Source: a virus. Taken from it: a stretch of 64,000 nt of DNA. This document shows positions 1 through 64,000 of the stretch, one piece after another. The notes below the pieces were generated by a model. That model made no database searches. It saw nothing but the letters and a program-made list of their open reading frames with translations, and was not told the origin of the DNA. The translations under genes were made by a program, and so were the position numbers. The number at the start of each line of letters is the position of its first letter. The first letter of the stretch is position 1. The stretch lies in the IMG/VR virus record IMGVR_UViG_3300045988_154277. One strand, 5' to 3'.

Positions 1-372
1 AGAAGAGATGTCCATCAAGATCCGTTGTACTTCTTCTAAATACTGCTGTACCAGATTAATCTGCGGTTCAGTATACAACCTGGGCGGTTGCTGCTGATGT
101 AAGATCGATGTGTTGTAGAAACACTGTTGCGCCTCTTTCTGTTTGGCGAATTTGTACTTCATCTGTTCAACGATCTTATTGACAGATTCTCTGGCAACCT
201 CTTCAGGAGATTGCGTATTAGGTGTCATGTTGATCTTGGATAAGATCATGTTGGTGATGTCCTGCCCATGAAGCGTCCATTCATTCGTTGCGAAATTAAT
301 GAACTCATAATCTTCCACAGCTAGGATAGCTGTGCGGACCATCATTTCGACGTTGATGTTGGTTGGAAACAT
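1..372 (-). CDS. hypothetical protein, partial (runs off window start)
   Basis: ATG at 372-370 preceded by AAGGAGGT (rc of 'acctcctt' at 380-387); open to position 1 in frame (MFPTNINVEMMVRTAILAVEDYEF...). Confidence 0.55.
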   Translation of the reverse strand, partial: MFPTNINVEMMVRTAILAVEDYEFINFATNEWTLHGQDITNMILSKINMTPNTQSPEEVARESVNKIVEQMKYKFAKQKEAQQCFYNTSILHQQQPPRLYTEPQINLVQQYLEEVQRILMDISS

Positions 373-467
373 ACTGTTACCTCCTTGTTTATTTTGTTTT
401 GGTTGGGTGTTGTACATTGTAAGAATAGGGCTAGCTGAGAGATACGAACGATTAGATTGCTGATACT

Positions 468-638
468 TTACGTCTCAACAACTAACCGATCACCTTGACG
501 AACGACGCGTTTGATCGGAACGCGTCTACCATCCTGTGAACGAAGGGCTAATTTGTCCACAGGAATACGTCCTTTCGCAACATCTCTCAAAATACGAGAT
601 AATGTGTGACCGGAGACCGTCATAGTCATGCCAGGCAT
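468..638 (-). CDS. small hypothetical protein (56 aa)
   Basis: ATG at 638-636 with GGAGGTG RBS; translation MPGMTMTVSGHTLSRILRDVAKGRIPVDKLALRSQDGRRVPIKRVVRQGDRLVVET; below the 60-aa cutoff of the ORF track. Confidence 0.45.
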   Translation of the reverse strand: MPGMTMTVSGHTLSRILRDVAKGRIPVDKLALRSQDGRRVPIKRVVRQGDRLVVET

Positions 639-765
639 AGTTCTCACCTCCTTCCTAAAGTTGCTGGACGAAGGTTTGTATTGAGGTGTTGTATGGTGAT
701 TACAACTCGTCCTATTGTAATCACCAGGATGTTATCAGGTGATCTCAGCTAGAACCTATTCTCAA

Positions 766-778
766 CTAGTTATATATG
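766..778 (-). promoter_or_regulatory. copy of recurrent promoter-like motif (sense: GCATATATAACTAG)
   Basis: matches the TATATAT(A/T)AC family found upstream of at least 9 minus-strand genes. Confidence 0.4.
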
Positions 779-795
779 CTTAAAAATACGTTCAA

Positions 796-827
796 CTACA
801 CTGGATAGTGCGCACTATCCAGTGTAG
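796..827. terminator. perfect 32-nt palindrome hairpin
   Basis: ctacactggatagtgcgcactatccagtgtag; T-rich flank on the minus strand. Confidence 0.5.
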
Positions 828-855
828 TTGCTATGTTTGTTGTCGATATATAAGT

Positions 856-890
856 GTATACTGGAGTAGATTACCTCTACTCCAGTATAC
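856..890 (-). terminator. hairpin terminator after gene 896-2149
   Basis: gtatactggagtag-attacc-ctactccagtatac, 14-bp perfect stem directly after the stop at 896. Confidence 0.55.
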
Positions 891-895
891 AACAT

Positions 896-2149
896 TTACG
901 CTCTCTTGAAGGTAAGCAAGATGAAGTACAGGATCACAGCTGTACGGATCGATACCTTAGTAGCATCTCTTTTGTACTTCGTGTGTTCGTGGACGAACTT
1001 GTCCATACTGTACTTGATCGTGATGATGTCAGGATCATCAACACGAGAAGACTTAAATGCATTTCGGATCATCTCCAAGATCTGCATATTACTCCTCATG
1101 TCGACTTTCTTCAACACACAATACCGATAACATTTCTGGATGATCTCGGTAACCAAGATCCGAAATCCAACGAAGTATTTCTGACCTTTGATCGTCACAA
1201 CTTTGTCTTCTTCGTGGTGTCGATACTGCAGTGTAGCCATATCAGAAAATGCGATCAAAGCTTCTTCCAACATAGGAGGAGTGATCGTCTTCGTCAAAGC
1301 ACAGACTGACTTGATATCCAGATAACTCAAGAACGAACTGGTGTTCGTTACAACACCACAGACATTGATGATGGTGTTATCCAAAGTAGCACGGAGGGCT
1401 TTTAACTCACGTTCTCCTTCTGCATTCAACTGAGTCGCATCAGAACTCTTGATAATCACACCTTTGGCTACATTCTCATAGTAGTCGTGAGATACATTCG
1501 AGATCTTGGATGCCAACCGAGTGTGTAGGTCAGAGATCACATAGAGTACATTGGAATCAGGAGAGAACGTATGAAGCGTGTGATTGTGGACACTTTTCTC
1601 TGCTAATATCGTCTCACAGTGATCGTAGATGATCGCTCTCCATGTAGGAGTCTCTGGTCTCTTGATGTCGTTCTTCGCCGACAGTCGATCGATCGTCGCT
1701 TGCATGACATCGTGGTTCACTCCTTTGGGGAAGAACGTTTGGACTTTCCCTGTGAAGAACTTGTAGTTCAACAGAGCTAAGATCCAGAACGCACCATCAT
1801 GTTGCATCTGAGGATTCAGGTTGCTCTTCAGATAGCAGTACACCAACCAGATACAGAGGATGTTGAAATCATTCCCTGTAACATGGAACGACTTATTCAC
1901 TGAAACACAATCGTGGATCGCCCTGTTGAAATCAGGGCGATAGATGTTGAAGTTGTCGAACATGAACGCAGCATCCTTCGGTAAGAAGTATGCTCTGGAT
2001 ACAGCTAGCATGGGAGTATTGAACGCCGCAGGGTTCTGATCTCTCAGTTCGTACATCTGAACATATCGGATCAACGATCTCGTCTGAGCGATCGTCGGCT
2101 GGATGTCGAACTTATCCATGAAGAGCTGTTTAAGAGTAAGAGGTTGCAT
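896..2149 (-). CDS. hypothetical protein (417 aa) downstream of terminase
   Basis: long ORF; GAAGGAGT RBS; start ATG overlaps the terL stop by spacing (tcat at 2147-2153). Confidence 0.7.
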   Translation of the reverse strand: MQPLTLKQLFMDKFDIQPTIAQTRSLIRYVQMYELRDQNPAAFNTPMLAVSRAYFLPKDAAFMFDNFNIYRPDFNRAIHDCVSVNKSFHVTGNDFNILCIWLVYCYLKSNLNPQMQHDGAFWILALLNYKFFTGKVQTFFPKGVNHDVMQATIDRLSAKNDIKRPETPTWRAIIYDHCETILAEKSVHNHTLHTFSPDSNVLYVISDLHTRLASKISNVSHDYYENVAKGVIIKSSDATQLNAEGERELKALRATLDNTIINVCGVVTNTSSFLSYLDIKSVCALTKTITPPMLEEALIAFSDMATLQYRHHEEDKVVTIKGQKYFVGFRILVTEIIQKCYRYCVLKKVDMRSNMQILEMIRNAFKSSRVDDPDIITIKYSMDKFVHEHTKYKRDATKVSIRTAVILYFILLTFKRA

Positions 2150-2150
2150 A

Positions 2151-4244
2151 TCAGAAATACTCCTTCAGCTTGCGAAAATCGAATGGTGTGAACTGCTGTG
2201 CTTTCGAAGCTTGTTGTTTCACTTGGTCAGCACTGATCAGGTTATCATCGACCAACTTATCGTCTACCAAAGACTCTAAGTGTCGCAGTTCACGTTCATA
2301 CGATGTCTTCACCATAGCGTTGGAAGTGCCCAAGATCAATCCTTTTAACTCTCCGATCCTCTCACGGATCTTAAGCTGTCTACTCTTCGCTTCTGGATCC
2401 ACATGCTCTCCTTCCAGGTTCACTCCTTTCAGGACTTCTCCTTTGGGGATCCCATACAAGTGGTGGTTCTTACCATAAAGAGCGAAGAAACACGTTAACA
2501 ACCAAGCGATCACCATATCGTCATGGGATCCGATCGGATGGTCAACACGTCCATTCCTCACAGTAAGTGATTTGATTTCACTTGCCAAATCAGCATCAAA
2601 CAACCGGTTTGCCATGTACTGAAGACTGGTGATCAATACACGCCCATAGAGGATATTACGACTATCCTGACTGCTGGTGGTGTTGAACCCGAAGTGCTTA
2701 CGTTTGGTTCCATCTCCGATGTCGATCTGACTGATATCCAAGAACCCATCGCTTCCATCTTGGAAATAGGTATTATAGATCCGATAGAACGGGTTGATCC
2801 TCTTCTTGATCATCATGTCGATCAGAAGATCGATCATGAACGCTCCGTTCTTATTACGTTCTGGGATCAGGATACTGTTCGGTAGCATATCCATCAACTC
2901 TGCGATACACGATGCGACATTTACCAAGTTAGTAACGTTACACTTACACGTTGCTACCACAGAGAGATCCAATGGATCAGAGATCACCAATGTAGTATTA
3001 TCACGTCCTACGTTGTCCGAAGTATCCAACCCGATCAGATAGTTCCTCTTGCGATTTTCATCATTCATCAGGATAGAACGTTTAACATACCAACGCACGA
3101 TCAACCCACCGTGTGTGGTGAACTCCGTAGGTTCGCAGATCGATGCGTTGAGGCGATTCAACAACTCGATAGGAACGATCGACTGTCCAGTACCCAACTG
3201 CCATTCGTTGAGATAGTCGACAGCCACCGTAATAGCATCTTTCCCATCGGACATCTCTTCCAACCACGCATCATCCTCTCCTAACTGTTTATAGGAGTAT
3301 TCGAGATACATCATCGTCTTGCCGCCCATCCCTCTCATCCACTCTCGAACAGCAGCAACGTCTTTAAGGTCATAAACACACTCGTTAAACCGTGCACTGT
3401 TGGACTTCAGATGGAACGCATAAGCGCCTGCTGGGTCGTTGAGCATACCTGCCGTTGTAGTGAGGATGTTCGCAGAGGGGATCCCTCGTTCGAATGCCAT
3501 CTTCCTAGCGGTAGCACACGCACCTGTGGCAGATGGATACGACTTATGGTTGTTCACATAGTACGCCATCTCATCCCACCATTGTGAAGACGTGGTCTCA
3601 CCACGTCCCTGTCTTGCAGCACGACGCATATCCTGCTGAGCAACGAAGGATTTAACAGCATTCTTCAATCTACGATAAGTAACGTCTTCCTGGTTCTTGG
3701 TGTCGTTCTTATAATCGACAAGGTACTCAGGAAGACTGTTACGGATCTCCTTGATACGTTTAATGTTCTCAGAACGAAGACTATCGTCCTTCGCGAAGAT
3801 CCCGATAGTGATGTTCTTAGCAGCTAAGAACTCCTCCCACGACAGGATACACACAACACCGATGGTCTTACCCTTCTGGCGAGGCATGGTTAAGAAGCTA
3901 TCGATGGAGTTCAAGAAACACCAGTTCAGAGCTAAGTTCGCTCTGGAGAACTGATAGTGGATCGGATCACCGCCAGGGGCAGGCACACGAATCACTTCTC
4001 TTAAGTAATACCAAGGGTTGACCTTACACTCATAAGCGATCCTCTGTCTTAGTTCTACAGAAGGATCCTTTAGATCGTAAGGGTCATATTTTTGGAGATC
4101 TGGTTGTGACAAGAACAAGAAGAACTTATTGTTCTTGATCCCCATATCCTTCAGGATACGATACATACGGAAACAAGAAGCATTCGTCGTGTTCGTATCC
4201 AAAATACCACTGTGAGTATTATAATCATCTAAGAATAGTAGCAT
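2151..4244 (-). CDS. terL: terminase large subunit (T4 gp17-like)
   Basis: Walker A segment MPRQKGKTIGVVCILSWEEF...PEYL parallels T4 gp17 SRQLGKTTVVAIFLAHF...PDFL; C-terminal nuclease-domain motif HPIGSHDDMVIAWL resembles gp17 EEGYHDDLVMSL. Confidence 0.9.
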   Translation of the reverse strand: MLLFLDDYNTHSGILDTNTTNASCFRMYRILKDMGIKNNKFFLFLSQPDLQKYDPYDLKDPSVELRQRIAYECKVNPWYYLREVIRVPAPGGDPIHYQFSRANLALNWCFLNSIDSFLTMPRQKGKTIGVVCILSWEEFLAAKNITIGIFAKDDSLRSENIKRIKEIRNSLPEYLVDYKNDTKNQEDVTYRRLKNAVKSFVAQQDMRRAARQGRGETTSSQWWDEMAYYVNNHKSYPSATGACATARKMAFERGIPSANILTTTAGMLNDPAGAYAFHLKSNSARFNECVYDLKDVAAVREWMRGMGGKTMMYLEYSYKQLGEDDAWLEEMSDGKDAITVAVDYLNEWQLGTGQSIVPIELLNRLNASICEPTEFTTHGGLIVRWYVKRSILMNDENRKRNYLIGLDTSDNVGRDNTTLVISDPLDLSVVATCKCNVTNLVNVASCIAELMDMLPNSILIPERNKNGAFMIDLLIDMMIKKRINPFYRIYNTYFQDGSDGFLDISQIDIGDGTKRKHFGFNTTSSQDSRNILYGRVLITSLQYMANRLFDADLASEIKSLTVRNGRVDHPIGSHDDMVIAWLLTCFFALYGKNHHLYGIPKGEVLKGVNLEGEHVDPEAKSRQLKIRERIGELKGLILGTSNAMVKTSYERELRHLESLVDDKLVDDNLISADQVKQQASKAQQFTPFDFRKLKEYF

Positions 4245-4303
4245 AGCAACTCCTTTGTGAATCTATCAAAAAGCATACCATGCTCCAATCTACAAAAGAA
4301 ATA

Positions 4304-4339
4304 GTATCTAGAGGATAGTATCGACTATCCTCTAGATAC
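4304..4339 (-). terminator. rho-independent terminator
   Basis: gtatctagaggatag-tatcg-actatcctctagatac, 15-bp perfect stem followed by a T-run on the minus strand. Confidence 0.6.
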
Positions 4340-4340
4340 A

Positions 4341-4934
4341 TCAATCTACTTTGAACGGTATGATATCACTCATATCCAATCCAGAAGCATTCGATCGCAG
4401 TTCTATCTTCACAGCGAATCCTTCTGACTTGCTAGGACTGAGTGTCATACGGACGAAGATATTGATCATCGTACCAGTGTTGTTGATCGGCTCCATCGAT
4501 ACGAAACATTTATGTCTATGTGTGGTATTCCACTCATTCATCGAGTCGTTGAAATAAACTCTCAATTCCTCGATACCGAACTGACCTCTATGCTTGAGTG
4601 ATTCGATCCTGTCTTTGTAGAACACCAATAGAGAACAGAGTTCTTCATCGATTACAGCATCAGGATGTTCTCGATTGTGTAAGATTGCGACACACTTATC
4701 CTGGAGATCTTTGATCTTGATCCTTGGGTCTCCGTAGTACACCTGTTCAAATACGATCTGTTGTAACTCAGCAACGCATTCAGAACACAGTAACTCTTCG
4801 TATAGACCAACTTGTTTCAAGGTGAGCTCTCTTGCAAAATACTGATTAAGGATGTCGATCATCTCTAATGTTCTGTTACAACAGCAACATCTGTGAGGCA
4901 CACCCTCTTCGAAATCATCTTCCTCTTCCATCAC
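4341..4934 (-). CDS. hypothetical protein with N-terminal Cys4 cluster (HRCCCCNR ... CSEC)
   Basis: 197-aa ORF directly upstream of terL; acidic N-terminus; no recognisable family. Confidence 0.6.
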   Translation of the reverse strand: MMEEEDDFEEGVPHRCCCCNRTLEMIDILNQYFARELTLKQVGLYEELLCSECVAELQQIVFEQVYYGDPRIKIKDLQDKCVAILHNREHPDAVIDEELCSLLVFYKDRIESLKHRGQFGIEELRVYFNDSMNEWNTTHRHKCFVSMEPINNTGTMINIFVRMTLSPSKSEGFAVKIELRSNASGLDMSDIIPFKVD

Positions 4935-5185
4935 GATGTCCTTATCTTGAAGGTATACGGACCTTGCTTTGCCAACACACTGTCACCCGGTACGGTGATG
5001 ATCACTGTAGTATATGGCTCAAAATGGTGTAGCTCTACGCTTGCGTTTTGCGTCACAGGCAACACATCTTTCACGCACTCTGATACGATCTGTAAGATCT
5101 CATTGATGCTACAGATTGCATGATGTTTTTCTTGATAGTTGATGTAGTCTGTGATCCGATCCTTCAATGGGTTATGGGTATCCAT
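4931..5185 (-). CDS. small hypothetical protein (84 aa)
   Basis: GAGGAG RBS; start/stop overlap with the downstream gene. Confidence 0.5.
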   Translation of the reverse strand: MDTHNPLKDRITDYINYQEKHHAICSINEILQIVSECVKDVLPVTQNASVELHHFEPYTTVIITVPGDSVLAKQGPYTFKIRTS

Positions 5186-5208
5186 GTTGTTGACTCCTCA
5201 GTAAAAAA

Positions 5209-5235
5209 GAAGGTGATACTTCATGTATCACCTTC
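5209..5235 (-). terminator. hairpin terminator
   Basis: gaaggtgatac-ttcat-gtatcaccttc between the genes at 5245 and 5185. Confidence 0.5.
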
Positions 5236-5244
5236 ATAAATTGA

Positions 5245-5793
5245 TCACCGACGTTTGTCGGAGACTTTGCGGCGAGGAGCCTCTTTCGCACCTCTGTGTT
5301 CTTTGATCCGAACGTTGTGTTCCTTGTCGTCCTCTTTGGACTGACGAGGCTTGTGCGCCTGTTTGGGCTTACTGTCGTGTTTCTTGACCGTTTCCCAATC
5401 ATCGTCCGATTCGTGTTCTTTGATGATATTCATGGTCTTTTCCACAAACGCATCGGACACCACATAGTTGAGATCGATCAGCTTCGTCTCTTTCATGATG
5501 GTGAGCTTCTTGCTGGATAGAGGAAGTTCATTGATGGTTGCACGGAGTACTTTGACCTGATCTTGCAAGAAGTCTTTCAGCTTGTCCTTGACGGGATGTT
5601 TCCTCCCAACGACCTCTTTGTAGTCCCTCAGGATGATCTGAAGAACCCACTTCTCCTGTCCAAGAAGTTTATCGTTCATAGCGGTCTGCACCTCTTCGTG
5701 CTTATTGCAAGCACGACCTTCACCGTACCGTTTGCTGGTACGGCGAGTGCACGATTCACCACAGATTACACAGGTAAACGTCTGAAATCCCAT
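5245..5793 (-). CDS. hypothetical protein; N-terminal zinc finger (CVICGESC...C..H) and basic C-terminal tail
   Basis: start refined to MGFQTF (ATG at 5793) with TTAAGGAGAAAACAAATG RBS; lysine/arginine-rich C-terminus. Confidence 0.6.
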   Translation of the reverse strand: MGFQTFTCVICGESCTRRTSKRYGEGRACNKHEEVQTAMNDKLLGQEKWVLQIILRDYKEVVGRKHPVKDKLKDFLQDQVKVLRATINELPLSSKKLTIMKETKLIDLNYVVSDAFVEKTMNIIKEHESDDDWETVKKHDSKPKQAHKPRQSKEDDKEHNVRIKEHRGAKEAPRRKVSDKRR

Positions 5794-5855
5794 TTGTTTT
5801 CTCCTTAAGTTAAGATGGGTGTTGTTACGTGTATAGGGTATACACATTGTAACAA

Positions 5856-5873
5856 GTTATATATACTTGAAAA
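5856..5873 (-). promoter_or_regulatory. promoter-like motif (sense: TTTCAAGTATATATAAC)
   Basis: recurrent motif about 65 nt upstream of the ATG of gene 5245-5793, directly after a terminator. Confidence 0.5.
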
Positions 5874-5879
5874 TAGGTC

Positions 5880-5909
5880 GACCTACAGGGTGATATCACC
5901 CTGTAGGTC
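5880..5909 (-). terminator. rho-independent terminator
   Basis: gacctacagggtga-ta-tcaccctgtaggtc perfect palindrome after the stop at 5919. Confidence 0.6.
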
Positions 5910-5918
5910 TTATAACGA

Positions 5919-6746
5919 TTACTGAGAGATCTTCTTGAATCCAATCGTGAATGCGATGTCATCCGTGGCTTTGCCGAGGATCTTACCAAGTTCATACACC
6001 TGGTTGTAAAGTACGATACGATCTCCGACCTTAACGGTCTTCATCGTAAGTACGATATCTTCCAGAGCCATACGGATACAACGATAAATCATCCAGCCTT
6101 TCAGGACTTCTGTGATCGGTACTTCATAATCATCAGAACCCACAGAAGGAGCGATATTCACACTCTTGCTGAGGAACCGGATCCAGTCGATATTGACGAA
6201 CCAGTTCATCATCGTCCCATACGGCGTACGATCGAAGAGACGATAATTCGGCACAAGATCCAGTCCTTCGAACAGATCATCGTACGAAGAGAACTCCATC
6301 TCTGGGAATGCTTTGATATCGGTGTAGATGATACCGAAGTTGATATCACCAACGGATACCTTCATGTGAAGTTTGTTCGCTGGATAGATAACTTTCCAAG
6401 GTTCCTCTGCTCTGATAAACACTTCTCTGAGGATATTGAGAACGATATCTCTGCAGATCTTGGGGATCAGATACTGCTGAGGTTCTTGCCAAACCTTGAG
6501 TGTGTTCTCCAACAGATAACGTTTCGAGATCGATTGAAGTGTGGTGTCCTCAAGATAGTACACGTTGTTGGTTACACCTTCCAAAATCTGTTCTCTCACT
6601 TGGAGTTCTGCCAAGATCATAGAACGGATGTCTGCGTAGTTCTTGTTGATGAACTCCTTCAGTTCCTGGTAAGCTGCAACTACTTCATCCGATACAGTGT
6701 CGCAAGTGCAGGTGGTGCACGGTGTCGTGCAAGTACAAGTTGTCAT
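5919..6746 (-). CDS. hypothetical protein with N-terminal Cys/Thr repeat (MTTCTCTTPCTTCTCD)
   Basis: 275-aa ORF; the N-terminus is a near-repeat of (T)C-T units at both DNA and protein level. Confidence 0.65.
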   Translation of the reverse strand: MTTCTCTTPCTTCTCDTVSDEVVAAYQELKEFINKNYADIRSMILAELQVREQILEGVTNNVYYLEDTTLQSISKRYLLENTLKVWQEPQQYLIPKICRDIVLNILREVFIRAEEPWKVIYPANKLHMKVSVGDINFGIIYTDIKAFPEMEFSSYDDLFEGLDLVPNYRLFDRTPYGTMMNWFVNIDWIRFLSKSVNIAPSVGSDDYEVPITEVLKGWMIYRCIRMALEDIVLTMKTVKVGDRIVLYNQVYELGKILGKATDDIAFTIGFKKISQ

Positions 6747-6774
6747 AGGTTGTCTCCTTAAGTGAATGTGTATA

Positions 6775-7137
6775 TCATTTTGACTCTAAGGAGAGATCTA
6801 CGTAACAGAAGGAGCAGATAAGCACTTCGTCTGACTCATCCAACATGGTGTCGTTCGTAAGTGGGATTTCAACGTTGGTGACGTATCCATCTTCATCTCT
6901 ATCCGACTCCAGGACCGAGAGTTCGTCATATCGATAAGACCGTACTGGATGGGATGTATCAATGTTCTTGATTACGATCTCGTCTCCTGTGGATCCCAAA
7001 CAGAATCGATACAACTTGACGTAGTTGATCCCTGTCATCTCATCGGTATAAAGGTGGATGAGATAGGGTTTTCCTTGGATCAACAGTTCTCCTGTAGCGT
7101 TGACCTTCAGGATCGTGGTGTGTAAAAAGCGATGCAT
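6775..7137 (-). CDS. hypothetical protein (120 aa)
   Basis: ORF with RBS; acidic patches. Confidence 0.55.
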   Translation of the reverse strand: MHRFLHTTILKVNATGELLIQGKPYLIHLYTDEMTGINYVKLYRFCLGSTGDEIVIKNIDTSHPVRSYRYDELSVLESDRDEDGYVTNVEIPLTNDTMLDESDEVLICSFCYVDLSLESK

Positions 7138-7231
7138 TATGATTCCTCCCTGTTGGTATGTGAACGTGTGTAAGATAGTGAGAACATCTCAACATCTACG
7201 TTACTGTAATGTAACGTAGATGTTGAACATA

Positions 7232-7696
7232 TTAATTGGCTCTGGATTCAGCACCTTTCGATGTGAATATGACATCCGAGTAAGGATCGTAGAATACTTG
7301 ACGTTGATCAAGATGGAACAGTAATCTGTTCAGGTAATATGCAAAGTCCACGTCTTTACCAACCTCCATATACCCGTACACAATAACCTTAGTGATACGA
7401 TCGGCGAACTCAACAGAGATACCAGTATCAGTTAATACTTTCACCAACTGAGCTCTGTAATCCTCTGACTGACTCACTCCCCGTCTATGGATCAGAAGAG
7501 AAGCGATGATCGTACGATACGCCTCTACACCAGCAACGGTGTGCTCGTAACTTGGATACTTGCAAATATCACGGATCGTATCAGCCGTTCTTACAGCCTG
7601 ACGTTCCAGTTCATCTTGGAACACTACGGTTCCGGTACGACATCCCGCCAGAATGAGCATCACACATCCAACGAAAAATAAAACAAGTTTATGCAT
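7232..7696 (-). CDS. putative lipoprotein (signal peptide with lipobox L-A-G-C)
   Basis: start refined to MHKLVLFFVGCVMLILAGC with TAGGAGGTCTTATG RBS; hydrophobic h-region followed by Cys. Confidence 0.6.
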   Translation of the reverse strand: MHKLVLFFVGCVMLILAGCRTGTVVFQDELERQAVRTADTIRDICKYPSYEHTVAGVEAYRTIIASLLIHRRGVSQSEDYRAQLVKVLTDTGISVEFADRITKVIVYGYMEVGKDVDFAYYLNRLLFHLDQRQVFYDPYSDVIFTSKGAESRAN

Positions 7697-7725
7697 AAGA
7701 CCTCCTATTAGGTTACCCATAGGGT

Positions 7726-7747
7726 GGTTGAGTTGTTACGCTCAACC
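7726..7747 (-). terminator. hairpin
   Basis: ggttgag-ttgttacg-ctcaacc after the stop at 7758. Confidence 0.45.
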
Positions 7748-7757
7748 CCCTGATAGG

Positions 7758-8675
7758 TTACTTGTGTGACATATATACAGGATTGATATTGTCCATACCT
7801 TCCTGTTTCATATAGTTGACATAGTTATCGACTTTGTCACGAACCCAGTGATCCAATAATTCACACTGGTTATCCAGAGTACGACAGTCCTTCTTCCAAG
7901 GCATATCGACCACCAACCAATGACCACCGTAATAGTAATCATCGTTCATTTGGATCCCGTATAGAACGGCGATAGTGTTCATATCAGGATGTTCAAACAG
8001 ATTCTGGTGAATGATCTTGACTTTGCTATCCGGACAATCCGGAACGTACTGGTTGTTGATGTAGTGTTTTCCAACATTCCAACCAACATCCCCAAGATAG
8101 GCTTTGGTAGCATCTCGTAGATCGTTGTAAATGTACTCGACATCCTGTTCATCCAATGAGTTCCCATCCGTGATATAACACGGCACAGGTCTTGCCAGGA
8201 TGTATTTCGCCAGTCCAATCCGCGATGTGGCTTCTCCAAATTGTTTGGTATACCAATCTTGTAATTCGGACATTGGTTCACCTTCATCAGGAAAGATCGC
8301 GCTGTATTTCCGTATCCAATCTCTGATCTTATCAATCAATGCTTGGTTCTGCATCACTGTAGAAAAGCTGTCTTGGATAGATGTGTTAGATACACGGAAC
8401 GTCTTGTACTTGTTGTCCTTATACTTGAACTGATAGACGGCGTAGTTACCAGTCTTATCGTTATAAGTATCCAATGTGGATATACGAACATCAGAGTCGT
8501 TTGTAACGACTTGATCTAACGTTCTGAACAGTCCACATTTGTAATTGGAAGCTGCAACATCAGAAGCGGTTCTTCCACAGTAATCACTTAAGAAGATCGC
8601 AGCGCAGTTCTTGACAACATCGGGTGCATCTTCACGCACCCGGAATTGTAAACGCATCGCTCGTTTCACTGACAT
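7758..8675 (-). CDS. hypothetical protein (about 305 aa)
   Basis: start refined to MSVKRAMRL with AGAGGAGGG RBS; no recognisable family. Confidence 0.65.
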   Translation of the reverse strand: MSVKRAMRLQFRVREDAPDVVKNCAAIFLSDYCGRTASDVAASNYKCGLFRTLDQVVTNDSDVRISTLDTYNDKTGNYAVYQFKYKDNKYKTFRVSNTSIQDSFSTVMQNQALIDKIRDWIRKYSAIFPDEGEPMSELQDWYTKQFGEATSRIGLAKYILARPVPCYITDGNSLDEQDVEYIYNDLRDATKAYLGDVGWNVGKHYINNQYVPDCPDSKVKIIHQNLFEHPDMNTIAVLYGIQMNDDYYYGGHWLVVDMPWKKDCRTLDNQCELLDHWVRDKVDNYVNYMKQEGMDNINPVYMSHK

Positions 8676-8872
8676 ACACAATACCCTCCTCTGTTGATCC
8701 CGAAGGATGCTAAATCACATTTGCGTAAACTCACAGTATGGTCTCCGATACTTACCTTGATGTGAGTGGATCGTTCTTCTACGAACTTCCCGTAGATCAG
8801 CTCTCCATTCTGTAACTGAACTCTGACCGTCTTACCAGGCCAACAACAATGATGTTTTGGTTGTCTCTTCAT
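8666..8872 (-). CDS. small hypothetical protein (68 aa)
   Basis: ATGA start/stop overlap with the upstream small gene (translational coupling); MKRQPKHHCCWPGKTVRVQLQNGELIYGKFV... Confidence 0.4.
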   Translation of the reverse strand: MKRQPKHHCCWPGKTVRVQLQNGELIYGKFVEERSTHIKVSIGDHTVSLRKCDLASFGINRGGYCVCQ

Positions 8873-9021
8873 AAGTTGCTTTCTTTTATAATAACTTTGA
8901 TGTTCCAAGCATGCCCACTCTGTTTCAAAGATAGGACGATTTGAGCAGCTTGATCCGGATCTTTGGCTACGCGGATGCAATGCCCATGTTTGGTCTCATA
9001 CTGAATGACTGCTTCTGACAT
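8869..9021 (-). CDS. small hypothetical protein (50 aa)
   Basis: GGAGGAA RBS plus ATG at 9021; MSEAVIQYETKHGHCIRVAKDPDQAAQIVLSLKQSGHAWNIKVIIKESNL. Confidence 0.45.
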   Translation of the reverse strand: MSEAVIQYETKHGHCIRVAKDPDQAAQIVLSLKQSGHAWNIKVIIKESNL

Positions 9022-9068
9022 AGTTTCCTCCTGTGCTTTAAGTTTATGATGTAGAACTATAACAAAAA

Positions 9069-9104
9069 TATCAACAGAGGAGGCACCAACCTCCTCTGTT
9101 GATA
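9069..9104 (-). terminator. hairpin terminator downstream of the tRNA cluster
   Basis: atcaacagaggagg-cacca-acctcctctgttgat. Confidence 0.55.
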
Positions 9105-9117
9105 TAGATATAATAAA

Positions 9118-9197
9118 TGGTCCGTGTGGAGGGATTCGAACCCCCGACAACTCCTGCTCCCAAAGCAGGCGCGCTAACCAGACTACGCTACACACGG
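9118..9197 (-). tRNA. tRNA-Pro (anticodon UGG), CCA encoded
   Basis: manual cloverleaf: acceptor CCGTGTG/CACACGG; anticodon arm CCTGC-TTTGGGA-GCAGG; T-arm GGGGG-TTCGAAT-CCCTC; 3' ACCA. Confidence 0.8.
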
Positions 9198-9206
9198 ATA
9201 TTGAAT

Positions 9207-9395
9207 TCATCGATTACCGTAACCAGCAGGAAGCTCACCAAGATCGTATCCTAGATCTAGATGACTCGCCTCTTCTTTTATTTTCTTATTCCGGATAGCT
9301 TCGGAGATGATCGCTTCTCGTTCTGCTTTTGCTTTCTTAAGGAAGTCTGCTGTGATCGCACACATACCTACATCCAATTCATCATCGAGGTCCAT
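9207..9395 (-). CDS. small acidic hypothetical protein between two tRNAs (62 aa)
   Basis: internal start MDLDDELDV with CAGGAGACAAC RBS; the ORF-track start would overlap tRNA-Gln. Confidence 0.4.
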   Translation of the reverse strand: MDLDDELDVGMCAITADFLKKAKAEREAIISEAIRNKKIKEEASHLDLGYDLGELPAGYGNR

Positions 9396-9419
9396 CAGTT
9401 GTCTCCTGTATTCAAAGAT

Positions 9420-9490
9420 TAGTCCCACCAGGATTCGAACCTAGACTAAAAGATCCAAACTCTTCTGTGCTACCATTACACCATGAGACT
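9420..9490 (-). tRNA. tRNA-Gln (anticodon UUG)
   Basis: acceptor AGTCTCA/TGGGACT (one G-U pair); D-arm GGTG..CAC(C); anticodon arm GAAGA-GTTTGGA-TCTTT; T-arm CTAGG-TTCGAAT-CCTGG; an alternative fold would give Pro. Confidence 0.65.
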
Positions 9491-9506
9491 ACGAAGTTGT
9501 ATAGGG

Positions 9507-9639
9507 TGAATGTGGTAGGACTCGAACCTACACCAGTTTTCACTGACTTGTCATTCTCTGAGCTTGAGGTATATATCTCAGGATTCTCCAAGCGACCGAG
9601 GGACCAGCTCGGGACTCTAACCAGTTGAGTTACACATTC
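9507..9639 (-). tRNA. tRNA-like gene with a 62-nt insertion (canonical acceptor, D, anticodon arm with GGU [Thr?] and T arm)
   Basis: 5' GAATGTG..D-arm..CCGAG-CTGGTCC-CTCGG, then 62 extra nt, then GTAGG-TTCGAGT-CCTAC-CACATTC-A; the insert carries a GTATATAT promoter-like motif in the opposite orientation. Confidence 0.4.
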
Positions 9640-9640
9640 A

Positions 9641-10139
9641 TGGTGGAGGTGGCGGGTTATTCTCCCGCGTCTTACCTTACTTCAGATCAGTTTCGTTCAC
9701 AAGCTTAGTTTCGCTTATATTAGTCACACAGTCGATGTACGAAACTTGAGGAATCTCAGAGTGCTACTCTGTATCATTCTAACTGTACTGTGTCAAGTCA
9801 CTTCATGTGGGCGCTACTCCACTTCATGGATGCTCCCAGTAGTGTACCATCCTGGGCTACATCGACAACCAATCTGTGCGCATATTCTAACGATTCACGA
9901 TTGGTGAACCTCATTAGAACCCGAACCAAAGAAACGAGAGCGAATCATCGAGTCTTTGAAATTGCACTACTAGTCTCGTTATCGGAGTCCGAGACGTTCG
10001 TGGCCATCACGCAGCAGCGAGAAGGGCTTCTTCAGTGTTGTTGACACTTATTGTTTTGATCAGCTTTTATACAGGCCAACTGATCAACCTGTGCTTGCAA
10101 CTTAATCTTCCACAAAGCAATCGAAATAAAATCACCCCC
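9641..10139 (-). ncRNA. ssrA: tmRNA (ssrA-like), about 499 nt
   Basis: 5' GGGGGTGATTTTATTTCGATTGC versus E. coli GGGGCUGAUUCUGGAUUCGACGG; 3' GACGCGGGAGAATAACCCGCCACCTCCACCA versus E. coli GACGCGGGUUCAACUCCCGCCAGCUCCACCA; tag frame ...NNTEEALLAAA then TGA, starting about 90-95 nt from the 5' end. Confidence 0.75.
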
Positions 10140-10156
10140 GTGAAAAGAGGAACTGT

Positions 10157-10177
10157 GATCGGTGATGGGCACCGATC
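10157..10177 (-). terminator. hairpin immediately upstream of the tmRNA 5' end
   Basis: gatcggtg-atggg-caccgatc followed by a T-rich run on the minus strand. Confidence 0.45.
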
Positions 10178-10506
10178 TTCACCCGGACTTCGTCAACAGG
10201 TTGGGGCAGTTCCAAGCTCCCATCGAGGTGATATAGACACCTCTTACAACAGCGAACATAACTCACAAAGATCACCACTCCTCAGAGTGTTACGAGGAAT
10301 CGGGATTTACCGGGATCCGGACGATGTATTCAACTATCTGATCTTGAGAGAGGAATCAAACTCTTGATCAACTCATGGACTAACCCTGCATCTACAGTGC
10401 TCCGTTAGATCCATCATCGTTTACTTTGCATCGATTACCCTGTCACTCGCATCCTGTGTGTCCACTGGAGTATACATTAGGTAGACTCAGTAGATTATTA
10501 CTGAGA

Positions 10507-10833
10507 TTACACGAACGACCAAGCTGTCGTGAAGAACGAAATGTCATGTCTTGGATCATCGATCGATACGAACAACACTCCATCCGAACCGAGACTGATC
10601 AGACGAATCGGAACCTGGTTGATGATCGCTGTTTGGATATCATGAAAGTTGTTCGGATAAGTCATCTCAGCTTTTGAATCTTGTTTGTTGTAGATTGTAA
10701 GATTCAACCGATGGAGATCTTTGTTGGTGTCCTGAAGGGTCATTTCCAACAGGATTGCTTGTTCTTTTTCACGTGTGATCGCACTTGTAGTGCACTGCTT
10801 GATGTGTCCATCCATCAATGGTTCATGTTCCAT
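10507..10833 (-). CDS. hypothetical protein (108 aa)
   Basis: ORF downstream of a promoter motif. Confidence 0.55.
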   Translation of the reverse strand: MEHEPLMDGHIKQCTTSAITREKEQAILLEMTLQDTNKDLHRLNLTIYNKQDSKAEMTYPNNFHDIQTAIINQVPIRLISLGSDGVLFVSIDDPRHDISFFTTAWSFV

Positions 10834-10902
10834 ATATTACCTACCTTTCAATTAGGGTTGTGTTATGTTAAGTGTGATGCATCCATACACCACTATCACT
10901 TC

Positions 10903-10920
10903 GTAATATATAGCCAAAAC
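10903..10920 (-). promoter_or_regulatory. promoter-like motif (sense: TTTTGGCTATATATTACG)
   Basis: recurrent motif about 70 nt upstream of gene 10507-10833. Confidence 0.5.
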
Positions 10921-11010
10921 ATCATTGAAAAAAAGGTGGAGGAGTTGAACCTCCCTGTCGGATAGTGCAGTCCGACCCATCACCGGATGGTTATACACTC
11001 TCGTGTTCGT

Positions 11011-11412
11011 CTAACTCGAGGGAGTATCGTTGGTGTTCCAAGATCCTTCACGTATCTTGAAGTTCGTGATCAGATCGCCGTATGGGAGATTCAAGGACTT
11101 CCTGATGACGATAGTTGCCCGATCAGAATCTCCTATACAGATACCACCATGGATCGTGCTATACGCACGTGATGATGGAAACTCTCTGTATAGGAATATG
11201 CGACCTGAGTTAAAGTTACATTTCTGTAACAACTCTTTCGCACACTTTTCAGAACAACGGATGTGTGCCGTATCGATGTTCCTAAAGAACTCTCTTAATC
11301 CGCTGATATCAGTATCAAGTGCATCGAATATATCGTTGCGCCACCCGATCATCATACCATCCAGTACGGTATGCGCCTCCAATACCAAGTCGATTCCCTT
11401 CTGAAAGCTCAT
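11011..11412 (-). CDS. hypothetical protein (about 133 aa)
   Basis: start refined to MSFQKG with AAAAGGAGGTTTAATTATG RBS. Confidence 0.6.
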   Translation of the reverse strand: MSFQKGIDLVLEAHTVLDGMMIGWRNDIFDALDTDISGLREFFRNIDTAHIRCSEKCAKELLQKCNFNSGRIFLYREFPSSRAYSTIHGGICIGDSDRATIVIRKSLNLPYGDLITNFKIREGSWNTNDTPSS

Positions 11413-11429
11413 AATTAAACCTCCTTTTC

Positions 11430-12407
11430 TCACACAGGTGTTACCTTGGATACTTTGTATTCTGAACCATGCAACAGAACGTCAATGGTCTCTTTCACTC
11501 CCTCCTGATACAACACAAACCTCGGGAAGTCGTCCAAGTATACTCTTGTATTTTCGAAGAGTTTCTCTTCTAATGTCGTATTGAGATATCGAACCACTCC
11601 TCTCTTTTGTCCGTGGGTTTCCAACTGATTGACCATTGTCATCAGATCTGTTGGTACCTGTTTCATCCTCAAGATACCAAGGAGGGCTGCCCAGTATTCC
11701 TTCAGATAACACTGAAGGTGCTCAGGGATATCAGTAAGAGGATCCTTATACGATTCATCTTGTGCGATATCCTTCAGGGTGATGAGTTGAGGCTCGTCTC
11801 GATATGTTCCATTGACCTTGCAGCAACGGTAAGTATCGATGCGTGCTTCTCTCAGGATATCCAGAGACAACTGCTGCTTCTTCCTCCAGTCATCTTTGAT
11901 CTCTTGAGTCGGTGCTTCGGAACGATCTTCCATATAGAAGACATTCGTAACTCCCGCTTGTTTGAGAAGTTTCGCACAGCTGTGACATGGCGGTAACGTG
12001 ATGAACGCATAGCATCCGTCAGTACGCATACCACTGAACGCTGCGAAACAGATCGCGTTGGCTTCTGCATGGACTACATAATCCATCTTCACTTCACGAT
12101 CCGCATAGCGTTCCGGAGTATCCGCAACATCACGACAGAACCCATTGAACCCAGTTGACAGGATCTGTTTGTTGGTGGGCGATACCAACACACAACCAAC
12201 TTTCGTCTTGTCTTTGGATTTGGAAGCCACGACAGTGGCGATATCCATGAAGTACTTGATCCAAGAATCCGTCATAGGAGCTGGATAGTTCTCCAAGATA
12301 TCACGAATGCCAGGTTTCCAATGTTGCAGTGAGATATCCGGCATAGCACCGAAACCAGTATAGGACTTCCCGTTTTCGAAATACAACATGTTGTATAGAT
12401 CGACCAT
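11430..12407 (-). CDS. dCMP deaminase (cytidine/deoxycytidylate deaminase zinc-binding domain) with N- and C-terminal extensions
   Basis: H-A-E ... PCxxC zinc motifs: VVHAEANAICFAA ... TLPPCHSCAKLLKQAGV; GGAGGAA RBS. Confidence 0.8.
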   Translation of the reverse strand: MVDLYNMLYFENGKSYTGFGAMPDISLQHWKPGIRDILENYPAPMTDSWIKYFMDIATVVASKSKDKTKVGCVLVSPTNKQILSTGFNGFCRDVADTPERYADREVKMDYVVHAEANAICFAAFSGMRTDGCYAFITLPPCHSCAKLLKQAGVTNVFYMEDRSEAPTQEIKDDWRKKQQLSLDILREARIDTYRCCKVNGTYRDEPQLITLKDIAQDESYKDPLTDIPEHLQCYLKEYWAALLGILRMKQVPTDLMTMVNQLETHGQKRGVVRYLNTTLEEKLFENTRVYLDDFPRFVLYQEGVKETIDVLLHGSEYKVSKVTPV

Positions 12408-12467
12408 GATAGTTCCTCCGTAAATAGTGAGCAGGGAGAGTATACAGTCTCTCCCTGCTCAGATGTA

Positions 12468-13571
12468 TTAGTTCTTGGATTCCATCACTCCGAGCGGGTC
12501 GACTTCCGCTTCTTTGAGGATGGTATCGAGTGTCTCCTTGGGAAGATCGTTGGCTTTGTCGACGTAGACTGCGGCATCCGTCTTGAATCCGGTCACTTCG
12601 ATTTCGACGTTTTCACGGAACTCATCCGATACCGCTCTGTACACGACAGAGGAGACCACAGTCAGATCACCGGTCTGGATATCCAGTTTGCCGGTGCAGA
12701 AGATGGTCAGCTTGACATCCTCTGTGAAGTACTTGCCCCAGAAATTAAGCACATCTTCACCAGAGCGCGGCTGCTTATCAAGTGACTGGAGGAGACCTTT
12801 CGCTGTAGTCTCGATCATGAACGCAACCGTGCGCTCACTTGCGTTCTTGCTGATCCCGTACACGAACTGATTGTGTTTGTCGTCATTCACTTTCAGAGTG
12901 AACAACGAGCAGAAATCAGGTTCCTTATTGGCTTCTTTCTGTTTGTCAATGATCCGAATATGGAGATCTGTGATCTTTGCACGTTCCACGATCTTGTCAC
13001 CATTCCAATCGTGGTAGTATTCCGGAGCGTGATTCAAGAGATTGAGTTTCTCCTTGATCGGCAACCACTCAGTCGTCAGAGTCTGCGTTCCGAAGTCTTT
13101 GGTCTCTTTCTTCTTGGCAGCAGTATGCTCCGTATACTGGATCAGTCGCAGGAACTTGGCAGCATCCTCATTCACGATATCTTTCCCATCTTTGAAATGA
13201 CGAGTGATCGTGAGAGCTTCTTTGTTGAATGTATAAGAAATCTCAAGGTCTGAAAGTATCAGTTCGTCCTTGGTGATATCCGTAGTGAATGTAACCGGGA
13301 TTTCTCTCTTGTTCGTTCCATTCTGCTGCTTCAGGAGTTTGATAGCAGTATCCAGTGTTCCTTTACACAGTTGATGATAGTATTCATACACTCTGAGCGG
13401 GATACCGCTTACCACAACCGTGGTAAGGACCTGAGTGATCTCCTTCTTGAATGCAGCGAAATCACAGGGTTTCCCAAGAGCAACAAAGTTATACGAGCTG
13501 AGAGAGCTCTGCTTCTTCTCCTTTTTGGGATTGGTGTTGACGGGATGGTACTTGCTTTTCTTCTTAGGCAT
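12468..13571 (-). CDS. hypothetical protein (367 aa)
   Basis: long ORF with lysine-rich N-terminus. Confidence 0.65.
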   Translation of the reverse strand: MPKKKSKYHPVNTNPKKEKKQSSLSSYNFVALGKPCDFAAFKKEITQVLTTVVVSGIPLRVYEYYHQLCKGTLDTAIKLLKQQNGTNKREIPVTFTTDITKDELILSDLEISYTFNKEALTITRHFKDGKDIVNEDAAKFLRLIQYTEHTAAKKKETKDFGTQTLTTEWLPIKEKLNLLNHAPEYYHDWNGDKIVERAKITDLHIRIIDKQKEANKEPDFCSLFTLKVNDDKHNQFVYGISKNASERTVAFMIETTAKGLLQSLDKQPRSGEDVLNFWGKYFTEDVKLTIFCTGKLDIQTGDLTVVSSVVYRAVSDEFRENVEIEVTGFKTDAAVYVDKANDLPKETLDTILKEAEVDPLGVMESKN

Positions 13572-13780
13572 AGTGATTCCTTTCTTTTGGTATTTTCATA
13601 CGCCTTACAGCTGAAACTAAACGTTGTTTTACATTGGGTGGGATAGGCTCCTCTGCTCTGGTGAGCAGAGGGCCTCCTAAACGATCAAGCGTTGCGTAAC
13701 AACGCTTGCAAACATGGACTTCTAGAATGGGATATTCCTTCAGTTCTCTGTTTTGATCACAACAGGAACATGCTCCAGAC
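13564..13780 (-). CDS. small zinc-ribbon protein (72 aa)
   Basis: start refined to MSGACSCCDQ..C..C with AAGGAGGA RBS containing the upstream gene's stop. Confidence 0.55.
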
Positions 13781-13781
13781 A

Positions 13782-14486
13782 TTAGTCCTCCTTGAGTTTG
13801 AAGTACGAGATGCAACGATCGACGAAATGATTGTACTGTTGTGTGAACGTTCTGTTAAAGATATAGATGCAATCGATTCCCGTTGTTTTGTCGAAATACG
13901 GGATGACCGGATAGTGCATCCAATCAGCAGTAACGAATGATGCAACAACCTGACGGTTCTCACATTTATCAACGTCGAGCAATCTCTGATGCCTCAACTT
14001 GTTGTGAAGAAGAGTCAGCGAAACCTTCTTGTCGAACCAATAGCGACTGAACACATAGTCCTCAGGTTGACAAAAACTGTAGCTGACGTAGACACGTCCG
14101 TCTGCCTTCTTCTGTGCACCGAAGTATCCGACCACTCGCAGCTGTTCCCAGTTGGCAACTTGAGTGCACAACTTGTTGTACCGCAGCATGTTGGAAGCGA
14201 ATCCTTTGTAGTTCGATATGAAGATACCGGCTTTGATCGGGTGGATTATAACGCCTTTGGACGGTTCGATAGGAATACACGCGAGTTTCTCGATGCCGAA
14301 ACCGTTCGCGGTCATGACATCCAACAGGCCTGTCGTCATATCGAACTTGGTCTGGGTGTTCTCCATACGACCAAACGTTCTGCATATCCGGACCGATAAC
14401 GGAATACCATCCTTAACCATCCTGCGGGCATGCTCACGGCATACTTCTTGATAGTCCCAATTGACAAATTCGATTGTGTTGTCCAT
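13782..14486 (-). CDS. hypothetical protein (234 aa)
   Basis: ORF; no family recognised. Confidence 0.6.
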   Translation of the reverse strand: MDNTIEFVNWDYQEVCREHARRMVKDGIPLSVRICRTFGRMENTQTKFDMTTGLLDVMTANGFGIEKLACIPIEPSKGVIIHPIKAGIFISNYKGFASNMLRYNKLCTQVANWEQLRVVGYFGAQKKADGRVYVSYSFCQPEDYVFSRYWFDKKVSLTLLHNKLRHQRLLDVDKCENRQVVASFVTADWMHYPVIPYFDKTTGIDCIYIFNRTFTQQYNHFVDRCISYFKLKED

Positions 14487-14586
14487 GATTGATTCCTCTC
14501 AGTGGTGTTGTTATAGTGTTCTCCAGTTCCAGAATCGAACTGAAAAGGAGGAAGGCAACCAACCTTCCTCCTGACCATCCTGGAGA

Positions 14587-15330
14587 TTAGAAGCACTTAT
14601 AGTACTCATTGAACTGCATCTTGGGATGCAACTCATACCGGTCTACATAATCCGGTTCAGCAAGTGTCCCAGGAACTCCGTTCGGACGTTCATACCGGAA
14701 CCGATAGATCGTCCGCCGATACGCATCGACGACATCGAGCGTATCACCCATTTTTACACCTCTGGAGATCATCAGATCCGTCCAAATCGCCAGGAGAGCA
14801 TCTCCTGCTTTGCATGCGATGTAAGCCTCACGGAGAGTCATGTTCGTACCAGGGACTTGCTCCTGGAAGAACTTGACCGGATCCAGCTTGATCTCACACT
14901 TATCTTCCGTGACCTCTTTCACAAGATCCAGATAAGGTTCACTATCAGCCTTACCTTCGATCTGCTGATAAGGAAGATAACTTCCCATGATCTTCCCTTT
15001 GATGATCGAACCAACTTCCAGTCCATTCATCGAGATAACCAGAGAGTTCTCTTTGGGGATGTTGCAGAACTTCTTCAACATGGAGAGGAATATACGGTAG
15101 TTGAGTCTGGCGTACAACGGACTCGTATAGGGGACAGTATACTTGGTTTTCAGTTCAGTGATCAGATCGATCAAGCTGATGTAATCGTGGGATGAGATGG
15201 TGACATTCCCATCTTTGTCCAGTCCGTTAAACAGAGCTCGTGTGATGTTCTGTGTGTTGTAAACACACAGACTCAGCTGTCCAACTTGGTTACGGATGTT
15301 GTCGGTTTCACGTTTGATTGTGTTTTCCAT
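14587..15330 (-). CDS. hypothetical protein (247 aa) with a roughly 230-nt structured leader
   Basis: AAAGGATCAGAAGATG RBS; promoter motif 235 nt upstream. Confidence 0.6.
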   Translation of the reverse strand: MENTIKRETDNIRNQVGQLSLCVYNTQNITRALFNGLDKDGNVTISSHDYISLIDLITELKTKYTVPYTSPLYARLNYRIFLSMLKKFCNIPKENSLVISMNGLEVGSIIKGKIMGSYLPYQQIEGKADSEPYLDLVKEVTEDKCEIKLDPVKFFQEQVPGTNMTLREAYIACKAGDALLAIWTDLMISRGVKMGDTLDVVDAYRRTIYRFRYERPNGVPGTLAEPDYVDRYELHPKMQFNEYYKCF

Positions 15331-15467
15331 CTTCTGATCCTTTCGATTTGTTGAGATGGTTGAACATTGAGATCAGTTATCCTTTCGATATACCGATCTA
15401 TGACGATGTGTTCTATCTTAGCGTTACCCGAGGTGAACCACGTGGAGGTTTAGAACATCTCACCTCT

Positions 15468-15510
15468 GATGGGAAGGACTCTAGGAGGTAGGTATTAAAT
15501 CCTTCCCATC
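15468..15510 (-). promoter_or_regulatory. large hairpin in the 5' leader of gene 14587-15330
   Basis: gatgggaagga-(21-nt loop containing TAGGAGGTAGG)-tccttcccatc. Confidence 0.3.
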
Positions 15511-15561
15511 AGGTACCATATCACAACACCCAAAGACTCTTGGTACCGATATTACTCCAAA

Positions 15562-15580
15562 GGTAATATATACTTGAAAC
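15562..15580 (-). promoter_or_regulatory. promoter-like motif (sense: GTTTCAAGTATATATTACC)
   Basis: recurrent motif. Confidence 0.5.
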
Positions 15581-15930
15581 TACTTTGAGTTATGCCTGAT
15601 AATGCTTGTTATGACGTCCATGACCACAGGGCGTATATCTGAAGTATCGTTGATTGTGGATCTGATCTTACGCATATCATCCATACATCCACAGAACTTC
15701 TTGAATCTTGCTCTCTTTGTAACAATACTGGGACTATCCTTCGGATACTCATACACACCATCTGGTGATACGAAGCATCCTTGCAATTGATTTTTGTCTT
15801 TATCCCAGTATAGGGCCAATCCGAGCGGGTGCAATACTTGATCATTGATCGCGGTGATAATACCTAGTTCAGACATCAGTTTAGCATCCAAGACGTACGG
15901 TCTATCAGCAGTTGTTTCTGAATCACTCAT
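15580..15930 (-). CDS. hypothetical protein (116 aa)
   Basis: ORF. Confidence 0.55.
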   Translation of the reverse strand: MSDSETTADRPYVLDAKLMSELGIITAINDQVLHPLGLALYWDKDKNQLQGCFVSPDGVYEYPKDSPSIVTKRARFKKFCGCMDDMRKIRSTINDTSDIRPVVMDVITSIIRHNSK

Positions 15931-15943
15931 TGGTCTTTGATTC

Positions 15944-16987
15944 CTAAAGTTTAAGATCTGATTGGATCATGTTCGCAAGATAACGGATCTGTGGATGTGC
16001 ATCAGATGCTGTTCTCAGTTTGAGGAAATGATCCCATGCTTCTTTAGTTCCTGTCACACAGAACTCACTCTTCAGAGATTGGGGTAGTACAGAACGAGCT
16101 TCCTGAGGAGACAACTTGCGTTCGATCATTTCATTGTACACACGTTCACACGCCTCCATGTGTTGTAACCACAGCCGCATGGTGTGGAAAGTAGCCATCA
16201 ACTCAGAAACTCCCTTAAAGGAAACTCCGTTCATGCAAATCAAAGATACATCACCTTTCTCTTCGACACATCCTCCCTTTTTCAAGAGGTTGTATAGGAA
16301 CTGCTCATCACTGTCGTCTTCCGTAGGAGACCAAAGAAACGGGATCGGAAGACAAAAGGTCACACCCTTTTTATTGTAGTTACAATAGCGGGTAGACTCC
16401 ACTGTGAACGACATGTTGTATCGATGACGTGTCCACTCTGCCATCACACCACGGTCTGTGACCACATGGTAGGTTTGGTATTGCATATCTTCGCTGATAC
16501 GCAACATTCCATCTTTGGGTTCCAAAGGTGTGTCTTCTTTGATCAAAGATTCAAAGATCGGTGGGAACAATTCTGCAAGGAAATGTTTCACATACCGGAA
16601 GACATACCAATAGGGCAATGGTGAAGATAACCAATCAAGATAAGCTCTGAAGTTACCAGTGATCGTGTACCATTCACTTTTATCATCCGACGTATGACTC
16701 AAGAACACATGTGGTTGAAGATACTCAGAAAGAACTTCAAAGTCTGTCTTAGTGAAAGAAGAACGTTTGATATCCAGAGTGATCCTGGCATGTTCCAACA
16801 CACTCCAATGACCACGCTGTACGATCCCTTTGATAAATCTGATGTAACTATCATCCGTGATCTTGTCTTCAGAACGATACGCGATCCTTCCACATCGCTC
16901 TATCTTTTTCATCAGAGCGATGTTTAACGGTATATCCTGATTGTTCGTAATATCAACACTGGTAACGCTCGGTGCTACTAATTCCAT
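15944..16987 (-). CDS. thyX: flavin-dependent thymidylate synthase ThyX
   Basis: ThyX signature RHR-x7-S (EWTRHRYNMSFTVES) and HWSVLEH (compare HGSVLEH); AGGAGAGTCC RBS. Confidence 0.85.
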   Translation of the reverse strand: MELVAPSVTSVDITNNQDIPLNIALMKKIERCGRIAYRSEDKITDDSYIRFIKGIVQRGHWSVLEHARITLDIKRSSFTKTDFEVLSEYLQPHVFLSHTSDDKSEWYTITGNFRAYLDWLSSPLPYWYVFRYVKHFLAELFPPIFESLIKEDTPLEPKDGMLRISEDMQYQTYHVVTDRGVMAEWTRHRYNMSFTVESTRYCNYNKKGVTFCLPIPFLWSPTEDDSDEQFLYNLLKKGGCVEEKGDVSLICMNGVSFKGVSELMATFHTMRLWLQHMEACERVYNEMIERKLSPQEARSVLPQSLKSEFCVTGTKEAWDHFLKLRTASDAHPQIRYLANMIQSDLKL

Positions 16988-17039
16988 AATGGACTCTCCT
17001 TGTAGTTGGTAGTTGTGTAGGATGTGGATTCGACATAGA

Positions 17040-18600
17040 AAGATACTCTACTCTGGGAAGGATAACTTCCCAGAGTAGAGAGCCACAGAAAGGTATAAAT
17101 GAAAAGTCCTGGTTCCGTTTAGTAATGGAGTGACCGTATAGGCAGGCCCGAAAAGAGGCTATGTGATACGGTCAGTATCAGATCTCATTCACACGGTTTC
17201 CTTACGCTGAGCTGATACGTTTCTGGTGAACTACTCCTTACGGAGCTTCCTCGTATTACCGAGTACATCGACTTACGTCGATGGCCTGTTCCAGGCATTT
17301 ACGTGTGTTATTATCCCACCACATGTACGGATGGATATTGACTATAGATACAGGACCTTTGTACAATCCACTCGATTGTGCTCTTCCTAAGTGCAAGATG
17401 TTCAACGCAGCATTGATGTCTCGGTCTATCTCAAGACCACAATGTTCACATGTGAATGTTCTTACTTTTAGGGAGAGCTTCTCAGTGTGTTTTTCACCAC
17501 AGTACGCACAGGTCTGTGAAGTAAACATCGGATTCACAGGAACAAGATGATTTACCTTGTACTCTAGCATACTGATGAACTTACCAAGTTGTTGATTCCG
17601 TATCTCACGATTACGTCCAGTTGCTTTGGATTCAGACATCCTCTTAACCTTTAAGTCCTCTACGTACACTGTATCGTAACGACTGGACAGATCTTTAGAG
17701 ATCTTGTGAAGTTGGTCATTCGTTTTACGACTCTTCACTCTATACAGCTGTTTGATGACTTTAGTGAGATGTCTGTATCTATTTGATCTACGTTTGTGGT
17801 TGGTGTCCCTCCTTGCTTTTAGTTTATCTATTTGTTTATCATACCACTTCTGATGATTCGGTCCTCTGATCACTTGTTGATCAGATGTTGTTACCAAGTT
17901 AGCCGTTCCAAGATCGATACCCACATCAGTTGGCTGTCTAACTTTTACAGGGTTGTAATCTGTAGTGATGCTGACATACCAGTGATCTGAATAACAGATG
18001 GATATCATTTTAATAGCACCTTGGATAGGTCTATGTAGCACAATTGGTATTTCACCATATGCTTTGGTGATTAGCTTACGACCTCTAATCGAATATCCAT
18101 TTTGTGGATATGTGATGTTGAAGAAATTAGAACAACTTCTAAAACTAGGCGGATGGATCACTACCTTTTTGAAGAACGACTGGTATGAGTTATGTACTCT
18201 AATAGGTACTTGTTGTAACACTTGTGAGTGTATCTCGTACAACGTAGGATCCTGTCTCTTCAGTTCAACCAATTTAGAGTTGAGTCGATATTGGTTCAGA
18301 TACGATTTGTTGTTCGTATACTCAGTTTGTTCTGCTTGGATGAACTGGTTGTATATCCAGTTCAATCTGCAAGAGTGGTTCCATAGTTTCTTAACTTGCT
18401 GGTTAGAAGGTCGTATGCGAAACTTATAAGTTCGCATGTAATTACTCCAACCTTTGGTTGTTGATGTAGTTATGTAACGTATCTATGGATACGTTACATG
18501 CTGTTACTAGAAAATAAGACGGTTGATCTTAAGATACGTGATCCGTAGTCTACATCTCTCCAATATGTAGAATCTAGAGCATTAAGATCCTTGCTATAGC
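17040..18600 (-). mobile_element. IS200/IS605-family (IS1341-like, TnpB-only) insertion sequence
   Basis: tnpB ORF flanked by subterminal hairpins (left end 18474-18497 gtaacgtatc-tatg-gatacgttac; 18551-18575; right-end side 17046-17080) and about 200 nt of ORF-free structured sequence 3' of tnpB (candidate omega/reRNA). Confidence 0.6.
17256..18437 (-). CDS. tnpB: TnpB (OrfB) RuvC-like RNA-guided nuclease
   Basis: N-terminus MRTYKFRIRPSNQQ; RuvC-I VGIDLGTANLVTTSD; RuvC-II YVEDL; zinc finger CAYCG...CEHCG; RuvC-III DRDINAALNI. Confidence 0.85.
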   Translation of the reverse strand: MRTYKFRIRPSNQQVKKLWNHSCRLNWIYNQFIQAEQTEYTNNKSYLNQYRLNSKLVELKRQDPTLYEIHSQVLQQVPIRVHNSYQSFFKKVVIHPPSFRSCSNFFNITYPQNGYSIRGRKLITKAYGEIPIVLHRPIQGAIKMISICYSDHWYVSITTDYNPVKVRQPTDVGIDLGTANLVTTSDQQVIRGPNHQKWYDKQIDKLKARRDTNHKRRSNRYRHLTKVIKQLYRVKSRKTNDQLHKISKDLSSRYDTVYVEDLKVKRMSESKATGRNREIRNQQLGKFISMLEYKVNHLVPVNPMFTSQTCAYCGEKHTEKLSLKVRTFTCEHCGLEIDRDINAALNILHLGRAQSSGLYKGPVSIVNIHPYMWWDNNTRKCLEQAIDVSRCTR

Positions 18601-18604
18601 AGGC

Positions 18605-19138
18605 TTAATTTGCCTTAACTTTGTCAATGACACGATTCAACTGATCTTCACTCGCCACGATGAACACATTCATCTGGATCGGTGCGTAAATCACCTTACC
18701 TTCACGAACAGCTTCAGACAACCACATCTCTCTGATGGGATTAGAATCTGTTGGCATCTGTTTTGGTTGTGGAACAATTTCAGGAACGATCGGTTCCGGT
18801 TTTACTTCCACTTTAGGTTCCTCTGTAACAACAGGTGTGGTAGTGATCGTTGGCTGTACAACAGATGTTGTTGGTTTTGCAACAGACTTGGCTGTACGAA
18901 CAAGTGACGTCTTCACTGAGTGAGGGATTTCACGTCCTTCACGAATGCTCTGCTCGATGATACCGATCTGAGTCCGCATCATTTCATCTTTGTATTTTTT
19001 CGTGTCTTTCCCTCTGCAAATGTCATTGCAGTACTTCTTGTCTCTATCAGCGTACTCGAAGGTTGCATTGCACGTGGCACAACGCTTAGGGTGAGCGTAA
19101 TAGAGGGCTTTCTTCTGTTTGAGAGTGAGTTCCGACAT
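18605..19138 (-). CDS. hypothetical protein with C4 zinc finger and Pro/Val/Thr-rich linker
   Basis: 177-aa ORF; CATCN...CNDIC. Confidence 0.6.
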   Translation of the reverse strand: MSELTLKQKKALYYAHPKRCATCNATFEYADRDKKYCNDICRGKDTKKYKDEMMRTQIGIIEQSIREGREIPHSVKTSLVRTAKSVAKPTTSVVQPTITTTPVVTEEPKVEVKPEPIVPEIVPQPKQMPTDSNPIREMWLSEAVREGKVIYAPIQMNVFIVASEDQLNRVIDKVKAN

Positions 19139-19253
19139 AATGTAAAATCCTTTCGTTTTGGGTTGGTTTCATAAGATATTATCATCCGCAGTAATTTTTT
19201 ACAGAGAATATATCTAGGTAAGTAGGGAGAACCTACTTACCTAGATAACACGG

Positions 19254-20114
19254 TTAACAAACAGATCTGAACAGATACATCATTTCAACTCTATCTCCAG
19301 AGGAACTAGGCGACATAATCTCCGTACAGATCCCCGGATCTTTCAATCCGATCGTGCTGAACATACGCTGAACTTCTTCTTGGATCGACGACGCATCACA
19401 TGCGTCATCTACAACAACATGTATCGCGTTGGCGATTAGATCAACCATCGGTTTGTGGTCTTTTCCGTTCTTGCGAATGTACCCACTTAGATCCTGACCT
19501 TCAAGCGCCGCATATATCGGGAGCATCGAAGTGTATCGTTTCGCTTGGTTGAAAATATCAAACAAGGGATAGAAACACATACTCGGAGCTTTGATGACGG
19601 TTGTGTAGTCAATAATCCCTCTATCATAACTACAACGAGCGACCTCGATCACTATGTCTCGATAGGTCAGGATTGCCGTTCCTGTATCATATCCTCCATC
19701 CAAGCGCTCTGTGCGATCGTGCAACCGAACATACAGATGATTCGATATTTGTTCATATTGAGCCAACATCGATTGCTGTTGCTGAACCAAGCAAGGATCG
19801 TTGATGGACATGTTGTTGAACTTGTGAACCAGTCCAAACAAGTATCCGATGAACGCTTGCATACGGACATATCCATCAGTCGAGTCAAGAGTTGGGAGGT
19901 ACTTCTTTACAGTCTCTGTGAATATCGAACCGTTCGCCAGAGCGAGTATGCATTTACGGAACAAGTCCGGGTATGCAACATCTTCATGTGTGAACAGTTC
20001 CAAACCGAACGGCTGTAGGAACATCCCTTTGTCGTTGAATTCGACAATCATCTCGGTATCATCGAAGTTGTTATACAACGATGTTGGTACGATGAAGCTT
20101 TGTGTTGTAACCAC
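19254..20114 (-). CDS. hypothetical protein (286 aa)
   Basis: ORF. Confidence 0.6.
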   Translation of the reverse strand: MVTTQSFIVPTSLYNNFDDTEMIVEFNDKGMFLQPFGLELFTHEDVAYPDLFRKCILALANGSIFTETVKKYLPTLDSTDGYVRMQAFIGYLFGLVHKFNNMSINDPCLVQQQQSMLAQYEQISNHLYVRLHDRTERLDGGYDTGTAILTYRDIVIEVARCSYDRGIIDYTTVIKAPSMCFYPLFDIFNQAKRYTSMLPIYAALEGQDLSGYIRKNGKDHKPMVDLIANAIHVVVDDACDASSIQEEVQRMFSTIGLKDPGICTEIMSPSSSGDRVEMMYLFRSVC

Positions 20115-20131
20115 TGTAACAGTCTCCTTTC

Positions 20132-20581
20132 TTAGACGACGAGGAAGTCGACTTTGTGGGCGACATGTGTTCTTCCACCTAGCGTGTTGATATCGCTATG
20201 TAGTTTCAGAGGGATGATCTTACCCTCGTAGTGAGAGAACTTCTCTTTCACAGCTTCGTTCCACTGAGGAGAAGTATCTGAAAGTTGAGTAAGCTTATTT
20301 GCGAAGTCAGAGAATGTCATCTCCATCGGAGTGCGTGTACTGCTGCTAAACAGAGACTCTATCCATCCCCTAACGAACTTCAGAAAAGCTTTCTCAAATG
20401 GATCCGTGTGAGAGGTTCCTATCGTACTTTTACATACAGATATGTCCATGCGGACATCGTGTGTTTCGATCATGCCACCCGCACGATTCGTTCTATACAG
20501 ATCGATCTCGATAGCTGGTCCACCATCCACAGCGAACACATCATGTTTGATCCAATCTTTGTAATCAACACATTCTTCCAT
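20132..20581 (-). CDS. hypothetical protein (149 aa)
   Basis: ORF. Confidence 0.55.
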   Translation of the reverse strand: MEECVDYKDWIKHDVFAVDGGPAIEIDLYRTNRAGGMIETHDVRMDISVCKSTIGTSHTDPFEKAFLKFVRGWIESLFSSSTRTPMEMTFSDFANKLTQLSDTSPQWNEAVKEKFSHYEGKIIPLKLHSDINTLGGRTHVAHKVDFLVV

Positions 20582-20584
20582 CGT

Positions 20585-21184
20585 TCACCTCCCTGTGGAT
20601 CCGAATCCTCCAGAACCTCTATCGGAATCTGTATCCAACGATTCAAACTCTTCTTTGTCGACAGAGATCAAATGAGTGATCGGTTGATAGAGGAACACCA
20701 ACTGGGCGATACGATCTCCACGTTTGATCTGATAAGGTTCTTGTTTCGTATTGAACATGATCACACAGATCTCTCCTTTGTACGACTGATCGATCGTACC
20801 AGGGCTGTTCAGAACGAAAAGACCTTGTTTCAGAGCAAGTCCTGATCTGGATCTCACATCTGCCAGCATGTGATACTGAACGATATCTAGTCCCATAGAA
20901 CGATCGACCTTGGGATGCATACAGATGTGTACCCCAGTATGCACAAGTGTTACACTCATCGGAGCAAGGGTGATATCCTCTTTACTTCGCAGATCATATC
21001 CAGCATCATCATCGTGAGCTTTCGATGGGATGAGATCCTCACAACCTTCATCCATTAAAAGGTGTACATTCTGGGAGATGTGATATGAACACTGTGGCTC
21101 ATTCCAATTGACTGTTATGAGATTGTCGGCTTCCGATGGATATGTCATCTCATTAAAATTTGGCTGTTTGGGTTCTTCAGACAT
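20585..21184 (-). CDS. dut: dUTPase with about 60-aa N-terminal extension
   Basis: motifs AGYDL, GTIDQSYKGEI, RIAQLV typical of trimeric dUTPase. Confidence 0.85.
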   Translation of the reverse strand: MSEEPKQPNFNEMTYPSEADNLITVNWNEPQCSYHISQNVHLLMDEGCEDLIPSKAHDDDAGYDLRSKEDITLAPMSVTLVHTGVHICMHPKVDRSMGLDIVQYHMLADVRSRSGLALKQGLFVLNSPGTIDQSYKGEICVIMFNTKQEPYQIKRGDRIAQLVFLYQPITHLISVDKEEFESLDTDSDRGSGGFGSTGR

Positions 21185-21208
21185 AGTAACTCTCCTGTAA
21201 ATATAGAT

Positions 21209-21236
21209 GTAAGGGTGGAGTATACTCCACCCTTAC
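21209..21236 (-). terminator. hairpin terminator
   Basis: gtaagggtggagta-tactccacccttac. Confidence 0.55.
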
Positions 21237-21249
21237 AGAGGTTTATCGG

Positions 21250-21840
21250 TTAGAAATAATCGTCAGATGCAGCAGCTCCACCATTGGAACCACCGTTGTT
21301 ACGAGCTCCACCACTGGAGCCTCCACCATTCTGTTCTCTCCGTTTGTTGGTAAGAACCATCTGGAGAGGAACGGTCGTGTTCAACCAGTTGCGCAGATCA
21401 TCGATACCGTAGAACGACGCATCCGCTTCGCTGATGTTGTCAGACCCGAAGGACACACCATAAGCTCCACGGATCGGAGCATCGTAACGATTGCCTTTCC
21501 AGTTCACGATGATGTGGTAAACCAGTTTCTCATCCTTTTGAAGTTCGATACCCCATTCCGGAACTTGTTTCTTCTGTTCGTTGTCCCAGCGGGAGAAGAT
21601 GATGGGATCTTTGGTACCGGGGGATTTGGAGATCAACGAGTTGATGTGATCCCACAAGATCCGTTGACGGATCGGGTTGAGCGTCTGACTCCAGAACGCT
21701 TTCCACTCTCCCGTCTTGTTGACTCCGATCCGAAGGGAACCACCGAACACGCTGAACGAGATTTCTTCCGTTCCCGTTGCGCATTTGAACTTACGATCCG
21801 CATAACGCAGATCACCGAGACCATACGGTACGTTAGCCAT
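21250..21840 (-). CDS. possible single-stranded DNA-binding protein (Gly-rich tail ending SDDYF)
   Basis: C-terminus NGGGSSGGARNNGGSNGGAAASDDYF resembles the SSB Gly-rich linker plus acidic tip (DDDIPF); the fold is not verified. Confidence 0.35.
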   Translation of the reverse strand: MANVPYGLGDLRYADRKFKCATGTEEISFSVFGGSLRIGVNKTGEWKAFWSQTLNPIRQRILWDHINSLISKSPGTKDPIIFSRWDNEQKKQVPEWGIELQKDEKLVYHIIVNWKGNRYDAPIRGAYGVSFGSDNISEADASFYGIDDLRNWLNTTVPLQMVLTNKRREQNGGGSSGGARNNGGSNGGAAASDDYF

Positions 21841-21870
21841 ACTTGTAACTCCTATGTGTTGTGATGGGTG

Positions 21871-22749
21871 TTATTTACTTGTGATTTGGAAAGGAACCCT
21901 TACTCCGATCTCATGTAACCGTTCTTTGGTCCACTGTGGAGTATGGATATTCCAATGTTCGTGGGTGGCTACTTCGATCAACTTCTTCTTGACACCTGGG
22001 GAGATCGAGGATTTAATATCCACACTATCTCCCAACACAGCGTGTGTGTAAATGTTGAAGGGAAGGACATCCGTACCGAACACCTTATGGTTCAAGTCCT
22101 CTGGTTTTAAAACATGACCAGTGAAACTTTGAACCAACCGATAGTGTGATGTTGACTTACAGATGTGATAATCCAAAGGATGACTGGTCACATGAGTGAT
22201 CCTGTGGTTGTTCTTGATGTATCCCAACTCGATATCCAGAAGCTTATGTGGGAACTCACCATTCAAGATCGGGATCTCGATCAGGGTGATGTTCCTCACT
22301 TTGGTTACCGAACGTTTGGGCGTCATCGACGAGATCAACAACTGTTCTGCTGTTGTCAACACACGTTTCCCAGGTGTTGGTACACGGTACGACGTCGACG
22401 GGATCGTCTTCTGATAATCACAGAAGTAAGCGATCAACGTCGGGTTTAAGATACTCTTGTTCGCATCGAACATCTCCACGATATCATTCAGTAACATGGA
22501 GATCTCCGCTTTGGTGCGATTCAACAACGACATGGAAGGACGATCGGTCTCCTTACCCAGTCGTTTTTCTGCTCGAACCATCTCCGAGATCTTCTCTGTC
22601 TGTGCACAGTTACGGATGATGGTTGCGACATTGAACATCACGATCTCCGCAGGACTGTCTCGCCTTATGATCTCATCGATCAACGAGTTGTACATGGGAG
22701 TCGTCCCATACGAGTATTTTGAATTCTCGAGATCAATTGGCTGTATCAT
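21871..22749 (-). CDS. hypothetical protein (292 aa)
   Basis: ORF overlapping the gp47-like gene start. Confidence 0.6.
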   Translation of the reverse strand: MIQPIDLENSKYSYGTTPMYNSLIDEIIRRDSPAEIVMFNVATIIRNCAQTEKISEMVRAEKRLGKETDRPSMSLLNRTKAEISMLLNDIVEMFDANKSILNPTLIAYFCDYQKTIPSTSYRVPTPGKRVLTTAEQLLISSMTPKRSVTKVRNITLIEIPILNGEFPHKLLDIELGYIKNNHRITHVTSHPLDYHICKSTSHYRLVQSFTGHVLKPEDLNHKVFGTDVLPFNIYTHAVLGDSVDIKSSISPGVKKKLIEVATHEHWNIHTPQWTKERLHEIGVRVPFQITSK

Positions 22750-23872
22750 CGAGGATCTCCTTGATTTCTTGTTCTGTCAACGGTGTATCCGTTCCTTTCA
22801 GACTCTCTGCTATCATAGAGGGTAAATTGTCCTCTGTGATCACAGGTAGTTCATCTAGTACTTGAACCAGTTCTTCCGTATTAACATCTTGAGTGACGGT
22901 TGACTTCTTGGTCACAACAACATTGTGGAAGTTGTCTTTCACATAGGCTGCGACGAAGTCACTGTTCCCTGCGATCCTTAAGAAGATCTTAAGATCAGGG
23001 TCTTTCCTTTGTTCACGGATCTTATCAACAACAGACCCGATCCTTATCAGTGCATCCTCAACATTGAACGTGGTGTCCAAGTCTACGGTTACGAACGGGA
23101 TCGCATCTTCGTTGATAACAAATGTATACTGTATCTTGTGAGTAGTTGGAGTATAGGTGAGGAGGAAGTATCCTTTATCCTCTTCTTCTCCGTGTTGTAG
23201 TCTCTCAAAACTTCCCCCATTGAACACTTTCTTGTACACATTGGGTATATGCACATGTCCATTCAAGATCGCACCTTGGATATAAGGTTCAATCCTGTTG
23301 TAGATCAGTGTGTTGTGTGGTAACTGAGTCAATCCCTTCGGTAGGAGATGTTCCCAGTACCCATGGGAGAATAAGAAGTCTACTTTCTTCAACTTGTGTG
23401 CTTCGATTACATCGATCACCGCTTGTGTGACATCCTGATAAGGTTGATCATCCGGACAATACACAACCGAGATTTTCAGATCTTCGAACAGTTCCAATTC
23501 GATGTTGTCGATCACTCGAACCAAGGGTTTGTTGTGTAACATCAGAGGGTTCCTGTAGTTCTTCGTCAGAAACAGCCTGTTCTGGTAACGGTCGTGAGAG
23601 AACGTACCTCTCACGACCCTGATGTAAAACTGATAACGCTCGGCGTATTGAATCAACTCATCTACGATCAATGCGGCATATATGCCATCGTCACTGTTCA
23701 AGTTGCACAGTCTGTCAAAGAAATCACCTACGATCGCTAGGATCTGTATCTCTTCTAATTTGGGATATACATACTTCACAAGATGTTCGTGTACCATGTG
23801 TGGTGGTACATTGGGTCGACCGATATGGAGATCAGTCAATTCCAATATCTTAACATCAGAGTGGTTCGACAT
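22733..23872 (-). CDS. Mre11/SbcD-like recombination nuclease (T4 gp47-like)
   Basis: phosphoesterase motifs LTDLHIG, GDFFDR, SHDRY, GH..H; N-terminal alignment to T4 gp47 MKILNLGDWHLG..GDIFD. Confidence 0.8.
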   Translation of the reverse strand: MSNHSDVKILELTDLHIGRPNVPPHMVHEHLVKYVYPKLEEIQILAIVGDFFDRLCNLNSDDGIYAALIVDELIQYAERYQFYIRVVRGTFSHDRYQNRLFLTKNYRNPLMLHNKPLVRVIDNIELELFEDLKISVVYCPDDQPYQDVTQAVIDVIEAHKLKKVDFLFSHGYWEHLLPKGLTQLPHNTLIYNRIEPYIQGAILNGHVHIPNVYKKVFNGGSFERLQHGEEEDKGYFLLTYTPTTHKIQYTFVINEDAIPFVTVDLDTTFNVEDALIRIGSVVDKIREQRKDPDLKIFLRIAGNSDFVAAYVKDNFHNVVVTKKSTVTQDVNTEELVQVLDELPVITEDNLPSMIAESLKGTDTPLTEQEIKEILDDTAN

Positions 23873-24497
23873 CTACATCCTCTATATTCGTGCGTATCTG
23901 TTCTGTATGGGATGTAGCACCATCCGTTGTGTTAGAAATAACACGGTTCGGATCTCGAATCGCACCTTGACGTTTCAATGTGTTCGTCATCCGTTCGGCT
24001 TGATGACGAGCTTCATTGAGCTGACTCTCTGGGTTCGCCATACGGATCGCGCGTTCAAAGTACGAACCCCACATGATCTTCTTCCTGTCGAACTCATCAG
24101 GAAGTTTACACGCGTTGGCGAATGCCGTAGCGATATCACTTCCTTCTTTCACAACATTCACAGGATTGATCCTGTTGAACATCGGAGGGATCTCTAGAAC
24201 GATCTCGTTGGTATCATCCTCTTTGATCCTTACAGGGTCGAAGTTGGAGAACCGGTTCATCCACTCGATACAGAGTTCGTTGAATCGTTCATCTCCGATC
24301 TCATCTCTTCCTGTTAAACGGAAGATCGGTTCGTACTGACGGAACTCTGAAAGATAGATCGTGTTACGGGCTAACTTCGCTTCCCGTAATACCTCGAATG
24401 CTTTCTGAGCTTCTTCATCATCTTCATTCATCCGCTCCACTCGGATGTGTAAGTCTTCATCCGGTACAGATACGAATGGCTGGTTATCAATATCCAT
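23856..24497 (-). CDS. hypothetical protein (213 aa)
   Basis: ORF. Confidence 0.6.
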   Translation of the reverse strand: MDIDNQPFVSVPDEDLHIRVERMNEDDEEAQKAFEVLREAKLARNTIYLSEFRQYEPIFRLTGRDEIGDERFNELCIEWMNRFSNFDPVRIKEDDTNEIVLEIPPMFNRINPVNVVKEGSDIATAFANACKLPDEFDRKKIMWGSYFERAIRMANPESQLNEARHQAERMTNTLKRQGAIRDPNRVISNTTDGATSHTEQIRTNIEDVDVEPL

Positions 24498-24894
24498 GAG
24501 TATCGATCTCCTTTAAATCAGATTTCAACAGGATTTCACCATCTCTCACCACAACGTCATCCATATTGATCACGGGGACGTTCATCCCATCTGCGATGCG
24601 GATGATCAGAGTGTAAGTGTTCACACCTACCTGTTCGTAACTGACGTTCGCTTGCCAGTCTGCGTGGTAACGCTTCACAGCCGCATCCAAATAACGTTGT
24701 AATGCCTGTGGAAAGTCGGGCACATCTTGTGTGTATTGAGCCCTGATCTTTCGCATGGATACGAGAGTATCTTCGATCTGGCTGGAGGTCCAACCAGGGT
24801 TCCATATCGCAAACTTCAACAGGGATGCCATGATCTGGCTGTCATCCGTGATGATCGGTTGATTGATATTCAATGTAGGTAATGCGTAAGGCAT
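24487..24894 (-). CDS. hypothetical protein (135 aa)
   Basis: ORF. Confidence 0.55.
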   Translation of the reverse strand: MPYALPTLNINQPIITDDSQIMASLLKFAIWNPGWTSSQIEDTLVSMRKIRAQYTQDVPDFPQALQRYLDAAVKRYHADWQANVSYEQVGVNTYTLIIRIADGMNVPVINMDDVVVRDGEILLKSDLKEIDTHGY

Positions 24895-25013
24895 GATAAT
24901 AGTCTCCTTCTGTATCGGATGGTCAGTAGTTCACAGAATCTATATCGACTCCATCCTATGTCAAAAGATGTACAGTATACCAAGGATATTAACCCTTATA
25001 AAAGGATATCACC

Positions 25014-26060
25014 ATGAAGACTGATTTTCCATACAAGGCTCAACTGGAGAAGATCGGCGATCACTCCATCGAAGAACTGATGCACCTGCAGCTTGCACAG
25101 CAGATCGAATCGGATACCACTCAGCTGGATGAACTGGATGCTCATCTGGATGAAGTGACATATCTGTACGGACTGCGAGATGCGGTGCTCCTGAAAGGTG
25201 TCACACCTGCGATCTTCCAAGACTACCAGGAACACATGTGGTCGAAGTACGAGTTCGATCTGGAACCGTTCGTCAACGGCAGCAACGAACAACTGACCTA
25301 CTGCATGGAAGGACTGGGTTCGATCATCACCAGGATCCTGCTCAAGATCAAAGAGATCATCACAGCTGTGATGGAGTGGTTCTCTACAGAATCGATCTTC
25401 AAGACCTGGTTCAACAATATGTCGTTCTACAAACGTCAACTCAATATCCTCTACAGCGAGTATAATCCGAAACGTGACAGAGTAATAAGAGATGTCTATG
25501 GAAGACAGTTCATCTCTGGATACGACTACGGGACCTATACACGACTGTTGTCGGCGATGAGTGTGTTCATCACACACATCAAAAAGATCAATGTTCCTGC
25601 TGACATATCCAAATTTGGAGACACCGCATCTGTAGATGAGCTGAACGATAAGCTGTATCAGTGCGGTTATATACTTGACGAAACACACATCTATGCGACT
25701 GGAGCAATCACCTATCGTAGAGATACGATCCTGGCGATGGGATGGACCGTCAACTCTGTATTCAAGAAATACAACGATCTTCAGAATTACATCTTCAAAC
25801 ACGATCTTGATCTGGGTAAGCTGAAATACGCACTTACCCGTGCCACGATCCAGTGGTCACGGAATATCGATGATCTGCTGAAGAACAAAGTTCCGATGAC
25901 AGATGCTCAACTCCAGAATGCGCAGATGATGAAGATCAGCTGTGTACTCCTGAAACGACTGACACGATTGGTAATGCAGCAAAGCTCTGGCATGGCTGCA
26001 CAGTGGTGCCGGATGGTACGACTGATCGATGCAGCATTGCCTGCGAACACCAATTATTGA
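25014..26060 (+). CDS. hypothetical protein (348 aa), a rare plus-strand gene
   Basis: AAAGGA RBS; convergent terminator at 26074-26108; the antisense ORF 24996-25802 has junk composition. Confidence 0.65.
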   Translation: MKTDFPYKAQLEKIGDHSIEELMHLQLAQQIESDTTQLDELDAHLDEVTYLYGLRDAVLLKGVTPAIFQDYQEHMWSKYEFDLEPFVNGSNEQLTYCMEGLGSIITRILLKIKEIITAVMEWFSTESIFKTWFNNMSFYKRQLNILYSEYNPKRDRVIRDVYGRQFISGYDYGTYTRLLSAMSVFITHIKKINVPADISKFGDTASVDELNDKLYQCGYILDETHIYATGAITYRRDTILAMGWTVNSVFKKYNDLQNYIFKHDLDLGKLKYALTRATIQWSRNIDDLLKNKVPMTDAQLQNAQMMKISCVLLKRLTRLVMQQSSGMAAQWCRMVRLIDAALPANTNY

Positions 26061-26073
26061 ACAAAAGAAAAGG

Positions 26074-26108
26074 TTCCCTATACGGAGGATCAACCTCCGT
26101 ATAGGGAA
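26074..26108. terminator. bidirectional terminator between convergent genes
   Basis: ttccctatacggagg-atcaa-cctccgtatagggaa. Confidence 0.6.
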
Positions 26109-26115
26109 CACTTAT

Positions 26116-26778
26116 TTATCGACGTTTCTTACGACGTAACTGACCGATCTTGTTCGAAGGATCGGTGGGATCTCGCATCTCACCACCTTCACGCATCTGA
26201 TCTCTCAGATACTTCTCGACCCAATCACGGGTCGCTTCGATCGCATCAAGTTCATCGAAGGTAAGGTTCGGGTCCGTGGTCACCCACTCTTCCACCATGT
26301 AGTCGGGGATCTTCCCATCTGCATAGAAGTTCTTGTTGAGTGTCACTTTGCCGTTGTCGATCAGACGTCCGAAGACATCCTCTTGTGGAAGGTTCTCTTT
26401 GCAGAACCCATATCCGTAGATCCGATCTTGCTCGAACAGTTCCCGGATGGGTTGATACATCAATATCGGCAGCTGCATCGATACTGGTGTATTATACAGT
26501 TGCTCTTCGCTGGTGATCGCTTGGATCTGGAGAGGGTTCGATACAGCAAGAGAAGTCTGCTGGACCATCATGTTCGTATCAACCAGTTGCGTCTGAACCA
26601 ACGTCATCAGGTTGTTGAACCGATCTGCCAGGGGATCTCCTGCCTGTCCGAAGATCACTCCGTTCTGGTTCCCATACTGGTGGTTGAGATAACTCAGTAC
26701 ATCCGAAGTTGCACTGGTTCCCAACAGAGAACCCAAAGACGGGGTGATCAACGCTTCTGCTAGTGGTGCGATATACAT
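26116..26778 (-). CDS. hypothetical protein (220 aa) coupled to the ACP gene
   Basis: GAGGTGA RBS overlapping the ACP stop; basic C-terminus RRKKRR. Confidence 0.6.
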   Translation of the reverse strand: MYIAPLAEALITPSLGSLLGTSATSDVLSYLNHQYGNQNGVIFGQAGDPLADRFNNLMTLVQTQLVDTNMMVQQTSLAVSNPLQIQAITSEEQLYNTPVSMQLPILMYQPIRELFEQDRIYGYGFCKENLPQEDVFGRLIDNGKVTLNKNFYADGKIPDYMVEEWVTTDPNLTFDELDAIEATRDWVEKYLRDQMREGGEMRDPTDPSNKIGQLRRKKRR

Positions 26779-26786
26779 AAGTCACC

Positions 26787-27086
26787 TCACTTGGAGGCTT
26801 CTTCTGCATCACTTCCAGACGCGGACACCTCTTCTGATTCTGCGGGATTGAGAACACGATCCATCAGATCCACGACATCCTTCACGGTGACACACTTCTC
26901 AGCATCTTCATCCGTGATGTTGACATTGTACTCTTCTTCGAAGGACATCAGAACTTCGACTTTGTCGAGGCTGTCCATCGTCAGATCTTCCAAGGTCATA
27001 TCCTCGGTGATCGGATCATCTTGATCGTAAGCCACCTGTTCTGAGATGACTTCGATTACTTTCTGTTTGACTTCTTCACGAGTCAT
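26787..27086 (-). CDS. acyl carrier protein homolog with acidic C-terminal extension
   Basis: aligns along its length to E. coli AcpP: LEDLTMDSLDKVEVLMSFEEEY versus [22 protein letters not shown] (the DSL serine is the phosphopantetheine site); EDAEKCVTVKDVVDLM versus EEAEKITTVQAAIDYI. Confidence 0.75.
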   Translation of the reverse strand: MTREEVKQKVIEVISEQVAYDQDDPITEDMTLEDLTMDSLDKVEVLMSFEEEYNVNITDEDAEKCVTVKDVVDLMDRVLNPAESEEVSASGSDAEEASK

Positions 27087-27095
27087 TCCATTCTC

Positions 27096-27365
27096 CTATG
27101 CAGGTTGTTCAGCTTCGTCGAACTGTCTGGGATCGTTGATATAACAGTTCAAGGCGATCGCTGCTTCTTTCGTGATCATGACATCACTTGTGATCCCGAT
27201 GTCATCTCCCGCCAACAGTACATTAGCAGGGTGCATGTTCATTAATGCAGGTATCATTTGCAACTCTTTGATGGATACTCCATTCATCGCTACTACCCGT
27301 GCCTTATACACGGGGCTAGACTGTCCTTTCGTCATATGTACACGTGCACTTGTACAGTTAGACAT
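27096..27365 (-). CDS. hypothetical protein (about 89 aa from Met57; the ORF-track N-terminal extension to 27533 is doubtful)
   Basis: stop TAG sits inside the ACP RBS (tight coupling); TGGAGACGGTATG RBS for Met57; the upstream 200 nt is GC/purine-rich and looks like structured RNA. Confidence 0.4.
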   Translation of the reverse strand: MSNCTSARVHMTKGQSSPVYKARVVAMNGVSIKELQMIPALMNMHPANVLLAGDDIGITSDVMITKEAAIALNCYINDPRQFDEAEQPA

Positions 27366-28124
27366 ACCGTCTCCAGTCGTTGAAGCGGATCTATCAAGTT
27401 GAACTCCTTCAGTACCCGTTAAGTACCTCAACCGTGGTCTATCGGGCTCGCTAGACGCTACTCTAGCACCTTCTCTCTTCGTGGAGATGTGCGCTTCGCA
27501 CCCTACTACCTTACCCCTCACCCGGCAGGCCATTCACTTGATATATTTAGATCTGAGCTGCTGATAGCACCATTTTGCTGATCATACACATCGACTGTAA
27601 CCATCTATGTTCAACATATAGCAAATCAAGGTTGTTACACCAAAATTACAGTCGTATGCATCATCAACCATCGATAGAGAACCGGAGTGTGGTCAAGATA
27701 GAGCAACACGTATCGAATGTGCGCTACAACACCAGCCACGCGATGTATCTCCAGCTTTTATTTCATCTCATCGACATCCCAAGACGTTGTTTCTGTCTCA
27801 CGACACCTCAGTGAGGTCTCTTGGGCTTTAGGACGTCCCAGCTATTTACGGTAATTCACGCACACAGTTTCCTGTATACGGGCCAATGATCGGTTAGATC
27901 ATAAGCATCTCCATCATAGTCACTTACATTCCAAGTACTAGCGTGTGATTCAAGTACTCCGGTTCGCTTAAGGAACCTGCCCATACTCTTCGTATGGAAA
28001 TCGATTATATCTCAACCCTCAGCTTGATCTGTTAGGGCAACCTTCGTTTACGTCTACCATTACACACGTTGTAGACCTACGTGGTCTTTCACCACTAATC
28101 TGTGAACACATCCTGATAATAGTT

Positions 28125-28209
28125 TGGTAGGCGATAAGGGACTCGAACCCTTACGTCTTACGACACTGGATCCTAAATCCAGAGCGTCTACCAATTCCGC
28201 CAATCGCCC
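28125..28209 (-). tRNA. tRNA-Leu (anticodon UAG), class II, CCA encoded
   Basis: acceptor GGGCGAT/ATCGCCT; anticodon arm CTGGA-TTTAGGA-TCCAG; long variable arm; T-arm AAGGG-TTCGAGT-CCCTT; ACCA. Confidence 0.8.
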
Positions 28210-28212
28210 AAA

Positions 28213-28287
28213 TGGAGCCCCGTGCAGGAATTGAACCCGCCTCCCAACCTTACAAGGGTTGACTTGAGCCACTCAAGCTAACGGGGC
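28213..28287 (-). tRNA. tRNA-Thr (anticodon UGU), CCA encoded
   Basis: acceptor GCCCCGT/ACGGGGC; anticodon arm CAACC-CTTGTAA-GGTTG; T-arm GCGGG-TTCAATT-CCTGC; TCCA. Confidence 0.7.
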
Positions 28288-28982
28288 ATTATCAAGACTT
28301 CGTTACTGGTTACACATTATGACCATCCCTTAGCACGTATATTTGTACGCTTTTATTTCAGCATAGGACATCTCGATGTTTCTTTCTATCTTTCGATCAC
28401 ATTCACGCCCGCCTTTTGAGCCACGTTGTAGTACATCGAGCTTTAGTTGCTTCCAGTTATTAGAAGGTTTACGCACCACATCCTTTCAGATATAGTGTTC
28501 TGTGCTAACCCCTTGATAATCAAGATGTTAGACAAAATTTGGGGCCGCGGATATTTCGGGAGATACTCCTATCGTCACATCTCCATACTCGCGTTTGAAC
28601 TTTGTTGCAAATAATGTAAATATGGCACCTAGTCGAAGGGACGGATTCCTGCCAACACCTATGTTCGTTACAAGACGCTACTCTTATAACCGCGCCATTA
28701 CGCGCAGTACTACTTTCGTAGTTCTTAGGTCAGACTAGATCTCAAACTTGACTATCGTCAAGCCCACTACCGTTTCCATCACCATATCGCTTGTGATGTA
28801 CTCCCGGAGATTAACCCGGGATAGTCGTTGCACCGTATCTCTCCGTTAAGGAGAGGCTTGGCCAGGGTTAGCATATACCTCACGATACTTAGCGTTCCCT
28901 GTTTTCAGTAGTGTCTGCTACGGGGTATCACTATCCCGTAGTCCTTGTAGTTTGACAGCTTACTTTGTCAATAAGTTGTCAA

Positions 28983-30134
28983 TTACGTTAAGAGACAGGT
29001 CAATCCCCTTACATAGTCCATGCCATATTTTCTGCACTCTTCTTTGCACTCTTCGATCAGAACATGCAACAGGTTGTAGATGTCCTCATCGAACTTTGCC
29101 AATGCAGCGTTGTGTTTCGCTACCGCTTGCGGTATCGTCAATCCCATCCGTTTGGTCATCAGATTGATCAATTCCAATTTCCAACAGACCACACCGATCA
29201 GGTATGGAAGATGGAGTTCATCCGCTTCATGTGGTTCGGTGATCGGTACGATCACACCTCGGAACGAACAATGGAGTCGTGCACCCATAACCAACTTACG
29301 GATATAACCGATCTTACTGATCAGTTTCACCTTGGAGATCAGAGTGCTGTATTCCACGATCGACCGTTGGATCTCCCACATCCGTTGATCCACGAACTTG
29401 GGACCAACTGTTCCATAGTTGAATACGTAGATCAGAGCGGACAACTCTGCTTTCGCATCCAAGATCGCTTCCACGGTATCATCACTGTATTGCATGGTAC
29501 CGGAGGTTGTGATCAGATGGAGAGCTTGGTTCAACACCGGAATATGTCGAATGAAGATCCTGTTGCGATAGCGCTGGATATATTCGGCGATCCCTTCTGA
29601 CCTAGCTCTTGCGGATGGTTGTTTTAACGGCGCATAATCGTTGAGGAAGAACCTTACGATGTCGTCGAAGTTATTGTAGAAATACTCAAACCCCTGACCG
29701 AGCAGTCCTTTCAACGGTTGCGGTAACTCAACATCGACATTGAGTAAGGACTCCAATATCGATACGGATTTGCACTTACCGAGCCACTTATCCAACACTC
29801 GATAGACTGCAGGATGGATGACACTTGGTGCAAAAGGAGGCAACTCCAACCAAGCACGGAACTTCACCTTATCGGCGAAGTAAGTACGAACAGGTGTATG
29901 ACACCTGCTACACACAGTGCCTTCATAGAAGTTACCTTCGAGATGTCCACACTCACAAGATGCGACGAAGTTCAGTTCCTTGACACCGTCCTGGAATAGG
30001 TTCTGGATCTGTTCTCTCATCTGACTCTTGGATGTGAACTGCTGATCACAAGGGATGACTTTCGCATCCGGATCCTCCCAGAACATCTTCTCGTAGTCTG
30101 TCGGGATCAACCGTACAAGTTTCCGTGTTGCCAC
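28983..30134 (-). CDS. multisubunit RNA polymerase beta' subunit, N-terminal fragment (split gene)
   Basis: zinc finger CECGH..C.RCHTPV like E. coli beta' [42 protein letters not shown] like [32 protein letters not shown] like [31 protein letters not shown]..ELHLP like GKRVDYSGRSVITVGP..RLHQCGLP; ends before NADFDGD; GTG start with AAGGAG RBS. Confidence 0.75.
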   Translation of the reverse strand: [383 protein letters not shown]

Positions 30135-30231
30135 CTTGTACTCCTTGTTATTGGGTTCCTGTGAAAAATAGAAGAGGATAGCCTGGATCTATCCTCCCCT
30201 ATAAGGTTACTGCTGTTTACTCTGATCGAGA

Positions 30232-31815
30232 TCAGAGGCAGTAGATGCTCTGCTGATTGGCGTACGGATACTGACCAACCATGACACGGTTCATCTGGGA
30301 GAACCCAGTGAAGTCGTTCGCCTGAGAAGTCATCAGAGGCGCAACGCTGTAGGTCGAGCTGGACGGAGTATCGTAGTTGAGCTTGACGCCCGCCTGATTC
30401 AGGATGGTCGCGATCGCGATCGCGAGTTTGCTGTCGAGGACCACGGTCGTGGTGGTGTAGAGATTCTCAACACCATCGGAGAAGATCCCCTTGACTTCGT
30501 TGATGTGTCCTTCCGGAAGGTTGGACTGACGCAGCAGAGGACGGATCTTGCTGAGGGCGTTCTGCATCTTCGGAGCCAGACGGAGGTAGTCCACCCAACG
30601 GGTGTCCTTGCCGATGCCGTTCTCCTGGTACACACCGGTGAAGTTCCGGCACATCCAGACAGCGACGTCACGTCCGAGGATCTCCGGACCGAACCCACCG
30701 TAGATGCCGTTGCCGAGGAACATCTGCAGAGACGCCACGAACTCAGCACGCTTGTCCTGATAGATCATGGCATCGATGCCGACCGGACGCGCACGTCCTT
30801 CGGTGATGTCGACCGCGAGGAACGGTTTGATCAGCGACTCGTTCACGAAGCGATGGAACTCGTCCACGCTGGTGATGTTGTAGGGCTGCTGAGTCTTCGG
30901 ATCCGTGTACAGGTTGCCGAGGTTCGGCTGATCCTTCTGAGCGAAGGAGGCGTACGGACGGCTCCACAGGGACTGCATGATGAACGCATCGGTCGCCACG
31001 GAGAGCGCCAGGGCCATCAGGTTCTGGTTCGGGATCTTGCAGATCACGTCGGTGATCACGGCAACCGGGATGAACTTACCCGCACCGGTATCTTCAGGAG
31101 AGAGGATACGGGTGTAGCCGGTGATCGCCATGAACGGCTGCTGATCGATTTCTGGCTGACCGAACCGGTTCGTGGTGCCGGTGGGCACGTCGATGCAGAG
31201 CAGGATGCCGATATCGTTCCGAGCCGGAACCGCATGCGGGCTGTTCTTGGAGGTCCAGTCATCGACCGCTTCTTTGCGGGTGATCACGGAGAACCGTTCG
31301 TTGCGGAGGGACTCGACGTTCAGGACGCTGCCACGAACGCAGGAGTTGATCGAGTTCATGATGAACGCGGCCATGTTGTCCGCCTTGGCATAGTCTTCTT
31401 TGCGAACCACGATGGACTGCAGAAGCTTCGCATCGCCGCGCATGTTCTTCAGCATGTTCGCGAAGTCACGGGACTGTTCGGAGATGCTGTTGCTGTCGAC
31501 AGCGCCATAGGTTTCAGCGAAGATCAGGTTGATCGCGAACTTCGACTGTTCGTCGATGAACGCACGCCCTTCCGCACGGGTCGTCGCGATCGGATAGGAA
31601 CTGATCGTGGACTTGAAGTCGACCAATTTCTTGTCGATCTTCTGGATGTAGAACTGACCTTCTTCGGACAGTCCGGTTGCCGATGCGGTTCCTTTCAGGA
31701 ACTCGCTCAGGCGGATGGCGTTCGGGATGGTGGTCTTCGGAGCGGCGTTGTCCATCGGCGAAGATCCGTTCATGTTGGTGTTGTTGGCTGTGGAGCCAGC
31801 GGTTTTCTGTGCCAT
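30232..31815 (-). CDS. abundantly expressed early protein with anomalously high GC; putative chimallin (phage-nucleus shell) or major virion protein
   Basis: AAGGAGGAATTACTATG RBS; promoter motif upstream; about 58% GC against 42% background; adjacent to the beta'-N gene, as chimallin is said to be in phiKZ (recollection, not checked); no sequence-level confirmation. Confidence 0.45.
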   Translation of the reverse strand: MAQKTAGSTANNTNMNGSSPMDNAAPKTTIPNAIRLSEFLKGTASATGLSEEGQFYIQKIDKKLVDFKSTISSYPIATTRAEGRAFIDEQSKFAINLIFAETYGAVDSNSISEQSRDFANMLKNMRGDAKLLQSIVVRKEDYAKADNMAAFIMNSINSCVRGSVLNVESLRNERFSVITRKEAVDDWTSKNSPHAVPARNDIGILLCIDVPTGTTNRFGQPEIDQQPFMAITGYTRILSPEDTGAGKFIPVAVITDVICKIPNQNLMALALSVATDAFIMQSLWSRPYASFAQKDQPNLGNLYTDPKTQQPYNITSVDEFHRFVNESLIKPFLAVDITEGRARPVGIDAMIYQDKRAEFVASLQMFLGNGIYGGFGPEILGRDVAVWMCRNFTGVYQENGIGKDTRWVDYLRLAPKMQNALSKIRPLLRQSNLPEGHINEVKGIFSDGVENLYTTTTVVLDSKLAIAIATILNQAGVKLNYDTPSSSTYSVAPLMTSQANDFTGFSQMNRVMVGQYPYANQQSIYCL

Positions 31816-31898
31816 AGTAATTCCTCCTTATGGCTGTTCTTGGGTTGTTAATGTTTTGTGCACAAATCATCACACGACCCACTCGTACGATGATTCTA

Positions 31899-31917
31899 TT
31901 TAGTTATATATAGGTGA
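31899..31917 (-). promoter_or_regulatory. promoter-like motif (sense: CACCTATATATAACTAAA)
   Basis: recurrent motif about 88 nt upstream of the ATG at 31815. Confidence 0.5.
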
Positions 31918-31924
31918 GACTCTG

Positions 31925-33106
31925 TTGAAGAAAATCCTACCCAGAGCATGCTATGTCAAACAGAAAAGGAATCTTCTCATGTTCAACATCATTTTGAAAT
32001 ATGCATCCGGACAGGCACAGACGATCAGCGAGTGGATGAGATACGTGAACACAGTCGAACTGAGAACCAGTATCTATAAAACTCGATTTTTAATGGGACC
32101 TTTTGTTTACAGTCCATTCGTCAATCTGTGCAAACAGATCTTACACGATGTAGCAGTGACTGATCTATTAAAAAATAGAAGTGATTACGCGAGGTATCAA
32201 CAGATCTACTATCTAATCGGATCTTACCGAGGGATGTTCGATCCTGTATACAACGTGAAATCATCTGGAGGTCTCTTCACCAAAGGTTCTACAGCTGATT
32301 ACGTTCTCAACGTGATGAGAACTTCTCCGATGCAATCTTTGCCATTGGATCGTTCTTGGGATCACTGGAAAGAACTGCAACCGACCAGGATCATCTACCA
32401 CGACTCTATGGAGTTGGTGACCGATCTCGGATCATTCAGTGTTGAGTTCAAGAAACATCCAGCATCTTGGATGACCTGTTCAATCGATCTGATCCTGCTG
32501 ATCTTCAAATATCTGAAGTTCGTGGAATACGGTAACAACACCGGAGATGATACCGATATCGAAACCTATCTTCAACGTTACGTAATCCCAGGATGGTTCG
32601 ATGATCTTCGCAACATCTGGCTGTTCAACGTATTGAACGCGATGATGTTCGATCAGTTCCGTAGGGAAGACGTTTACACAGATGGGACGATCGCTCCTTT
32701 ATCTGGATTACTCGGGGTTGCTCCTGATATCCACAGGATCCAAGCAGAAGCTCAACAGAAAACTCTGTTGTTCGGTGAAGTATTGGTAACCGAATGGTTC
32801 GGTCATACCAAGCCATTGCTCGCATGGATCCGTGAGATTCACGATGATCTCAGTGTACCAGATCTCAGGCAATATGCACATCTGAAGTTCCTGGAAGAGT
32901 TCCCGTATGTTGCATTCGTCATACGACTGAACAACATGATCCGTTCCAGGGAAAGTGCGAAGGTGAATCGAGAGCTCTATCAGCTCCTGAAACGCTACGA
33001 TGATAGTAATATCTATGCGAACCTTCCTCAACAGCAACTGAGAGACAAAATGTCGTATGAAGTAGGACATCTTCTGTCAGAGACGAAAGAATACCAATCC
33101 TACTAA
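31925..33106 (+). CDS. hypothetical protein (up to 393 aa; true start may be the ATG at 31979)
   Basis: long plus-strand ORF with protein-like composition; the ORF-track start is TTG. Confidence 0.55.
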   Translation: MKKILPRACYVKQKRNLLMFNIILKYASGQAQTISEWMRYVNTVELRTSIYKTRFLMGPFVYSPFVNLCKQILHDVAVTDLLKNRSDYARYQQIYYLIGSYRGMFDPVYNVKSSGGLFTKGSTADYVLNVMRTSPMQSLPLDRSWDHWKELQPTRIIYHDSMELVTDLGSFSVEFKKHPASWMTCSIDLILLIFKYLKFVEYGNNTGDDTDIETYLQRYVIPGWFDDLRNIWLFNVLNAMMFDQFRREDVYTDGTIAPLSGLLGVAPDIHRIQAEAQQKTLLFGEVLVTEWFGHTKPLLAWIREIHDDLSVPDLRQYAHLKFLEEFPYVAFVIRLNNMIRSRESAKVNRELYQLLKRYDDSNIYANLPQQQLRDKMSYEVGHLLSETKEYQSY

Positions 33107-33202
33107 AAGACAGTATGTGCTCTATGCCATCAGGACAGTGACCCTTGCGAGTCAACCATTCTGACAGTATAAGATATATACGTCAGTAAAAATATATTGA
33201 TA

Positions 33203-33233
33203 CATAGAGAAGGACTCACCATCCTTCTCTATG
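33203..33233. terminator. bidirectional hairpin between convergent genes
   Basis: catagagaagga-ctcacc-atccttctctatg. Confidence 0.55.
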
Positions 33234-33247
33234 TATCGTTATACTGG

Positions 33248-34888
33248 TTAGAAGATCCCAACCTTAGGTCCTGTCCCAATCGCGTTCATAAGGGTAGCAA
33301 CATTGCCTCCTCCATTGTTGCTGGCGATAGCACCAGCTAACGCTGCGATATCTTGACCTCCACTGGAGACCTCTCTATTTGATCTCGCAGAGTCGATATC
33401 CGACACCGTATCACCCGTCGGTGCATTGTTCGCCGGAGTATACTCCAAAGACAATACCAGATCGCATTGACAGGTATGAACATACTCACTACCGTGACGA
33501 CCTACTTCTAAGAAAGTGTAGGATACTCCAGAACAGATCCCTGTTTTGGTGGTATACATCGAAGTAGCACTGACGGTAGCACCTTGTTCTCCATTAGCGA
33601 TATTGTCTCCATCGTAATGGTAATAGACACAGTATCCTGGTTTAAATGTGAATGGTACTGCAGCAGCCCATTGTGTTGTTACGATCACTCTACGATAAGC
33701 GTTCAAGAGTTCACGAAGCTTATACGGGTTGCTATCATCGAACCGGAACATCGGTTGATAAGCGTTGTACGTCATACCGAGATCCGACTCACCTGCCGAG
33801 AACATATTGGTATTCAACTCACTGACCGATACCTTACCAAGTCCCGTAGCACCTGACTCACCGATCGTAGTTGCACTGTCAATGATCCTGGTAGCATCTT
33901 GGATGATCATAGAGGTACCGTCCATCTCGGACCCACTATCTTGGAGATCTTGCTCCTTAGCGAATCCGTTCAAGATGATGTGTGTGATCGTATCCGCCAT
34001 CGCGTGGTTGACATCGTTACCAGTGTAGTTGTTGCCCACATAGTAAAGATGTGCTGACTCAGGAGTGGTTGGTTTGGTCTCGCACTCAGGGAACACGTAG
34101 AGTGTTTCGTCAGTATAGTAGAACCCTAATCCCTTGTTGTACACTCCATAGTAGGACTGTAAGAACACCATCGCCTGATCGAACGACAAGCTCGGTGGGA
34201 TGTAGAAGTTTTCATAGGTTTTAGTGTTGTCCGGCTGAACGATCGCTGTCTTCTTGATCTCACACAACTTACAGATCAACAAGATCGCATCTTTTATCGT
34301 CACTTGTCTGGCGATGAAGTTCAACTTGATCTTACGGAGATTGTAAGAGGATTGGTCGATCAACTGGAACTCAGCATCAGGGATCATCGCTCCTTGTTGT
34401 TCTTGAGTCATCTGACCCTGTGTATCCGGAACAAGAGCTTCTTTGGAGTACTTCTTACGAATATCGGATTTATCCTTGAAGATCACAAGATACTCTTTGA
34501 TGATTGTGGGAGCAGTCTCACGTTTCATCGTGTTCTTATTCGTCGGTATGAACTTCAGAGAACATTTCAACCCTCTTGAGTTGTCATACATCTGAAGATA
34601 CTGCGCTGGCATCAATGACACCACCAATGAGATCTCATCGGTATAACTACTGTTGAAGTTCTGTTCGATCGTAAGCTTCACAACTTCAAACGGTGTTACC
34701 TCAAATCGTTCGTTGTTCGTTCTATTATCACCAAAGAACAGACATTCGATCGTGTACGATCCGAAGGTAGGACGTTCTGTGATGTTGATCGAAGAAGTGT
34801 TCGGTGTATCCGGAGACGATGCTTCGTTAAGGATCAGATCCACGTTGGCTTTCATCGTATCCGATACTGGCATGATGTATTGAGACAT
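33248..34888 (-). CDS. hypothetical protein (546 aa), possibly structural
   Basis: long ORF; Ser/Thr/Gly-rich segments. Confidence 0.65.
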   Translation of the reverse strand: MSQYIMPVSDTMKANVDLILNEASSPDTPNTSSINITERPTFGSYTIECLFFGDNRTNNERFEVTPFEVVKLTIEQNFNSSYTDEISLVVSLMPAQYLQMYDNSRGLKCSLKFIPTNKNTMKRETAPTIIKEYLVIFKDKSDIRKKYSKEALVPDTQGQMTQEQQGAMIPDAEFQLIDQSSYNLRKIKLNFIARQVTIKDAILLICKLCEIKKTAIVQPDNTKTYENFYIPPSLSFDQAMVFLQSYYGVYNKGLGFYYTDETLYVFPECETKPTTPESAHLYYVGNNYTGNDVNHAMADTITHIILNGFAKEQDLQDSGSEMDGTSMIIQDATRIIDSATTIGESGATGLGKVSVSELNTNMFSAGESDLGMTYNAYQPMFRFDDSNPYKLRELLNAYRRVIVTTQWAAAVPFTFKPGYCVYYHYDGDNIANGEQGATVSATSMYTTKTGICSGVSYTFLEVGRHGSEYVHTCQCDLVLSLEYTPANNAPTGDTVSDIDSARSNREVSSGGQDIAALAGAIASNNGGGNVATLMNAIGTGPKVGIF

Positions 34889-34896
34889 AGGTCACC

Positions 34897-35436
34897 TCAC
34901 TTCATCATCTTCAAGAGATCCAACAAGGAGTTGGATTTTGGTGTTTCGATACCGTGATTCAACGCGTAGTCGCGTTTCAGCTCTTCATAAGCAGTCTTGA
35001 GTTTCCCGCATGTGCCTCTCATCGTTTCGATGTACTGTTTCAACTCTGAACTCCTGGAGATATAGGAGAACATCTCTTGTTCATACCCCTCCATGATCGC
35101 CCAGACCTTCGGCATATCCTCGATGTTCTGGAACTTGAAAGGAACATTATTCACATCCATATCCACGATCATAGCTGGTGGACAGGAGCTAATACACATA
35201 TTCAATTCAGCAGCCACATAGATCGGTTGTGGGATGAAATCATCTCTCATCACAGGTTCTCCTGTGATCTCCTGATACTCCTCATCGGTCACCATACGTC
35301 CATTGACGACAGCGTAACCGGAGTTACGATGTTGTTTGAAATAGTTCGGAAGCGTTGGTTGGTAATACTCTGGTATGTATACTCGGAAGACTTCATCGTT
35401 CATCCTGTCCGAGAATAGTTTTGTGTTCTGAGACAT
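34897..35436 (-). CDS. hypothetical protein (about 179 aa)
   Basis: start refined to MSQNTKLF with ACGGAGGTTCTTATG RBS. Confidence 0.6.
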   Translation of the reverse strand: MSQNTKLFSDRMNDEVFRVYIPEYYQPTLPNYFKQHRNSGYAVVNGRMVTDEEYQEITGEPVMRDDFIPQPIYVAAELNMCISSCPPAMIVDMDVNNVPFKFQNIEDMPKVWAIMEGYEQEMFSYISRSSELKQYIETMRGTCGKLKTAYEELKRDYALNHGIETPKSNSLLDLLKMMK

Positions 35437-35509
35437 AAGAACCTCCGTAGATTTAGCATAGGGTGGTACTAGCAGGGTGAAGAAATACACCCTGCTAGTA
35501 CAGTGATCT

Positions 35510-37195
35510 TTACCAGGCATCTGCCGTTTCAAACGGATTGTAACCCAGTCGTTGAGCTAATGCTCGTTCGTCAGGAGGAAGACCTTCGTAAGACTCACCA
35601 CAATCTCCGTTGATTTCAGGAGGCTTGCCGTAATCGTCTTGCGCACGTCCACCATCATCGGGGATACAGTACCGATCACAATCTTCCAGACCATCCGTCC
35701 AAGGAGGTCCCGGATGATGTGGTGGAACAGGCATCGGAGGTCCTGGTTTGTGACAAGGACAACATCCCGATCCACCCGGAGGTGGTCCAGGAGGAGGCAT
35801 CGGAGGTTTCCGATCACAATCACAGCAGTACACACAAGTACTGCAGTCCATATCACAAGCATCGTTGGTGGGTTCTTCCACGATGATACCGCCCGATCCT
35901 GTTTCCAAGATCCCTTGGAGTTTCTTCAGAAGGAACACCAAGATCGGTATGAAGTAGAACCTCGCCAGTCGTTTACAGGTGAGGATCTTATCCACTAACT
36001 CCAGAAGTACTTTCGGTCTCACTTTCCCTTCCGACAGATACAGAAGGATCTGCATCTGGATCGTTCTCGTCTCAGCATCGTATTCTGTTGGGATGTTGAA
36101 CGGAGGATAGTTGTGTCTTCCATTCGGATGCAAACGAATATAACAGCGATTCGTCAGAGCGTTGATCCCAGCTGTTCTGTAATGAACACCCTTCAGGATG
36201 CGATAACATTTGTCGACAACGACTTCTTCAGGTACGGTATCTGGATCCAAAAGTCTTGCCCAGAAGGATCTGGACCACCACTCTGGTGATGGAACCAACT
36301 GGGTTGGGTATGCTCTGAAGTATTTATAATCGAACACTCTTGTGATGAACTCCACGATGTAAGGATCGTAGAGACAAGGGTTCTCAATGAATGTACGGTA
36401 GATATATTTCTCGTAGAACTCACTCACGTAATACTTGGAGAGTTTGGTGATGGCGTCTTTGACTTGACCCAAGGTCTCCGTCTCATCAGAGGTGAGAAGA
36501 GCTCCTTCTCCAGAGATATAACGTTGAAGATTGAAGTAACGTTCTTCAGTTACACGATCGTTCAACGTATCCAGTTGTTCTTTGGAGAGATAATCTACCA
36601 AGATAAACTTGATCTCATGGCCGGTGAGATCCTTGATCGACAGACGAGTTGGTGGGTCTGTTATCTTGTACAGACCATACACGCCTTTCTGTACTTCATA
36701 GATGAACAGGTCACCCGTCCAAGGTACGAAGAAAGGATAGAGTACCGCTTCTCCCGTGACTTGGGATTTCACCTTGCTTCCGTCATAGGAGAATGCAAGG
36801 CTGTCTTTCAACTTCATCTGGAAGTTGTTGATCTTCAGATACGCAACGTGTACATTATCCTGTTGAAAAGAAAGATCGTTGAAGAATGATCTCGCTGTTG
36901 CATCATTGTTCAGATTGTGATAGAACGTCACAGTGATGGACATTCCGGCACTGTATGCGAGGAGTGCTGTATCCAACGTCGTCTTCGCTGTAGTAGCTAC
37001 GGTGTTGTCAGCAGCATCCGTTGCTTGCACATATGGTTCAGATGCCAACGCCTGGGATGGTGTTGGGTTGACCACTGCGGACGAATCCACTTCTGGTTTC
37101 TCGGAAGGAGGAACCACGAAGCAACTGGTCTCACAGTTGGGTCTATTAGGGTTCTTTGGCTTACGAAGCGTGCCATTCGCTTTTGACATAGGCAT
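35510..37195 (-). CDS. hypothetical large protein with C-terminal Cys-knot and Pro-rich region
   Basis: CDMDCSTCVYCCDCDRKPPMPPPGPPPGGSGCCPCHKPGPPMPVPPHHPGPP; AAAGGAGAAATAACGT RBS. Confidence 0.65.
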   Translation of the reverse strand: MPMSKANGTLRKPKNPNRPNCETSCFVVPPSEKPEVDSSAVVNPTPSQALASEPYVQATDAADNTVATTAKTTLDTALLAYSAGMSITVTFYHNLNNDATARSFFNDLSFQQDNVHVAYLKINNFQMKLKDSLAFSYDGSKVKSQVTGEAVLYPFFVPWTGDLFIYEVQKGVYGLYKITDPPTRLSIKDLTGHEIKFILVDYLSKEQLDTLNDRVTEERYFNLQRYISGEGALLTSDETETLGQVKDAITKLSKYYVSEFYEKYIYRTFIENPCLYDPYIVEFITRVFDYKYFRAYPTQLVPSPEWWSRSFWARLLDPDTVPEEVVVDKCYRILKGVHYRTAGINALTNRCYIRLHPNGRHNYPPFNIPTEYDAETRTIQMQILLYLSEGKVRPKVLLELVDKILTCKRLARFYFIPILVFLLKKLQGILETGSGGIIVEEPTNDACDMDCSTCVYCCDCDRKPPMPPPGPPPGGSGCCPCHKPGPPMPVPPHHPGPPWTDGLEDCDRYCIPDDGGRAQDDYGKPPEINGDCGESYEGLPPDERALAQRLGYNPFETADAW

Positions 37196-37198
37196 ACG

Positions 37199-38671
37199 TT
37201 ATTTCTCCTTTTGAATGGCTGTCTCCGCAACGATCACACAATCCCATACGAAGTGCCAAGGGTTACGTCCTTCTTTAATCAGAGGTGTCTTGCAGAGAAC
37301 CAACCGATAGATCCTGTTCGCACCCATCGTGTTCGGGAACTTCAAGTATCGTCCGTCGAATTCCAGTTTCTTAGGATCTACTTGAACATCGTCTGCGAAT
37401 ACAGCCAAGTTGTAAGGAGCGTCCGGATAGAGACACTCTTTCGGATGTTCTCTGTAGTAATCGACAACCACTTTCTTCAGAGCATGTGGTTCCAGATCTT
37501 CATAAAGATCCACTGTCGTGTATCGACACGGACAACACTCACACTTACAACGATCTTGACACGATGTACACGCTGTGTTATCCAGAGTGAAGACTCCGAT
37601 CAAGAACGGTTCTGCATGTTCGAAGGTGTGTCGACTGTAACTCGGTAAGGACCAATTGTCGTACCAAGGTAAACGGACAGGAAGCCGATACAAGAACTTC
37701 GAATTCTGATAAGCACCGTCAAATGACTCATACGGGTGTTTCAGATACCGAATCAAACGACCATACGCATCACTCTTCTCAACATGGACCAGTTCCTCTG
37801 GGATCAGAGTGTTGTGCAATACGATCGGATACTTCAGATAGAGCATATTCACCCTACCGAATTGAAGAGTTACATTGAAACTCAATGTGATCGCATCCGC
37901 TGAAGTACCAACTCCTTCTACCGTCGGTTCATCTGCATTGTAATCGATCGTAGCCAATACTTCATACAACTCCCTATGAACCACCATCTCGTGATGTTTC
38001 CCAGGGTTATACTCGTTGGTGATCAACCGCATCTTCCCCTGAGAACATTTGGTGATCCACTCCATCCCTTTACCCTTCTCAACACCAGACATCCGTCCAA
38101 GAACATAGAGTTCATTCAACAGAGGGATGGGAAACTTATAATCGTAAGTGAAGTTGTTCACAGTCAACAACTCACCACGTACGTAGGTACTCATCATGTT
38201 CGTCACAGCATCGAATGCGACCACTCGATCTGTGAAAGTCAACGCACACTCCATCTCTAAGAGACAAGGTTGTTCTCTCTCGATGATGTGTACATTCGTA
38301 GTGGGATCCAAGAACAGAGGTTTTGTGATCAACGCATCTCTTCTGTGGATCGCAGGATCCATGTGCTGACCAGGTGAGGTCACACTCCATTTCAATCCGA
38401 GCGGATTCGAATTGAATTTGATATTCACTGTCATCCCTGGTTCATTCAGGATGGCATGTCTTGATTGGATATCTCTCCATGATTTGGAAGGACCTGTGTA
38501 ACTGCTATTAATGTACACATGGTTCTTCATGTACTCCAGAAGTCCGAGATCCTGAAGGATCTTACGTGACATCTGATCCGCAAGAGGCTTCCAAACGTGG
38601 ATGATATTTTCAGACAACGTTGAGGAAGATATCAGCATAATACCCTCTTGATAAGTTAAACTTTTAAGCAT
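37199..38671 (-). CDS. hypothetical large protein with internal Cys-knot (CTSCQDRCKCECCPCRY)
   Basis: 490-aa ORF; Cys pattern similar to the adjacent gene. Confidence 0.65.
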   Translation of the reverse strand: MLKSLTYQEGIMLISSSTLSENIIHVWKPLADQMSRKILQDLGLLEYMKNHVYINSSYTGPSKSWRDIQSRHAILNEPGMTVNIKFNSNPLGLKWSVTSPGQHMDPAIHRRDALITKPLFLDPTTNVHIIEREQPCLLEMECALTFTDRVVAFDAVTNMMSTYVRGELLTVNNFTYDYKFPIPLLNELYVLGRMSGVEKGKGMEWITKCSQGKMRLITNEYNPGKHHEMVVHRELYEVLATIDYNADEPTVEGVGTSADAITLSFNVTLQFGRVNMLYLKYPIVLHNTLIPEELVHVEKSDAYGRLIRYLKHPYESFDGAYQNSKFLYRLPVRLPWYDNWSLPSYSRHTFEHAEPFLIGVFTLDNTACTSCQDRCKCECCPCRYTTVDLYEDLEPHALKKVVVDYYREHPKECLYPDAPYNLAVFADDVQVDPKKLEFDGRYLKFPNTMGANRIYRLVLCKTPLIKEGRNPWHFVWDCVIVAETAIQKEK

Positions 38672-38740
38672 AGCATGACCCCTGATAGGTAGGCTAGCCT
38701 ACCTATCAGGGGTATGGTGTATGCTTGTAAAGAGTACCGT

Positions 38741-39313
38741 TTACTGGGGCTTTTCGACGGTTTCCTGAGGTTCTTCTTTGGGAGCTTCAACAGCTTCCTT
38801 CTGTTCCACAGGAGCATCCGGTGTCCGTTGAGACAACATCTTGTCGACTTCATCCGGTTCCAGGATGACGTTGTACTGTTTCGGATTGATGAGCTTCCCG
38901 TCTTCTCCGGTGGAGCGATCGAAACTGTAGTACTTGTTCGGAAGAACAGCTTCGATCTGGAGTCCGTTGTACTGAGCGAATCCAAACACATCTCCGAAGG
39001 CTTTGCACTGGAGATACTTGTTCCAGTAGATAAAGTTGATGATCTTCAGATCCGAAGACGCAGTGTCTTCCTTATAGTTGATCTGGTAGACCGCTTCCAG
39101 AGGACGCTGAGAGAACAAAGTACCACCGAAGTCATCCATGACTTTACGGACACACAGTTCGAACGGGTTCTTGTCAGAACCATCCTGGATCTTCACCCAA
39201 AGGTTAACCGAGGCGATGGTTGCGGCGACGAGACGGTTGAGATGAAGGTCTTTGTCGATGAATACGGCGGGAAGAGGCTTCCCGTTCTTGACCAGTTGTA
39301 ATGCGACTGACAT
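38741..39313 (-). CDS. hypothetical protein (about 190 aa)
   Basis: start refined to MSVALQLV with TAGGAGT RBS; acidic Glu/Pro/Lys-rich C-terminus. Confidence 0.6.
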   Translation of the reverse strand: MSVALQLVKNGKPLPAVFIDKDLHLNRLVAATIASVNLWVKIQDGSDKNPFELCVRKVMDDFGGTLFSQRPLEAVYQINYKEDTASSDLKIINFIYWNKYLQCKAFGDVFGFAQYNGLQIEAVLPNKYYSFDRSTGEDGKLINPKQYNVILEPDEVDKMLSQRTPDAPVEQKEAVEAPKEEPQETVEKPQ

Positions 39314-39419
39314 AGGAACTCCTATTGTTAAGTTGATGATGCGTAAACAAAAAAGAGAACTCTTGAGCTCAAGAGTTCTCCCATACACATGGTACCAGTA
39401 CTATGTTTGTTACAGATAC

Positions 39420-39896
39420 TCAATCTTCATCCGGATCTGAAGTATCGAGTGTTCTGTTGTTGAGGTCGGTTAGCACGATATCGACCGTATTCGTTTTGGT
39501 TGGATGATTGAACTCGAACGCTAACGTTTTCAAAGGCATACCGAGTACCCTGCAGCAGAACTCCATAAGCCTCTTGAACGTGATATGTCCTCGTCTCATC
39601 ATCTTGAGCATATTGCTCCTCTGTGTGGATGCTTGTTGCGGATGCTGACCGAGAACTTTAATCGCATACATCTTGTATCTCTCTTGGAAATACGGTTCTG
39701 TGATGCGACTGTCCTGACACAACTTGACCGCAACCTGATCCAACGGATAGGTGCTGTAGAAGATCGGGTCATTCTCCGTAAAGATCAGCTCCCCTTGTTC
39801 TTTCAGAGCTTCCAACTCGTCGATCTCCTGTCTCCGTGCATACTTGTTTACAAACATGTCCCGGATCCTCGAGTTCGCTTGATCCGGCTTTTCCAT
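39420..39896 (-). CDS. hypothetical protein (158 aa)
   Basis: ORF. Confidence 0.55.
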   Translation of the reverse strand: MEKPDQANSRIRDMFVNKYARRQEIDELEALKEQGELIFTENDPIFYSTYPLDQVAVKLCQDSRITEPYFQERYKMYAIKVLGQHPQQASTQRSNMLKMMRRGHITFKRLMEFCCRVLGMPLKTLAFEFNHPTKTNTVDIVLTDLNNRTLDTSDPDED

Positions 39897-39900
39897 GTCG

Positions 39901-40662
39901 TCACCTCCTTGTTCGATGTTGACTGATATGTGTGTTGATGATCGTCTGGTGAAGGAGTAACATGCTACCCAGCATCTTGTTAGCTTGCGACTTCACCTTC
40001 GGATCTTGTTCGATCTTCTTGGTGACGACAGCCAGATAGATACTGGCTACATACCGCACACTGTCCAAGGCGTACTCCAGATACTTCTTACCTACATATC
40101 GTTCATCTTTCGCCGTTGTTGAGATGATCAACTGTAGTTTACGAAGTAGATCCAACGGATCATACAACATGATAGACATACGAGCGTAACGATCGCTGCT
40201 TAATGCAAATGATTGGATCACACTGATCAACGTTGAACTCCGGTTGGGATGAAGTGGATACCACTTCGTCTCCATCAACGCGAACAGTGGCATCATCAAC
40301 ATCAAGTTGATCCCACACTCGTGCTTCTCAATACGTAATATATACGTGAGAATCTGATAGACTAACGGGGGAGCTGGCATCTCCCCCAAGATCAGAGCGT
40401 CCACCAGTTGCCTGGTGGAACGTTCTTCCAAGAACCGCATACGAACACATCCGATCCGGAACAACTGTCCTGCCATGAACAGCTCCTCAGGAGAGGCACC
40501 ACCTCCCTTGTTGTAAGGATCTCGAACGATACAAGATACTTTCGCAAGGTACTTGAAGAATGGTTCTAACTCTACGAGAGGAGGATCATCCTTATTTGTA
40601 GTATCGATCAACCAGGCTTGGAACCTGGCGATCTCAGATGTGTCGAGATCACATCGTTTCAC
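39901..40662 (-). CDS. hypothetical protein (253 aa)
   Basis: ORF; start overlaps the stop of the topoisomerase ORF. Confidence 0.55.
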   Translation of the reverse strand: MKRCDLDTSEIARFQAWLIDTTNKDDPPLVELEPFFKYLAKVSCIVRDPYNKGGGASPEELFMAGQLFRIGCVRMRFLEERSTRQLVDALILGEMPAPPLVYQILTYILRIEKHECGINLMLMMPLFALMETKWYPLHPNRSSTLISVIQSFALSSDRYARMSIMLYDPLDLLRKLQLIISTTAKDERYVGKKYLEYALDSVRYVASIYLAVVTKKIEQDPKVKSQANKMLGSMLLLHQTIINTHISQHRTRR

Positions 40663-43600
40663 AGGACCTCCTGTTCTGGTATTTGGTTCAAGATACTCTT
40701 CACATCACCAAGAACCAACGCTTTACGAGGTGCGGTATCCACGCCCATCATGTCGTAGATACGATTCACATCCCCGATACTCGTGATCGTGGTGAATGTG
40801 CGTGTTGCAGGATCCAAACAGGTGTACTTCAACTGAGGACCACTGCATTCACCGAGACCTTTCAGACGGTGAACAGGATAGTGTTCGTCGAGTTTCTGGA
40901 GGATCCGATAGAGCTGCATGAACGTCATGGGTGCTCGTTCCATCTCCGTTGTTGTTTTGGTTGTCACCAGGAGATCGAACAACTCCCAATGAACCATCTC
41001 CAACTCAGGAAGGATGTAAGAACGGATCTCTTGAACCAAGTTCTGCATCGGAACACTGATCTCGATCCCTGCTACCGACAACAAGAGTGTCTTCGCTCCA
41101 GGATGATACGAACAATCATCCAGTTTCAGGATGTTCTTCACCATCTTGGTATCCAACTTGTACAAACTCAGATAGTCCACACAGTGAACCAACTGTTCCA
41201 GTACCATCGGATCGATCACCAACTTGTTCGCAGAACGGGTGATGATCCCACCGATCCTCTTGGTCAGGTAGATGAAATCCCGATACTGTTCTCCTTTCAG
41301 TTGACACAGATTCTTGGTCATCTGAGAGTAGAGTTCCAGATTGAAGAACTTCTCATAGATCTTGACACGGGCATCGTTCAGGGCTTTCTGGTCTCTCAAG
41401 AAGAGAGCTTTATCCCGACTTTCCATCACGTAGAGCGGAGGATTCGCCATGAACACACGTCCGCTTGCCAGGATCAAAGGATTGATCTTCAACAATGCAG
41501 TGATCACAAGGTCGTTGATGTGATAACCGTCAGGGTCAGCATCTGCCAGGATCCCGATCCTTGCGAACCGCAATCTGCTCAGATCTTGATCTCTCGGTCC
41601 AACCCCCAGGATCTTCACAAGATCTTGGTAGACTTTGTTCGCTCTAAGATCCTCCACATTAGCAGTGTGTGCATTGATCGGTTTGCCTTTCAACTTGAGT
41701 ACTGCTTGGAAGTGTTTGAACCTCTCCTGAACCACGAAGTCTCCTGCGCTGTTACCCTCAGTGATGAACAGTTCCGTGATGGTCGGATCCGTCACACGTG
41801 CAGGCACATAACAACCTTCATTGTTCATGTCGTAAGCAAGGTTCTTCGAGTTGGAACTCAAGTTCATACTCTTATTGCTGAACTGAGCGAACTTCTTCAC
41901 AAGATCATCGTGGATGATGTTGAACATCTGTTCCCACACCCCATCCTGGATCGTATCGAAGTATGCATTCAGCATCTGACCGTAGATCTTCTCGAAATCG
42001 AGATCCTTGAATCCATGCTTCGTCTGACCTTCGTATGTTGCTCCTTTGTAAAACGCTCTGATATATCCGTAGAACGGAATATTGTAGAAGCGTTCGAAGA
42101 ATGTCATGATCTCATCATCGTCCTGATCGAGATATGGAGTCAATCGTTCTCTGATCTTCTCAAAGAAGACACTGAGATGTGAAGACTCTTTATCTTTGAT
42201 CTGTGTATCATTCACAGTGGCGATATAACCATTCTGACGATCACAGTTCTTGACCAGATGAACACTGATGTCACAGGCAAGCAACTTTGGGGATGTCACC
42301 TCTTGTTTCACCTCGAGATTCCAGAGAGGTTGCTCTGTGATATTGAATTTACCACGAACGTAATCTTCAGCTGAGATCATCATAGGTGTTTCGTAGATCA
42401 ATGTACCATGCTGTTTCTGGAAGTAATTCCACATGTCTTCATATGGTTTCTTGAACCAACTGTCAGGAAGAAGTTTATCTACCTGATAGATGTGGAACTT
42501 GGTATTGGTCTTGAATGCTCCGATGTAATCCACCAACTCGAATAGACGTTGTACTCCTTCCGTTGGGAAGAATGTATGAGTGTATCTCAAGATCGTGTCA
42601 TCTGGTTGATGTACTACGATAGTACCAACGGTCTCGCGAATACTATCAATTGGCTTCATCACTTCAGACTTCACCACGTTTCCTCGGTTGAGAGTCAACC
42701 CAGCGAAACCATCCAGTCTCTTTGTGATGGCCACAAACCGTTCTGAGATGGCGTTACTTGAAACAGCACCGACACCGAACTGTCCGATACTGTATTTATA
42801 AGCAGCACTATCTGCTTTGCCAGTTGAAAACGGTATCGTGAAAACATTCCGTAACTTCTCACAAGGGATACCTCTGCCGTGATCCAGTACAGCAATCTGG
42901 TAGGTAGTATCTCCCTTGAACAATATCACGTTGATGTGATAGATCCGATTTGGGTCGATGCTCTCGTCAACCGAGTTATCGATATACTCTTTTACGCACT
43001 GTATGTTAGCGTTTAGATTCGTCTTACCCATGAGCATACCCGCATTTCTACGGGTATGCTCCATGAAGGTGAATTCTCTAATGTCACTCGATGTGTAACT
43101 GTCCGTCATTTGTGATTCCTCCATAGTCGTACATGATAGCGATTGTACGTCGTTTTTAACTCGGTCAATATCTGGTAAATTCTCTATACCAAACATAACC
43201 ATAAGCTCATCTGTGGTGTACTTGTGTGTTGCGATTTTTGCACGTAGATCTTGTAGTTCTTCCTTGGTAAGAGGAGTTCTATTGTTTCTATCTGCAGCAT
43301 CATGTGCAGCTTTTAATGTCTTTGCACTCTCTCCCTTTCGGTACGGTACTTCATCTGTAGTGATGCATCGATAAATCATAGCTTCCGATTTATGCATCTT
43401 AGCGCTTAGTGTATTATACGTCCATCCGAGTTTATACATATCTCTTATGTAATAAACCTCGTCTTTGGAAAGAACATCACGTATTTTAACAGTCTTCCTA
43501 GTGCCCCGGACGTTCCTTACAGGATCACCCGGATCTAACGGATAAGTGATCCCATCCAATGCATTCGAAATGGTGTGTCGATCTACATTAAAGTACTCTG

Positions 43601-44264
43601 CTAGTTTCCAAATCTTCCACTTCTCCTTCCCATACAGTCGACGGATCTCTTTTACTTGATCACGATTTAACTTGCTATGATTTGAATTATAGTGTTTATC
43701 ACGATAACGATCAATATCAATAGCTTTATCAGATGTTGTCCGATAGTACGTCTCATTTACAGCAGTTGATATCAACGAACCCTGTACATTGAATTCTTCT
43801 GCAAGATCTTTAATGTGTTCTCCGGACAACACACGAATTTTAAGTTCAGTAACTTGATCGTTTGTTAACTTCGCCTGTGGGTGGGCTTCACCAGACAGCA
43901 TCAGACCCATACGGACAGCGTGATGTTTGTTCTCACTAGATGATACCCATTCCAGATTGGACACATCGTTGTTTTGAGGATTTCCATCAATGTGATTTAC
44001 TTCTCTAAGATTGGCAGGATTTGGAAGAAAAGTCCATGCAACCAAGCGATGTGGGCTTGTTAGGTGACGTGACCCATCTCGTTTCACAAACACACATTTC
44101 AAACGATTATGTTTGTCTGTAAAGTATTTGAGATCCGGTATAACAAACCCTCGTTTTTTAACATACTCAGGAGAATTAGCACCTGGTTTAATACGAACAT
44201 GACCGGTTGTACTAGCTTCATAAATTCCTTCATACCCTTTTACATCTTTCCAGTATTCATTCAT
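40659..44264 (-). CDS. in-frame fusion ORF: N-terminal HNH homing endonuclease (about 385 aa, nt about 43110-44264) plus GyrB-like DNA topoisomerase II ATPase/Toprim subunit (T4 gp39/gp60-like, about 815 aa, nt 40659-43109)
   Basis: HNH part: NUMOD4-like MNEYWKDVKGYEGIYEASTTGHVR, HNH_3 motif HIDGNPQNNDVSNLEW, NUMOD1-like helix-turn-helix repeats. Topo part: SDIREFTFMEHTRRNAGMLMG (T4 gp39 SDIEHIKKRSGMYIG), IDNSVDE, GHKL motif LDHGRGIP, Toprim KGLGE. Internal GGAGGAATCACAAATG RBS before Met405; no stop codon between the two parts. Confidence 0.75.
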   Translation of the reverse strand: MNEYWKDVKGYEGIYEASTTGHVRIKPGANSPEYVKKRGFVIPDLKYFTDKHNRLKCVFVKRDGSRHLTSPHRLVAWTFLPNPANLREVNHIDGNPQNNDVSNLEWVSSSENKHHAVRMGLMLSGEAHPQAKLTNDQVTELKIRVLSGEHIKDLAEEFNVQGSLISTAVNETYYRTTSDKAIDIDRYRDKHYNSNHSKLNRDQVKEIRRLYGKEKWKIWKLAEYFNVDRHTISNALDGITYPLDPGDPVRNVRGTRKTVKIRDVLSKDEVYYIRDMYKLGWTYNTLSAKMHKSEAMIYRCITTDEVPYRKGESAKTLKAAHDAADRNNRTPLTKEELQDLRAKIATHKYTTDELMVMFGIENLPDIDRVKNDVQSLSCTTMEESQMTDSYTSSDIREFTFMEHTRRNAGMLMGKTNLNANIQCVKEYIDNSVDESIDPNRIYHINVILFKGDTTYQIAVLDHGRGIPCEKLRNVFTIPFSTGKADSAAYKYSIGQFGVGAVSSNAISERFVAITKRLDGFAGLTLNRGNVVKSEVMKPIDSIRETVGTIVVHQPDDTILRYTHTFFPTEGVQRLFELVDYIGAFKTNTKFHIYQVDKLLPDSWFKKPYEDMWNYFQKQHGTLIYETPMMISAEDYVRGKFNITEQPLWNLEVKQEVTSPKLLACDISVHLVKNCDRQNGYIATVNDTQIKDKESSHLSVFFEKIRERLTPYLDQDDDEIMTFFERFYNIPFYGYIRAFYKGATYEGQTKHGFKDLDFEKIYGQMLNAYFDTIQDGVWEQMFNIIHDDLVKKFAQFSNKSMNLSSNSKNLAYDMNNEGCYVPARVTDPTITELFITEGNSAGDFVVQERFKHFQAVLKLKGKPINAHTANVEDLRANKVYQDLVKILGVGPRDQDLSRLRFARIGILADADPDGYHINDLVITALLKINPLILASGRVFMANPPLYVMESRDKALFLRDQKALNDARVKIYEKFFNLELYSQMTKNLCQLKGEQYRDFIYLTKRIGGIITRSANKLVIDPMVLEQLVHCVDYLSLYKLDTKMVKNILKLDDCSYHPGAKTLLLSVAGIEISVPMQNLVQEIRSYILPELEMVHWELFDLLVTTKTTTEMERAPMTFMQLYRILQKLDEHYPVHRLKGLGECSGPQLKYTCLDPATRTFTTITSIGDVNRIYDMMGVDTAPRKALVLGDVKSILNQIPEQEVL

Positions 44265-44294
44265 AATAACAACTCCAGTTAATAGTGTTTTCTT

Positions 44295-44314
44295 AGAGTT
44301 ATATATACGTGAAG
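44295..44314 (-). promoter_or_regulatory. promoter-like motif (sense: CTTCACGTATATATAACTCT)
   Basis: recurrent motif about 40 nt upstream of the MNEYW start. Confidence 0.5.
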
Positions 44315-44372
44315 TTACCACGAAACAAAAAGAGAAGGTATGGTGGATTTTGTATCCACCATACCTTGTGTG

Positions 44373-45398
44373 TTAGAACGTTCTACTTCCGTATTCGATC
44401 ACATTCCATTTCTTCATAAGTTCTCTCAACGAGTACTTATTCGATGCGATATCCTCCCTTAACAGCATCAGTTCTTCTTTCGTGAATGGGACTCTATTAC
44501 GAGTCAATTGACTATTATGTTCTTCGATCAATTTGCGAACAGAATCACCATTCGAAAATGGAACCTCATCCGTAAATAACGCACGTTGCAACACACTGTA
44601 GTTACCAATATCAACCCAATGTATGATGCTTGATATACGTGCACCTCTACGATACGCATCCCGTATCTTAATAACTGTATCTTCAGACACAAGCTTAGTT
44701 AACGGGATGTGTGCGTTAGGAGATTTCAAGAATCGAATCGGTGTATCCGGTGTGATATCGTACGTTATACCACCAAGAAGATGTGACACTGTAGGAGCAT
44801 TCACATTCATTAGAGTAGATATAGCCGTTACACTATACCCGTGATCGAAGTAAAGAGATCTGATTCTACGTACATCTTCGTTTGTGAAAATGGAGCTTTG
44901 GTGATCTACTCCTGATTGTTTCACATGCAGTTTGGTACCCTCTTTACCCTCAAAACATGCACGCTGTTTCAATATGATCCCATTCACACCACTCAGACCG
45001 ATATTGAACTCTTCAGCAAGAGACTTCATCGATTCTCCTTTATGATAGCGTAAATAGATCTCGATGTCTTTAGAGCGACTGACCATTGTCATACCAGAAT
45101 CAGAAGGATCGTTAGACCAACTGAGATTGGATAACTGACAATTACTGTGATCGTAATCCTTATATCGGACATACAAACCATCACTACCAACAAAGTGACG
45201 TAGCACCAATCTCGATACGGGAGCGGTCTTCCATTCACCTTTGTCATTAACCATGTTCACAAACATGGACAAGCAGTTGTGATTCTTATGCTGCGGTAAA
45301 ATGCGATCTCCCTTTTTACGATGTCTCCTAACACGTCCGAGATTAGACACCTCGTACTTCGAGAATCCTTCTATAGACACCCAACGTTCTTCTTCCAT
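44373..45398 (-). CDS. HNH-family homing endonuclease paralog (341 aa), catalytic motif possibly degenerate
   Basis: WVSIEGFSKYEVSNLGRVRR (NUMOD4-like); helix-turn-helix repeats; C-terminus paralogous to the HNH part of the downstream fusion (..TDEVPF..G.S...L...H.......R.P.TKEEL..LR..IA..KY...EL). Confidence 0.7.
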   Translation of the reverse strand: MEEERWVSIEGFSKYEVSNLGRVRRHRKKGDRILPQHKNHNCLSMFVNMVNDKGEWKTAPVSRLVLRHFVGSDGLYVRYKDYDHSNCQLSNLSWSNDPSDSGMTMVSRSKDIEIYLRYHKGESMKSLAEEFNIGLSGVNGIILKQRACFEGKEGTKLHVKQSGVDHQSSIFTNEDVRRIRSLYFDHGYSVTAISTLMNVNAPTVSHLLGGITYDITPDTPIRFLKSPNAHIPLTKLVSEDTVIKIRDAYRRGARISSIIHWVDIGNYSVLQRALFTDEVPFSNGDSVRKLIEEHNSQLTRNRVPFTKEELMLLREDIASNKYSLRELMKKWNVIEYGSRTF

Positions 45399-45441
45399 GA
45401 TACTATCCTCCTAAGTTAAGTTCTATTCACGTATCATTACA

Positions 45442-45460
45442 GAGTAATATATACTTCAAA
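45442..45460 (-). promoter_or_regulatory. promoter-like motif (sense: TTTGAAGTATATATTACTC)
   Basis: recurrent motif about 45 nt upstream of the ATG at 45398. Confidence 0.5.
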
Positions 45461-45483
45461 TAGGCTTCATTTACAGTAAGACG

Positions 45484-45518
45484 GACCTATCTGGTTGGTT
45501 ATCCCAACCAGATAGGTC
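45484..45518. terminator. 15-bp perfect hairpin in a divergent intergenic region
   Basis: gacctatctggttgg-ttatc-ccaaccagataggtc. Confidence 0.45.
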
Positions 45519-45741
45519 ACATACAGGAGAGAGTGTGAACGACTAGGAACATCAACCCAAGAACCATTCCTAAAGCTCCCTAAACCAAAAGAAAGGATGG
45601 TGTATCGCTACACCTGTTTCTAGGTCGTTTCACATAGGATGTGCACCGTAGAGCAGAACCCCCTGAAACACAGGGATATGCTATGACAGATCCCTGCTGT
45701 AGCAAGGACAAATTACGGTGAAATCAACTAGGAGATTTAAT

Positions 45742-46197
45742 ATGGCTGAAGAAGTACAATCGTCTCCGATCGATATGTTGTTCCAGGAGTTCAATCAAGC
45801 AACCCGTGAAACGGATCAGATCCGTGATCAGATCATACAACAACTTGTGAACTCGGTGCCATCGATCAATTATGACAAAGACAGCGCACGCGACATCGAA
45901 GTGAAGATGGGTGTGATCAAAACACTTGATGATATCCTGAAGTCGAAGGAGTCATCTAAAGCGAACAAGATCACAACCTATTTGAAACGGAAGGATACTG
46001 AGAATACCGAGAACTATCAGGAAGCTGTTCTGGCAGTGCTTAGTAACTTGGATCCCGAACAGTTTCGCAAAGGTTCTGTTGCCCTTCAGAATAACGTGGA
46101 TGATCAACTTGAACATCAGTTCGAAGCGTCAGGACAATCACCGATCAAACCAGGTGAAACTGAGATCGACACTCCGATGTCAGTGGAAGAAGCATAA
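45742..46197 (+). CDS. hypothetical acidic protein (151 aa), plus strand
   Basis: TAGGAGATTTAATATG RBS; terminator follows. Confidence 0.6.
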   Translation: MAEEVQSSPIDMLFQEFNQATRETDQIRDQIIQQLVNSVPSINYDKDSARDIEVKMGVIKTLDDILKSKESSKANKITTYLKRKDTENTENYQEAVLAVLSNLDPEQFRKGSVALQNNVDDQLEHQFEASGQSPIKPGETEIDTPMSVEEA

Positions 46198-46205
46198 GTA
46201 AGTTA

Positions 46206-46240
46206 ACATCAGGATGGGATGTTACTCCCATCCTGATGTT
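46206..46240. terminator. bidirectional hairpin between convergent genes
   Basis: acatcaggatggga-tgttact-cccatcctgatgtt. Confidence 0.55.
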
Positions 46241-46251
46241 ATTTCGTATGC

Positions 46252-46938
46252 TTAGCCGCGATTCTGCAACTTGGCTTGGATCCAATTGCAGAACTTGTCG
46301 TTCTTCAGGGCAAGCCGGATCGCACGGATGCTGAGACCGAACGGTTTGCGTTCCGTCTTGTGGCGGATCATCGCGTAGAAGACAGCGAAGAATGCCGAGA
46401 TACGAGACTTCTTCTGCAGGTCGGTGATCTTGTGGATCCCGGCGAGAGCCAGGTTCCGATGGATCAGACCGTTCTTCTCCTTTAGGAAGAAATCATAGAA
46501 CCGGTTGAACACTGCATAGCTGTCCGAAGCGAGGACGTATTCAGCGATGGTGTAGAACGATTCCACGAAGCGAGCACGTGTGGACTCAGACGGGTTCTTC
46601 GTCTGGACGAGGTCCTGATACTTCTTCAGGAGAGCATCCAGTTTGGCAACCTTGGCATCCGGAGTCTTGTTGTTCACAGGAGCAACCGTCTTCTGCTGAA
46701 CGGTTGTATTCACAACCGTAGCTGGGGTTTCAGCAACAGCAGCTTTGGGAACTTCTTCCTGTTTGACGACCGTCTCTTCTTTCACCTCTTCCACAGGTTT
46801 CTGTTCTTCCTGCTTCTGGGGTTCTTCCGCAGCGACGTCTTTCTTCTCTTCCAGGACCTCTTCGGTCTTCGGTTCCTGAGCTTTGTTCAGCACATCCATT
46901 GGGCTGACTTGAGGATTGTAACGATTTTTGTTCGACAT
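46252..46938 (-). CDS. hypothetical protein with low-complexity E/K/P/V-rich N-terminus (228 aa)
   Basis: ORF. Confidence 0.6.
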   Translation of the reverse strand: MSNKNRYNPQVSPMDVLNKAQEPKTEEVLEEKKDVAAEEPQKQEEQKPVEEVKEETVVKQEEVPKAAVAETPATVVNTTVQQKTVAPVNNKTPDAKVAKLDALLKKYQDLVQTKNPSESTRARFVESFYTIAEYVLASDSYAVFNRFYDFFLKEKNGLIHRNLALAGIHKITDLQKKSRISAFFAVFYAMIRHKTERKPFGLSIRAIRLALKNDKFCNWIQAKLQNRG

Positions 46939-46953
46939 GATGTTTCCTTATGG

Positions 46954-48606
46954 TTAGTTCAAAACGAACTTGTTGAGATCATCGATCTGATAAGTTGAGA
47001 TCTTCGTACCATGCATGCTCTTCAGAGCATCCGTGGTGAAGGTCGATGTGATATCCACTGCATCCAATGCAAGATGCTTCGCATTCTTCTTCGCATAGAT
47101 GTCGCCCATGCACATGTAACAGAGTCCATGTTGGGCTTGACAATACATCGGAGAACGCACCAAACATGTCTTACCGACGAACTTCTCCATGTTCTGTTCT
47201 GTAAGAAGAACCCAGTTCGAACCATCTTGGATATAGGAACCAAGATAACGTCCGATCTTGTACTTCGAGAAATCCACAGTAAGTCCACGTGTGGTGTGAC
47301 AGTCCTGTTCTGATACGGTAAGGTCCTGAAGAACACGGGTGATGCCTTTGGTTAGTGCACCGCCGAGTTTCGTCTGGTCACCACGGTTGAACGAACCTTT
47401 ACGGGTCTCGTTCGCCATAGCAGGCATCGTCTCTGCGGTCATCCCTTCGGACAGAGAGTTCGGAATAAACACGAAGTTCCCAGTTGTCTTGGAGAACTCT
47501 TCCACACCACCGACCGTCAGATACATCTTCTTACGGGAGATGTTGAAGGGTTTGTCACCGAGCGGCCCATAGAATCGCATCACTTCATCATCTTTGAGAT
47601 AGTTCTTATCCATCGCGATCAAGGTATTCTCGATCTCCATGATGACGTTCGGATCGTTCAACTTATCCTTGTACTTCTCCATCAACTCTTGTTTCACTTT
47701 CCTCACATTCGGATCTGTGGTAAGTGATTTACGAGTATAAGTCGGTACACAGAGTTCAGTGAAGTGTCCGATGAAGTAGAGATCGTTCACATATTGCTTA
47801 TATGCGGATACCGGGATAGAACCGTCCAACATACCTTTGGCAACGATCGTATCGATATAACCGAGATCAAATACGGAGTTCTGATAAGAGATCTTGTCTT
47901 GGAATGGATGAACCAGAAGAAGGTAGTTCAATAAGAACCGACCTACGGTGGTAATCATCTCTTCCTTGCAGTTGATGATCTCACCGGGATTCAGTTGGAA
48001 CGTATCGATCTCACCGAATGCTCTCTGGATCCCGTTGTCCAGGTAGTTCAATGTGAACGAATATGTCTCCTGATCGATATCCGAGACATACACCAGACAG
48101 GACTGACTGCTACCCACAACGGATGCCAAGAACACATCTCCTTCTTGCAAAACACATTTCTGGAAGTGTGTTGCGTTGTAATTCGCAGAGGTGTAGTAAT
48201 CGAAGAGCTCTTGGTTCGTCTTGTTGTAGAGGTCTTTGCTGAACTGATCTGCTTCTTCTTTCTTCTCTGGAGAGAGAGCAAGGTAGTTCCTATACTGGAA
48301 CAGAAGATGGAAAAGACTATCGTTGAACGGATACACCAGTGCGATTTGTCGCATCGCGATCTGTTTCAAAACTTCATCGTCTGTGATATCTTGCTCTTGC
48401 AGAGGAATATACACCGCATCTTCCGGAGGTGTCTTCAATGTAACACGAACAGAATGACGTTCCGGTGTGATCGCTTCGCTCTCATACAGAGGGAAAACAG
48501 GACGTCCACCAACCTGTGTCATGATGTCGATCAAAAATGCACGTTCTAACAGACGTCTCTGGTACTTGATCAAAAACTCTTTCTTATGGATCGGAAGTTC
48601 CATCAC
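46954..48606 (-). CDS. multisubunit RNA polymerase beta' subunit, C-terminal fragment (trigger-loop region) with phage-specific N-terminal domain
   Basis: [31 protein letters not shown] like E. coli beta' [82 protein letters not shown] like [58 protein letters not shown]. Confidence 0.8.
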   Translation of the reverse strand: [550 protein letters not shown]

Positions 48607-49634
48607 TTAGTCCCTCCCAATAATGCTGTCCAAGGAACCTGACGATACAAGTCCCACATGAACCGATAGGTCTGCTCTGAAGCGATCCCTTGATACCGTT
48701 CCAGCTCCTTCTTCATCTTGGCTTCTGGAAGTTCGTCCAGGATCAGAGAGATTACGATCATCACAGCGACTTCATTCGCCAACTCAACCAACTGGTTTAT
48801 CTTCTTCAGATGTTCCCAATGCTCGATGTGATGATCATCTTTCAAATGATGTTGTTGAAGGAACCCAGGTTCTCCGATCTTCTCCTTCTCTTCATGGGAC
48901 AGTGAGTTCCATTTAGCGAAAAGAAGAACGGTATCCGGATGGAGCTTCTCTTTATCATACTGTTTGACAAGACGCATCAGTTTCGTTTTGTTCAACAGTC
49001 CTGTAAATCGATCCAAGATGTAGTTGACATATGCGGTAACCTTCTGTTCCCGTTCGGTCATTACCATCAAGAATTGTTTCACCATCGCAAGCTCATCCTC
49101 TTGGATCGGGATGGGATTCGGATCAGTGTTCATCTCCATCCTCAACTGGATGTTGACGAGATGCGATACCAGAGCATCCGTGCTGTACCAGTATTCGGTA
49201 CCACGATTGATGTACTCCCAAGCGATATCCGTTGGGAAGAGATCGTTGAAGTAAGCCGCGATCTCAAAAAGATAATCCTCAGGAAGATCGATGTTCTCGA
49301 TCATCGCATTGTACTCGGACAACTGTTGTTCATCGAAACTCTTCAGTACTCGATAGTAGTTGTCGAAGTCAAATTTGTGTGCGAGATAGAACATCGTTTC
49401 CAAATCGATAGAGGATTCCAACAACTCTTCTACTGAGAAGTTGGAGTGGATGCCGATCTCTTCCAGGAGATCGAGAACCAGAGTGATCGCTGTATTAAGA
49501 AGATACTGAGGAGTGATCTCCTCAACGTTCTCAACTTCAGCGATGTACCTCTGTTCTTCAAAATAATCGTTGATCCCAGGTGACACGGCACGGCACCTGA
49601 AGATCAACTGTTCAATATAAGGATCGGGTTGCAT
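48603..49634 (-). CDS. hypothetical protein (343 aa), translationally coupled (ATGA overlap) to beta'-C
   Basis: ORF; no beta-subunit motifs seen; possibly a phage-specific RNAP-associated subunit (inference). Confidence 0.6.
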   Translation of the reverse strand: MQPDPYIEQLIFRCRAVSPGINDYFEEQRYIAEVENVEEITPQYLLNTAITLVLDLLEEIGIHSNFSVEELLESSIDLETMFYLAHKFDFDNYYRVLKSFDEQQLSEYNAMIENIDLPEDYLFEIAAYFNDLFPTDIAWEYINRGTEYWYSTDALVSHLVNIQLRMEMNTDPNPIPIQEDELAMVKQFLMVMTEREQKVTAYVNYILDRFTGLLNKTKLMRLVKQYDKEKLHPDTVLLFAKWNSLSHEEKEKIGEPGFLQQHHLKDDHHIEHWEHLKKINQLVELANEVAVMIVISLILDELPEAKMKKELERYQGIASEQTYRFMWDLYRQVPWTALLGGTK

Positions 49635-49664
49635 CGTTGTCTCCTATTTTGGCATAGGATGTGC

Positions 49665-50147
49665 CTACCGTGTAGACTTATGGTGATCATCAGCACTCTT
49701 CTGTGCGTAGTAATCGCAGATGCGATTCGCATTAGACCTGTAGTCTTTGCGAAAGGTATGGGCTTTTACCCACTCTGCTTTTACGTTGTGTACTTGCATG
49801 AGATCGTAAAGTCGTTTGACTAGATCGAGATTCGCAACAGGAGTACCACCTTTGGTAATCCAGTTGTTTCGTTTCCAACCATAGATCCACCCGTTGATCG
49901 TGTTGACGACCAACTTGCTATCTGCGATCACTTTCACATTACAAGGCTCGGTCAACTCTTCCAAACCGTGGATCACTCCTGTCAACTCCATCCTGGAGAT
50001 CGTTGTATCTTGATCACTGGATGTCACCAGTTTCCAATGTGGCCAGTACACCAATAGAGAAGTCCAGCCACCGGCATTCAACTTCCCTTTCCAAGAACCA
50101 TCCGTGAATAGTTCTACTGTTTTCAATTTCGGATCATGTTTTCGCAT
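49665..50147 (-). CDS. rnhA: ribonuclease H (RNase HI-like)
   Basis: TDGS, MELTGVIHGLE (compare MELMAAIVALE), C-terminal D..H; start refined to MRKHD with AAGAGGTGAATCT RBS. Confidence 0.75.
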   Translation of the reverse strand: MRKHDPKLKTVELFTDGSWKGKLNAGGWTSLLVYWPHWKLVTSSDQDTTISRMELTGVIHGLEELTEPCNVKVIADSKLVVNTINGWIYGWKRNNWITKGGTPVANLDLVKRLYDLMQVHNVKAEWVKAHTFRKDYRSNANRICDYYAQKSADDHHKSTR

Positions 50148-50233
50148 AGATTCACCTCTTACGTTCACAGCATGTTGTAGACAGAAAAGATACTACTCTA
50201 CCAGGGACTACACCCTGGTAGAGTAGTGGATAC

Positions 50234-52090
50234 TTACATCTGTCGGAACTGTGATTCCGTCACGATCTGGATCCCGTAGCGTCTGGCTTTCACCAGTTTC
50301 GTACTTTCATCCTCTTGTTCTTCATCCGGAACAACGAGTAATGAGAGATCTTTTGTGACAGCAGGTACTGGTTGATAACCTTTGGATCTGGCATAAGCTT
50401 CCAACTCAGATCTTGGGGCACTCATTTTACCTGTGAAACAGATCGTCATGTCGAAGTTCTGACCAACACTGTTGAGATTGGTGCAGAGCATCAGACAGAG
50501 AGCCAGATTCTGAACATTCTCAGAATAGGACAACCATCTCACAAGGGACAATCCTGTTTCACCAAACGATTGAAACTTCTCTAAAGCGTGTTCCGTTGAA
50601 AGCGTTGTAAGATCTTCGATCGAACAAACGGTCAACAGCATCGCTGCGTTAGCTTTGCTGATCCTCGGGATCCCTAACGCTGACAGCAGCATCGCAGGTG
50701 TTGCTGTCCGAAGAGCGTTCTGGATCGAAGCATACAACTTTGTCGCTACCTTAGGTGATACGTCCGCGTAAGAACATAGTCCTTCCAAGGAGATAGACAG
50801 AAGTTGATGCAACTGCAACACCTTGTTGGATACCAGGTTCATAAGTACTACCTTCCCGAAACCATCCAGCTTCAGCTCCTTCGCTGCTTTGCGAAGGATC
50901 GCCAATGCAACACCAGGACAATCAGGGTTGGTGCAAACCAACTCTACATCTTCCTGATGAGTCGGATGTCCACACGATGGGCAGGTATGTGGTATCATCA
51001 GTTCACCTTGGTTACGGACATGATCTTCCACACAGATGTGAGGAACAACATCACCCGCTCGTTCCACCTTGACGATATCTCCGAGTCTGAAATCATTCTT
51101 GATCACATACGCCAGGTTGAACAACGATGCTTGCTGTATCGTGACATTCCCGATCTTCACAGGATCGATGATGCCTTTCGGAGTGATACTCCGCATCCCA
51201 ACATTCCACTCGATCCCACGTAAGGTAGAAGTCTGAGACTCATTGGCGAACTTGAACGCCATCATCCCTCTTGGATGGTGTTGTGTTGCACCAAGTTCTT
51301 GAATCTTGGATATATCACCAAGTTTGATCACCATCCCATCCGTCGGATAGTTTAGTTCTTCCACATCCAAGACAAGTTTATCCCACTCTTCTGGATCCTC
51401 CAACATATTCAACGTCATGATCGTTGAATAGAAGGTGTAATCCACGAATGTCAGGATCTTCTTGCCTTTCAGATCAGGAAGTGGTTCTTTGGATGCCAGG
51501 ATGCCCGCAACCGTATTCCTCTGTGTATTATATTTTTCACCATTCTGTTTCAGGATCTTACCAGAGAGGAAGTACTCTTCGAAGTCCTCATCTGTGATGA
51601 TGATCTCACCATAGAACGGTGTGTTCAGAAGAAGCAACTGTATTGCTTTGTTAGGATGTCTCATCGCCTGTAACAAAACAGTTGAAGTTGTCTTTACTTC
51701 GATCAGAGGCAACTTGCTAGTGATATCCTCTCCGACATGTCCATCTCCTCTGGTGCTCAGTTGCCAACCACGAGTTGTGTAGACCAGTTTACCTGCGATC
51801 CCATCATACTTCGGTTGCACTACGAACGTGCTGTCTTCTCGTCCAACACTCTTGCACCACTTGACGATCTCTTCGTGCGTGTAGCGTTTGTCCAGAGAGA
51901 GCATCGGTGGATTGTGGATCACAGAGCCTTTCTCTCCTCCGATATAGGTGAGTCTTGGATCATCAGGATCCAAGACACGAAGTTGTTCGATCAACTTATC
52001 ATACTCCTGATCGGAGATGATGGGTTGGTGATCGGTCCAATATTTCACATTGGCTTCATCGATCTTCTTCCGTAAAGTGTCAATGTCCAT
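50234..52090 (-). CDS. ligA: NAD-dependent DNA ligase (LigA-like)
   Basis: adenylation KxDG motif VVQPKYDGIAG; Zn-finger CPSCGHP...CTNPDCP; N-terminal NAD-binding-like region; AAGGAG RBS. Confidence 0.85.
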   Translation of the reverse strand: MDIDTLRKKIDEANVKYWTDHQPIISDQEYDKLIEQLRVLDPDDPRLTYIGGEKGSVIHNPPMLSLDKRYTHEEIVKWCKSVGREDSTFVVQPKYDGIAGKLVYTTRGWQLSTRGDGHVGEDITSKLPLIEVKTTSTVLLQAMRHPNKAIQLLLLNTPFYGEIIITDEDFEEYFLSGKILKQNGEKYNTQRNTVAGILASKEPLPDLKGKKILTFVDYTFYSTIMTLNMLEDPEEWDKLVLDVEELNYPTDGMVIKLGDISKIQELGATQHHPRGMMAFKFANESQTSTLRGIEWNVGMRSITPKGIIDPVKIGNVTIQQASLFNLAYVIKNDFRLGDIVKVERAGDVVPHICVEDHVRNQGELMIPHTCPSCGHPTHQEDVELVCTNPDCPGVALAILRKAAKELKLDGFGKVVLMNLVSNKVLQLHQLLSISLEGLCSYADVSPKVATKLYASIQNALRTATPAMLLSALGIPRISKANAAMLLTVCSIEDLTTLSTEHALEKFQSFGETGLSLVRWLSYSENVQNLALCLMLCTNLNSVGQNFDMTICFTGKMSAPRSELEAYARSKGYQPVPAVTKDLSLLVVPDEEQEDESTKLVKARRYGIQIVTESQFRQM

Positions 52091-52142
52091 AGAGAACTCC
52101 TTCTAGTTGTATATTTTACGTAGTATGCTCAATTTTCCTCAA

Positions 52143-52162
52143 GTTGTAATATATACGTAAAG
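52143..52162 (-). promoter_or_regulatory. promoter-like motif (sense: TTTACGTATATATTACAAC)
   Basis: recurrent motif about 55 nt upstream of the ligase ATG. Confidence 0.5.
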
Positions 52163-52208
52163 CATAGTTGAGTATACTGGTAAGTGGATACCAGTATACT
52201 CAGGAAGA

Positions 52209-53516
52209 TTATTTCATTCTAGAGATCATCGTTTTAATCTGTGCTTTAGCCCAATTCAGTTCACCCAATGTCGGTACGTATTTCTTTTCATTGCCGTAAG
52301 CACGACGTTCTTCCTGATCATCGTTACTTCGATTTTTATCAAACTGTTTATAGTTTTGACCATCCGACAGATGAGTGCATTCATGTACGATCGTGACTAG
52401 CATCAAGCGAGCTGCACGTTCAATTCCATCAGGTGAAATATCTCTTAAGAGATATCTAGCATTGATCCAAAGGTCTCTTGCACCGATAGATCCATAACTT
52501 GCATGACACCAACCAATGATTGTATTGTTATCATCAGTAGGCCAGGTATTCGGCTCCTTCGTCGTCACAATAATGTTATCAACACGAACAGAATCTCCTA
52601 TGATCTGTTCAATGTGACGATGAAAACCTGGATCGATCGTTGTGGTATAATGTAACGTAAACCCTGAGTTATCGTAGATCTTTCCGATCCTGATCATGAT
52701 CCCAGGTAACGGTTCCAAGATGTTGGATATCGATACCGTAATGTATCCTAATGTCTTAATACACTCCAACACAACATTCTTCAAATCAGATACTGTTCTA
52801 GGAGAGGTATCCGGTATCATCAAAAAGTCGTATGTTGTAGCTGATGAAACATTTACAAGTTGTGCTGTTCCACGAATCAACTTGGAAGTTAATGAAACTA
52901 CATCAGTCACAGTTTCAGCCTTATCGATCAGATACCGTACTTCACTTACGTTCTCAGAAAGGGCGATCGCCTGAACTTCTAAGAAGTTCAGATAATCAAC
53001 GATCCTTCTACAAACAGAACAACATTTCGACTTCATGATCCGAATCGATCGATCTCGTTCCAATACCAACTCGTGCCAGATCTGGAACCAACCACTGATA
53101 TCACGACTGATCTTCTGTCCATTATCCTGAGTTACTTGAATCGGTAACTTCTCACGGAAGCCTTTTAGATGTTCAAAGATCTCTTCCACATTGTAAGGTA
53201 TGAAGATCTCTTTATCCTCAAACGAAGAAACTCGATAATGTGTTGATGTGATCGAATGAATAAACGTACTACGTCGGTTCGAGACCAACCCGAAGATAGT
53301 TGCTTTCAGATATTTGACGAACGTGATGAATTTGTGTAAGAGATCTAACACTTTCTGTTTTAACCAACTGAGGAACTTTTGAAATCCATCAGAGAGTTCT
53401 GTCAAAAGACTTTCTTGTCCGTAGTCCAATTGATCTTGAAAAACCTGTGCTTGTACAATTACATCGTTGGCTGCAAAAACAAGATCTTGTGCTGACTGTT
53501 CAAAAGGGGTAAGCAT
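52209..53516 (-). CDS. hypothetical protein with HExxH motif (TIVHECTHL), possible metallopeptidase-like
   Basis: start refined to MLTPFEQ with TAAGGAGAACTATG RBS. Confidence 0.5.
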   Translation of the reverse strand: MLTPFEQSAQDLVFAANDVIVQAQVFQDQLDYGQESLLTELSDGFQKFLSWLKQKVLDLLHKFITFVKYLKATIFGLVSNRRSTFIHSITSTHYRVSSFEDKEIFIPYNVEEIFEHLKGFREKLPIQVTQDNGQKISRDISGWFQIWHELVLERDRSIRIMKSKCCSVCRRIVDYLNFLEVQAIALSENVSEVRYLIDKAETVTDVVSLTSKLIRGTAQLVNVSSATTYDFLMIPDTSPRTVSDLKNVVLECIKTLGYITVSISNILEPLPGIMIRIGKIYDNSGFTLHYTTTIDPGFHRHIEQIIGDSVRVDNIIVTTKEPNTWPTDDNNTIIGWCHASYGSIGARDLWINARYLLRDISPDGIERAARLMLVTIVHECTHLSDGQNYKQFDKNRSNDDQEERRAYGNEKKYVPTLGELNWAKAQIKTMISRMK

Positions 53517-53524
53517 AGTTCTCC

Positions 53525-54031
53525 TTATCGTTGTTTTGTGATGAGATATCGGATCCATGCAATCTGATCATCTCTTAGTTGCCACTTCGGAACCACTGTC
53601 TCAATGTTATCATCAATCTCAATGATATCTGATTCAGTTTCATGAAACACGACTCGATGTGCTGGATGGTTTGTGATGTATGAGAAAACAACATCCATAT
53701 TGCGTTGTACAGGTATCACATTCACGTACTTTGTTGGGTTAGACTTTGGTTCAATAACCATAAAACTCTTGTAACGACAAATCACATCGAACTGATCAAT
53801 CATGAGGTCTGATGATTTACATCGATAAGAGAATCGATCACCTGGAACGCTACCAAGTGACTCGTGATAGTTGATGATAAGCGTATCTTGATCGATAACC
53901 ACCGTATCAATGATATCACAGCATGTCCCATAAAAACACAGATCATGTGGAAATGATAGTTCCATACACACCTCCTTATGCAAAAAAAGAAACACTAGTG
54001 AGTAACTACTCACTAGTGTATGATGTTTCAC
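53525..54031 (-). CDS. hypothetical protein (168 aa)
   Basis: ORF. Confidence 0.55.
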   Translation of the reverse strand: MKHHTLVSSYSLVFLFLHKEVCMELSFPHDLCFYGTCCDIIDTVVIDQDTLIINYHESLGSVPGDRFSYRCKSSDLMIDQFDVICRYKSFMVIEPKSNPTKYVNVIPVQRNMDVVFSYITNHPAHRVVFHETESDIIEIDDNIETVVPKWQLRDDQIAWIRYLITKQR

Positions 54032-54110
54032 TCGCGTTTCTTAGATTTACGATCGCGTATTTTTCTTACATTCGGCGATGATCCAATCAAACATCTCAAC
54101 CTCCTTTCTA

Positions 54111-54656
54111 TTACAGTTTCCATCTCCCTTTTCCCATAACAGATTGCACGATCGACCTGTGCAGTTTAGAATTATCAGGAAGATGCATTCCGATCTCGTA
54201 CGGGATCGTGATACTGAACGCAGTATCGTCATGTATCCCATGTTCCGGACCATGAGACGGGATGGACACTCCCGTTACACGATAACAGTAGTTTGAATCG
54301 TCATACGTTATATCGGATGCTGTTGTGTGGAACATCAGATACTTCGGTTCCAGAGAGGGTATTTGTTCGAGACAGTTCCTCAAGACCTCTGTATCCACAA
54401 GAACATAGTGACCGAAACCATCATGGAAGCACCTGAAATCAATTAAGATCTGAGCTGCTTGCAGGCAGTAATACGTGTACTTCCGGTAGATCGTATCGAA
54501 GAAATCATCATTGTGTTTCAGACCCAACGCACGTGTGATCTTCTGGTTTTGCCATCCGTAAGCATCCACATATGCGATCTGGTTCATTTTCTCAACCAGA
54601 CGTTTCAGTTCTTGGATCTTATCCGAATCAGCATTCGTGTTAGAACAAGTGCTCAT
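54111..54656 (-). CDS. hypothetical protein (about 181 aa)
   Basis: start refined to MSTCSNT with GGAAGGGAGTGG RBS. Confidence 0.55.
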   Translation of the reverse strand: MSTCSNTNADSDKIQELKRLVEKMNQIAYVDAYGWQNQKITRALGLKHNDDFFDTIYRKYTYYCLQAAQILIDFRCFHDGFGHYVLVDTEVLRNCLEQIPSLEPKYLMFHTTASDITYDDSNYCYRVTGVSIPSHGPEHGIHDDTAFSITIPYEIGMHLPDNSKLHRSIVQSVMGKGRWKL

Positions 54657-54927
54657 CGTAACCACTCCCTTCCAAGTCATCATTTAGACTTAATTCACCT
54701 TCGATGTAGTCGTTGTCGATCCCTTCGTCCAACTCCACATACTCAGGCTGCAGGTTATCATCCTCCCTGATGATCTCAGGGGTATCATCTGACGATGCGC
54801 TGATCTCCACCATCTGATCCGGTACTTGTTCACTAGAACAAGTAGGACAGAACATGTAGTCAACGACATCGTCGAACTCCTCTGTGTCATACCAGCGATG
54901 ACACTTACAACATTTGAAATAGCTCAT
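54640..54927 (-). CDS. zinc-ribbon protein with long acidic C-terminal tail (95 aa), paralog of 60500-60751
   Basis: MSYFKCCKCHRWYDTEEFDD...CPTCSS followed by a D/E-rich tail; AAAGGAAAG RBS. Confidence 0.6.
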   Translation of the reverse strand: MSYFKCCKCHRWYDTEEFDDVVDYMFCPTCSSEQVPDQMVEISASSDDTPEIIREDDNLQPEYVELDEGIDNDYIEGELSLNDDLEGSGYDEHLF

Positions 54928-55714
54928 GTATCTTTCCTTTCGGGATCCAAGTCATCCCTTTTGTTAAGTACGTCATACCGGTAATATTCGCATCTACGAA
55001 CCATTTGTGGCTGATGTCGATACTGGATGATGATCGTTTACCATCCGCTCTTTTGAATACGATCTTGAGTCGATCCATCCGGTCATCCCACTTAAGAGAG
55101 TAGTGTTTGCGTGTCTCATCATCGAGCGACTGCATGATGATATCACAGCAGTCGCTCTCAGAGTAGTGTGATGTACTGTTTTGATAATACCAGATGTAGA
55201 AGAAGCGTTGGAGATCCTCCTCCAACGCACCATAGTGTTTGGTCCACTCTCCAGTCGTATCACGACTGGGTTGACTATGTCCCAACTCACACAACTTCTT
55301 GAAATGATGCGATATATGCTCCAAATAGTTGTCGTATCTATCAAGATGTAAATACTGATTCACATCTTCGATCTGAACACGATGCCCGACAACGCTGTTG
55401 TCTTTCGTGTAGAGTTCACAATAAACGAAACGATGATCTCGTTCATACTTACGTGACTCTTTATACGGTTGGATGAAACACTTGCAGGTACCACTCACAG
55501 GATCCCAATCGACGCTGGTTATGATATCGTACTTCGGGTTGTCATCTTGGAACGCATCTACGATGATGGATAGGAAAGTGTGATGTAAACACACTTCCAT
55601 TTCCATCTCATCTTTACACTCCGGAAGTGGACTGCCTTCACATGCAATGCATGCTTTGACAACCACATCTTTCAAAGCTTGTAACGTTTTGACGATCTTC
55701 TGTTCTCTTGTCAT
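54905..55714 (-). CDS. hypothetical protein (269 aa), possible distant member of the downstream paralog family
   Basis: HRFVYCELYTKDNSVVGHRVQIEDV and KWDDRMDRLKIVFKRADGKR echo the family motifs. Confidence 0.55.
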   Translation of the reverse strand: MTREQKIVKTLQALKDVVVKACIACEGSPLPECKDEMEMEVCLHHTFLSIIVDAFQDDNPKYDIITSVDWDPVSGTCKCFIQPYKESRKYERDHRFVYCELYTKDNSVVGHRVQIEDVNQYLHLDRYDNYLEHISHHFKKLCELGHSQPSRDTTGEWTKHYGALEEDLQRFFYIWYYQNSTSHYSESDCCDIIMQSLDDETRKHYSLKWDDRMDRLKIVFKRADGKRSSSSIDISHKWFVDANITGMTYLTKGMTWIPKGKIHELFQML

Positions 55715-55789
55715 AGTTTACTCCTTCGTGCATAATGTTAAGTTTGACGTATAGAGCGGGATGATACTATCCCGCTCTATACACAGTAA

Positions 55790-56488
55790 TCATCGATTGA
55801 TATTGATCAACGTGTACCAATGCTTTTTGATCTTGATCGGTACTTCGTGCAACACTCCATAGAACGAGAGTGTGAGATGTCTCTGCTTGGGATACCGTGC
55901 CAAATAACACTGCATCGTCTGACACACCTCAAGGTGCTCTTTCAGATACTTGATGAATGCAGGATATCCATCCACAAGTCCGATACACTCCATATGACTG
56001 TAGATATCCTGGAACTCTTCGTTGAGTTCACGAACAGTTAAGTTCGTATCCCCGCAGATCGCTTCTTGTATGTGTGCATTCAACTGATTGATTTGCTTGT
56101 CCAAAATACCGATCGGAAAGAATCGGCAGATGGACTCGATCTGCAAACGATATCCTACAATCAAACCACGACTCATCGATCTATAAGATCCAACGAAGAT
56201 CTGTCCATACACGAACTGATCAAAATCACGATCCGCATCGACAGGTCTGAGGTAGAACGTATAGGTGTTCCTCCAGGTATCCCATTTCCCATCATATTCG
56301 ATATTGATGGTTGGGAATTTAGTCTCCAGCTGATGTATCACGTTCATCAATGAACTACGGAGCTGCCCTTCTATGCTACGAGTATCAACACCCGTTAACG
56401 GACAATACATCAAAATATTGATATGAGCACTTATGGTGTTCCGTATGGTGCCCACGATCAATGATTCTTTCAATGTTACTTGTTCCAT
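55790..56488 (-). CDS. hypothetical protein (232 aa), possible distant family member
   Basis: FVYGQIFVGSYRSMSRGLIVGYRLQIESICRFFP resembles the H-x-[FY]-[VL]-Y-G core. Confidence 0.55.
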   Translation of the reverse strand: MEQVTLKESLIVGTIRNTISAHINILMYCPLTGVDTRSIEGQLRSSLMNVIHQLETKFPTINIEYDGKWDTWRNTYTFYLRPVDADRDFDQFVYGQIFVGSYRSMSRGLIVGYRLQIESICRFFPIGILDKQINQLNAHIQEAICGDTNLTVRELNEEFQDIYSHMECIGLVDGYPAFIKYLKEHLEVCQTMQCYLARYPKQRHLTLSFYGVLHEVPIKIKKHWYTLININR

Positions 56489-56501
56489 TTTGATATTCCT
56501 T

Positions 56502-57029
56502 TCACTGTAACTGTTTAATGCAATCTGTTAGAGCTGCTTCCAACCGCGGGTTGTGATAACGCTCACCAAGTTGCAAGACGGAGTTGATCTCTTCCTGTGA
56601 CAAAACACGCATGAACTTCGTATCTGCTTTGAGACACTGGTGTTCATCGAAATAATGAGATAACCATGCGATTTCGTGTACATTATCTGTACGAAAATCC
56701 GATGGATCGAGGATCTCTACATCGACTCCAAAATCAGACGGATCAGAACCATCACACCCGAAGATGTGATAATACGAGCCATCGATACGTGCGTAATAAT
56801 GATTGTACGTACCACGCAATACCTCCTTCCGTAATGTATGGTACGGGGTTCCTTCTAACATCATCCCTACACCAACGATGTGACTATCGTAATGGTGAAA
56901 TGCTGTACAAAGGATCTGAGCGAACCGAAAGCACTGTCCGTTCGCATAGATGAGTTCATGCCATAGTCCGACACTCGGTTGTTCCTTCGGATGGAACAAC
57001 TCGATGAAATCTATCACCTCCTGATGCAT
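56502..57029 (-). CDS. hypothetical protein (175 aa)
   Basis: ORF. Confidence 0.55.
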   Translation of the reverse strand: MHQEVIDFIELFHPKEQPSVGLWHELIYANGQCFRFAQILCTAFHHYDSHIVGVGMMLEGTPYHTLRKEVLRGTYNHYYARIDGSYYHIFGCDGSDPSDFGVDVEILDPSDFRTDNVHEIAWLSHYFDEHQCLKADTKFMRVLSQEEINSVLQLGERYHNPRLEAALTDCIKQLQ

Positions 57030-57036
57030 ATTCCAT

Positions 57037-57423
57037 TCACTCCTCTGGATAGATCCAACTCAAGTTGATACCCTGTCCTCGATATAAGACCTGTTTGGTC
57101 GGATAACGACCTCCGAGTAACTCTATGATCATCATTGCAGTATCCGGAAGTCCAGCATACCGGAACTTCACGTATTGACACCATTTATCACTGTGACGTG
57201 AAGTATAGATCTGCTGGAACGTCAAAAGACGTTCCGGATGTTGAATATTGAGTTCACTTACATAATGCTCAAGAGCATCATTCACTTTTGAATGAGTGGT
57301 CCTCTCAATAAACTCCATCTCGGTCTCATACTCAAACGGTTTAAACGAGTCAACCAAATGGCGTCTCAGATCAGTAAGGTTGATCTGATCTTTCAGTTGT
57401 TGTGATATCGTAAGTTCTTCCAT
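57037..57423 (-). CDS. hypothetical protein (128 aa)
   Basis: ORF. Confidence 0.55.
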   Translation of the reverse strand: MEELTISQQLKDQINLTDLRRHLVDSFKPFEYETEMEFIERTTHSKVNDALEHYVSELNIQHPERLLTFQQIYTSRHSDKWCQYVKFRYAGLPDTAMMIIELLGGRYPTKQVLYRGQGINLSWIYPEE

Positions 57424-57438
57424 GATGAAGTCTCCTTG

Positions 57439-58137
57439 TTATTCAAACGTGTCTAAAAGTGAATCATTTAACGCGATATGACGAACCAGGATCGCGTTAC
57501 CTTTGTAATAGAATCCGATGACCAAATTACCCTGCTCGTACCAAAACTTGATGTTGCGATATCCTGTATATCCCAACATCTTCTTCAATGATTGACAGAA
57601 TGCACGTTTGCTCAGATCAGGATCTCGCCACTTGGAAATATTCCAAAGTTCTTCGATACATGGTTTCAGCAATTCTAAATAGTTCGGTACAATCGAATAT
57701 GCTACCTTGAACGCGATCAAGATCTGATCGATGAGTTTTCTCGCTGTGGACTGTGCGTTCTGATACTGCGTATCAGAGAACCGATCAGGGATCGGCAAGC
57801 ACTCCACATTGACAGCTCTGATCAACCACAGGTTGTCATCCTGACAAGTCATTTCTATTTGACCGCACAAATACTGATGTGTTGGACGAACCGTGTCGGT
57901 GAGTGTAAACCTGATACAACAAGTACGGTTCTCTTCTCGTTTGGATTCGTCACCGTTGTCGCACAATCGCTTCAGTTCTGGATAGACAAAACGAAGTACA
58001 TAGCGCACGTCCCACAGTGCATGGTGGATAACGCGTGTGGGATATGGATACTTTTTCCCTAGCAGTCCACCAAGTGTTTTTAACACGGTCTCCTGGAGTT
58101 GATACAAATTCTGATTTTGTGTTGTTATCTGAGTCAT
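57439..58137 (-). CDS. paralog family member A (232 aa)
   Basis: shared motifs HxYLxGxIEM...WLIxAVxVxCxPIP...KWxxPxL...Y..YxxIxFxxExxxLxIxFYYKxxxIL. Confidence 0.65.
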   Translation of the reverse strand: MTQITTQNQNLYQLQETVLKTLGGLLGKKYPYPTRVIHHALWDVRYVLRFVYPELKRLCDNGDESKREENRTCCIRFTLTDTVRPTHQYLCGQIEMTCQDDNLWLIRAVNVECLPIPDRFSDTQYQNAQSTARKLIDQILIAFKVAYSIVPNYLELLKPCIEELWNISKWRDPDLSKRAFCQSLKKMLGYTGYRNIKFWYEQGNLVIGFYYKGNAILVRHIALNDSLLDTFE

Positions 58138-58208
58138 GATGGTCCTCTTTGTTAATGACTCGTACTTAGGGGTAGTAAAATAACTACCCCTAAGTACTTA
58201 TGTTGTTA

Positions 58209-58952
58209 TTAGAAATGCGGGTTCAGTGAGATAACAGTCTGATGTTCTTTCTGTCCACGATGGTGGTACTCGATGAACAACTTGTTCTTTTCAGAGCGGA
58301 AGTAGATCGTACGATATCCATCGTAGTCCAGAAGAGACTTGATCCTCTTGGCGAACTGACAGATTGTGATATCGGGATTCGTCCATTTGCAGTGATCCCA
58401 AATTCTGTCGATACGTTCGTCCAGCTTGTTTTCAACAGGTTTCAGATAATGCTGAAGATCGTGATCTGATCGATCCTTTCTAATCTTCTGAAGACCCGAC
58501 TGGATATCTTCGATGTACCGTCGAGCGAACATCCGATCACTGCGGAATTCGTCTGCATCAATACGACGACTTATCACAGGTGCAATCTGTATATTTACAC
58601 CGTGGATCAAGAAGGATCCCTCCTGATGAGTGGTCATAATCGATCCGTAGACGAAGTGTTTGCAATCATCGTGGTACCGATCCAACCGAAACATGAATTT
58701 ACTGTGACTGTATCGTTCCCCGTGTTGACCCTTCGGTGACAGCCACTTCGTATCGATGTGATCCATGAAGAGTTCCAATTCAGGAAGTGAGAGTTTACCT
58801 CGTAGGTTGTGGTGAAGTTCATGAAGGAGTCTGTTGATCACTTTCTCGGGTTGTGTGTAGGAACGACCAAGCAACGATTGGGTTGCTTCCAGTGATGCGA
58901 TCTGGATCTGTTTCAGATCGCTTGCGTAAGGATCGTGTGTTTGTGCCATGGG
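58209..58952 (-). CDS. paralog family member B (about 247 aa)
   Basis: start refined to MAQTHDPY with ACGGAGGAAGAACCCCATG; family motifs HFVYGSIMT..FLIHGVNIQIAPV..KWTNPDI..YRTIYFRSEKNKLFIEYHHRG. Confidence 0.65.
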   Translation of the reverse strand, partial: PMAQTHDPYASDLKQIQIASLEATQSLLGRSYTQPEKVINRLLHELHHNLRGKLSLPELELFMDHIDTKWLSPKGQHGERYSHSKFMFRLDRYHDDCKHFVYGSIMTTHQEGSFLIHGVNIQIAPVISRRIDADEFRSDRMFARRYIEDIQSGLQKIRKDRSDHDLQHYLKPVENKLDERIDRIWDHCKWTNPDITICQFAKRIKSLLDYDGYRTIYFRSEKNKLFIEYHHRGQKEHQTVISLNPHF

Positions 58953-59030
58953 GTTCTTCCTCCGTATGGTTATTGGGTTATGTTTTGTATTAGGAGGGAA
59001 CACGATATCCCTCCTAATGCACTGCTTCGT

Positions 59031-59714
59031 TTACAGTATCTCGTCAAATGCAGAATACAAGACGAGATGTTTTGTGGTCATGAGTTCGTCTTTGTAATAG
59101 AAGTTGATCAACATCTCACATCCACGACCTTCCTTGAACTGAACGGTACGACAACGTTCATAGTCAAGAAGAGCTGGTAATGTACGACGGACGAATGTCG
59201 TCCGATCCAACTCAGGATGTTGCCACTTCATGATACACCAGATGTTGAAGATGGTTGCTCCTAAAAACTCCATCTTATCACAAATGCATTGAGATGTTCC
59301 ACGGATCCCACGCTGGATCTGTCCGATCGTAAGTTTCACATCATGGATGTCTTCACAGAGCGTATCATTCGATCTGTAGTCGCCTGGGATCCGTCTACAT
59401 GTCACTGCGACAGCGTGGATCAACCAAGATCCGTTGAAGAGTTCCATATCAACTCTGATGTAAAGATAATGATTACAGTTGCGATGGTGACGATCCATCC
59501 GGAGGATGATCGTGTAAGAAGTGGTATCTTCTGGATCTAACTCTTGTGGATCCCTAAATACTTCCAATCCTCTGTCGATATACTTCGTAGTTGCTGATGC
59601 GATCGTTTGACCGATCGTCGTTACGGGATCCAGATGGTACGTCCCGATCAACTTCTGGAATGATTTCAACAGATCAGCTTGGATCCGTCTTAAGATTTCT
59701 TCCGATGTTAACAT
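59031..59714 (-). CDS. paralog family member C (about 227 aa)
   Basis: HYLYIRVDMELFNGSWLIHAVAVTCRRIP..KWQHPEL..VQFKEGRGCEMLINFYYKDEL. Confidence 0.65.
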   Translation of the reverse strand: MLTSEEILRRIQADLLKSFQKLIGTYHLDPVTTIGQTIASATTKYIDRGLEVFRDPQELDPEDTTSYTIILRMDRHHRNCNHYLYIRVDMELFNGSWLIHAVAVTCRRIPGDYRSNDTLCEDIHDVKLTIGQIQRGIRGTSQCICDKMEFLGATIFNIWCIMKWQHPELDRTTFVRRTLPALLDYERCRTVQFKEGRGCEMLINFYYKDELMTTKHLVLYSAFDEIL

Positions 59715-59780
59715 AATGATATTTCCTTTCATGTTGCCTACTTGGTAAGGGTATCGATACCCTTACCAAGTAGGATGTTG

Positions 59781-60500
59781 TTACAATAGATCCTCGAGTG
59801 ATTCACTCAGATGGATCTTGTGGGCAAGGATCAGTTCTCTCTTATAGTAGAACTCTACGATCAACTCACCATCTTTTCCTTCTTTGAATTGAACCTTCGT
59901 ATAACGTTCGTATTCCAAGTAGGACGTTAATCCAGAACTGATGAATGTCTTAAGTGGCATCCACGGTTCGTGCCATTTGGTGAAGGACCAGATGTGTAAG
60001 ATCTTGGAGTCTAAAAACTCCAAAGTACGTGTAATCGTACCATCGTAGTCCAATGTATTCACGAACCCTCTTGCGGATCGGATCATCAGATGGAGCTTAT
60101 CGAATGCACGTCTTGCATCTGAGATACTCCTGGCAAGTTCATCACTGGTTCTATATACATCCGGAACCGGTTTGCATTTCACAGTAACGGAGTGGATCAA
60201 CCACTTATGATCAGCACAGTGTTCCATCTCCACTTTACCGTAAAGATAGTGGGCACTGCTACAACGACCGTGACCGATCCTCACCAAGAACGCATACATA
60301 GTACCCTGTTCCGTGTGTCTCGGTAACAGGTTCTTGCCATCATAGATGTAAAGTCCGTAACCCGAGTACTGCTCATATATAGAACCGAGCACATGTGTGA
60401 TCCGCAGTAACGGATCATCAGAACTGGTTCCAAGGAACCCACGAAGTTCCTTCAGTAAAGTTGTTTGGATACCCCTAAGGAACTGTTCTTCTTGTGTCAT
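59781..60500 (-). CDS. paralog family member D (239 aa)
   Basis: HYLYGKVEMEHCADHKWLIHSVTVKCKPVP..KWHEPWM..VQFKEGKDGELIVEFYYKREL; TAATG overlap with the upstream zinc-ribbon gene. Confidence 0.65.
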   Translation of the reverse strand: MTQEEQFLRGIQTTLLKELRGFLGTSSDDPLLRITHVLGSIYEQYSGYGLYIYDGKNLLPRHTEQGTMYAFLVRIGHGRCSSAHYLYGKVEMEHCADHKWLIHSVTVKCKPVPDVYRTSDELARSISDARRAFDKLHLMIRSARGFVNTLDYDGTITRTLEFLDSKILHIWSFTKWHEPWMPLKTFISSGLTSYLEYERYTKVQFKEGKDGELIVEFYYKRELILAHKIHLSESLEDLL

Positions 60501-60751
60501 TATAACTCCTCCTCGAACTCTTCGTTCGGTACATCGATGTCATCGTAAGATGCATCGAGATAGTTGTCTCCATCGTCGTAGAGATCATCCTCTTCCTCGT
60601 ACAGCTCTTCCATCTCATCTGTGTCATCCTCTACACTGAACATGTTCCCTCTGTACAGGCAGTCGGGACAGCAGTCCTCTGCAGCTTCAGACTCATCAGT
60701 GTAGTCGGATGGTTCATACATGTCACCACAATACTTGCAACGGTACATCAT
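60500..60751 (-). CDS. zinc-ribbon protein with acidic C-terminal tail (83 aa), paralog of 54640-54927
   Basis: MMYRCKYCGDMYEPSDYTD...CCPDCLY followed by an E/D-rich tail (EEEDDLYDDGDNYLDASYDDIDVPNEEFEEEL). Confidence 0.6.
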   Translation of the reverse strand: MMYRCKYCGDMYEPSDYTDESEAAEDCCPDCLYRGNMFSVEDDTDEMEELYEEEDDLYDDGDNYLDASYDDIDVPNEEFEEEL

Positions 60752-60770
60752 ACTGTTCCTCCTTGTAAGA

Positions 60771-61265
60771 TTACCATTCTGGTTGTTTACTTGCTAATAC
60801 CTCTACGTTCGAAGAACGAACGTAGTACTTGCCTTGGCGTTGACGGATGGACAGCGTCATCTTGTAACGTAATTTGGACTCCACCTCAAACGAGTTGGAC
60901 TCTCGCCCTTTGGCCATCACCTCCGGTGCGTAATCGATCCATTTTCTCTCACATGCGATGTACACGATACACGCACCTGTCCATGACGTGGCTGTTGTAG
61001 TCGTATCTTGGATCGAGATCGATACTTTCGGAGTAGTATCACGAGATTTATCATCATGATACTTAGGATCTTTCACCATCTCGTTGATCCAACTGTATAA
61101 CCATTGTAAAATCTGATCCAGAGATGTGTTTTCAATGGTAACGTCAGGATACAGAGATGGTAGGTCTCTGCTTCTTTGTACGACATGGTTGATCCGTTCG
61201 TGAAGTTCAGACCGAACATGTCGTGTATAGCGATACCGCTCTTGTTCTAGTTTCTTAGTGATCAT
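60771..61265 (-). CDS. hypothetical protein (164 aa)
   Basis: ORF. Confidence 0.55.
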   Translation of the reverse strand: MITKKLEQERYRYTRHVRSELHERINHVVQRSRDLPSLYPDVTIENTSLDQILQWLYSWINEMVKDPKYHDDKSRDTTPKVSISIQDTTTTATSWTGACIVYIACERKWIDYAPEVMAKGRESNSFEVESKLRYKMTLSIRQRQGKYYVRSSNVEVLASKQPEW

Positions 61266-61456
61266 ACTTCATCCTCCTTCTTGAAGAACGTATAGTGAAC
61301 ACCATAGACGATGTACGTTCCGATATAAGTACCGACCAGTTGATAGTAGATCCGACACACATCAGAACGTTGTTCTGCTACACCATACGTGATCACGATA
61401 TCGACATAGACCTCTTGTCGATCAACGGTAACAGGGTCTAATACTTCGAACTTCAT
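61262..61456 (-). CDS. small hypothetical protein (64 aa), ATGA-coupled
   Basis: start/stop overlap with the downstream gene. Confidence 0.45.
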   Translation of the reverse strand: MKFEVLDPVTVDRQEVYVDIVITYGVAEQRSDVCRIYYQLVGTYIGTYIVYGVHYTFFKKEDEV

Positions 61457-61614
61457 ATCGGGTAGTTTCTCTTTTTATACGGATGGTGTTGACCGTGGTG
61501 TTCAACACATCTTAGATTTTGATGATTTTAACATGAAGTCATCTAGAGTGTGATACACCCCTGATATAACAAGGATGTTGTTGCTCTAGATGGTTAAATA
61601 TAAGGTTCTGTGCT

Positions 61615-62226
61615 CTACTGATCACAGGTGTTCTTAGAGAGGGTAAGATCCTCCTGTTGGATCTGTCGATAAATATACCGTAAGATGCGATAACATGCCT
61701 CACCGCGTTCGGTCAGATGGGATGACTGGATGGTACCTACATGATCGGTGATCCCAGCAGCATGTAAGAACTGCAAGATCAGTTCACAACCATCCAAAAG
61801 ATCGAGGTACAAGATACCGGTATGATCACATCGATGGTAACTATGAGAGCTGATATGAACCGTAACAGCATGGTTCGGATCACAGAACCTGATCCATAGA
61901 TGTCTGTTGTGCAGTCGTCGGATGATCATGTATAGAAGTTCATCGGTACCATTACCATAATAACATCCACACATCCCGAACGACTTATGAACGTATCGGA
62001 TCACATCGACATAGTGGTAGATGTCCATATCACCATGTCGTACGGGATCATAGATCGACAAGATGTCACGAACGATGTTCTTGGGCAGTATCACCCTGCC
62101 CTCTCGCATCGCAGACAAGAACGAAGGGAACCTATGTTCCGTATCCAGAAGAACAGACTCCGGTACAGGAACCTCAGCATACTCATAAAGAGGAAGTATC
62201 TCTTGGTTGTAAAGATCGTTAGACAT
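61615..62226 (-). CDS. hypothetical protein (203 aa)
   Basis: ORF. Confidence 0.55.
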   Translation of the reverse strand: MSNDLYNQEILPLYEYAEVPVPESVLLDTEHRFPSFLSAMREGRVILPKNIVRDILSIYDPVRHGDMDIYHYVDVIRYVHKSFGMCGCYYGNGTDELLYMIIRRLHNRHLWIRFCDPNHAVTVHISSHSYHRCDHTGILYLDLLDGCELILQFLHAAGITDHVGTIQSSHLTERGEACYRILRYIYRQIQQEDLTLSKNTCDQ

Positions 62227-62240
62227 AAACGGTTATCTCC

Positions 62241-62849
62241 TTATCGGTTGTGATGCCAATGTTTCACATGTTGTGGTAGATCTTGTTCTTTGGTATAGAT
62301 TTTGCTTAAGTAGCTATATTTGTAAATAGCGTTCTTAAAGTGTTCGATCGACATCTGATCTCGTTCTAGTATCATCCTGTTGCACTCAGCACTGCGGTAT
62401 TCGACCAATCCAGGAAGATATACTCCGATCGTATTACACCAGTGACATTCTAACACTTCTCCTATGGTGATAAAGCTTTTACATACACTACCATCCACCC
62501 ATAAGGCGAGATGGTAGTGTTGATGTGTACTATCGTTGCGTTCTCTTACCCATACGTAAGAAGGATGAGTGAACGCTATCCCTCGTAGGAATAATTCCAT
62601 CGTATTGCAGAAACAAGTGTTATCATTCACAGCCTCCTGGTAAAAGAATTGAGGGAACCTTATAGTGAAGGTTCCAAATAGAGTTGATTTCCTCCTATCT
62701 AGAATACGCTCTGTCAATCGTATTCCGTATTCAAGGATATTGAGATAATGCCCCATCTCATCTGTAGTTCGTACTGGAGATTGGTAAAGAGGCAGTTGAT
62801 CTCCGTTATAAGGGTAATAAGGAATTACCCATTTCTTGTATCGGTACAT
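62241..62849 (-). CDS. hypothetical protein (202 aa)
   Basis: ORF. Confidence 0.55.
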   Translation of the reverse strand: MYRYKKWVIPYYPYNGDQLPLYQSPVRTTDEMGHYLNILEYGIRLTERILDRRKSTLFGTFTIRFPQFFYQEAVNDNTCFCNTMELFLRGIAFTHPSYVWVRERNDSTHQHYHLALWVDGSVCKSFITIGEVLECHWCNTIGVYLPGLVEYRSAECNRMILERDQMSIEHFKNAIYKYSYLSKIYTKEQDLPQHVKHWHHNR

Positions 62850-63295
62850 ATCGTACAGCTCCTTTCATTAATGTTGGTTCTCTATGTTGTGATGCACCCT
62901 TCGTCAGGCTCAGGGACATCGATGACTACGTTCGCTAGGTGTCTTGGAGGACACTACGCTCTCTTCGTTGCTCTTTTATACGCTTATGATGTGCATATAG
63001 AGAGACTGTGATATGGAACTAACGTTGTTCCTTCACTGGTGATCTACTAACGTAGATCTAAGACGTTACGGTGTTGTGTCTCTCTATATGCTTCTGTTGT
63101 TAGATCTTCATTGTACTTATCGATGAATGAAGTACGGATTATGAATGGTATCTTAACTGTAGCTACATATGGTTGGGTTATATAGTTACTACCATAATAC
63201 CTGGTTAAGATTTGAGGGTAAGTTGAGGGTAAAATAACGATGGGATAAATCGTCATATGACTATTATATTTACTCTACTAGATCCCATCTATCAA

Positions 63296-63316
63296 CAAGT
63301 AATATATACGTGAAAT
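63296..63316 (-). promoter_or_regulatory. promoter-like motif (sense: TTTCACGTATATATTACTTG)
   Basis: recurrent motif after a terminator; precedes a 450-nt region with few ORFs. Confidence 0.5.
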
Positions 63317-63347
63317 AGACTTCAGTTACACTAAAAGAGTAAAAGAA

Positions 63348-63370
63348 GAAGACTAGGGTGACTAGTCTTC
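63348..63370 (-). terminator. hairpin terminator
   Basis: gaagactag-ggtg-actagtcttc after the stop at 63381. Confidence 0.5.
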
Positions 63371-63380
63371 ACTATCTAAG

Positions 63381-63599
63381 TTAGAGAAGATCTTGGATCT
63401 TCTCTACTAAGATCGCATCGATCAGAAGTTGAGGGATGCTTTTGGTATAGACGAGGATGTAATCACCATCTCTTATCAGATCGTAACCCTCATGCTTATA
63501 TTGGTTGTAGGATGCGATAGCCATCTTCTGATCCATGGTACGTGCTTGACGTTTCAGGATAGCAAGATGAATCGTATTACCCATGGATAGGATCTTCAT
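63381..63599 (-). CDS. small hypothetical protein (about 72 aa)
   Basis: start refined to MKILSMGNT with TAGGAGATACTACCATG RBS. Confidence 0.5.
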   Translation of the reverse strand: MKILSMGNTIHLAILKRQARTMDQKMAIASYNQYKHEGYDLIRDGDYILVYTKSIPQLLIDAILVEKIQDLL

Positions 63600-63660
63600 G
63601 GTAGTATCTCCTATATAAGAAAAAGAGAAGGTGGTGTAGTACCACCTTCTCGGTTCGATG

Positions 63661-64000
63661 TTAGAAGAGATTGGAGACCGTATCGGAAGCGGTCTCAGCA
63701 GCACCATCTCCGCAGAAGATCTTCTTCACACCGTAGACGATGGCTGCACCAGCAGCCATACCAACGATGACTCCCATCCCGTAGGATGCTCCGATGGTGA
63801 AGGCACTCCCAGCTTCACGAGCCAGGGTGGAACCATGCCGGTCACGTTCAGCGGGCTTGTTGGGATCGGGATGATCTTCCTGTTCCTCTTTGGGAGTGTC
63901 CTTCTTGGGTTCTTCTTTCGGAACATCCTGCTTGGGGTTGGGATCCACTTTCTTGGACTCCTGTTTGGTGTCCTTGGGATCGACCTTCGGTTCCGTCTTG
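63661..64000 (-). CDS. membrane protein, partial (C-terminal glycine-zipper transmembrane segment; charged KEEPKK repeats), runs off window end
   Basis: GASYGMGVIVGMAAGAAIVYGV transmembrane-like segment; frame open to the window edge. Confidence 0.5.
   Translation of the reverse strand, partial: KTEPKVDPKDTKQESKKVDPNPKQDVPKEEPKKDTPKEEQEDHPDPNKPAERDRHGSTLAREAGSAFTIGASYGMGVIVGMAAGAAIVYGVKKIFCGDGAAETASDTVSNLF

Follow-up and report, generated by a model that had tools for sequence, protein, structure and literature searches.

Ten copies of a probable early-promoter motif in a divergent phiKZ-like, nucleus-forming jumbo phage

The 64,000-nt stretch of DNA analysed here, called the window throughout, comes from a phage known solely from metagenomes, and a megablast search with 20 kb of it against GenBank phages returned no match. 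Split beta'-like subunits of both phage RNA polymerases are encoded in the window, as the preliminary description had maintained: a PHIKZ080 homolog (E 3e-54), which is a subunit of the virion RNAP (vRNAP), and a PHIKZ055 homolog (E 3e-25), which belongs to the non-virion RNAP (nvRNAP). The former is the one vRNAP subunit gene visible in the window, the remaining subunits lying outside it. A 527-aa ORF gave no match in Pfam, in PHROGs, by BLASTP against PHIKZ054, among PDB sequences or by tblastn against phages; structure prediction combined with Foldseek identified it as chimallin (E 2e-17, TM 0.6). The source of the window is a phiKZ-like, nucleus-forming jumbo phage of a very divergent lineage. 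The motif TTTCAMGTATATATWAC occurs ten times in the window, each time on the minus strand, which is the gene-bearing strand. The copies and the transcription units that they lead, the latter bounded by predicted terminators only, are given below together with three genes that bear on their interpretation.

769..785, minus strand: motif copy 1, TTTTAAGCATATATAAC; located 7 nt past the end of a 17-bp terminator hairpin (830-793) and leading to a small ORF (468-647)
5856..5872, minus strand: motif copy 2, TTTCAAGTATATATAAC, conserved in a far relative; located 7 nt past the end of a 13-bp hairpin (5909-5880) and 63 nt ahead of an SD-supported ATG; terminators 5235-5209 and 4339-4304 close the unit ahead of the terminase gene
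10903..10919, minus strand: motif copy 3, the weakest, TTTTGGCTATATATTAC, leave-one-out score 15.1; preceded by a hairpin and T-run, it leads to ORF 10507-10833 and then to the tmRNA/tRNA cluster
15563..15579, minus strand: motif copy 4, TTTCAAGTATATATTAC; followed by a structured 233-nt leader without an ORF, then gene 14587-15330 and terminator 14572-14546
31903..31919, minus strand: motif copy 5, TCTCACCTATATATAAC; the chimallin gene begins 88 nt downstream and is followed by the nvRNAP beta'-N gene
40335..40351, minus strand: motif copy 6, TCTCACGTATATATTAC; inside a conserved 253-aa gene (39901-40662), where it encodes T-Y-I-L-R, and leading to gene 39420-39896 and terminator 39382-39353
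44298..44314, minus strand: motif copy 7, CTTCACGTATATATAAC; located 20 nt downstream of a 14-bp hairpin (44367-44335) and leading to the HNH-topoisomerase II ORF
45444..45460, minus strand: motif copy 8, TTTGAAGTATATATTAC; preceded by a 15-bp hairpin and followed by the HNH endonuclease gene (44373-45398), which forms a single-gene unit with terminator 44367-44335
52146..52162, minus strand: motif copy 9, CTTTACGTATATATTAC; located 6 nt past the end of a 14-bp hairpin (52202-52169), with the NAD-dependent DNA ligase gene (50234-52090) and terminator 50227-50192 following downstream
63299..63315, minus strand: motif copy 10, TTTCACGTATATATTAC; preceded by a hairpin and T-run, it leads to a run of small ORFans from 63256 downwards
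28983..30134, minus strand: nvRNAP beta'-N-like subunit gene (PHIKZ055 homolog), 3' of the chimallin gene in the unit of copy 5
30232..31815, minus strand: gene for a homolog of chimallin, the phage-nucleus shell protein, recognised by fold only; first gene of the unit of copy 5
46954..48606, minus strand: vRNAP beta'-C-like subunit gene (PHIKZ080 homolog), without a motif copy of its own, behind terminator 50227-50192

Exact matches to GTATATATWAC number seven in the window, on the minus strand only, where 0.05 are expected, and the 17-mer with at most two mismatches allowed yields nine copies, all minus, against an expectation of 0.02. A PWM scan of the window identified ten minus-strand sites with leave-one-out scores of 15.1-27.9; the next best match anywhere in the window reaches 14.1, the best on the plus strand 12.9, and the score distribution is bimodal. 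The preliminary description had reported at least nine copies sharing the orientation of the minus-strand genes. Both the motif and its orientation hold for every copy, and the count becomes ten, because the strong copy at 40335-40351 had been missed inside a gene. Additionally, the first copy lies at 769-785 and not at 766-778, the fifth is placed at 31903-31919, and the other sites listed earlier were recovered by the scan. Non-coding DNA makes up 12.6% of the window and holds nine of the ten copies (binomial P = 7e-8). The most enriched intergenic 8-mers in the window are words of the motif, and de novo k-mer enrichment there revealed no second promoter-like motif; a search of the remaining intergenic regions of the window for weaker copies found none.

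The distance from the last C of the motif to an SD-supported start codon is 34-131 nt, with one copy at 233 nt, a broader range than the 40-90 nt, with one case of 235 nt, that was first described. For the copy at 63299, automated search returned no SD-supported start, and the ORF start at 63256 lies 43 nt downstream. Perfect hairpins of 9-17 bp end approximately 6-30 nt upstream of seven of the ten copies, which bears out the earlier remark that the motif often directly follows a terminator, and in three cases the T-run of the terminator also serves as the -20 block for the putative promoter that follows. The GTATATATwAC core is invariant or nearly so across the ten copies and is nearly palindromic (GTATATATAC), while a conserved TGA follows 4-7 nt past the final C, with an A seven nt after that C in eight copies. 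A CA-rich leader element (AACAACC-like) was rejected as linked to the motif, since it is not specific to motif-led leaders.

The motif-led units comprise the genes for chimallin and the nvRNAP subunit, DNA ligase, topoisomerase II and HNH endonucleases, and also numerous small ORFans and the tmRNA/tRNA cluster. No motif copy accompanies TerL, the PHIKZ032/098/099/101-like virion genes or the gene for the vRNAP subunit, all of which lie behind terminators. In phiKZ, vRNAP genes are middle and nvRNAP genes early (PMC4666361); gene class is nevertheless an imperfect guide, because not all nvRNAP genes of 201phi2-1 stand behind early promoters (PMC11512511).

In the genome of phiKZ (NC_004629), the plus strand carries 33 copies of TATATTAC and the minus strand nine, and 23 plus-strand copies stand in the context TTTAAaCAG-TATATTAC-N5-TG. 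The seven of these that lie in the first 50 kb were checked against the annotation, and all are intergenic and upstream of genes. The early promoters of phiKZ are said to have been treated by Ceyssens in 2014. Published numbers of 28-32 (PMC8244752, PMC10914365) agree with the genome count, and the consensus named in the preliminary description was thereby verified as the early-promoter core in phiKZ itself. When the PWMs of the window and phiKZ were aligned, the best offset was 0, with a score of 20.8 versus 9.4 +/- 1.3 for a column-shuffle null (500 shuffles; maximum 14.2, 0/500 reaching the observed score). The -30, -20 and -10 blocks, whose conservation in early promoters is described in PMC11512511 and PMC8244752, all coincide between the two profiles, TTTnA and T.AA among them, and the consensus 17-mers are identical at 13 of 17 positions without gaps. 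Common to both phages are an AT-rich core at -10 whose last bases are TATAT(T)AC, T-rich -20 and -30 blocks at equal spacing, and TG(A) just downstream, in elements that are co-oriented, intergenic and often placed after terminators, one of them preceding chimallin and nvRNAP beta'-N. The window motif differs in that its core extends two bases further 5' (GTATATATwAC versus cAG-TATATTAC), its position 15 accepts A or T, the spacer from core to TG is N4 in most copies instead of N5, and the -20 block reads TTTCA rather than TTTAA; the RNAP subunits are approximately 30% identical to those of phiKZ, and the chimallin is unrecognisable by sequence.

Other phage promoters resemble the motif to differing degrees. 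The Bacillus jumbo phage AR9, whose validated early consensus is AAATATATATTAT-N6-G with G as +1 (PMC5312081), matches at nine of ten core positions (TATATATTA(T/C)), has a conserved start approximately 6 nt downstream, and has its promoters recognised by a virion multisubunit RNAP; however, AR9 carries uracil in its DNA, has T instead of C as the last core base and different upstream blocks, and is not nucleus-forming. In 201phi2-1, an AT-rich motif precedes the TSS by approximately 10 bp, the -10, -20 and -30 regions are conserved, and the promoters stand in front of hypothetical early genes, although just six copies were mapped experimentally there and conservation differs at some positions (PMC11512511). 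The sequence TATATTAC-N5-TG also stands upstream of its chimallin gene, gp105. T7-class and N4 vRNAP promoters are likewise phage-specific, highly conserved and independent of host sigma factors, and N4 also injects its polymerase, but the enzymes are unrelated, N4 uses DNA hairpins and T7 a 23-bp duplex consensus, and neither has -30/-20/-10 blocks.

The element is also retained among relatives. In one relative with 45-75% amino acid identity, the motif and the SD are kept, while the adjacent hairpins conserve structure and not sequence, and the motif occupies orthologous positions in relatives down to approximately 35% protein identity. Six lineages were fetched through their chimallin homologs, the motif playing no part in the retrieval; each has two gene-strand matches scoring at least 15 and none at or above 15 on the opposite strand, and in four of the six both matches lie at the two orthologous positions. 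Seven of eight lineages, down to approximately 35% identity, carry an element 77-88 nt in front of chimallin, and one lineage has the same variant (…ATATATTTC) at two sites. Among cultured phages, a TATATTAC-like element lies upstream of chimallin in phiKZ and six others, and the order motif, chimallin, nvRNAP beta'-N is common to phiKZ, 201phi2-1, RAY, RP12, Goslar, Noxifer and KpGz_1. A motif scan of the sequence collection returned mostly single chance matches, and only multiply matched contigs are informative. In the chimallin leaders, RNAalifold on a MAFFT alignment missed a local hairpin because the stems were misaligned; individual folds show it.

Very probably, all ten copies serve this nucleus-forming, phiKZ-like jumbo phage as early promoters that its virion RNAP reads. 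By analogy with the characterised phages, the virion RNAP would be the enzyme that reads the motif, transcription from it would be early, and the start would fall 6-7 nt downstream of the final C, a placement that rests on statements in PMC5312081. In the mechanism proposed, a virion-packaged multisubunit RNAP, one subunit of which would be the PHIKZ080 homolog encoded at 46954-48606, is injected with the DNA and would recognise a promoter of approximately 35 bp with three blocks at fixed spacing, namely -30 (T.AA), -20 (TTTCA) and the AT-rich -10 (GTATATATwAC). The polymerase may melt the alternating TA tract and begin at the purine of the conserved T-G-A, 6-7 nt past the final C, and the short units would stop at the strong intrinsic terminators. 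Subsequently, the non-virion RNAP would transcribe the virion genes that lack the motif.

That the motif is instead a middle- or late-class phage promoter used by the non-virion RNAP, or one that both phage polymerases use, is unlikely. The assignment of the enzyme rests on analogy, the ligase, topoisomerase and tRNAs downstream could equally be middle genes, and in 201phi2-1 a tRNA is transcribed from a middle promoter and some genes have unexpected promoter classes (PMC11512511). Yet the known motifs of such promoters differ, being TATG for phiKZ late promoters, TACT at approximately -22 for phiKZ middle promoters and AACA-N6-TA for AR9, and neither TATG nor AACA-N6-TA, by the late-promoter definitions of PMC7598289, stands at a fixed position in the ten-copy consensus, whereas the window motif fits the early class in all three blocks. 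It also stands ahead of chimallin and of a gene for an nvRNAP subunit, both of which have to be expressed before the nvRNAP exists, and the virion genes lack it.

Use of the motif by a host sigma70-family RNAP as a strong -10-type element, in the manner of T4-like host-dependent early promoters, is very improbable, even though the core holds TATATT/TATATA with 4-5/6 matches to TATAAT and, in a consensus scan, site 5873-5846 scores 9/12 and a second 9/12 match begins inside site 52146. Given the likeness of TATATT to a sigma70 -10 hexamer, a host polymerase may make some use of the core. A -35 hexamer at 16-18 bp is absent, the conserved TTTCA block abutting the core, and no -35/-10 pairing is present at the copies, just as had been noted at the outset; the invariant 3' A-C is no sigma70 feature, and sigma70-like sites are depleted in all three scanned segments (25 versus 41, 21 versus 30, 27 versus 43). 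Furthermore, the element is kept in phages of Pseudomonas, Erwinia, Ralstonia, Escherichia and Serratia/Klebsiella as well as in metagenomic lineages, following the phage polymerase and not the host, and phiKZ infection is resistant to rifampicin (PMC4666361). There is an equally slight chance that the motif is no promoter but a protein-binding operator, a homing-endonuclease target, the end of a mobile element or a signal acting in the RNA, for instance a processing site. Two copies directly before HNH endonuclease genes, the near-palindromic core and the copy within coding sequence would suit such a role, but eight copies have no endonuclease nearby, and relatives without the HNH insertion still carry orthologous copies. 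It would be hard to explain in this way why the motif always points in the direction of the genes, lies at a fixed position 34-131 nt before starts, follows terminators and resembles the experimentally mapped promoters of phiKZ and AR9. A replication or packaging repeat was considered as well and rejected.

As virion RNAP promoters, the ten copies are what phiKZ-like phages would be expected to carry, encountered here in a very divergent lineage, and involve no new mechanism. They would mark, by sequence only, which genes form the early regulon in this uncultivated jumbo phage without a close GenBank relative, namely the chimallin and nvRNAP genes, replication enzymes, the tmRNA/tRNA cluster and dozens of ORFans, which are candidates for factors of host takeover. 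The specificity of vRNAP promoters and the order promoter, chimallin, nvRNAP appear to be conserved far beyond the cultured Chimalliviridae, which could serve the annotation of metagenomic jumbo phages and promoter design for phage engineering. A broader proposal, for and against which we see the balance as even, is that the three-block vRNAP promoter (-30 T.AA, -20 TTTnA, -10 TATAT(T)AC, then TG) is of ancient origin and has hardly changed among nucleus-forming jumbo phages, being shared by phiKZ, Goslar, RAY, RP12 and this lineage and always standing before chimallin and nvRNAP beta'-N. If this were true, the three-block promoter would be an early-gene marker for the whole group that is readable from the DNA alone, and the constraint on it would be strong enough for dual coding within a protein gene, at 40335-40351. 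At that intragenic copy, lineage L098 retains ACG TAT ATA TTA CGT at all wobble positions, its gene being approximately 48% identical, and the last four codons are retained in L123.

The promoter-like element is strongly over-represented in the window and confined to one strand. Its 17-mer, TTTCAMGTATATATWAC, is matched nine times with at most two mismatches (0.02 expected) and the core GTATATATWAC seven times exactly (0.05 expected from dinucleotide-preserving shuffles), always on the minus strand. A PWM scan of the window yielded ten sites:

769-785, minus strand, motif copy 1
5856-5872, minus strand, motif copy 2
10903-10919, minus strand, motif copy 3, weak
15563-15579, minus strand, motif copy 4
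31903-31919, minus strand, motif copy 5
40335-40351, minus strand, motif copy 6, strong, intragenic
44298-44314, minus strand, motif copy 7
45444-45460, minus strand, motif copy 8
52146-52162, minus strand, motif copy 9
63299-63315, minus strand, motif copy 10

Leave-one-out scores of these sites range from 15.1 to 27.9; the runner-up outside the ten, on both strands, scores 14.1, and the top plus-strand score is 12.9. The preliminary description, which counted at least nine copies, was right about the motif but overlooked the strong copy 6, and its coordinates, mostly correct, shift to 769-785 for copy 1 and 31903-31919 for copy 5. The co-orientation with minus-strand genes that it noted extends to 10 of 10 sites, in a window where 73 of 81 ORFs (greedy gene model) are on the minus strand. 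Frequencies in coding and intergenic DNA, whose comparison it had proposed, are unequal: non-coding DNA, 12.6% of the window, holds nine of the ten copies (P = 7e-8), and the most enriched intergenic 8-mers are words of the motif.

Early promoters of phiKZ combine an AT-rich element with an extended -10 and, upstream of -19, a T-rich stretch (PMC8244752), are conserved in the -10, -20 and -30 regions (PMC11512511), and share with every RNAP-encoding jumbo phage an AT-rich core of about 10 nt centred near -10 (PMC7598289). The consensus first named for phiKZ, TATATTAC, does occur in its genome, 33 times on the plus and nine times on the minus strand; 23 plus-strand copies share the context TTTAAaCAG-TATATTAC-N5-TG, and the seven annotation-checked copies of the first 50 kb are all intergenic, 42-80 nt before start codons, including that of PHIKZ054. 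These counts and contexts agree with the 28-32 early promoters of the literature. The 17-mers of the window and phiKZ match without gaps at 13 of 17 positions. When the two PWMs were compared over 58 columns, the best offset was 0 with a score of 20.8, against 9.4 +/- 1.3 (maximum 14.2) in 500 column shuffles, and the -30 (T.AA), -20 (TTTCA) and -10 (GTATATATwAC) blocks coincide. The validated early consensus of AR9, AAATATATATTAT-(6N)-G+1, is also close to the window motif. In phiKZ and phiR1-37, transcription starts 6 nt past the element (PMC5312081); in the window, the final C is mostly followed by N4-TGA, with A at +7 in eight of ten copies.

Copy 5 leads a 527-aa ORF (30232-31815, minus strand) for which Pfam, PHROG, BLAST and PDB-sequence searches gave no match. 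Its AlphaFold model (23 homologs, pLDDT 81.7, pTM 0.83, disordered tails) retrieved only chimallins, the phage-nucleus shell proteins, as PDB structure matches in Foldseek: those of Goslar, 201phi2-1 and phiPA3 make up the nine best hits (E 2e-17 to 4e-14, TM about 0.60-0.63), followed by a match at E = 0.03. By its predicted fold, the ORF is a chimallin, and the divergent chimallin family that it defines comprises at least 23 metagenomic clusters. GC content in this region is 54.5%, compared with about 45% in the remaining window. The order motif (31903), predicted chimallin, beta'-N subunit of the non-virion RNAP (nvRNAP), with a divergently transcribed gene of about 375-393 aa upstream, is common to the window and phiKZ, 201phi2-1, RAY, RP12, Goslar, Noxifer and KpGz_1. 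In these seven phages an element of the TATATTAC type, with N5-TG after it, precedes chimallin, in RP12 as CATATTAC and in Noxifer as TATATCAC, and the window promoter matches that of phiKZ also 3' of the core (AAC-TAAATAGAATC vs TAC-TAAATTGAATC).

No close relative of the window was found among GenBank phages; related metagenomic contigs span 160-361 kb. A syntenic contig of 361 kb, at 45-88% aa identity, retains the motif and SD upstream of the orthologs of 5245-5793 and of the topoisomerase and ligase genes; the terminator hairpins beside the motif are conserved in structure only, their sequence having changed. The cleanest test of conservation comes from loci retrieved by homology to the 527-aa protein, since the motif played no part in their selection. 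Six lineages each carry two gene-strand matches scoring at least 15 and none on the other strand, and in loci L119, L123, L125 and L122 both occupy the two orthologous positions. In seven of eight lineages, down to about 35% identity, the element precedes the 527-aa gene by 77-88 nt. In the L121/L127 lineage, whose predicted chimallin is about 36% identical, the core reads …ATATATTTC instead of …ATATATTAC, at two independent sites within L127:

L121, 9905-9921, variant core
L127, 3264-3280, variant core
L127, 8732-8748, variant core

This variation is consistent with a promoter consensus that may co-evolve with the phage-encoded polymerase.

The split beta' genes named in the preliminary description are present:

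46954-48606, minus strand, beta'-C-like subunit of the virion-packaged RNAP (vRNAP), PHROG 2962; PHIKZ080, 31% identity, E 3e-54
28983-30134, minus strand, beta'-N subunit of the nvRNAP, matching PHROG 2987 and PHIKZ055

For the terminase and several virion proteins, the phiKZ counterparts are PHIKZ025/032/098/099/101. Bounded by predicted terminators, the motif-led units comprise the ligase alone, an HNH endonuclease alone, an HNH-topoisomerase ORF, ORF 10507-10833 with the tmRNA and tRNAs, and ORFan runs. No motif copy precedes TerL, the virion-protein homologs or the vRNAP subunit gene, which sit behind strong terminators in the window. This partition fits the phiKZ classes, given in PMC4666361 as middle for vRNAP and early for nvRNAP genes.

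The motif is most likely a phiKZ-type early promoter read by the injected vRNAP, as first proposed; the three-block alignment, the conservation in relatives and the gene context all support this reading. A repeat with no promoter function is unlikely, and so is a promoter read by the nvRNAP. Host sigma70 is a poor candidate as well, sigma70-like sites being depleted relative to shuffles in each of the three scanned segments (25 vs 41.1 +/- 6.5; 21 vs 29.5 +/- 5.2; 27 vs 42.9 +/- 7.5). Hairpins resembling terminators, by contrast, are 1.6- to 2.5-fold over-represented. The kind of promoter is already known, as reviews describe the motif as findable bioinformatically in every RNAP-encoding jumbo phage; the modest addition made here is the conservation depth of the three-block promoter and of the promoter-chimallin-nvRNAP module, together with the putative dual-coded internal copy and the overlapping terminator-promoter modules.

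A perfect hairpin of 9-17 bp lies about 6-30 nt upstream of seven of the ten copies, in keeping with the earlier remark that the motif often directly follows a terminator. At 785, 5872 and 52162 the gap between hairpin and 17-mer is 6-7 nt, so that the T-rich start of the motif (the -20 block) doubles as the terminator T-run. The hairpins of these compact modules are:

793-830, minus strand
5880-5909, minus strand
52169-52202, minus strand

Several hairpins share a GTATAC-containing stem base. The final C lies 34-131 nt upstream of SD-supported start codons, a wider range than the 40-90 nt first given, and the single long leader (then 235 nt) measures 233 nt. For copy 63299, the automated search returned no SD-supported start; the ORF that follows begins 43 nt further on, at 63256. 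The long leader, downstream of copy 15563 (15331-15562, minus strand), holds no ORF of at least 20 aa. It includes a 16-bp hairpin, has a better fold than shuffled sequence (z = -2.9) and could act as a regulatory leader or small RNA. In the predicted chimallin 5' leader (31860-31895, minus strand), a 7-14 bp stem-loop opens about 10 nt past the predicted +1. It recurs in L123, L125, L126, L121 and L127 with varying stem sequence, and the hairpin with its GGG-containing loop is kept in six of seven lineages.

Copy 40335-40351 lies inside a 253-aa gene (39901-40662, minus strand), conserved end to end in relatives at about 48% identity, where it encodes T-Y-I-L-R. In L098 (48% identity) the codons ACG TAT ATA TTA CGT are unchanged at every wobble position; in L123 the last four remain, with ACG changed to GCG (Ala), L122 (about 35%) keeps them largely, and only L121 has lost the motif. 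Such codon conservation points to selection at the nucleotide level and suggests that the internal promoter is dual-coded. ATG codons occur in frame shortly downstream.

Several neighbouring features were also recorded. Between weak copy 10903 and the tRNA genes downstream lies a tmRNA (9641-10139, minus strand; Rfam RF00023, 71.2 bits vs gathering score 47), for which ARAGORN made no call. A tRNA-model match at 9507-9639 (minus strand, 45.9 bits), at 133 nt far above normal tRNA length and absent from ARAGORN output, could represent a tRNA that carries an intron or insertion. The terminator upstream of copy 3 (10938-10985, minus strand) resembles the 3' half of a tRNA, with an anticodon-arm-like hairpin, the T-arm-like GGAGGTTCAACTCCTCC and then ACC; neither ARAGORN nor Rfam reported a tRNA there. 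At 40659-44321 (minus strand), an HNH/NUMOD4 homing-endonuclease ORF (aa ~17-321) continues in frame, without a stop codon, into a topoisomerase II (GyrB-like) gene, whose SD and ATG are retained near aa 406. The HNH is inserted exactly between the putative early promoter (copy 7) and the topoisomerase start, and L001, L119 and L098 carry a topoisomerase of about 815 aa without it. According to the gene tables of related loci, orthologs of 26787-27086 (minus strand) match Pfam PP-binding (acyl-carrier-like, 99 aa), and those of 20585-21184 (minus strand) match dUTPase/dCTP-deaminase.

Follow-up and report, generated by a model that had tools for sequence, protein, structure and literature searches.

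A predicted one-piece tmRNA with a non-canonical elbow in the RNA cluster of a phiKZ-like jumbo phage

That phages can encode their own tmRNA is already established. Phage tmRNAs have been documented in Bxz1-like mycobacteriophages, phage G, huge phages and marine myophages (PMC4131195, PMC7162821, PMC9004378, PMC12484599), that of Bacillus phage G being 308 nt long with the tag AKLNITNNELQVA, and by ARAGORN the share of phage genomes with a tmRNA is about 2.3% (PMC4131195, PMC12484599, PMC7162821, PMC9004378). A TLD-only molecule can be a strong inhibitor of tmRNA, perhaps through titration of SmpB, and such a decoy role has been proposed for the TLD-only RNA of mycobacteriophage DS6A (PMC4131195, PMC11915505). 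Genes for tmRNA are also common integration sites of prophages and genomic islands (PMC11915505, PMC9004378), and every one of the 883 intervening sequences known from them is a group I intron located in the TΨC-loop (PMC11915505). Here we describe a tmRNA (ssrA) gene predicted in a 64,000-nucleotide stretch of viral DNA (IMG/VR record IMGVR_UViG_3300045988_154277, hereafter the window), which resembles the known phage tmRNAs in being a complete tmRNA of a large phage, in lying among tRNA genes and in its presumed role of sustaining or redirecting ribosome rescue. The family to which it belongs differs from them in being longer, in escaping detection by ARAGORN, in having no blastn similarity to GenBank phages (no match for the tmRNA among 50,697) and in having a tRNA-like domain that comes in four swapped forms, of which two have non-canonical T-loops. 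What is new here is thus not phage-encoded tmRNA as such but this large, ARAGORN-invisible family, its modular tRNA-like domains and the non-canonical elbow of the window copy.

Compared with the E. coli-type tmRNA (RF00023, 363-nt prototype), the window RNA has the same acceptor with G3·U70, A73 and CCA, and the same 5-bp T-stem with a 7-nt loop. Also shared with bacterial tmRNAs are UUCGA in the D-region, the P2 helix, a pseudoknot PK1 whose end lies about 10 nt ahead of the resume codon (10 nt in the window copy), a short tag with terminal alanines, a stop codon in P5 and a pseudoknot-rich 3' domain. The window copy differs from them in its length (499 nt compared with a median of 360 nt among 85 distinct environmental tmRNAs, only one of which exceeds 451 nt) and in its 3' domain, which is about 190 nt larger than the Rfam consensus (insertions of 40 and 153 nt) and could not be mapped one-to-one onto PK2-PK4. 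It also differs in its T-loop (AGAAUAA), in a D-region without GG, in a resume codon for valine (GUC) and in being encoded by a phage without an adjacent smpB.

The original prediction, made from the letters alone, had placed a tmRNA at 9641-10139 on the minus strand and had proposed a covariance-model search and ARAGORN as checks. The Rfam model RF00023 matched at precisely those coordinates and over its full length (model 1-374) with 71.2 bits (E = 1.1e-25), which is far beyond chance for a gathering score of 47 bits, and the ten other copies of the family scored 56-86 bits at coordinates that had been derived independently. ARAGORN, on the other hand, called no tmRNA at 9641-10139 in the window, nor did it call any copy of the family, including those with canonical T-loops. 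Read on the minus strand of 9500-10300, the predicted 5' end (GGGGGTGATTTTATTTCGATTGC) is present at 10139-10117 and the 3' end (GACGCGGGAGAATAACCCGCCACCTCCACCA) at 9671-9641. The likeness of the latter to the E. coli 3' end held for the architecture (5-bp T-stem, 7-nt loop, 7-bp acceptor and ACCA) but not for the T-loop, which is AGAAUAA, and the two ends, whose ability to form an acceptor stem had been in question, do pair (GGGGGUG/CACCUCC with G3·U70). The ends are in standard order, and the model for permuted (two-piece) tmRNAs (RF04321) scored 19.1 bits against a threshold of 47; neither is the gene of the intron form, as no RF00028 match was found inside it and its 7-nt T-loop is uninterrupted. 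The RF00023 match, the covariation described below and the retention of G3·U70, A73 and the tag frame together identify 9641-10139, as far as sequence can tell, as a genuine one-piece tmRNA. Features of the gene and of the surrounding RNA cluster are given in Table 1, where nucleotide N of the tmRNA corresponds to window position 10140-N.

Table 1. Predicted features of the tmRNA gene and of the RNA cluster that contains it, in order of transcription.
Feature	Position	Strand	Details	Evidence
Conserved structured non-coding RNA	10140..10500	-	directly 5' of the tmRNA	nine-phage alignment and RNAalifold
tmRNA (ssrA) gene, one-piece standard form	9641..10139	-	499 nt	RF00023 and ten homologous copies
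Acceptor, 5' strand GGGGGUG	10133..10139	-	nt 1-7; pairs with 9645-9651; includes G3	canonical 100%, nine copies
D-loop-equivalent region AUUUUAUUUCGA	10121..10132	-	nt 8-19; UUUCGA kept, usual GG absent	sequence
P2 helix, 5' strand	10093..10120	-	nt 20-47; pairs with 9672-9704	covariation
PK1	10056..10092	-	nt 48-84; P3 48-52/65-69, P4 53-62/75-84	covariation
Tag frame, VNNTEEALLAAA	10007..10045	-	12 codons; resume GUC 10045-10043, stop UGA 10009-10007	
P5 hairpin	10003..10027	-	nt 113-137; encloses the stop codon	100% canonical
Enlarged pseudoknot-rich 3' domain	9705..10002	-	nt 138-435	covariation
P2 helix, 3' strand	9672..9704	-	nt 436-468	covariation
T-arm	9652..9668	-	nt 472-488; stem GCGGG/CCCGC, 7-nt loop AGAAUAA at 9657-9663	covariation
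Acceptor, 3' strand CACCUCC	9641..9651	-	with discriminator A and encoded CCA	sequence and alignment
tRNA-like gene	9507..9639	-	anticodon-loop GGU; insert of about 62 nt in the variable region	Rfam tRNA, 45.9 bits
tRNA-Pro(UGG)	9419-9491	-		ARAGORN and Rfam
tRNA-Pro(UGG)	9118-9197	-		ARAGORN and Rfam
Intrinsic terminator	9068..9105	-	17-bp stem then UUUUUGUU; closes the RNA cluster	

Relatives were located with two anchors, the large terminase subunit (TerL) and the deaminase-domain protein that adjoins the RNA cluster; syntenic loci were taken from ENA, Logan and IMG/VR assemblies, and homologues of the tmRNA were found by nhmmer and confirmed with Rfam. Eleven copies are known, that of the window and ten others in related phages. 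Exact and relaxed 3'-end patterns recovered one close relative only from IMG/VR, and searches for related loci with single proteins reached only the same IMG/VR contig. Loci anchored on TerL proteins of about 53% identity had no tmRNA within 10 kb and a different gene order upstream of TerL. The PK1 core was considered as a marker for the family and rejected; it is identical to that in many unrelated environmental tmRNAs and matched at least 135 contigs, only two of which were true relatives.

The secondary structure was derived from an alignment of nine copies, by an unbiased search of all column pairs, which brought out the canonical tmRNA helices together with several in the 3' domain, and by explicit modelling of 121 pairs in 19 helices. 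Across the modelled pairs 96.7% of the cells were canonical, compared to 36-42% in slid controls (partners shifted by 1-3 columns), and 42 pairs had changed on both sides, compared to 3-7 in the controls. P2 has been nearly all rewritten between variants while its pairing was retained (12 of the 25 pairs in P2a-d changed on both sides, including 6 of 9 in P2a and 3 of 4 in P2c). Within PK1, the 5-bp P3 underwent two independent compensations (ACAGG/CCUGU to ACUGG/CCAGU and to AGAGG/CCUCU) and the 10-bp P4 is nearly invariant, and in P5 the pair G113-C137 is replaced by A-U in one relative (L018). The 3' domain contains two H-type pseudoknots (nt 220-229/247-256 with 235-239/268-272, and nt 347-353/408-414 with 395-401/426-432), each stem of which is backed by 2-3 compensated pairs, as well as at least six further hairpins.

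A tag-like frame ending NNTEEALLAAA and TGA had been predicted at about 90-95 nt from the 5' end, and such a frame does begin at nt 95 (window 10045), reading GTC AAC AAC ACT GAA GAA GCC CTT CTC GCT GCT GCG TGA (V-NNTEEALLAAA-stop). None of the 11 copies departs from its 12-codon length, C-terminal AAA or UGA stop, and the tags among them are VNNTEEALLAAA, VNNTDEALLAAA, VNNTDEALPAAA, ANNTEETLLAAA, ANSIEEALPAAA and ANAFDEVLPAAA. At nt 95-97 five copies have GUC and the other six have GCG (Ala), and since GCG is the usual resume codon of tmRNAs, its presence there fixes the resume position. The A at -4 is invariant across the copies and, together with the U at -5, matches the context in E. coli, in which A86 of the tmRNA is important for setting the frame. 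The LAAA ending of the tag is present as described; as an oddity it does not stand, being within natural variation (a Ruminococcus tmRNA has the tag ANDNYELAAA).

The tRNA-like domain combines strict conservation at the acceptor with variation at the elbow. In the nine aligned copies G1-C72, G2-C71 and G3·U70 are invariant, so the alanine identity elements are in place, and the acceptor pairs 4/69 and 5/68 covary (GG/CC, CC/GG and CG/CG), as do three of the five pairs of the T-stem; G3·U70 and A73 occur in every one of the 11 copies, nine of which also encode CCA. A T-loop of the form UUCRANN occurs in 82 of the 85 environmental tmRNAs (96%). The window copy has no canonical elbow in the sense of a UUCRANN T-loop with GG in the D-region, and with both the UUC and the GG absent the canonical elbow contacts would be missing. 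Four types of domain can be distinguished, namely type A, with the canonical T-loop UUCGAUU and a D-region with GG (L013, L014 and L018), type B, with AGAAUAA and no GG (the window, L001, L015, L016 and L004), type C, with GGCRGUA and no GG (L020 and L264), and type D, with the canonical UUCAACU and GG (L154). The GG thus accompanies the canonical T-loops (as UUCUGG or CCGGG). Loops of the sequence GGCAGUA or GGCAGUU, again with D-regions lacking GG, are also found in three otherwise unrelated tmRNAs (L161, L191 and L202) on contigs whose proteins match phage families, and their recurrence speaks more for an alternative elbow than for decay. Given that T-loop and D-region have changed together and that GGCAGUA-type loops recur in at least three unrelated tmRNAs of phage-like contigs, an alternative architecture of the elbow, overlooked by current tools, may have evolved in phage tmRNAs. 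The elbow contacts in these phage tmRNAs, we infer, either can be dispensed with or have been replaced. A pairing of D-loop UUAUU with T-loop AAUAA in type B was considered and rejected; it has no support from covariation, and in L001 and L004 one D-loop base is changed without compensation in its T-loop partner. The type-A domain resembles its counterpart in tmRNAs of gut Clostridia and Lachnospiraceae (GGGCUUGUACUGGUUUCGAC ... CAGGUCCACCA), a similarity that is confined to the domain. The type-A 3' end was rejected as a guide to the host, its pattern being common to tRNA-Ala genes and to tmRNAs of many phyla.

Our data suggest that the window RNA is probably a functional, phage-encoded, one-piece tmRNA, whose mode of action would follow established tmRNA biology. 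The RNA cluster would be transcribed as a single precursor, from which RNase P would release the tmRNA by cutting at its G1 and where the tRNA-like gene begins, leaving a one-base 3' trailer to be trimmed by an exonuclease. The host alanyl-tRNA synthetase (AlaRS) would then charge the tmRNA with alanine via G3·U70, and host SmpB and EF-Tu would bring it to those ribosomes that, in the course of infection, had stalled on broken or stop-less mRNAs. Translation would restart at GUC (10045-10043), append Ala-VNNTEEALLAAA and end with release of the ribosome at UGA, and the tagged fragment would subsequently be degraded by host proteases. The likely benefit to the phage is a host ribosome pool that is kept free during mRNA degradation, and the phage would in this way manipulate ribosome rescue. 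The tmRNA would most likely rescue stalled ribosomes with the SmpB of the host, which is assumed here because Pfam detected no SmpB among the 58 ORFs scanned in the window (64 kb, where the contigs of close relatives are 247-279 kb).

Instead of rescuing ribosomes, the RNA could act as a decoy or inhibitor of host trans-translation that binds SmpB, AlaRS or EF-Tu and so titrates rescue factors, an explanation that we regard as unlikely. The TLD-only RNA of DS6A, for which such a role has been proposed, provides a precedent (PMC4131195, PMC11915505), and as it too is a phage-encoded tRNA-like domain of a tmRNA, the possibility of SmpB titration arises; the DS6A RNA, however, is without tag frame and pseudoknots, whereas the window RNA keeps both under compensatory evolution, including compensatory changes in PK1 and P5. 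For a decoy, PK1, the resume context and a 12-codon frame with its stop in a hairpin would be needless, yet all are conserved. The non-canonical T-loop and the D-region without GG might make the window copy a poor substrate for the ribosome, and the lack of an SmpB gene among the scanned ORFs would also suit a decoy, but types A and D combine canonical T-loops with the same core and tag, and the family therefore looks like a working tmRNA.

The copies are mosaics when compared with the window by region. L015 is almost identical in the core (99.5%) and identical in the tRNA-like domain and P2 (100%), and the DNA of its neighbouring gene is 70.8% identical; in L013 the corresponding values are 95.3%, 53.1% and 89.8%, and in L018 they are 93.3%, 54.1% and 55.3%. 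This pattern indicates that the core is either strongly constrained or moved by recombination, and that the tRNA-like module has, judging from these identities, been exchanged independently of the core. The values for L015 suggest that the high conservation of the core may partly result from recent recombination and not from selection. It is possible, although we put this forward only tentatively, that the window tmRNA represents one state of a modular, mobile phage RNA cassette in which a conserved core is combined with interchangeable tRNA-like domains, the elbow being co-replaced in two of the four types.

Loss and damage also occur in the clade. In two relatives (L017 and L021) the tmRNA is absent at the same site and the upstream structured RNA abuts the tRNA-like gene, from which the tmRNA gene appears to be dispensable in the clade; the copy in L013 is slightly degenerate (T-stem mismatch and no encoded CCA), and that in L004 is interrupted by a mini-IS605 element. 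Together with the atypical T-loop, such observations would be expected of a decaying, functionless relic that was captured from a host and is hitch-hiking in the RNA cluster on its way to being lost. That fate is improbable for the window copy, given the 96.7% of canonical cells and the 42 compensated pairs, the invariance of the alanine identity elements and of the tag frame, and a core that is still 93% identical where the flanking gene is only 55% identical (L018). Moreover, no bacterial tmRNA resembles the phage RNA beyond the generic 5' ~100 nt, which argues against a recent capture. A functional tmRNA thus remains the preferred reading for the window copy.

The interruption in L004 follows nt 12, within the D-region, and consists of a 206-nt insert with a very stable fold (z = -5). 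The right ends of two TnpB/IS605 elements, one in the window (ORF 17256-18437, Pfam OrfB_IS605 and Cas12f1-like TNB) and one in L016, match this insert over its last ~85 nt and share its exact right boundary (...GGAGTAGTTCAC), and on the basis of this common right end the insert appears to be a miniature IS200/IS605-type element. L004 therefore shares with the intron-form tmRNAs a gene interrupted by an intervening sequence but differs from them in the position of the insert (D-region) and in its type (IS200/IS605), and the window copy is uninterrupted. A group I intron was rejected for L004, as no RF00028 match was found in the insert even at E <= 10, and its acceptor stem, at first sight broken, has its true 5' end 206 nt upstream.

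The window itself is identified by its genes as part of a phiKZ-like jumbo phage. All of its long ORFs are on the minus strand, and PHROG and Pfam searches identified a large terminase subunit, a split multisubunit RNA polymerase beta subunit, virion structural proteins (PhiKZ-type), a topoisomerase II with an HNH insertion and an NAD-dependent ligase, in addition to a weak match to the PhiKZ major capsid protein. TerL is about 35% identical to TerL of Erwinia, Pseudomonas and Vibrio jumbo phages, and the contigs of the metagenome relatives are 247-291 kb long. These phage hallmark genes and jumbo relatives point to a phiKZ-like jumbo phage rather than a bacterial chromosome with a prophage beside ssrA, and phage genes all around and tRNA-Pro genes downstream bear out the original prediction of a phage-encoded gene within a tRNA cluster. 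A bacterial chromosomal ssrA beside a prophage, or a partial ssrA in attP, might come to mind because tmRNA genes are frequent integration sites (PMC11915505, PMC9004378), but is very improbable here, as the gene is of full length with both ends present, lies inside a one-strand phage array about 5 kb from the terminase, has the same synteny on jumbo-phage contigs of 247-279 kb and in IMG/VR, and has no integrase or bacterial housekeeping gene among the scanned ORFs.

Nearly all cataloguing of phage tmRNAs has relied on ARAGORN. Surveys based on this program (PMC7162821, PMC9004378, PMC12484599) would miss this family, so that tmRNAs would be undercounted in surveys of translation genes in huge phages. 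The family is also of interest as a natural experiment on what a tmRNA cannot do without. Fixed throughout are the alanine identity elements, PK1, the tag frame and the core, and the part that has been swapped or rewritten is the tRNA-like elbow, which hardly varies among bacteria. Should the non-canonical copies be active, contact between the T-loop and the D-loop would not be essential for trans-translation, at least in phages, which would bear on how SmpB and the ribosome recognize tmRNA. An alternative elbow, if real, could suit different SmpB or ribosome partners in the host or evade host factors that recognize the T-loop.

A practical outcome is the annotation of a complete jumbo-phage non-coding RNA operon and the clearing of two spurious ORFs (9790-10044 and 10035-10367). 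Both had been dismissed as lying inside the tmRNA, and both were indeed cleared, but 10035-10367 is only partly within it and its portion 10140-10367 overlaps the separate conserved structured RNA upstream. In order of transcription the operon comprises this structured RNA, the tmRNA, the tRNA-like gene, the two tRNA-Pro genes and the intrinsic terminator, which is a strong one. The structured RNA had no Rfam match at E <= 10; RNase P RNA, suggested by AAGUCCGG-like and GGUAAA-CCC-like motifs, gained no support, as no Rfam RNase P model matched at that threshold and the order of the motifs was unfitting. RNAalifold predicted 91 pairs for it in nine phages, 26 of which had changed on both sides. 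The tRNA-like gene, which was not called by ARAGORN at 9507-9639, begins 2 nt past the CCA of the tmRNA, and both its cloverleaf and its extra hairpin covary in six phages. The tentative cassette would also include the upstream structured RNA (~330 nt), which is undescribed, and this tRNA-like RNA with its 62-nt arm, and both may act together with the tmRNA.

The conserved structured RNA that precedes the phage-encoded tmRNA in transcription order is built of invariant sequence blocks (GACAGGGUAAU, CCGGUAAAUCCCGAUUC, GGGAG.UUGGAACUGCCCC and GUUGAC..AGUCCGG) that alternate with covarying helices, with 26 of the 91 pairs changed on both sides in the RNAalifold analysis of nine phages, and it is retained in relatives that have no tmRNA. 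A comparison with Rfam matched it to no family, even at E <= 10. Some of its motifs resemble those of RNase P RNA, although they do not come in a fitting order. The upstream RNA is possibly a new RNA family. On the other side of the tmRNA lies a tRNA-like gene with normal acceptor, D-, anticodon and T-arms, in which GGU is read in the anticodon loop and position 37 is a C, while its variable region carries an insert of approximately 62 nt, which folds into a hairpin that is supported by covariation and whose loop is conserved (AUAUAUACCYYAA). Versions of this gene, which fall into two sequence types, occur in most of the related loci, and it scores 40-47 bits with the Rfam tRNA model; the ARAGORN run did not call the window copy.

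Features of the window and of related phage loci (L-numbers)
Feature	Location	Strand	Remarks
Conserved structured non-coding RNA	window, ~10140-10500	minus	about 330-370 nt; directly upstream of tmRNA
tRNA-like gene	window, 9507-9639	minus	133 nt; begins 2 nt past tmRNA CCA
IS200/IS605-family element	window, 17226-18500	minus	inside phage genome
393-aa ORF	window, 31925-33106	plus	at G+C-spike region
Insert splitting tmRNA gene	L004 (ena:ERZ16268153:scaffold_7), 1451-1656		206 nt; after tmRNA nt 12
Group I intron	L004, 3915-4184		RF00028, 51.6 bits; in tRNA cluster
tRNA-Val(CAC)	L004, 519-589		ARAGORN call
tRNA-Val(CAC)	L014, 7405-7476		ARAGORN call
tRNA-Val(CAC)	L021, 7393-7463		ARAGORN call
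tRNA with 4-base anticodon gcac	L018, 7437-7510		ARAGORN call

The tmRNA gene of the related locus L004 is split by an insert with a very stable fold (z = -5). The right end of this insert and those of the TnpB/IS605 elements found in the window and in another relative, L016, are identical. Because of this identity, the insert is a miniature IS200/IS605-type element within a tmRNA D-region, whereas the intervening sequences known in tmRNA genes are all group I introns located in the T-loop (PMC11915505). The IS200/IS605-family element of the window contains an ORF (17256-18437, 393 aa) that matches the Pfam families OrfB_IS605 and Cas12f1-like TNB (TnpB), and has a conserved right end (17226-17300) that is the presumed guide-RNA region; its homologue in L016 is inserted in a tRNA-Pro gene. 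Elsewhere in the window, G+C content peaks locally at 30001-32000 (0.545 compared with ~0.45 elsewhere), where long ORFs overlap on both strands, and the scanned ORFs of this region gave no match to Pfam.

L004 also carries a group I intron. The gene that it interrupts reads as tRNA-Leu(UAA), the variable arm being long, and the intron occupies the classical tRNA-Leu intron site. The tRNA-Val(CAC) genes called by ARAGORN in L004, L014 and L021, and the tRNA with the 4-base anticodon called in L018, lie between a deaminase-like gene and a small ORF that precedes the RNA cluster; in the window, ARAGORN called no counterpart of the relatives' tRNA-Val(CAC).

Three metagenome contigs (L161, L191 and L202) that encode proteins matching phage families carry tmRNAs that are not otherwise related to one another, with non-canonical T-loops (GGCAGUA or GGCAGUU) and with D-regions that have no GG (AAUUAG, AAAUAG and AACAG). 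The combination of a non-canonical T-loop and a GG-less D-region may represent an alternative form of the tmRNA elbow that recurs in phages. A separate, widespread phage tmRNA with the 5' end GGGCGCGUUCUGGUUUCGAC was found on contigs from IMG/VR and metagenomes (L144, L145, L147-L149, L151-L153 and L205), including for example the 138.7 kb IMGVR_UViG_3300020531_000001. This tmRNA has the same core of pseudoknot PK1 as that of the window, and its tag frame is apparently long, beginning ...GNRIVNAVRGIANR...

What the first reader, a model, noticed from the sequence alone, without database searches (positions are those of the whole stretch)
26116..27365. Tightly coupled three-gene cassette centred on an acyl carrier protein homolog
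Gene 26787-27086 is an unmistakable ACP: the DSL phosphopantetheine-site serine is present and the helix II/III alignment to E. coli AcpP holds along its length. It carries an extra acidic C-terminal tail. Its RBS contains the stop codon of the upstream small ORF, and its own stop lies inside the RBS of the downstream 220-aa basic-tailed protein. Neither neighbour resembles a known Fab/PKS enzyme. Phage-borne ACPs are uncommon; it could serve a novel acyl-transfer or lipid-modification pathway, or act as a decoy for host ACP partners.
Basis: partly seen in the sequence, partly recalled or inferred. Interest (0 to 1): 0.6.

Follow-up and report, generated by a model that had tools for sequence, protein, structure and literature searches.

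The report
ACP-like gene beside jumbo-phage import factor
A real acyl carrier protein homolog sits in an uncultivated phiKZ-like jumbo phage, wedged between the last exon of a phage RNA polymerase gene and a homolog of Imp3 (a factor phiKZ needs to import proteins into its 'phage nucleus'). Related phages keep the gene but have lost its lipid-carrying serine, so it more likely acts as a protein partner than in a new lipid pathway.

Summary
The ACP call is right. ORF 27086..26787 (minus strand) matches Pfam PP-binding (5.9e-10), PHROG 'acyl carrier protein' (1e-20) and solved ACPs (down to 6e-14). It has the DSL serine, an acidic tail, and stop/RBS overlaps on both sides.

The 'three-gene cassette with unknown neighbours' reading is wrong. 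[quoted passage not shown] The ACP-like gene occupies this slot in seven lineages sampled from one uncultivated clade. It is absent next to Imp3 in one nested lineage, in three more distant lineages and in all six isolated phages checked. The serine is kept in the window's clade (all 30 cluster representatives) and in one other lineage. It is Glu, Asp or Leu in four lineages, probably through at least two losses, while acidic helix-II residues stay invariant.

No phosphopantetheinyl transferase, fatty-acid or polyketide enzyme family was found in 57 window ORFs.

Best reading (confidence 0.4): a clade-specific, co-translated protein-binding accessory of Imp3 or nvRNAP import. A host-ACP decoy or a true carrier using host enzymes remain possible.

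The parts
26787..27086 (-). ACP homolog, 99 aa. The DSL serine is at residue 39 and residues 80-99 form an acidic tail.
   Evidence: Pfam PP-binding 5.9e-10. phrog_5934 at 1e-20. Solved ACPs down to 5.8e-14. 30 close homologs all keep DSLD.
26116..26778 (-). Imp3 (phiKZ gp59 / PhiPA3 gp055 / RAY gp229) family protein, 220 aa, with a clade-specific basic C-terminal tail.
   Evidence: hhalign of its family against isolated-phage Imp3 proteins: 96.4%, E 1e-9, 181 columns. phrog_3254 at 0.008 directly, and 1.5e-8 and 5e-9 for relatives. phrog_3254 is the family of PhiPA3 gp055 and KTN4_081 at about 1e-71. Synteny. orf59 = imp3 comes from bioRxiv 10.1101/2024.03.27.586873.
27096..27284 (-). Terminal exon (exon 4) of the nvRNAP beta-prime N-terminal subunit gene (phiKZ gp55/gp56.1 equivalent).
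   Evidence: The same sequence is fused in frame after NADFDGD in the intact RNAP genes of L003, L017 and L019. tblastn 2e-12 and 7e-15. Junction sequences. The phiKZ gp55+gp56.1 spliced fusion is published.
27285..27900 (-). Intervening sequence 3. Boundaries are inferred from protein homology: the 5' exon ends in T and the intron ends in G. Its type is unconfirmed.
   Evidence: No Rfam hit at E<=10.
27901..27921 (-). 21-nt micro-exon 3 encoding DYDGDAY, the catalytic Asp triad of beta-prime.
   Evidence: L010 encodes a contiguous APNFDYDG.
27922..28533 (-). Putative group I intron 2. It carries tRNA-Thr(TGT) at 28213-28287 and tRNA-Leu(TAG) at 28125-28209 in the insertion at the P6 loop.
   Evidence: Rfam Intron_gpI 20.7 bits, E 0.012, full model, with a 167-nt insert at P6. 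tRNAs. Boundaries.
28534..28659 (-). Exon 2 of the nvRNAP beta-prime gene (GVGRNPSLRL...AAPNF). The 5' boundary is approximate.
   Evidence: tblastn 1e-6 and 6e-12. Translations.
28660..29000 (-). Group I intron 1. The Rfam match spans 28707-28982. Splice sites are approximate.
   Evidence: Rfam Intron_gpI 49.7 bits against a gathering score of 50, E 4.4e-11, full model.
29001..30134 (-). Exon 1 of the nvRNAP beta-prime gene. The 3' end is approximate.
   Evidence: phrog_2987 'RNA polymerase beta subunit' 1.1e-58. tblastn to the L003 RNAP 1.3e-148.
26073..26109 (.). 16-bp-stem bidirectional terminator-like hairpin. It closes the RNAP-ACP-Imp3 transcription unit and the convergent gene 25014-26060.

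Best explanation
The window comes from an uncultivated phiKZ-like jumbo phage. It has split multisubunit RNA polymerases and shares the gene order gp55, gp59, gp65, gp66 with phiKZ.

In one clade of these phages, a type-II-FAS-like ACP gene was inserted between the nvRNAP beta-prime gene and imp3. In isolated relatives such as PhiPA3 those two genes are direct neighbours.

Shown here:
- ACP homology.
- Imp3-family homology of the downstream gene.
- The RNAP exon identity of the upstream ORF.
- No scanned terminator-like hairpin between the genes, and stop/RBS overlaps on both sides.
- Retention of the ACP-like gene in this slot in seven lineages.
- Invariant acidic helix-II residues, but repeated replacement of the phosphopantetheine serine.

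Inferred from this:
- The selected role of the protein is binding to a protein, not carrying an acyl group for a phage-encoded pathway.
- It is most likely a clade-specific accessory made in step with Imp3. It could stabilise or chaperone Imp3, or act as an adaptor in Imp1/Imp3-dependent import, possibly of the nvRNAP encoded just upstream.
- This would parallel the small clade-restricted import adaptors Imp2, Imp4, Imp5 and Imp7 of phiKZ.
- In the window's own lineage the serine and the surrounding acidic helix-II residues are intact. From general ACP knowledge, the host AcpS may therefore still modify it, and the prosthetic group could contribute to binding.
For: - ACP identity.
- Imp3 identity. 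Role of Imp3.
- The imp3 neighbours were needed for even partial complementation in phiKZ, and tagged Imp3 expressed poorly on its own.
- The ACP-like gene lies directly upstream of imp3 with 2-15 nt gaps in the window, L010, L005, L003, L017, L019 and L020.
- In the scan of 25900-30400, no terminator-like hairpin lies between the RNAP exon, the ACP gene and imp3. One follows imp3.
- In the 17-sequence alignment the invariant columns are M1, D38, E44, M47, E50 and D70, with L40, D41 and E51 nearly invariant. Position 39 is S, E, E, D or L.
- The Asp-for-Ser lineage has five distinct cluster representatives, all with ADDLD, found on contigs up to 272 kb.
- An HMM built only from Ser-bearing members recovers the Ser-less ones at 1e-8, 4e-8 and 9e-6. 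A profile built only from Ser-less members retrieves ordinary PF00550 ACPs from 5.8 billion sequences.
- The Ser-less lineages form one clade in only 7 of 200 NJ bootstraps of the Imp3 alignment.
- dN/dS between the window and L010 is 0.165 for the ACP, 0.17 for Imp3 and 0.13 for the RNAP exon.
- A basic C-terminal tail on Imp3 occurs in the ACP-bearing clade and is absent from L011, L013, KTN4, PhiPA3 and RAY, which lack the ACP.
- No phosphopantetheinyl transferase, fatty-acid or polyketide Pfam family in 57 window ORFs.
Against: - No physical or predicted ACP-Imp3 contact was obtained. The tools fold single chains only.
- Adjacency and coupling do not prove interaction.
- One nested lineage (L018, P0021/P0022) has imp3 directly after the RNAP exon with no ACP, although its Imp3 keeps the basic tail. 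The ACP is therefore dispensable at that position, or has moved elsewhere in that genome.
- The window's own clade keeps DSLD in all 30 representatives, which fits a functional holo-ACP.
- Conserved helix II is also what a decoy of host ACP partners would need.
- Only 64 kb of a genome of roughly 200-280 kb was scanned for acyl enzymes.
- Neither the nuclear shell protein nor Imp1/PicA was confirmed in the window.
- L003's ACP ancestry is weak on its own (E 0.16; model pLDDT 61).
Confidence: 0.4

Rival explanations
1. Host-ACP mimic or decoy. The phage makes a very acidic ACP look-alike whose conserved helix II binds host ACP-dependent enzymes or other ACP partners. This titrates or redirects them. 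The prosthetic group is not needed. The position next to imp3 reflects only shared timing of expression.
For: Helix-II acidic residues are invariant while the Ser is replaceable. Strong similarity to bacterial FAS-II ACPs. No phage acyl enzymes in the window. A published computational screen predicted contact between a phage ACP and host FabZ (bioRxiv 10.64898/2026.03.01.708874).
Against: This does not explain the fixed slot between the RNAP gene and imp3 with 2-15 nt gaps in seven lineages, or the association with the basic Imp3 tail. The Ser-less members L003 and L019 have diverged so far that Pfam no longer detects them, which is odd for a mimic of a conserved host protein. The host is unknown.
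Confidence: 0.2
2. Genuine acyl carrier (auxiliary metabolic gene). In the window's lineage the protein is phosphopantetheinylated by the host AcpS and loaded by host Fab enzymes. It boosts or redirects fatty-acid or lipid supply during infection, for example for the membrane of the early infection vesicle. The Ser-less relatives would have changed function.
For: DSLD is kept in all 30 close cluster representatives and in the L005 lineage at 42% identity. Full-length alignment to solved ACPs, including the acidic helix-II residues. ACPs annotated as metabolic genes are found in many phages. Chimalliviruses build a lipid-bounded early vesicle (PMC12908238).
Against: No partner enzyme nearby or anywhere in the 64-kb window. 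The orthologous slot is kept under selection after at least two probable Ser losses. The gene is absent from all six isolated nucleus-forming phages checked, and those also make the vesicle. Translational coupling to an import factor is unexplained.
Confidence: 0.2
3. Accessory of the non-virion RNA polymerase itself. This would be an acidic subunit or assembly factor translated immediately after beta-prime, rather than a partner of Imp3.
For: The RNAP stop codon lies inside the ACP ribosome-binding site. The RNAP-to-ACP gap is 9-27 nt in all seven lineages. In phiKZ, nvRNAP import depends on subunit assembly and on small extra factors.
Against: The characterised phiKZ nvRNAP has five subunits and none is ACP-like. 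No ACP-like gene lies near the RNAP gene in the isolated phages. The ACP-to-imp3 gap is tighter (2-15 nt) than the RNAP-to-ACP gap.
Confidence: 0.1

Closest known systems
Bacterial type II fatty-acid-synthase acyl carrier protein (AcpP; Pfam PF00550)
   Same: Length of the core, the DSL(D) motif at the start of helix II, acidic helix II and acidic overall charge. Aligns end to end with solved ACPs (E 6e-14 to 2e-11).
   Different: It has a 20-residue acidic C-terminal tail. It is encoded in a phage RNA polymerase/imp3 operon with no fab, acpS or pls genes in the window. Orthologs in sister lineages carry Glu, Asp or Leu in place of the serine.
Phage 'acyl carrier protein' families (phrog_5934, phrog_4154; e.g. 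Serratia phage phiMAM1/2050H1, Vibrio phage ICP1, Prochlorococcus phage P-HM2)
   Same: Best PHROG match (1e-20). 34-51% identity to these proteins by tblastn. Function is unproven in all of them.
   Different: In the two examples inspected (2050H1 and BCSR5), the ACP lies among small hypothetical genes, not next to an RNAP or Imp3 gene. There is no DNA-level relative of the window region among 50,697 phage records.
phiKZ imp3 (orf59) locus of nucleus-forming phages
   Same: The downstream gene is a family member. Same order: nvRNAP beta-prime (intron-split, as for gp55/gp56.1), then imp3, then the SbcD-like gp65 and the gp66 family. In phiKZ, imp3 also needed its neighbours orf60 and orf61 for partial complementation.
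   Different: phiKZ, PhiPA3, RAY, AgentSmith, RTH11 and C-ZP2022 have no ACP-like gene at the locus, and their Imp3 lacks the basic tail. Sequence identity to these proteins is low, 14% over the columns aligned in the profile-profile comparison.
ACP-fold proteins used as structural subunits (mitochondrial ACP/NDUFAB1 bound to LYR-motif proteins; mitoribosomal mL50). This is an analogy from general knowledge, not tested here.
   Same: These are carrier-protein folds that serve as a bound subunit of a non-lipid machine. The window ACP also gives weak Pfam hits to Ribosomal_L50 (0.0044) and matches NDUFAB1 chains in the PDB.
   Different: No LYR-type partner was identified. The Imp3 model is a different, mostly helical fold with no PDB match. 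Binding was not shown.

Membership tests
Acyl carrier protein (PF00550 PP-binding) | Sequence match above the curated family threshold | tested here: met
   39.7 bits against a cutoff of 20.8, E 5.9e-10. 105 PDB carrier proteins at E<=1e-3.
Acyl carrier protein (PF00550 PP-binding) | Conserved serine of the D-S-L motif at the N-terminus of helix II (phosphopantetheine attachment site) | tested here: met
   Ser39 sits in LTMDSLD and aligns with the DSLD of solved ACPs. It is kept in all 30 close homologs. It is not kept in the orthologs of L017 (E), L003 (E), the L020 lineage (D) or L019 (L).
Acyl carrier protein (PF00550 PP-binding) | Four-helix carrier-protein fold | tested here: inconclusive
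   The window protein itself was not modelled. The most divergent ortholog (P0082) gave a four-helix model at pLDDT 61. Its top 17 Foldseek PDB hits were all carrier proteins, but with E around 1.
Acyl carrier protein (PF00550 PP-binding) | Actual 4'-phosphopantetheinylation and acyl loading | not testable with these tools
   Needs mass spectrometry of the protein, with or without AcpS or Sfp.
Acyl carrier protein (PF00550 PP-binding) | Cognate enzymes (phosphopantetheinyl transferase, synthase or acyltransferase) encoded with it | tested here: not met
   The neighbours have no such Pfam hits. None of the 25 Pfam families listed (of 27 matched) by 57 window ORFs is of this kind. Only 64 kb of the genome was available.
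Imp3 (phiKZ gp59; phrog_3254) | Homology to phiKZ gp59 / PhiPA3 gp055 | tested here: met
   hhalign 96.4%, E 1e-9, 181 of about 205 columns. phrog_3254 hits at 0.008, 1.5e-8 and 5e-9. phrog_3254 matches KTN4_081 and PhiPA3 gp055 at about 1e-71. Foldseek against BFVD gives eight ~150-210-aa viral proteins at probability 0.97 or higher, best E 7e-7.
Imp3 (phiKZ gp59; phrog_3254) | Conserved genomic position downstream of nvRNAP beta-prime and upstream of the SbcD-like gp65 and gp66 genes | tested here: met
   Window order: RNAP (phrog_2987), ACP, Imp3 homolog..., phrog_100 SbcD-like (22733-23872), phrog_3229 gp66 family (21871-22749). Same order in PhiPA3, RAY and KTN4.
Imp3 (phiKZ gp59; phrog_3254) | Required for Imp1/PicA-dependent protein import into a phage nucleus | not testable with these tools
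   This is a genetic and imaging criterion.
Nucleus-forming jumbo phages (Chimalliviridae) | Nuclear shell protein (chimallin, phrog_4795) and Imp1/PicA (phrog_3141) encoded in the genome | tested here: inconclusive
   The 527-aa gene at the chimallin position (30232-31815) gives hhalign probability 25%, E 8e-4 over 332 collinear columns. It gives nothing by BLASTP, PHROGs, Pfam or PDB. Pairwise phmmer with PhiPA3 PicA finds nothing in the window.
Group I intron (RF00028), for the sequences that split the RNAP gene | Match to the covariance model, and position exactly between homology-defined exons | tested here: met
   Intron 1: 49.7 bits, E 4.4e-11. Intron 2: 20.7 bits, E 0.012, so only suggestive. 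Intron 3: no hit. Exon mapping.

The most novel reading that the evidence does not exclude
An ACP-fold protein has been recruited as a stoichiometric subunit or adaptor of the jumbo-phage nuclear import machinery. It would bind Imp3, perhaps through its acidic helix II and tail against the clade-specific basic tail of Imp3. In Ser-bearing lineages a host-installed acyl-phosphopantetheine could add to that binding, so that import competence could sense the host's acyl-ACP state. This would resemble the way mitochondrial ACP licenses LYR-protein complexes.
Probability: 0.25. Interest if true: 0.7.

Novelty: new variant of a known kind. Interest (0 to 1): 0.45.

Why it matters
Imp3 is described as an essential co-factor of nuclear import in phiKZ, but it has resisted study. 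Tagged Imp3 expresses poorly, and complementation needed its gene neighbours. A natural clade in which Imp3 is co-translated with a small, soluble protein of well-understood fold offers a testable candidate partner. It may also offer a way to produce Imp3 for biochemistry.

Phage ACPs are widespread and usually filed as metabolic genes without evidence. Here the repeated loss of the carrier serine at a fixed genomic slot gives a concrete case where that label is probably wrong for at least part of a family.

If the ACP is instead only a host-interfacing moron, the finding is ordinary.

Tried and rejected
- DNA search of 25000-28000 against 50,697 phage records found nothing. tblastn of the 220-aa protein against the same records also found nothing. 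The link to isolated phages needed intermediates and a profile-profile comparison.
- The AF2 model of the 220-aa protein (pLDDT 71.7, N-terminal 50 residues below 50) has no PDB fold match. Sequence profiles of both Imp3 alignments find no solved structure.
- I looked for an ACP-like gene near imp3 in RAY, PhiPA3, KTN4, AgentSmith, RTH11, C-ZP2022, L008, L011-L014 and L018 with a family HMM, and found none. The small neighbours of imp3 in those phages are not ACP-like by sequence or charge.
- I tried to confirm chimallin and PicA in the window by BLASTP, phmmer, PHROGs, Pfam, PDB and hhalign. The results are inconclusive.
- I considered that the 89-aa ORF might start at ATG 27365, which has a GGAG upstream, or at ATG 27287. 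I rejected both. Homologs are fused to the RNAP, and the G of ATG 27287-27285 fits the last base of an intron.
- Rfam gives no family for intervening sequence 3.
- An ACP-Imp3 complex could not be modelled because the structure tool takes one chain and only database or window sequences.
- The HMM hits to Ser-less members were circular, since those sequences were in the model. They were replaced by the non-circular tests.
Full report
**What is at the coordinates**

All three ORFs lie on the minus strand.

The middle ORF, 27086..26787 (99 aa), is a solid acyl carrier protein homolog:
- Pfam PP-binding scores 39.7 bits against a cutoff of 20.8, E 5.9e-10.
- phrog_5934 'acyl carrier protein' scores 9.9e-21.
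- phmmer against all PDB chains returns 105 carrier proteins. Aquifex ACP (2ehs) is best at 5.8e-14, and E. coli AcpP scores about 2e-11 over residues 6-75.
- The serine of LTMDSLD aligns with the attachment serine.
- The protein has a 20-residue acidic tail, pI 4.05 and net charge about -22.

The upstream stop TAG lies inside AGGAG, 9 nt before the ACP start. The ACP stop TGA lies inside GAGGTG, 8 nt before the next ATG. A 16-bp-stem bidirectional terminator-like hairpin at 26073-26109 follows the 220-aa ORF. In the scan of 25900-30400, no terminator-like hairpin lies between the three ORFs.

**The downstream 220-aa protein is an Imp3 homolog**

It has no Pfam hit and no tblastn hit in 50,697 phage records. 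It does have 31 metagenomic homologs, many on contigs of about 275 kb. The link to isolated phages runs as follows:
- More distant members hit phrog_3254: L011 at 1.5e-8 and P0031 at 5.3e-9. The window protein itself hits it at 0.008 over nearly its full length.
- P0031 finds RAY-type Erwinia jumbo phages by tblastn.
- RAY gp229 finds 194 jumbo-phage records, including PhiPA3 gene 055, 201phi2-1 and phiKZ-type phages.
- The PhiPA3 record annotates gene 055 as similar to phiKZ gp059.
- PhiPA3 gp055 and KTN4_081 (KTN4 belongs to the species phiKZ) both match phrog_3254 at about 1e-71.
- A profile-profile comparison of the window family (22 sequences) with six isolated-phage proteins gives 96.4% probability, E 1e-9, over 181 collinear columns. 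The motifs correspond: MQLPILMY with IMQRWVMA, RI.GYGF with IDGYSDSY, GRLINNG with YRRVMDG, and DPTDPSN with DPTSP.N.
- The AF2 model (pLDDT 71.7) has no PDB match. Its significant BFVD hits are viral proteins of about 200-210 aa.

phiKZ orf59 is imp3. It is required for proper function of the import factor Imp1/PicA and for nuclear import of several cargos. It is conserved among nucleus-forming phages. Tagged Imp3 expressed poorly, and even partial complementation required its neighbours orf60 and orf61 (bioRxiv 10.1101/2024.03.27.586873; see also PMC12908238).

Synteny agrees. In the window the order is RNAP beta-prime (phrog_2987), ACP, Imp3 homolog, an SbcD-like nuclease (phrog_100, 22733-23872) and a gp66-family gene (phrog_3229, 21871-22749). 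PhiPA3, RAY and KTN4 have the same order.

**The upstream 'small ORF' is an RNA polymerase exon**

In relatives L017 and L019 the same peptide (...IKEMD.V..L...HP....LGG..PGISGD..ITK.AAINLNCWLND...) continues in frame from the RNAP catalytic motif NADFDGD. The intact 485-aa RNAP subunit of L003 maps onto the window in four pieces:

| Piece | Window coordinates | Content |
|---|---|---|
| Exon 1 | 30098..29004 | E 1e-148 |
| Exon 2 | 28656..28537 | ends in AAPNF |
| Exon 3 | 27921..27901 | DYDGDAY, 21 nt |
| Exon 4 | 27272..27132 | E 2e-12 |

For the three intervening sequences:
- Rfam places a full-length group I intron at 28982..28707, between pieces 1 and 2. It scores 49.7 bits, just under the gathering score of 50, with E 4.4e-11.
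- Rfam places a weak full-length group I match at 28501..27980, between pieces 2 and 3 (20.7 bits, E 0.012). Its 167-nt insertion at the P6 loop is exactly the tRNA-Thr/tRNA-Leu pair.
- The third intervening sequence (27900..27285) has no Rfam match.

Junction sequences are compatible with group I rules for introns 2 and 3. Exon 2 ends in TTT and exon 3 in TAT. The bases before exons 3 and 4 are G. The spliced reading AAPNF-DYDGDAY-NGVSIKE keeps the spacing seen in intact homologs. L010 encodes APNFDYDG contiguously.

phiKZ nvRNAP beta-prime is itself a spliced fusion of gp55 and gp56.1 (bioRxiv 10.64898/2026.09.21.753271). The cassette is really the 3' end of the nvRNAP beta-prime gene, then the ACP, then imp3.

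**Distribution of the ACP-like gene**

A small gene sits directly upstream of imp3, with gaps of 2-15 nt, in seven lineages: the window, L010, L005/6/7, L003/4, L017, L019 and L020.

A family HMM finds no ACP-like ORF at the locus in L018, L008, L011-L014, RAY, PhiPA3, KTN4, AgentSmith, RTH11 or C-ZP2022. It finds only one in the whole window. In L018 the RNAP exon abuts imp3 directly. The gene is therefore an insertion specific to one uncultivated clade, with at least one later loss or relocation.

The closest homologs come from contigs of about 260-282 kb. One Imp3 cluster member carries the NCBI name 'MAG TPA: hypothetical protein [Bacteriophage sp.]'. L009 (IMG/VR UViG_3300045988_142450, 197.7 kb) is 100% identical over the 220-aa protein.

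**The serine**

- All 30 cluster representatives at 53-99% identity keep T(M/C)DSLD.
- The L005 lineage keeps GADSLD.
- L017 has GADEID and L003 has FDELD.
- The L020 lineage has GADDLD in five distinct representatives found on contigs up to 272 kb.
- L019 has DLLS.

These proteins are ACP-derived by non-circular tests:
- An HMM built only from Ser-bearing members finds L017 (1e-8), L020 (4e-8) and L019 (9e-6), aligned in register. L003 is only marginal at 0.16.
- A profile built only from the four Ser-less proteins retrieves ordinary PF00550 ACPs from 5.8 billion sequences.
- Pfam gives L017 and L020 scores just below threshold.
- The AF2 model of the L003 protein has four helices. Its top 17 Foldseek PDB hits are all carrier proteins, but the model is weak (pLDDT 61) and the E-values are about 1.

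Across all 17 aligned sequences the invariant columns are M1, D38, E44, M47, E50 and D70. L40, D41 and E51 are nearly invariant. These fall mostly in and around helix II, whereas position 39 varies.

On an NJ tree of Imp3, the Ser-less lineages form one clade in only 7 of 200 bootstraps. The Asp lineage groups with the window clade in 126 of 200. At least two independent losses are therefore likely, assuming the ACP gene has tracked imp3.

dN/dS between the window and L010 is 0.165 for the ACP, 0.17 for Imp3 and 0.13 for the RNAP exon. Synonymous sites are saturated.

**Other context**

- No phosphopantetheinyl transferase, ketosynthase, acyltransferase or other fatty-acid or polyketide family is among the 25 Pfam families listed (of 27 matched) for 57 window ORFs.
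- Imp3 proteins of the ACP-bearing clade end in a K/R-rich tail. Those of L011, L013, KTN4, PhiPA3 and RAY do not. L018 has the tail but no adjacent ACP.
- Acidic C-terminal tails recur on the ACP-like proteins of the window clade, the L020 lineage and L019. They are absent in L005, L017 and L003.

**Interpretation**

Shown:
- The identities of the three elements.
- One scanned terminator-like hairpin, after imp3, and none between the three ORFs.
- Stop/RBS overlap at both junctions.
- Restriction of the ACP-like gene to one clade.
- Purifying selection on it.
- An invariant helix II with a replaceable serine.

Inferred: the conserved role of this protein is protein binding rather than acyl transfer. 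Given where it is encoded, the most likely partner is Imp3, or the Imp1/Imp3-dependent import of the nvRNAP encoded upstream. Small clade-restricted import adaptors (Imp2, Imp4, Imp5, Imp7) are an established theme in phiKZ. I put this at 0.4.

A host-ACP decoy (0.2) fits the conservation pattern equally well but not the fixed slot. A true carrier that uses host enzymes (0.2) fits the strict DSLD conservation in the window's own clade, but not the retention of Ser-less orthologs or the absence of partner enzymes. An nvRNAP accessory (0.1) fits the upstream coupling only.

**Caveats**

- No interaction was modelled or measured.
- Only 64 kb of the genome was seen.
- The nuclear shell protein is not confirmed. 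The 527-aa gene at the syntenic position gives hhalign probability 25%, E 8e-4, with supporting gene order as in RAY gp221-gp223.
- Imp1/PicA was not found by pairwise search.

**Novelty**

Phage ACPs are known and not rare: 134 phage records match, and there are two PHROG families and reports such as PMC13573597. Imp3 is known. What appears new is the ACP-fold gene embedded in the nvRNAP-imp3 operon of one jumbo-phage clade, with recurrent loss of the carrier serine. A full-text search for 'acyl carrier protein', 'jumbo phage' and 'nucleus' found no paper describing it. I rate it a new variant of a known kind, with moderate interest (0.45).

Noticed in passing
window 27285-29000 (minus strand): The nvRNAP beta-prime gene is broken by three intervening sequences clustered around the catalytic NADFDGD motif. 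This leaves a 21-nt micro-exon (27901-27921, DYDGDAY). Intron 1 is a near-threshold Rfam group I intron. Intron 3 has no Rfam match. In relative L005 an HNH_3 endonuclease ORF lies upstream of the last exon.
   Followed up: partly
window 28125-28287 (minus strand): tRNA-Leu(TAG) and tRNA-Thr(TGT) lie inside the putative group I intron 2 of the RNAP gene, as a 167-nt insertion at the P6 loop of the Rfam alignment (20.7 bits, E 0.012). tRNA genes carried inside a group I intron would be unusual. Splicing and tRNA processing would have to be coordinated.
   Followed up: partly
window 9118-10139 (minus strand): A phage-borne tmRNA (RF00023, 71 bits, 9641-10139) lies next to two tRNA-Pro(TGG) genes. 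A 133-nt Rfam tRNA match (9507-9639, 45.9 bits) that ARAGORN did not call may be a tRNA with an insertion.
   Followed up: no
window 17256-18437 (minus strand): A 393-aa ORF matches transposase phrog_506 at 4e-81. The window-wide Pfam scan also found OrfB_IS605 and Cas12f1-like TNB domains, presumably in this ORF (the scan does not say which ORF matched). This looks like an IS605/TnpB-type element inside the phage genome. An HNH-like ORF lies next to it at 18605-19138.
   Followed up: no
window 40659-44321 (minus strand): A 1220-aa ORF combines an N-terminal HNH endonuclease region (residues 17-321) with a topoisomerase II large subunit (396-1015). It may be a read-through of an intron- or intein-associated homing endonuclease. 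A NUMOD4/HTH endonuclease ORF lies next to it at 44373-45398.
   Followed up: no
window 30232-31815 (minus strand): A 527-aa gene lies at the position held by the nuclear shell protein chimallin in PhiPA3 and RAY, preceded by an opposite-strand gene of about 390 aa, as in RAY. hhalign against chimallins gives only 25% probability (E 8e-4, 332 collinear columns). There are no PHROG, Pfam or PDB hits. It could be a very divergent shell protein.
   Followed up: partly
window 25014-26060 (plus strand): This 348-aa gene converges on imp3 and shares the terminator hairpin. The gene in the same position in L019 (330 aa, convergent just downstream of imp3) carries Pfam PF12699 (phiKZ-like internal head protein), which suggests a virion protein gene inserted on the opposite strand.
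   Followed up: no
L018 (logan SRR34069005_166769) 455-1303: In this related lineage the RNAP terminal exon abuts imp3 with no ACP gene, yet its Imp3 keeps the K-rich tail. It is not known whether an ACP-like gene exists elsewhere in that genome.
   Followed up: partly
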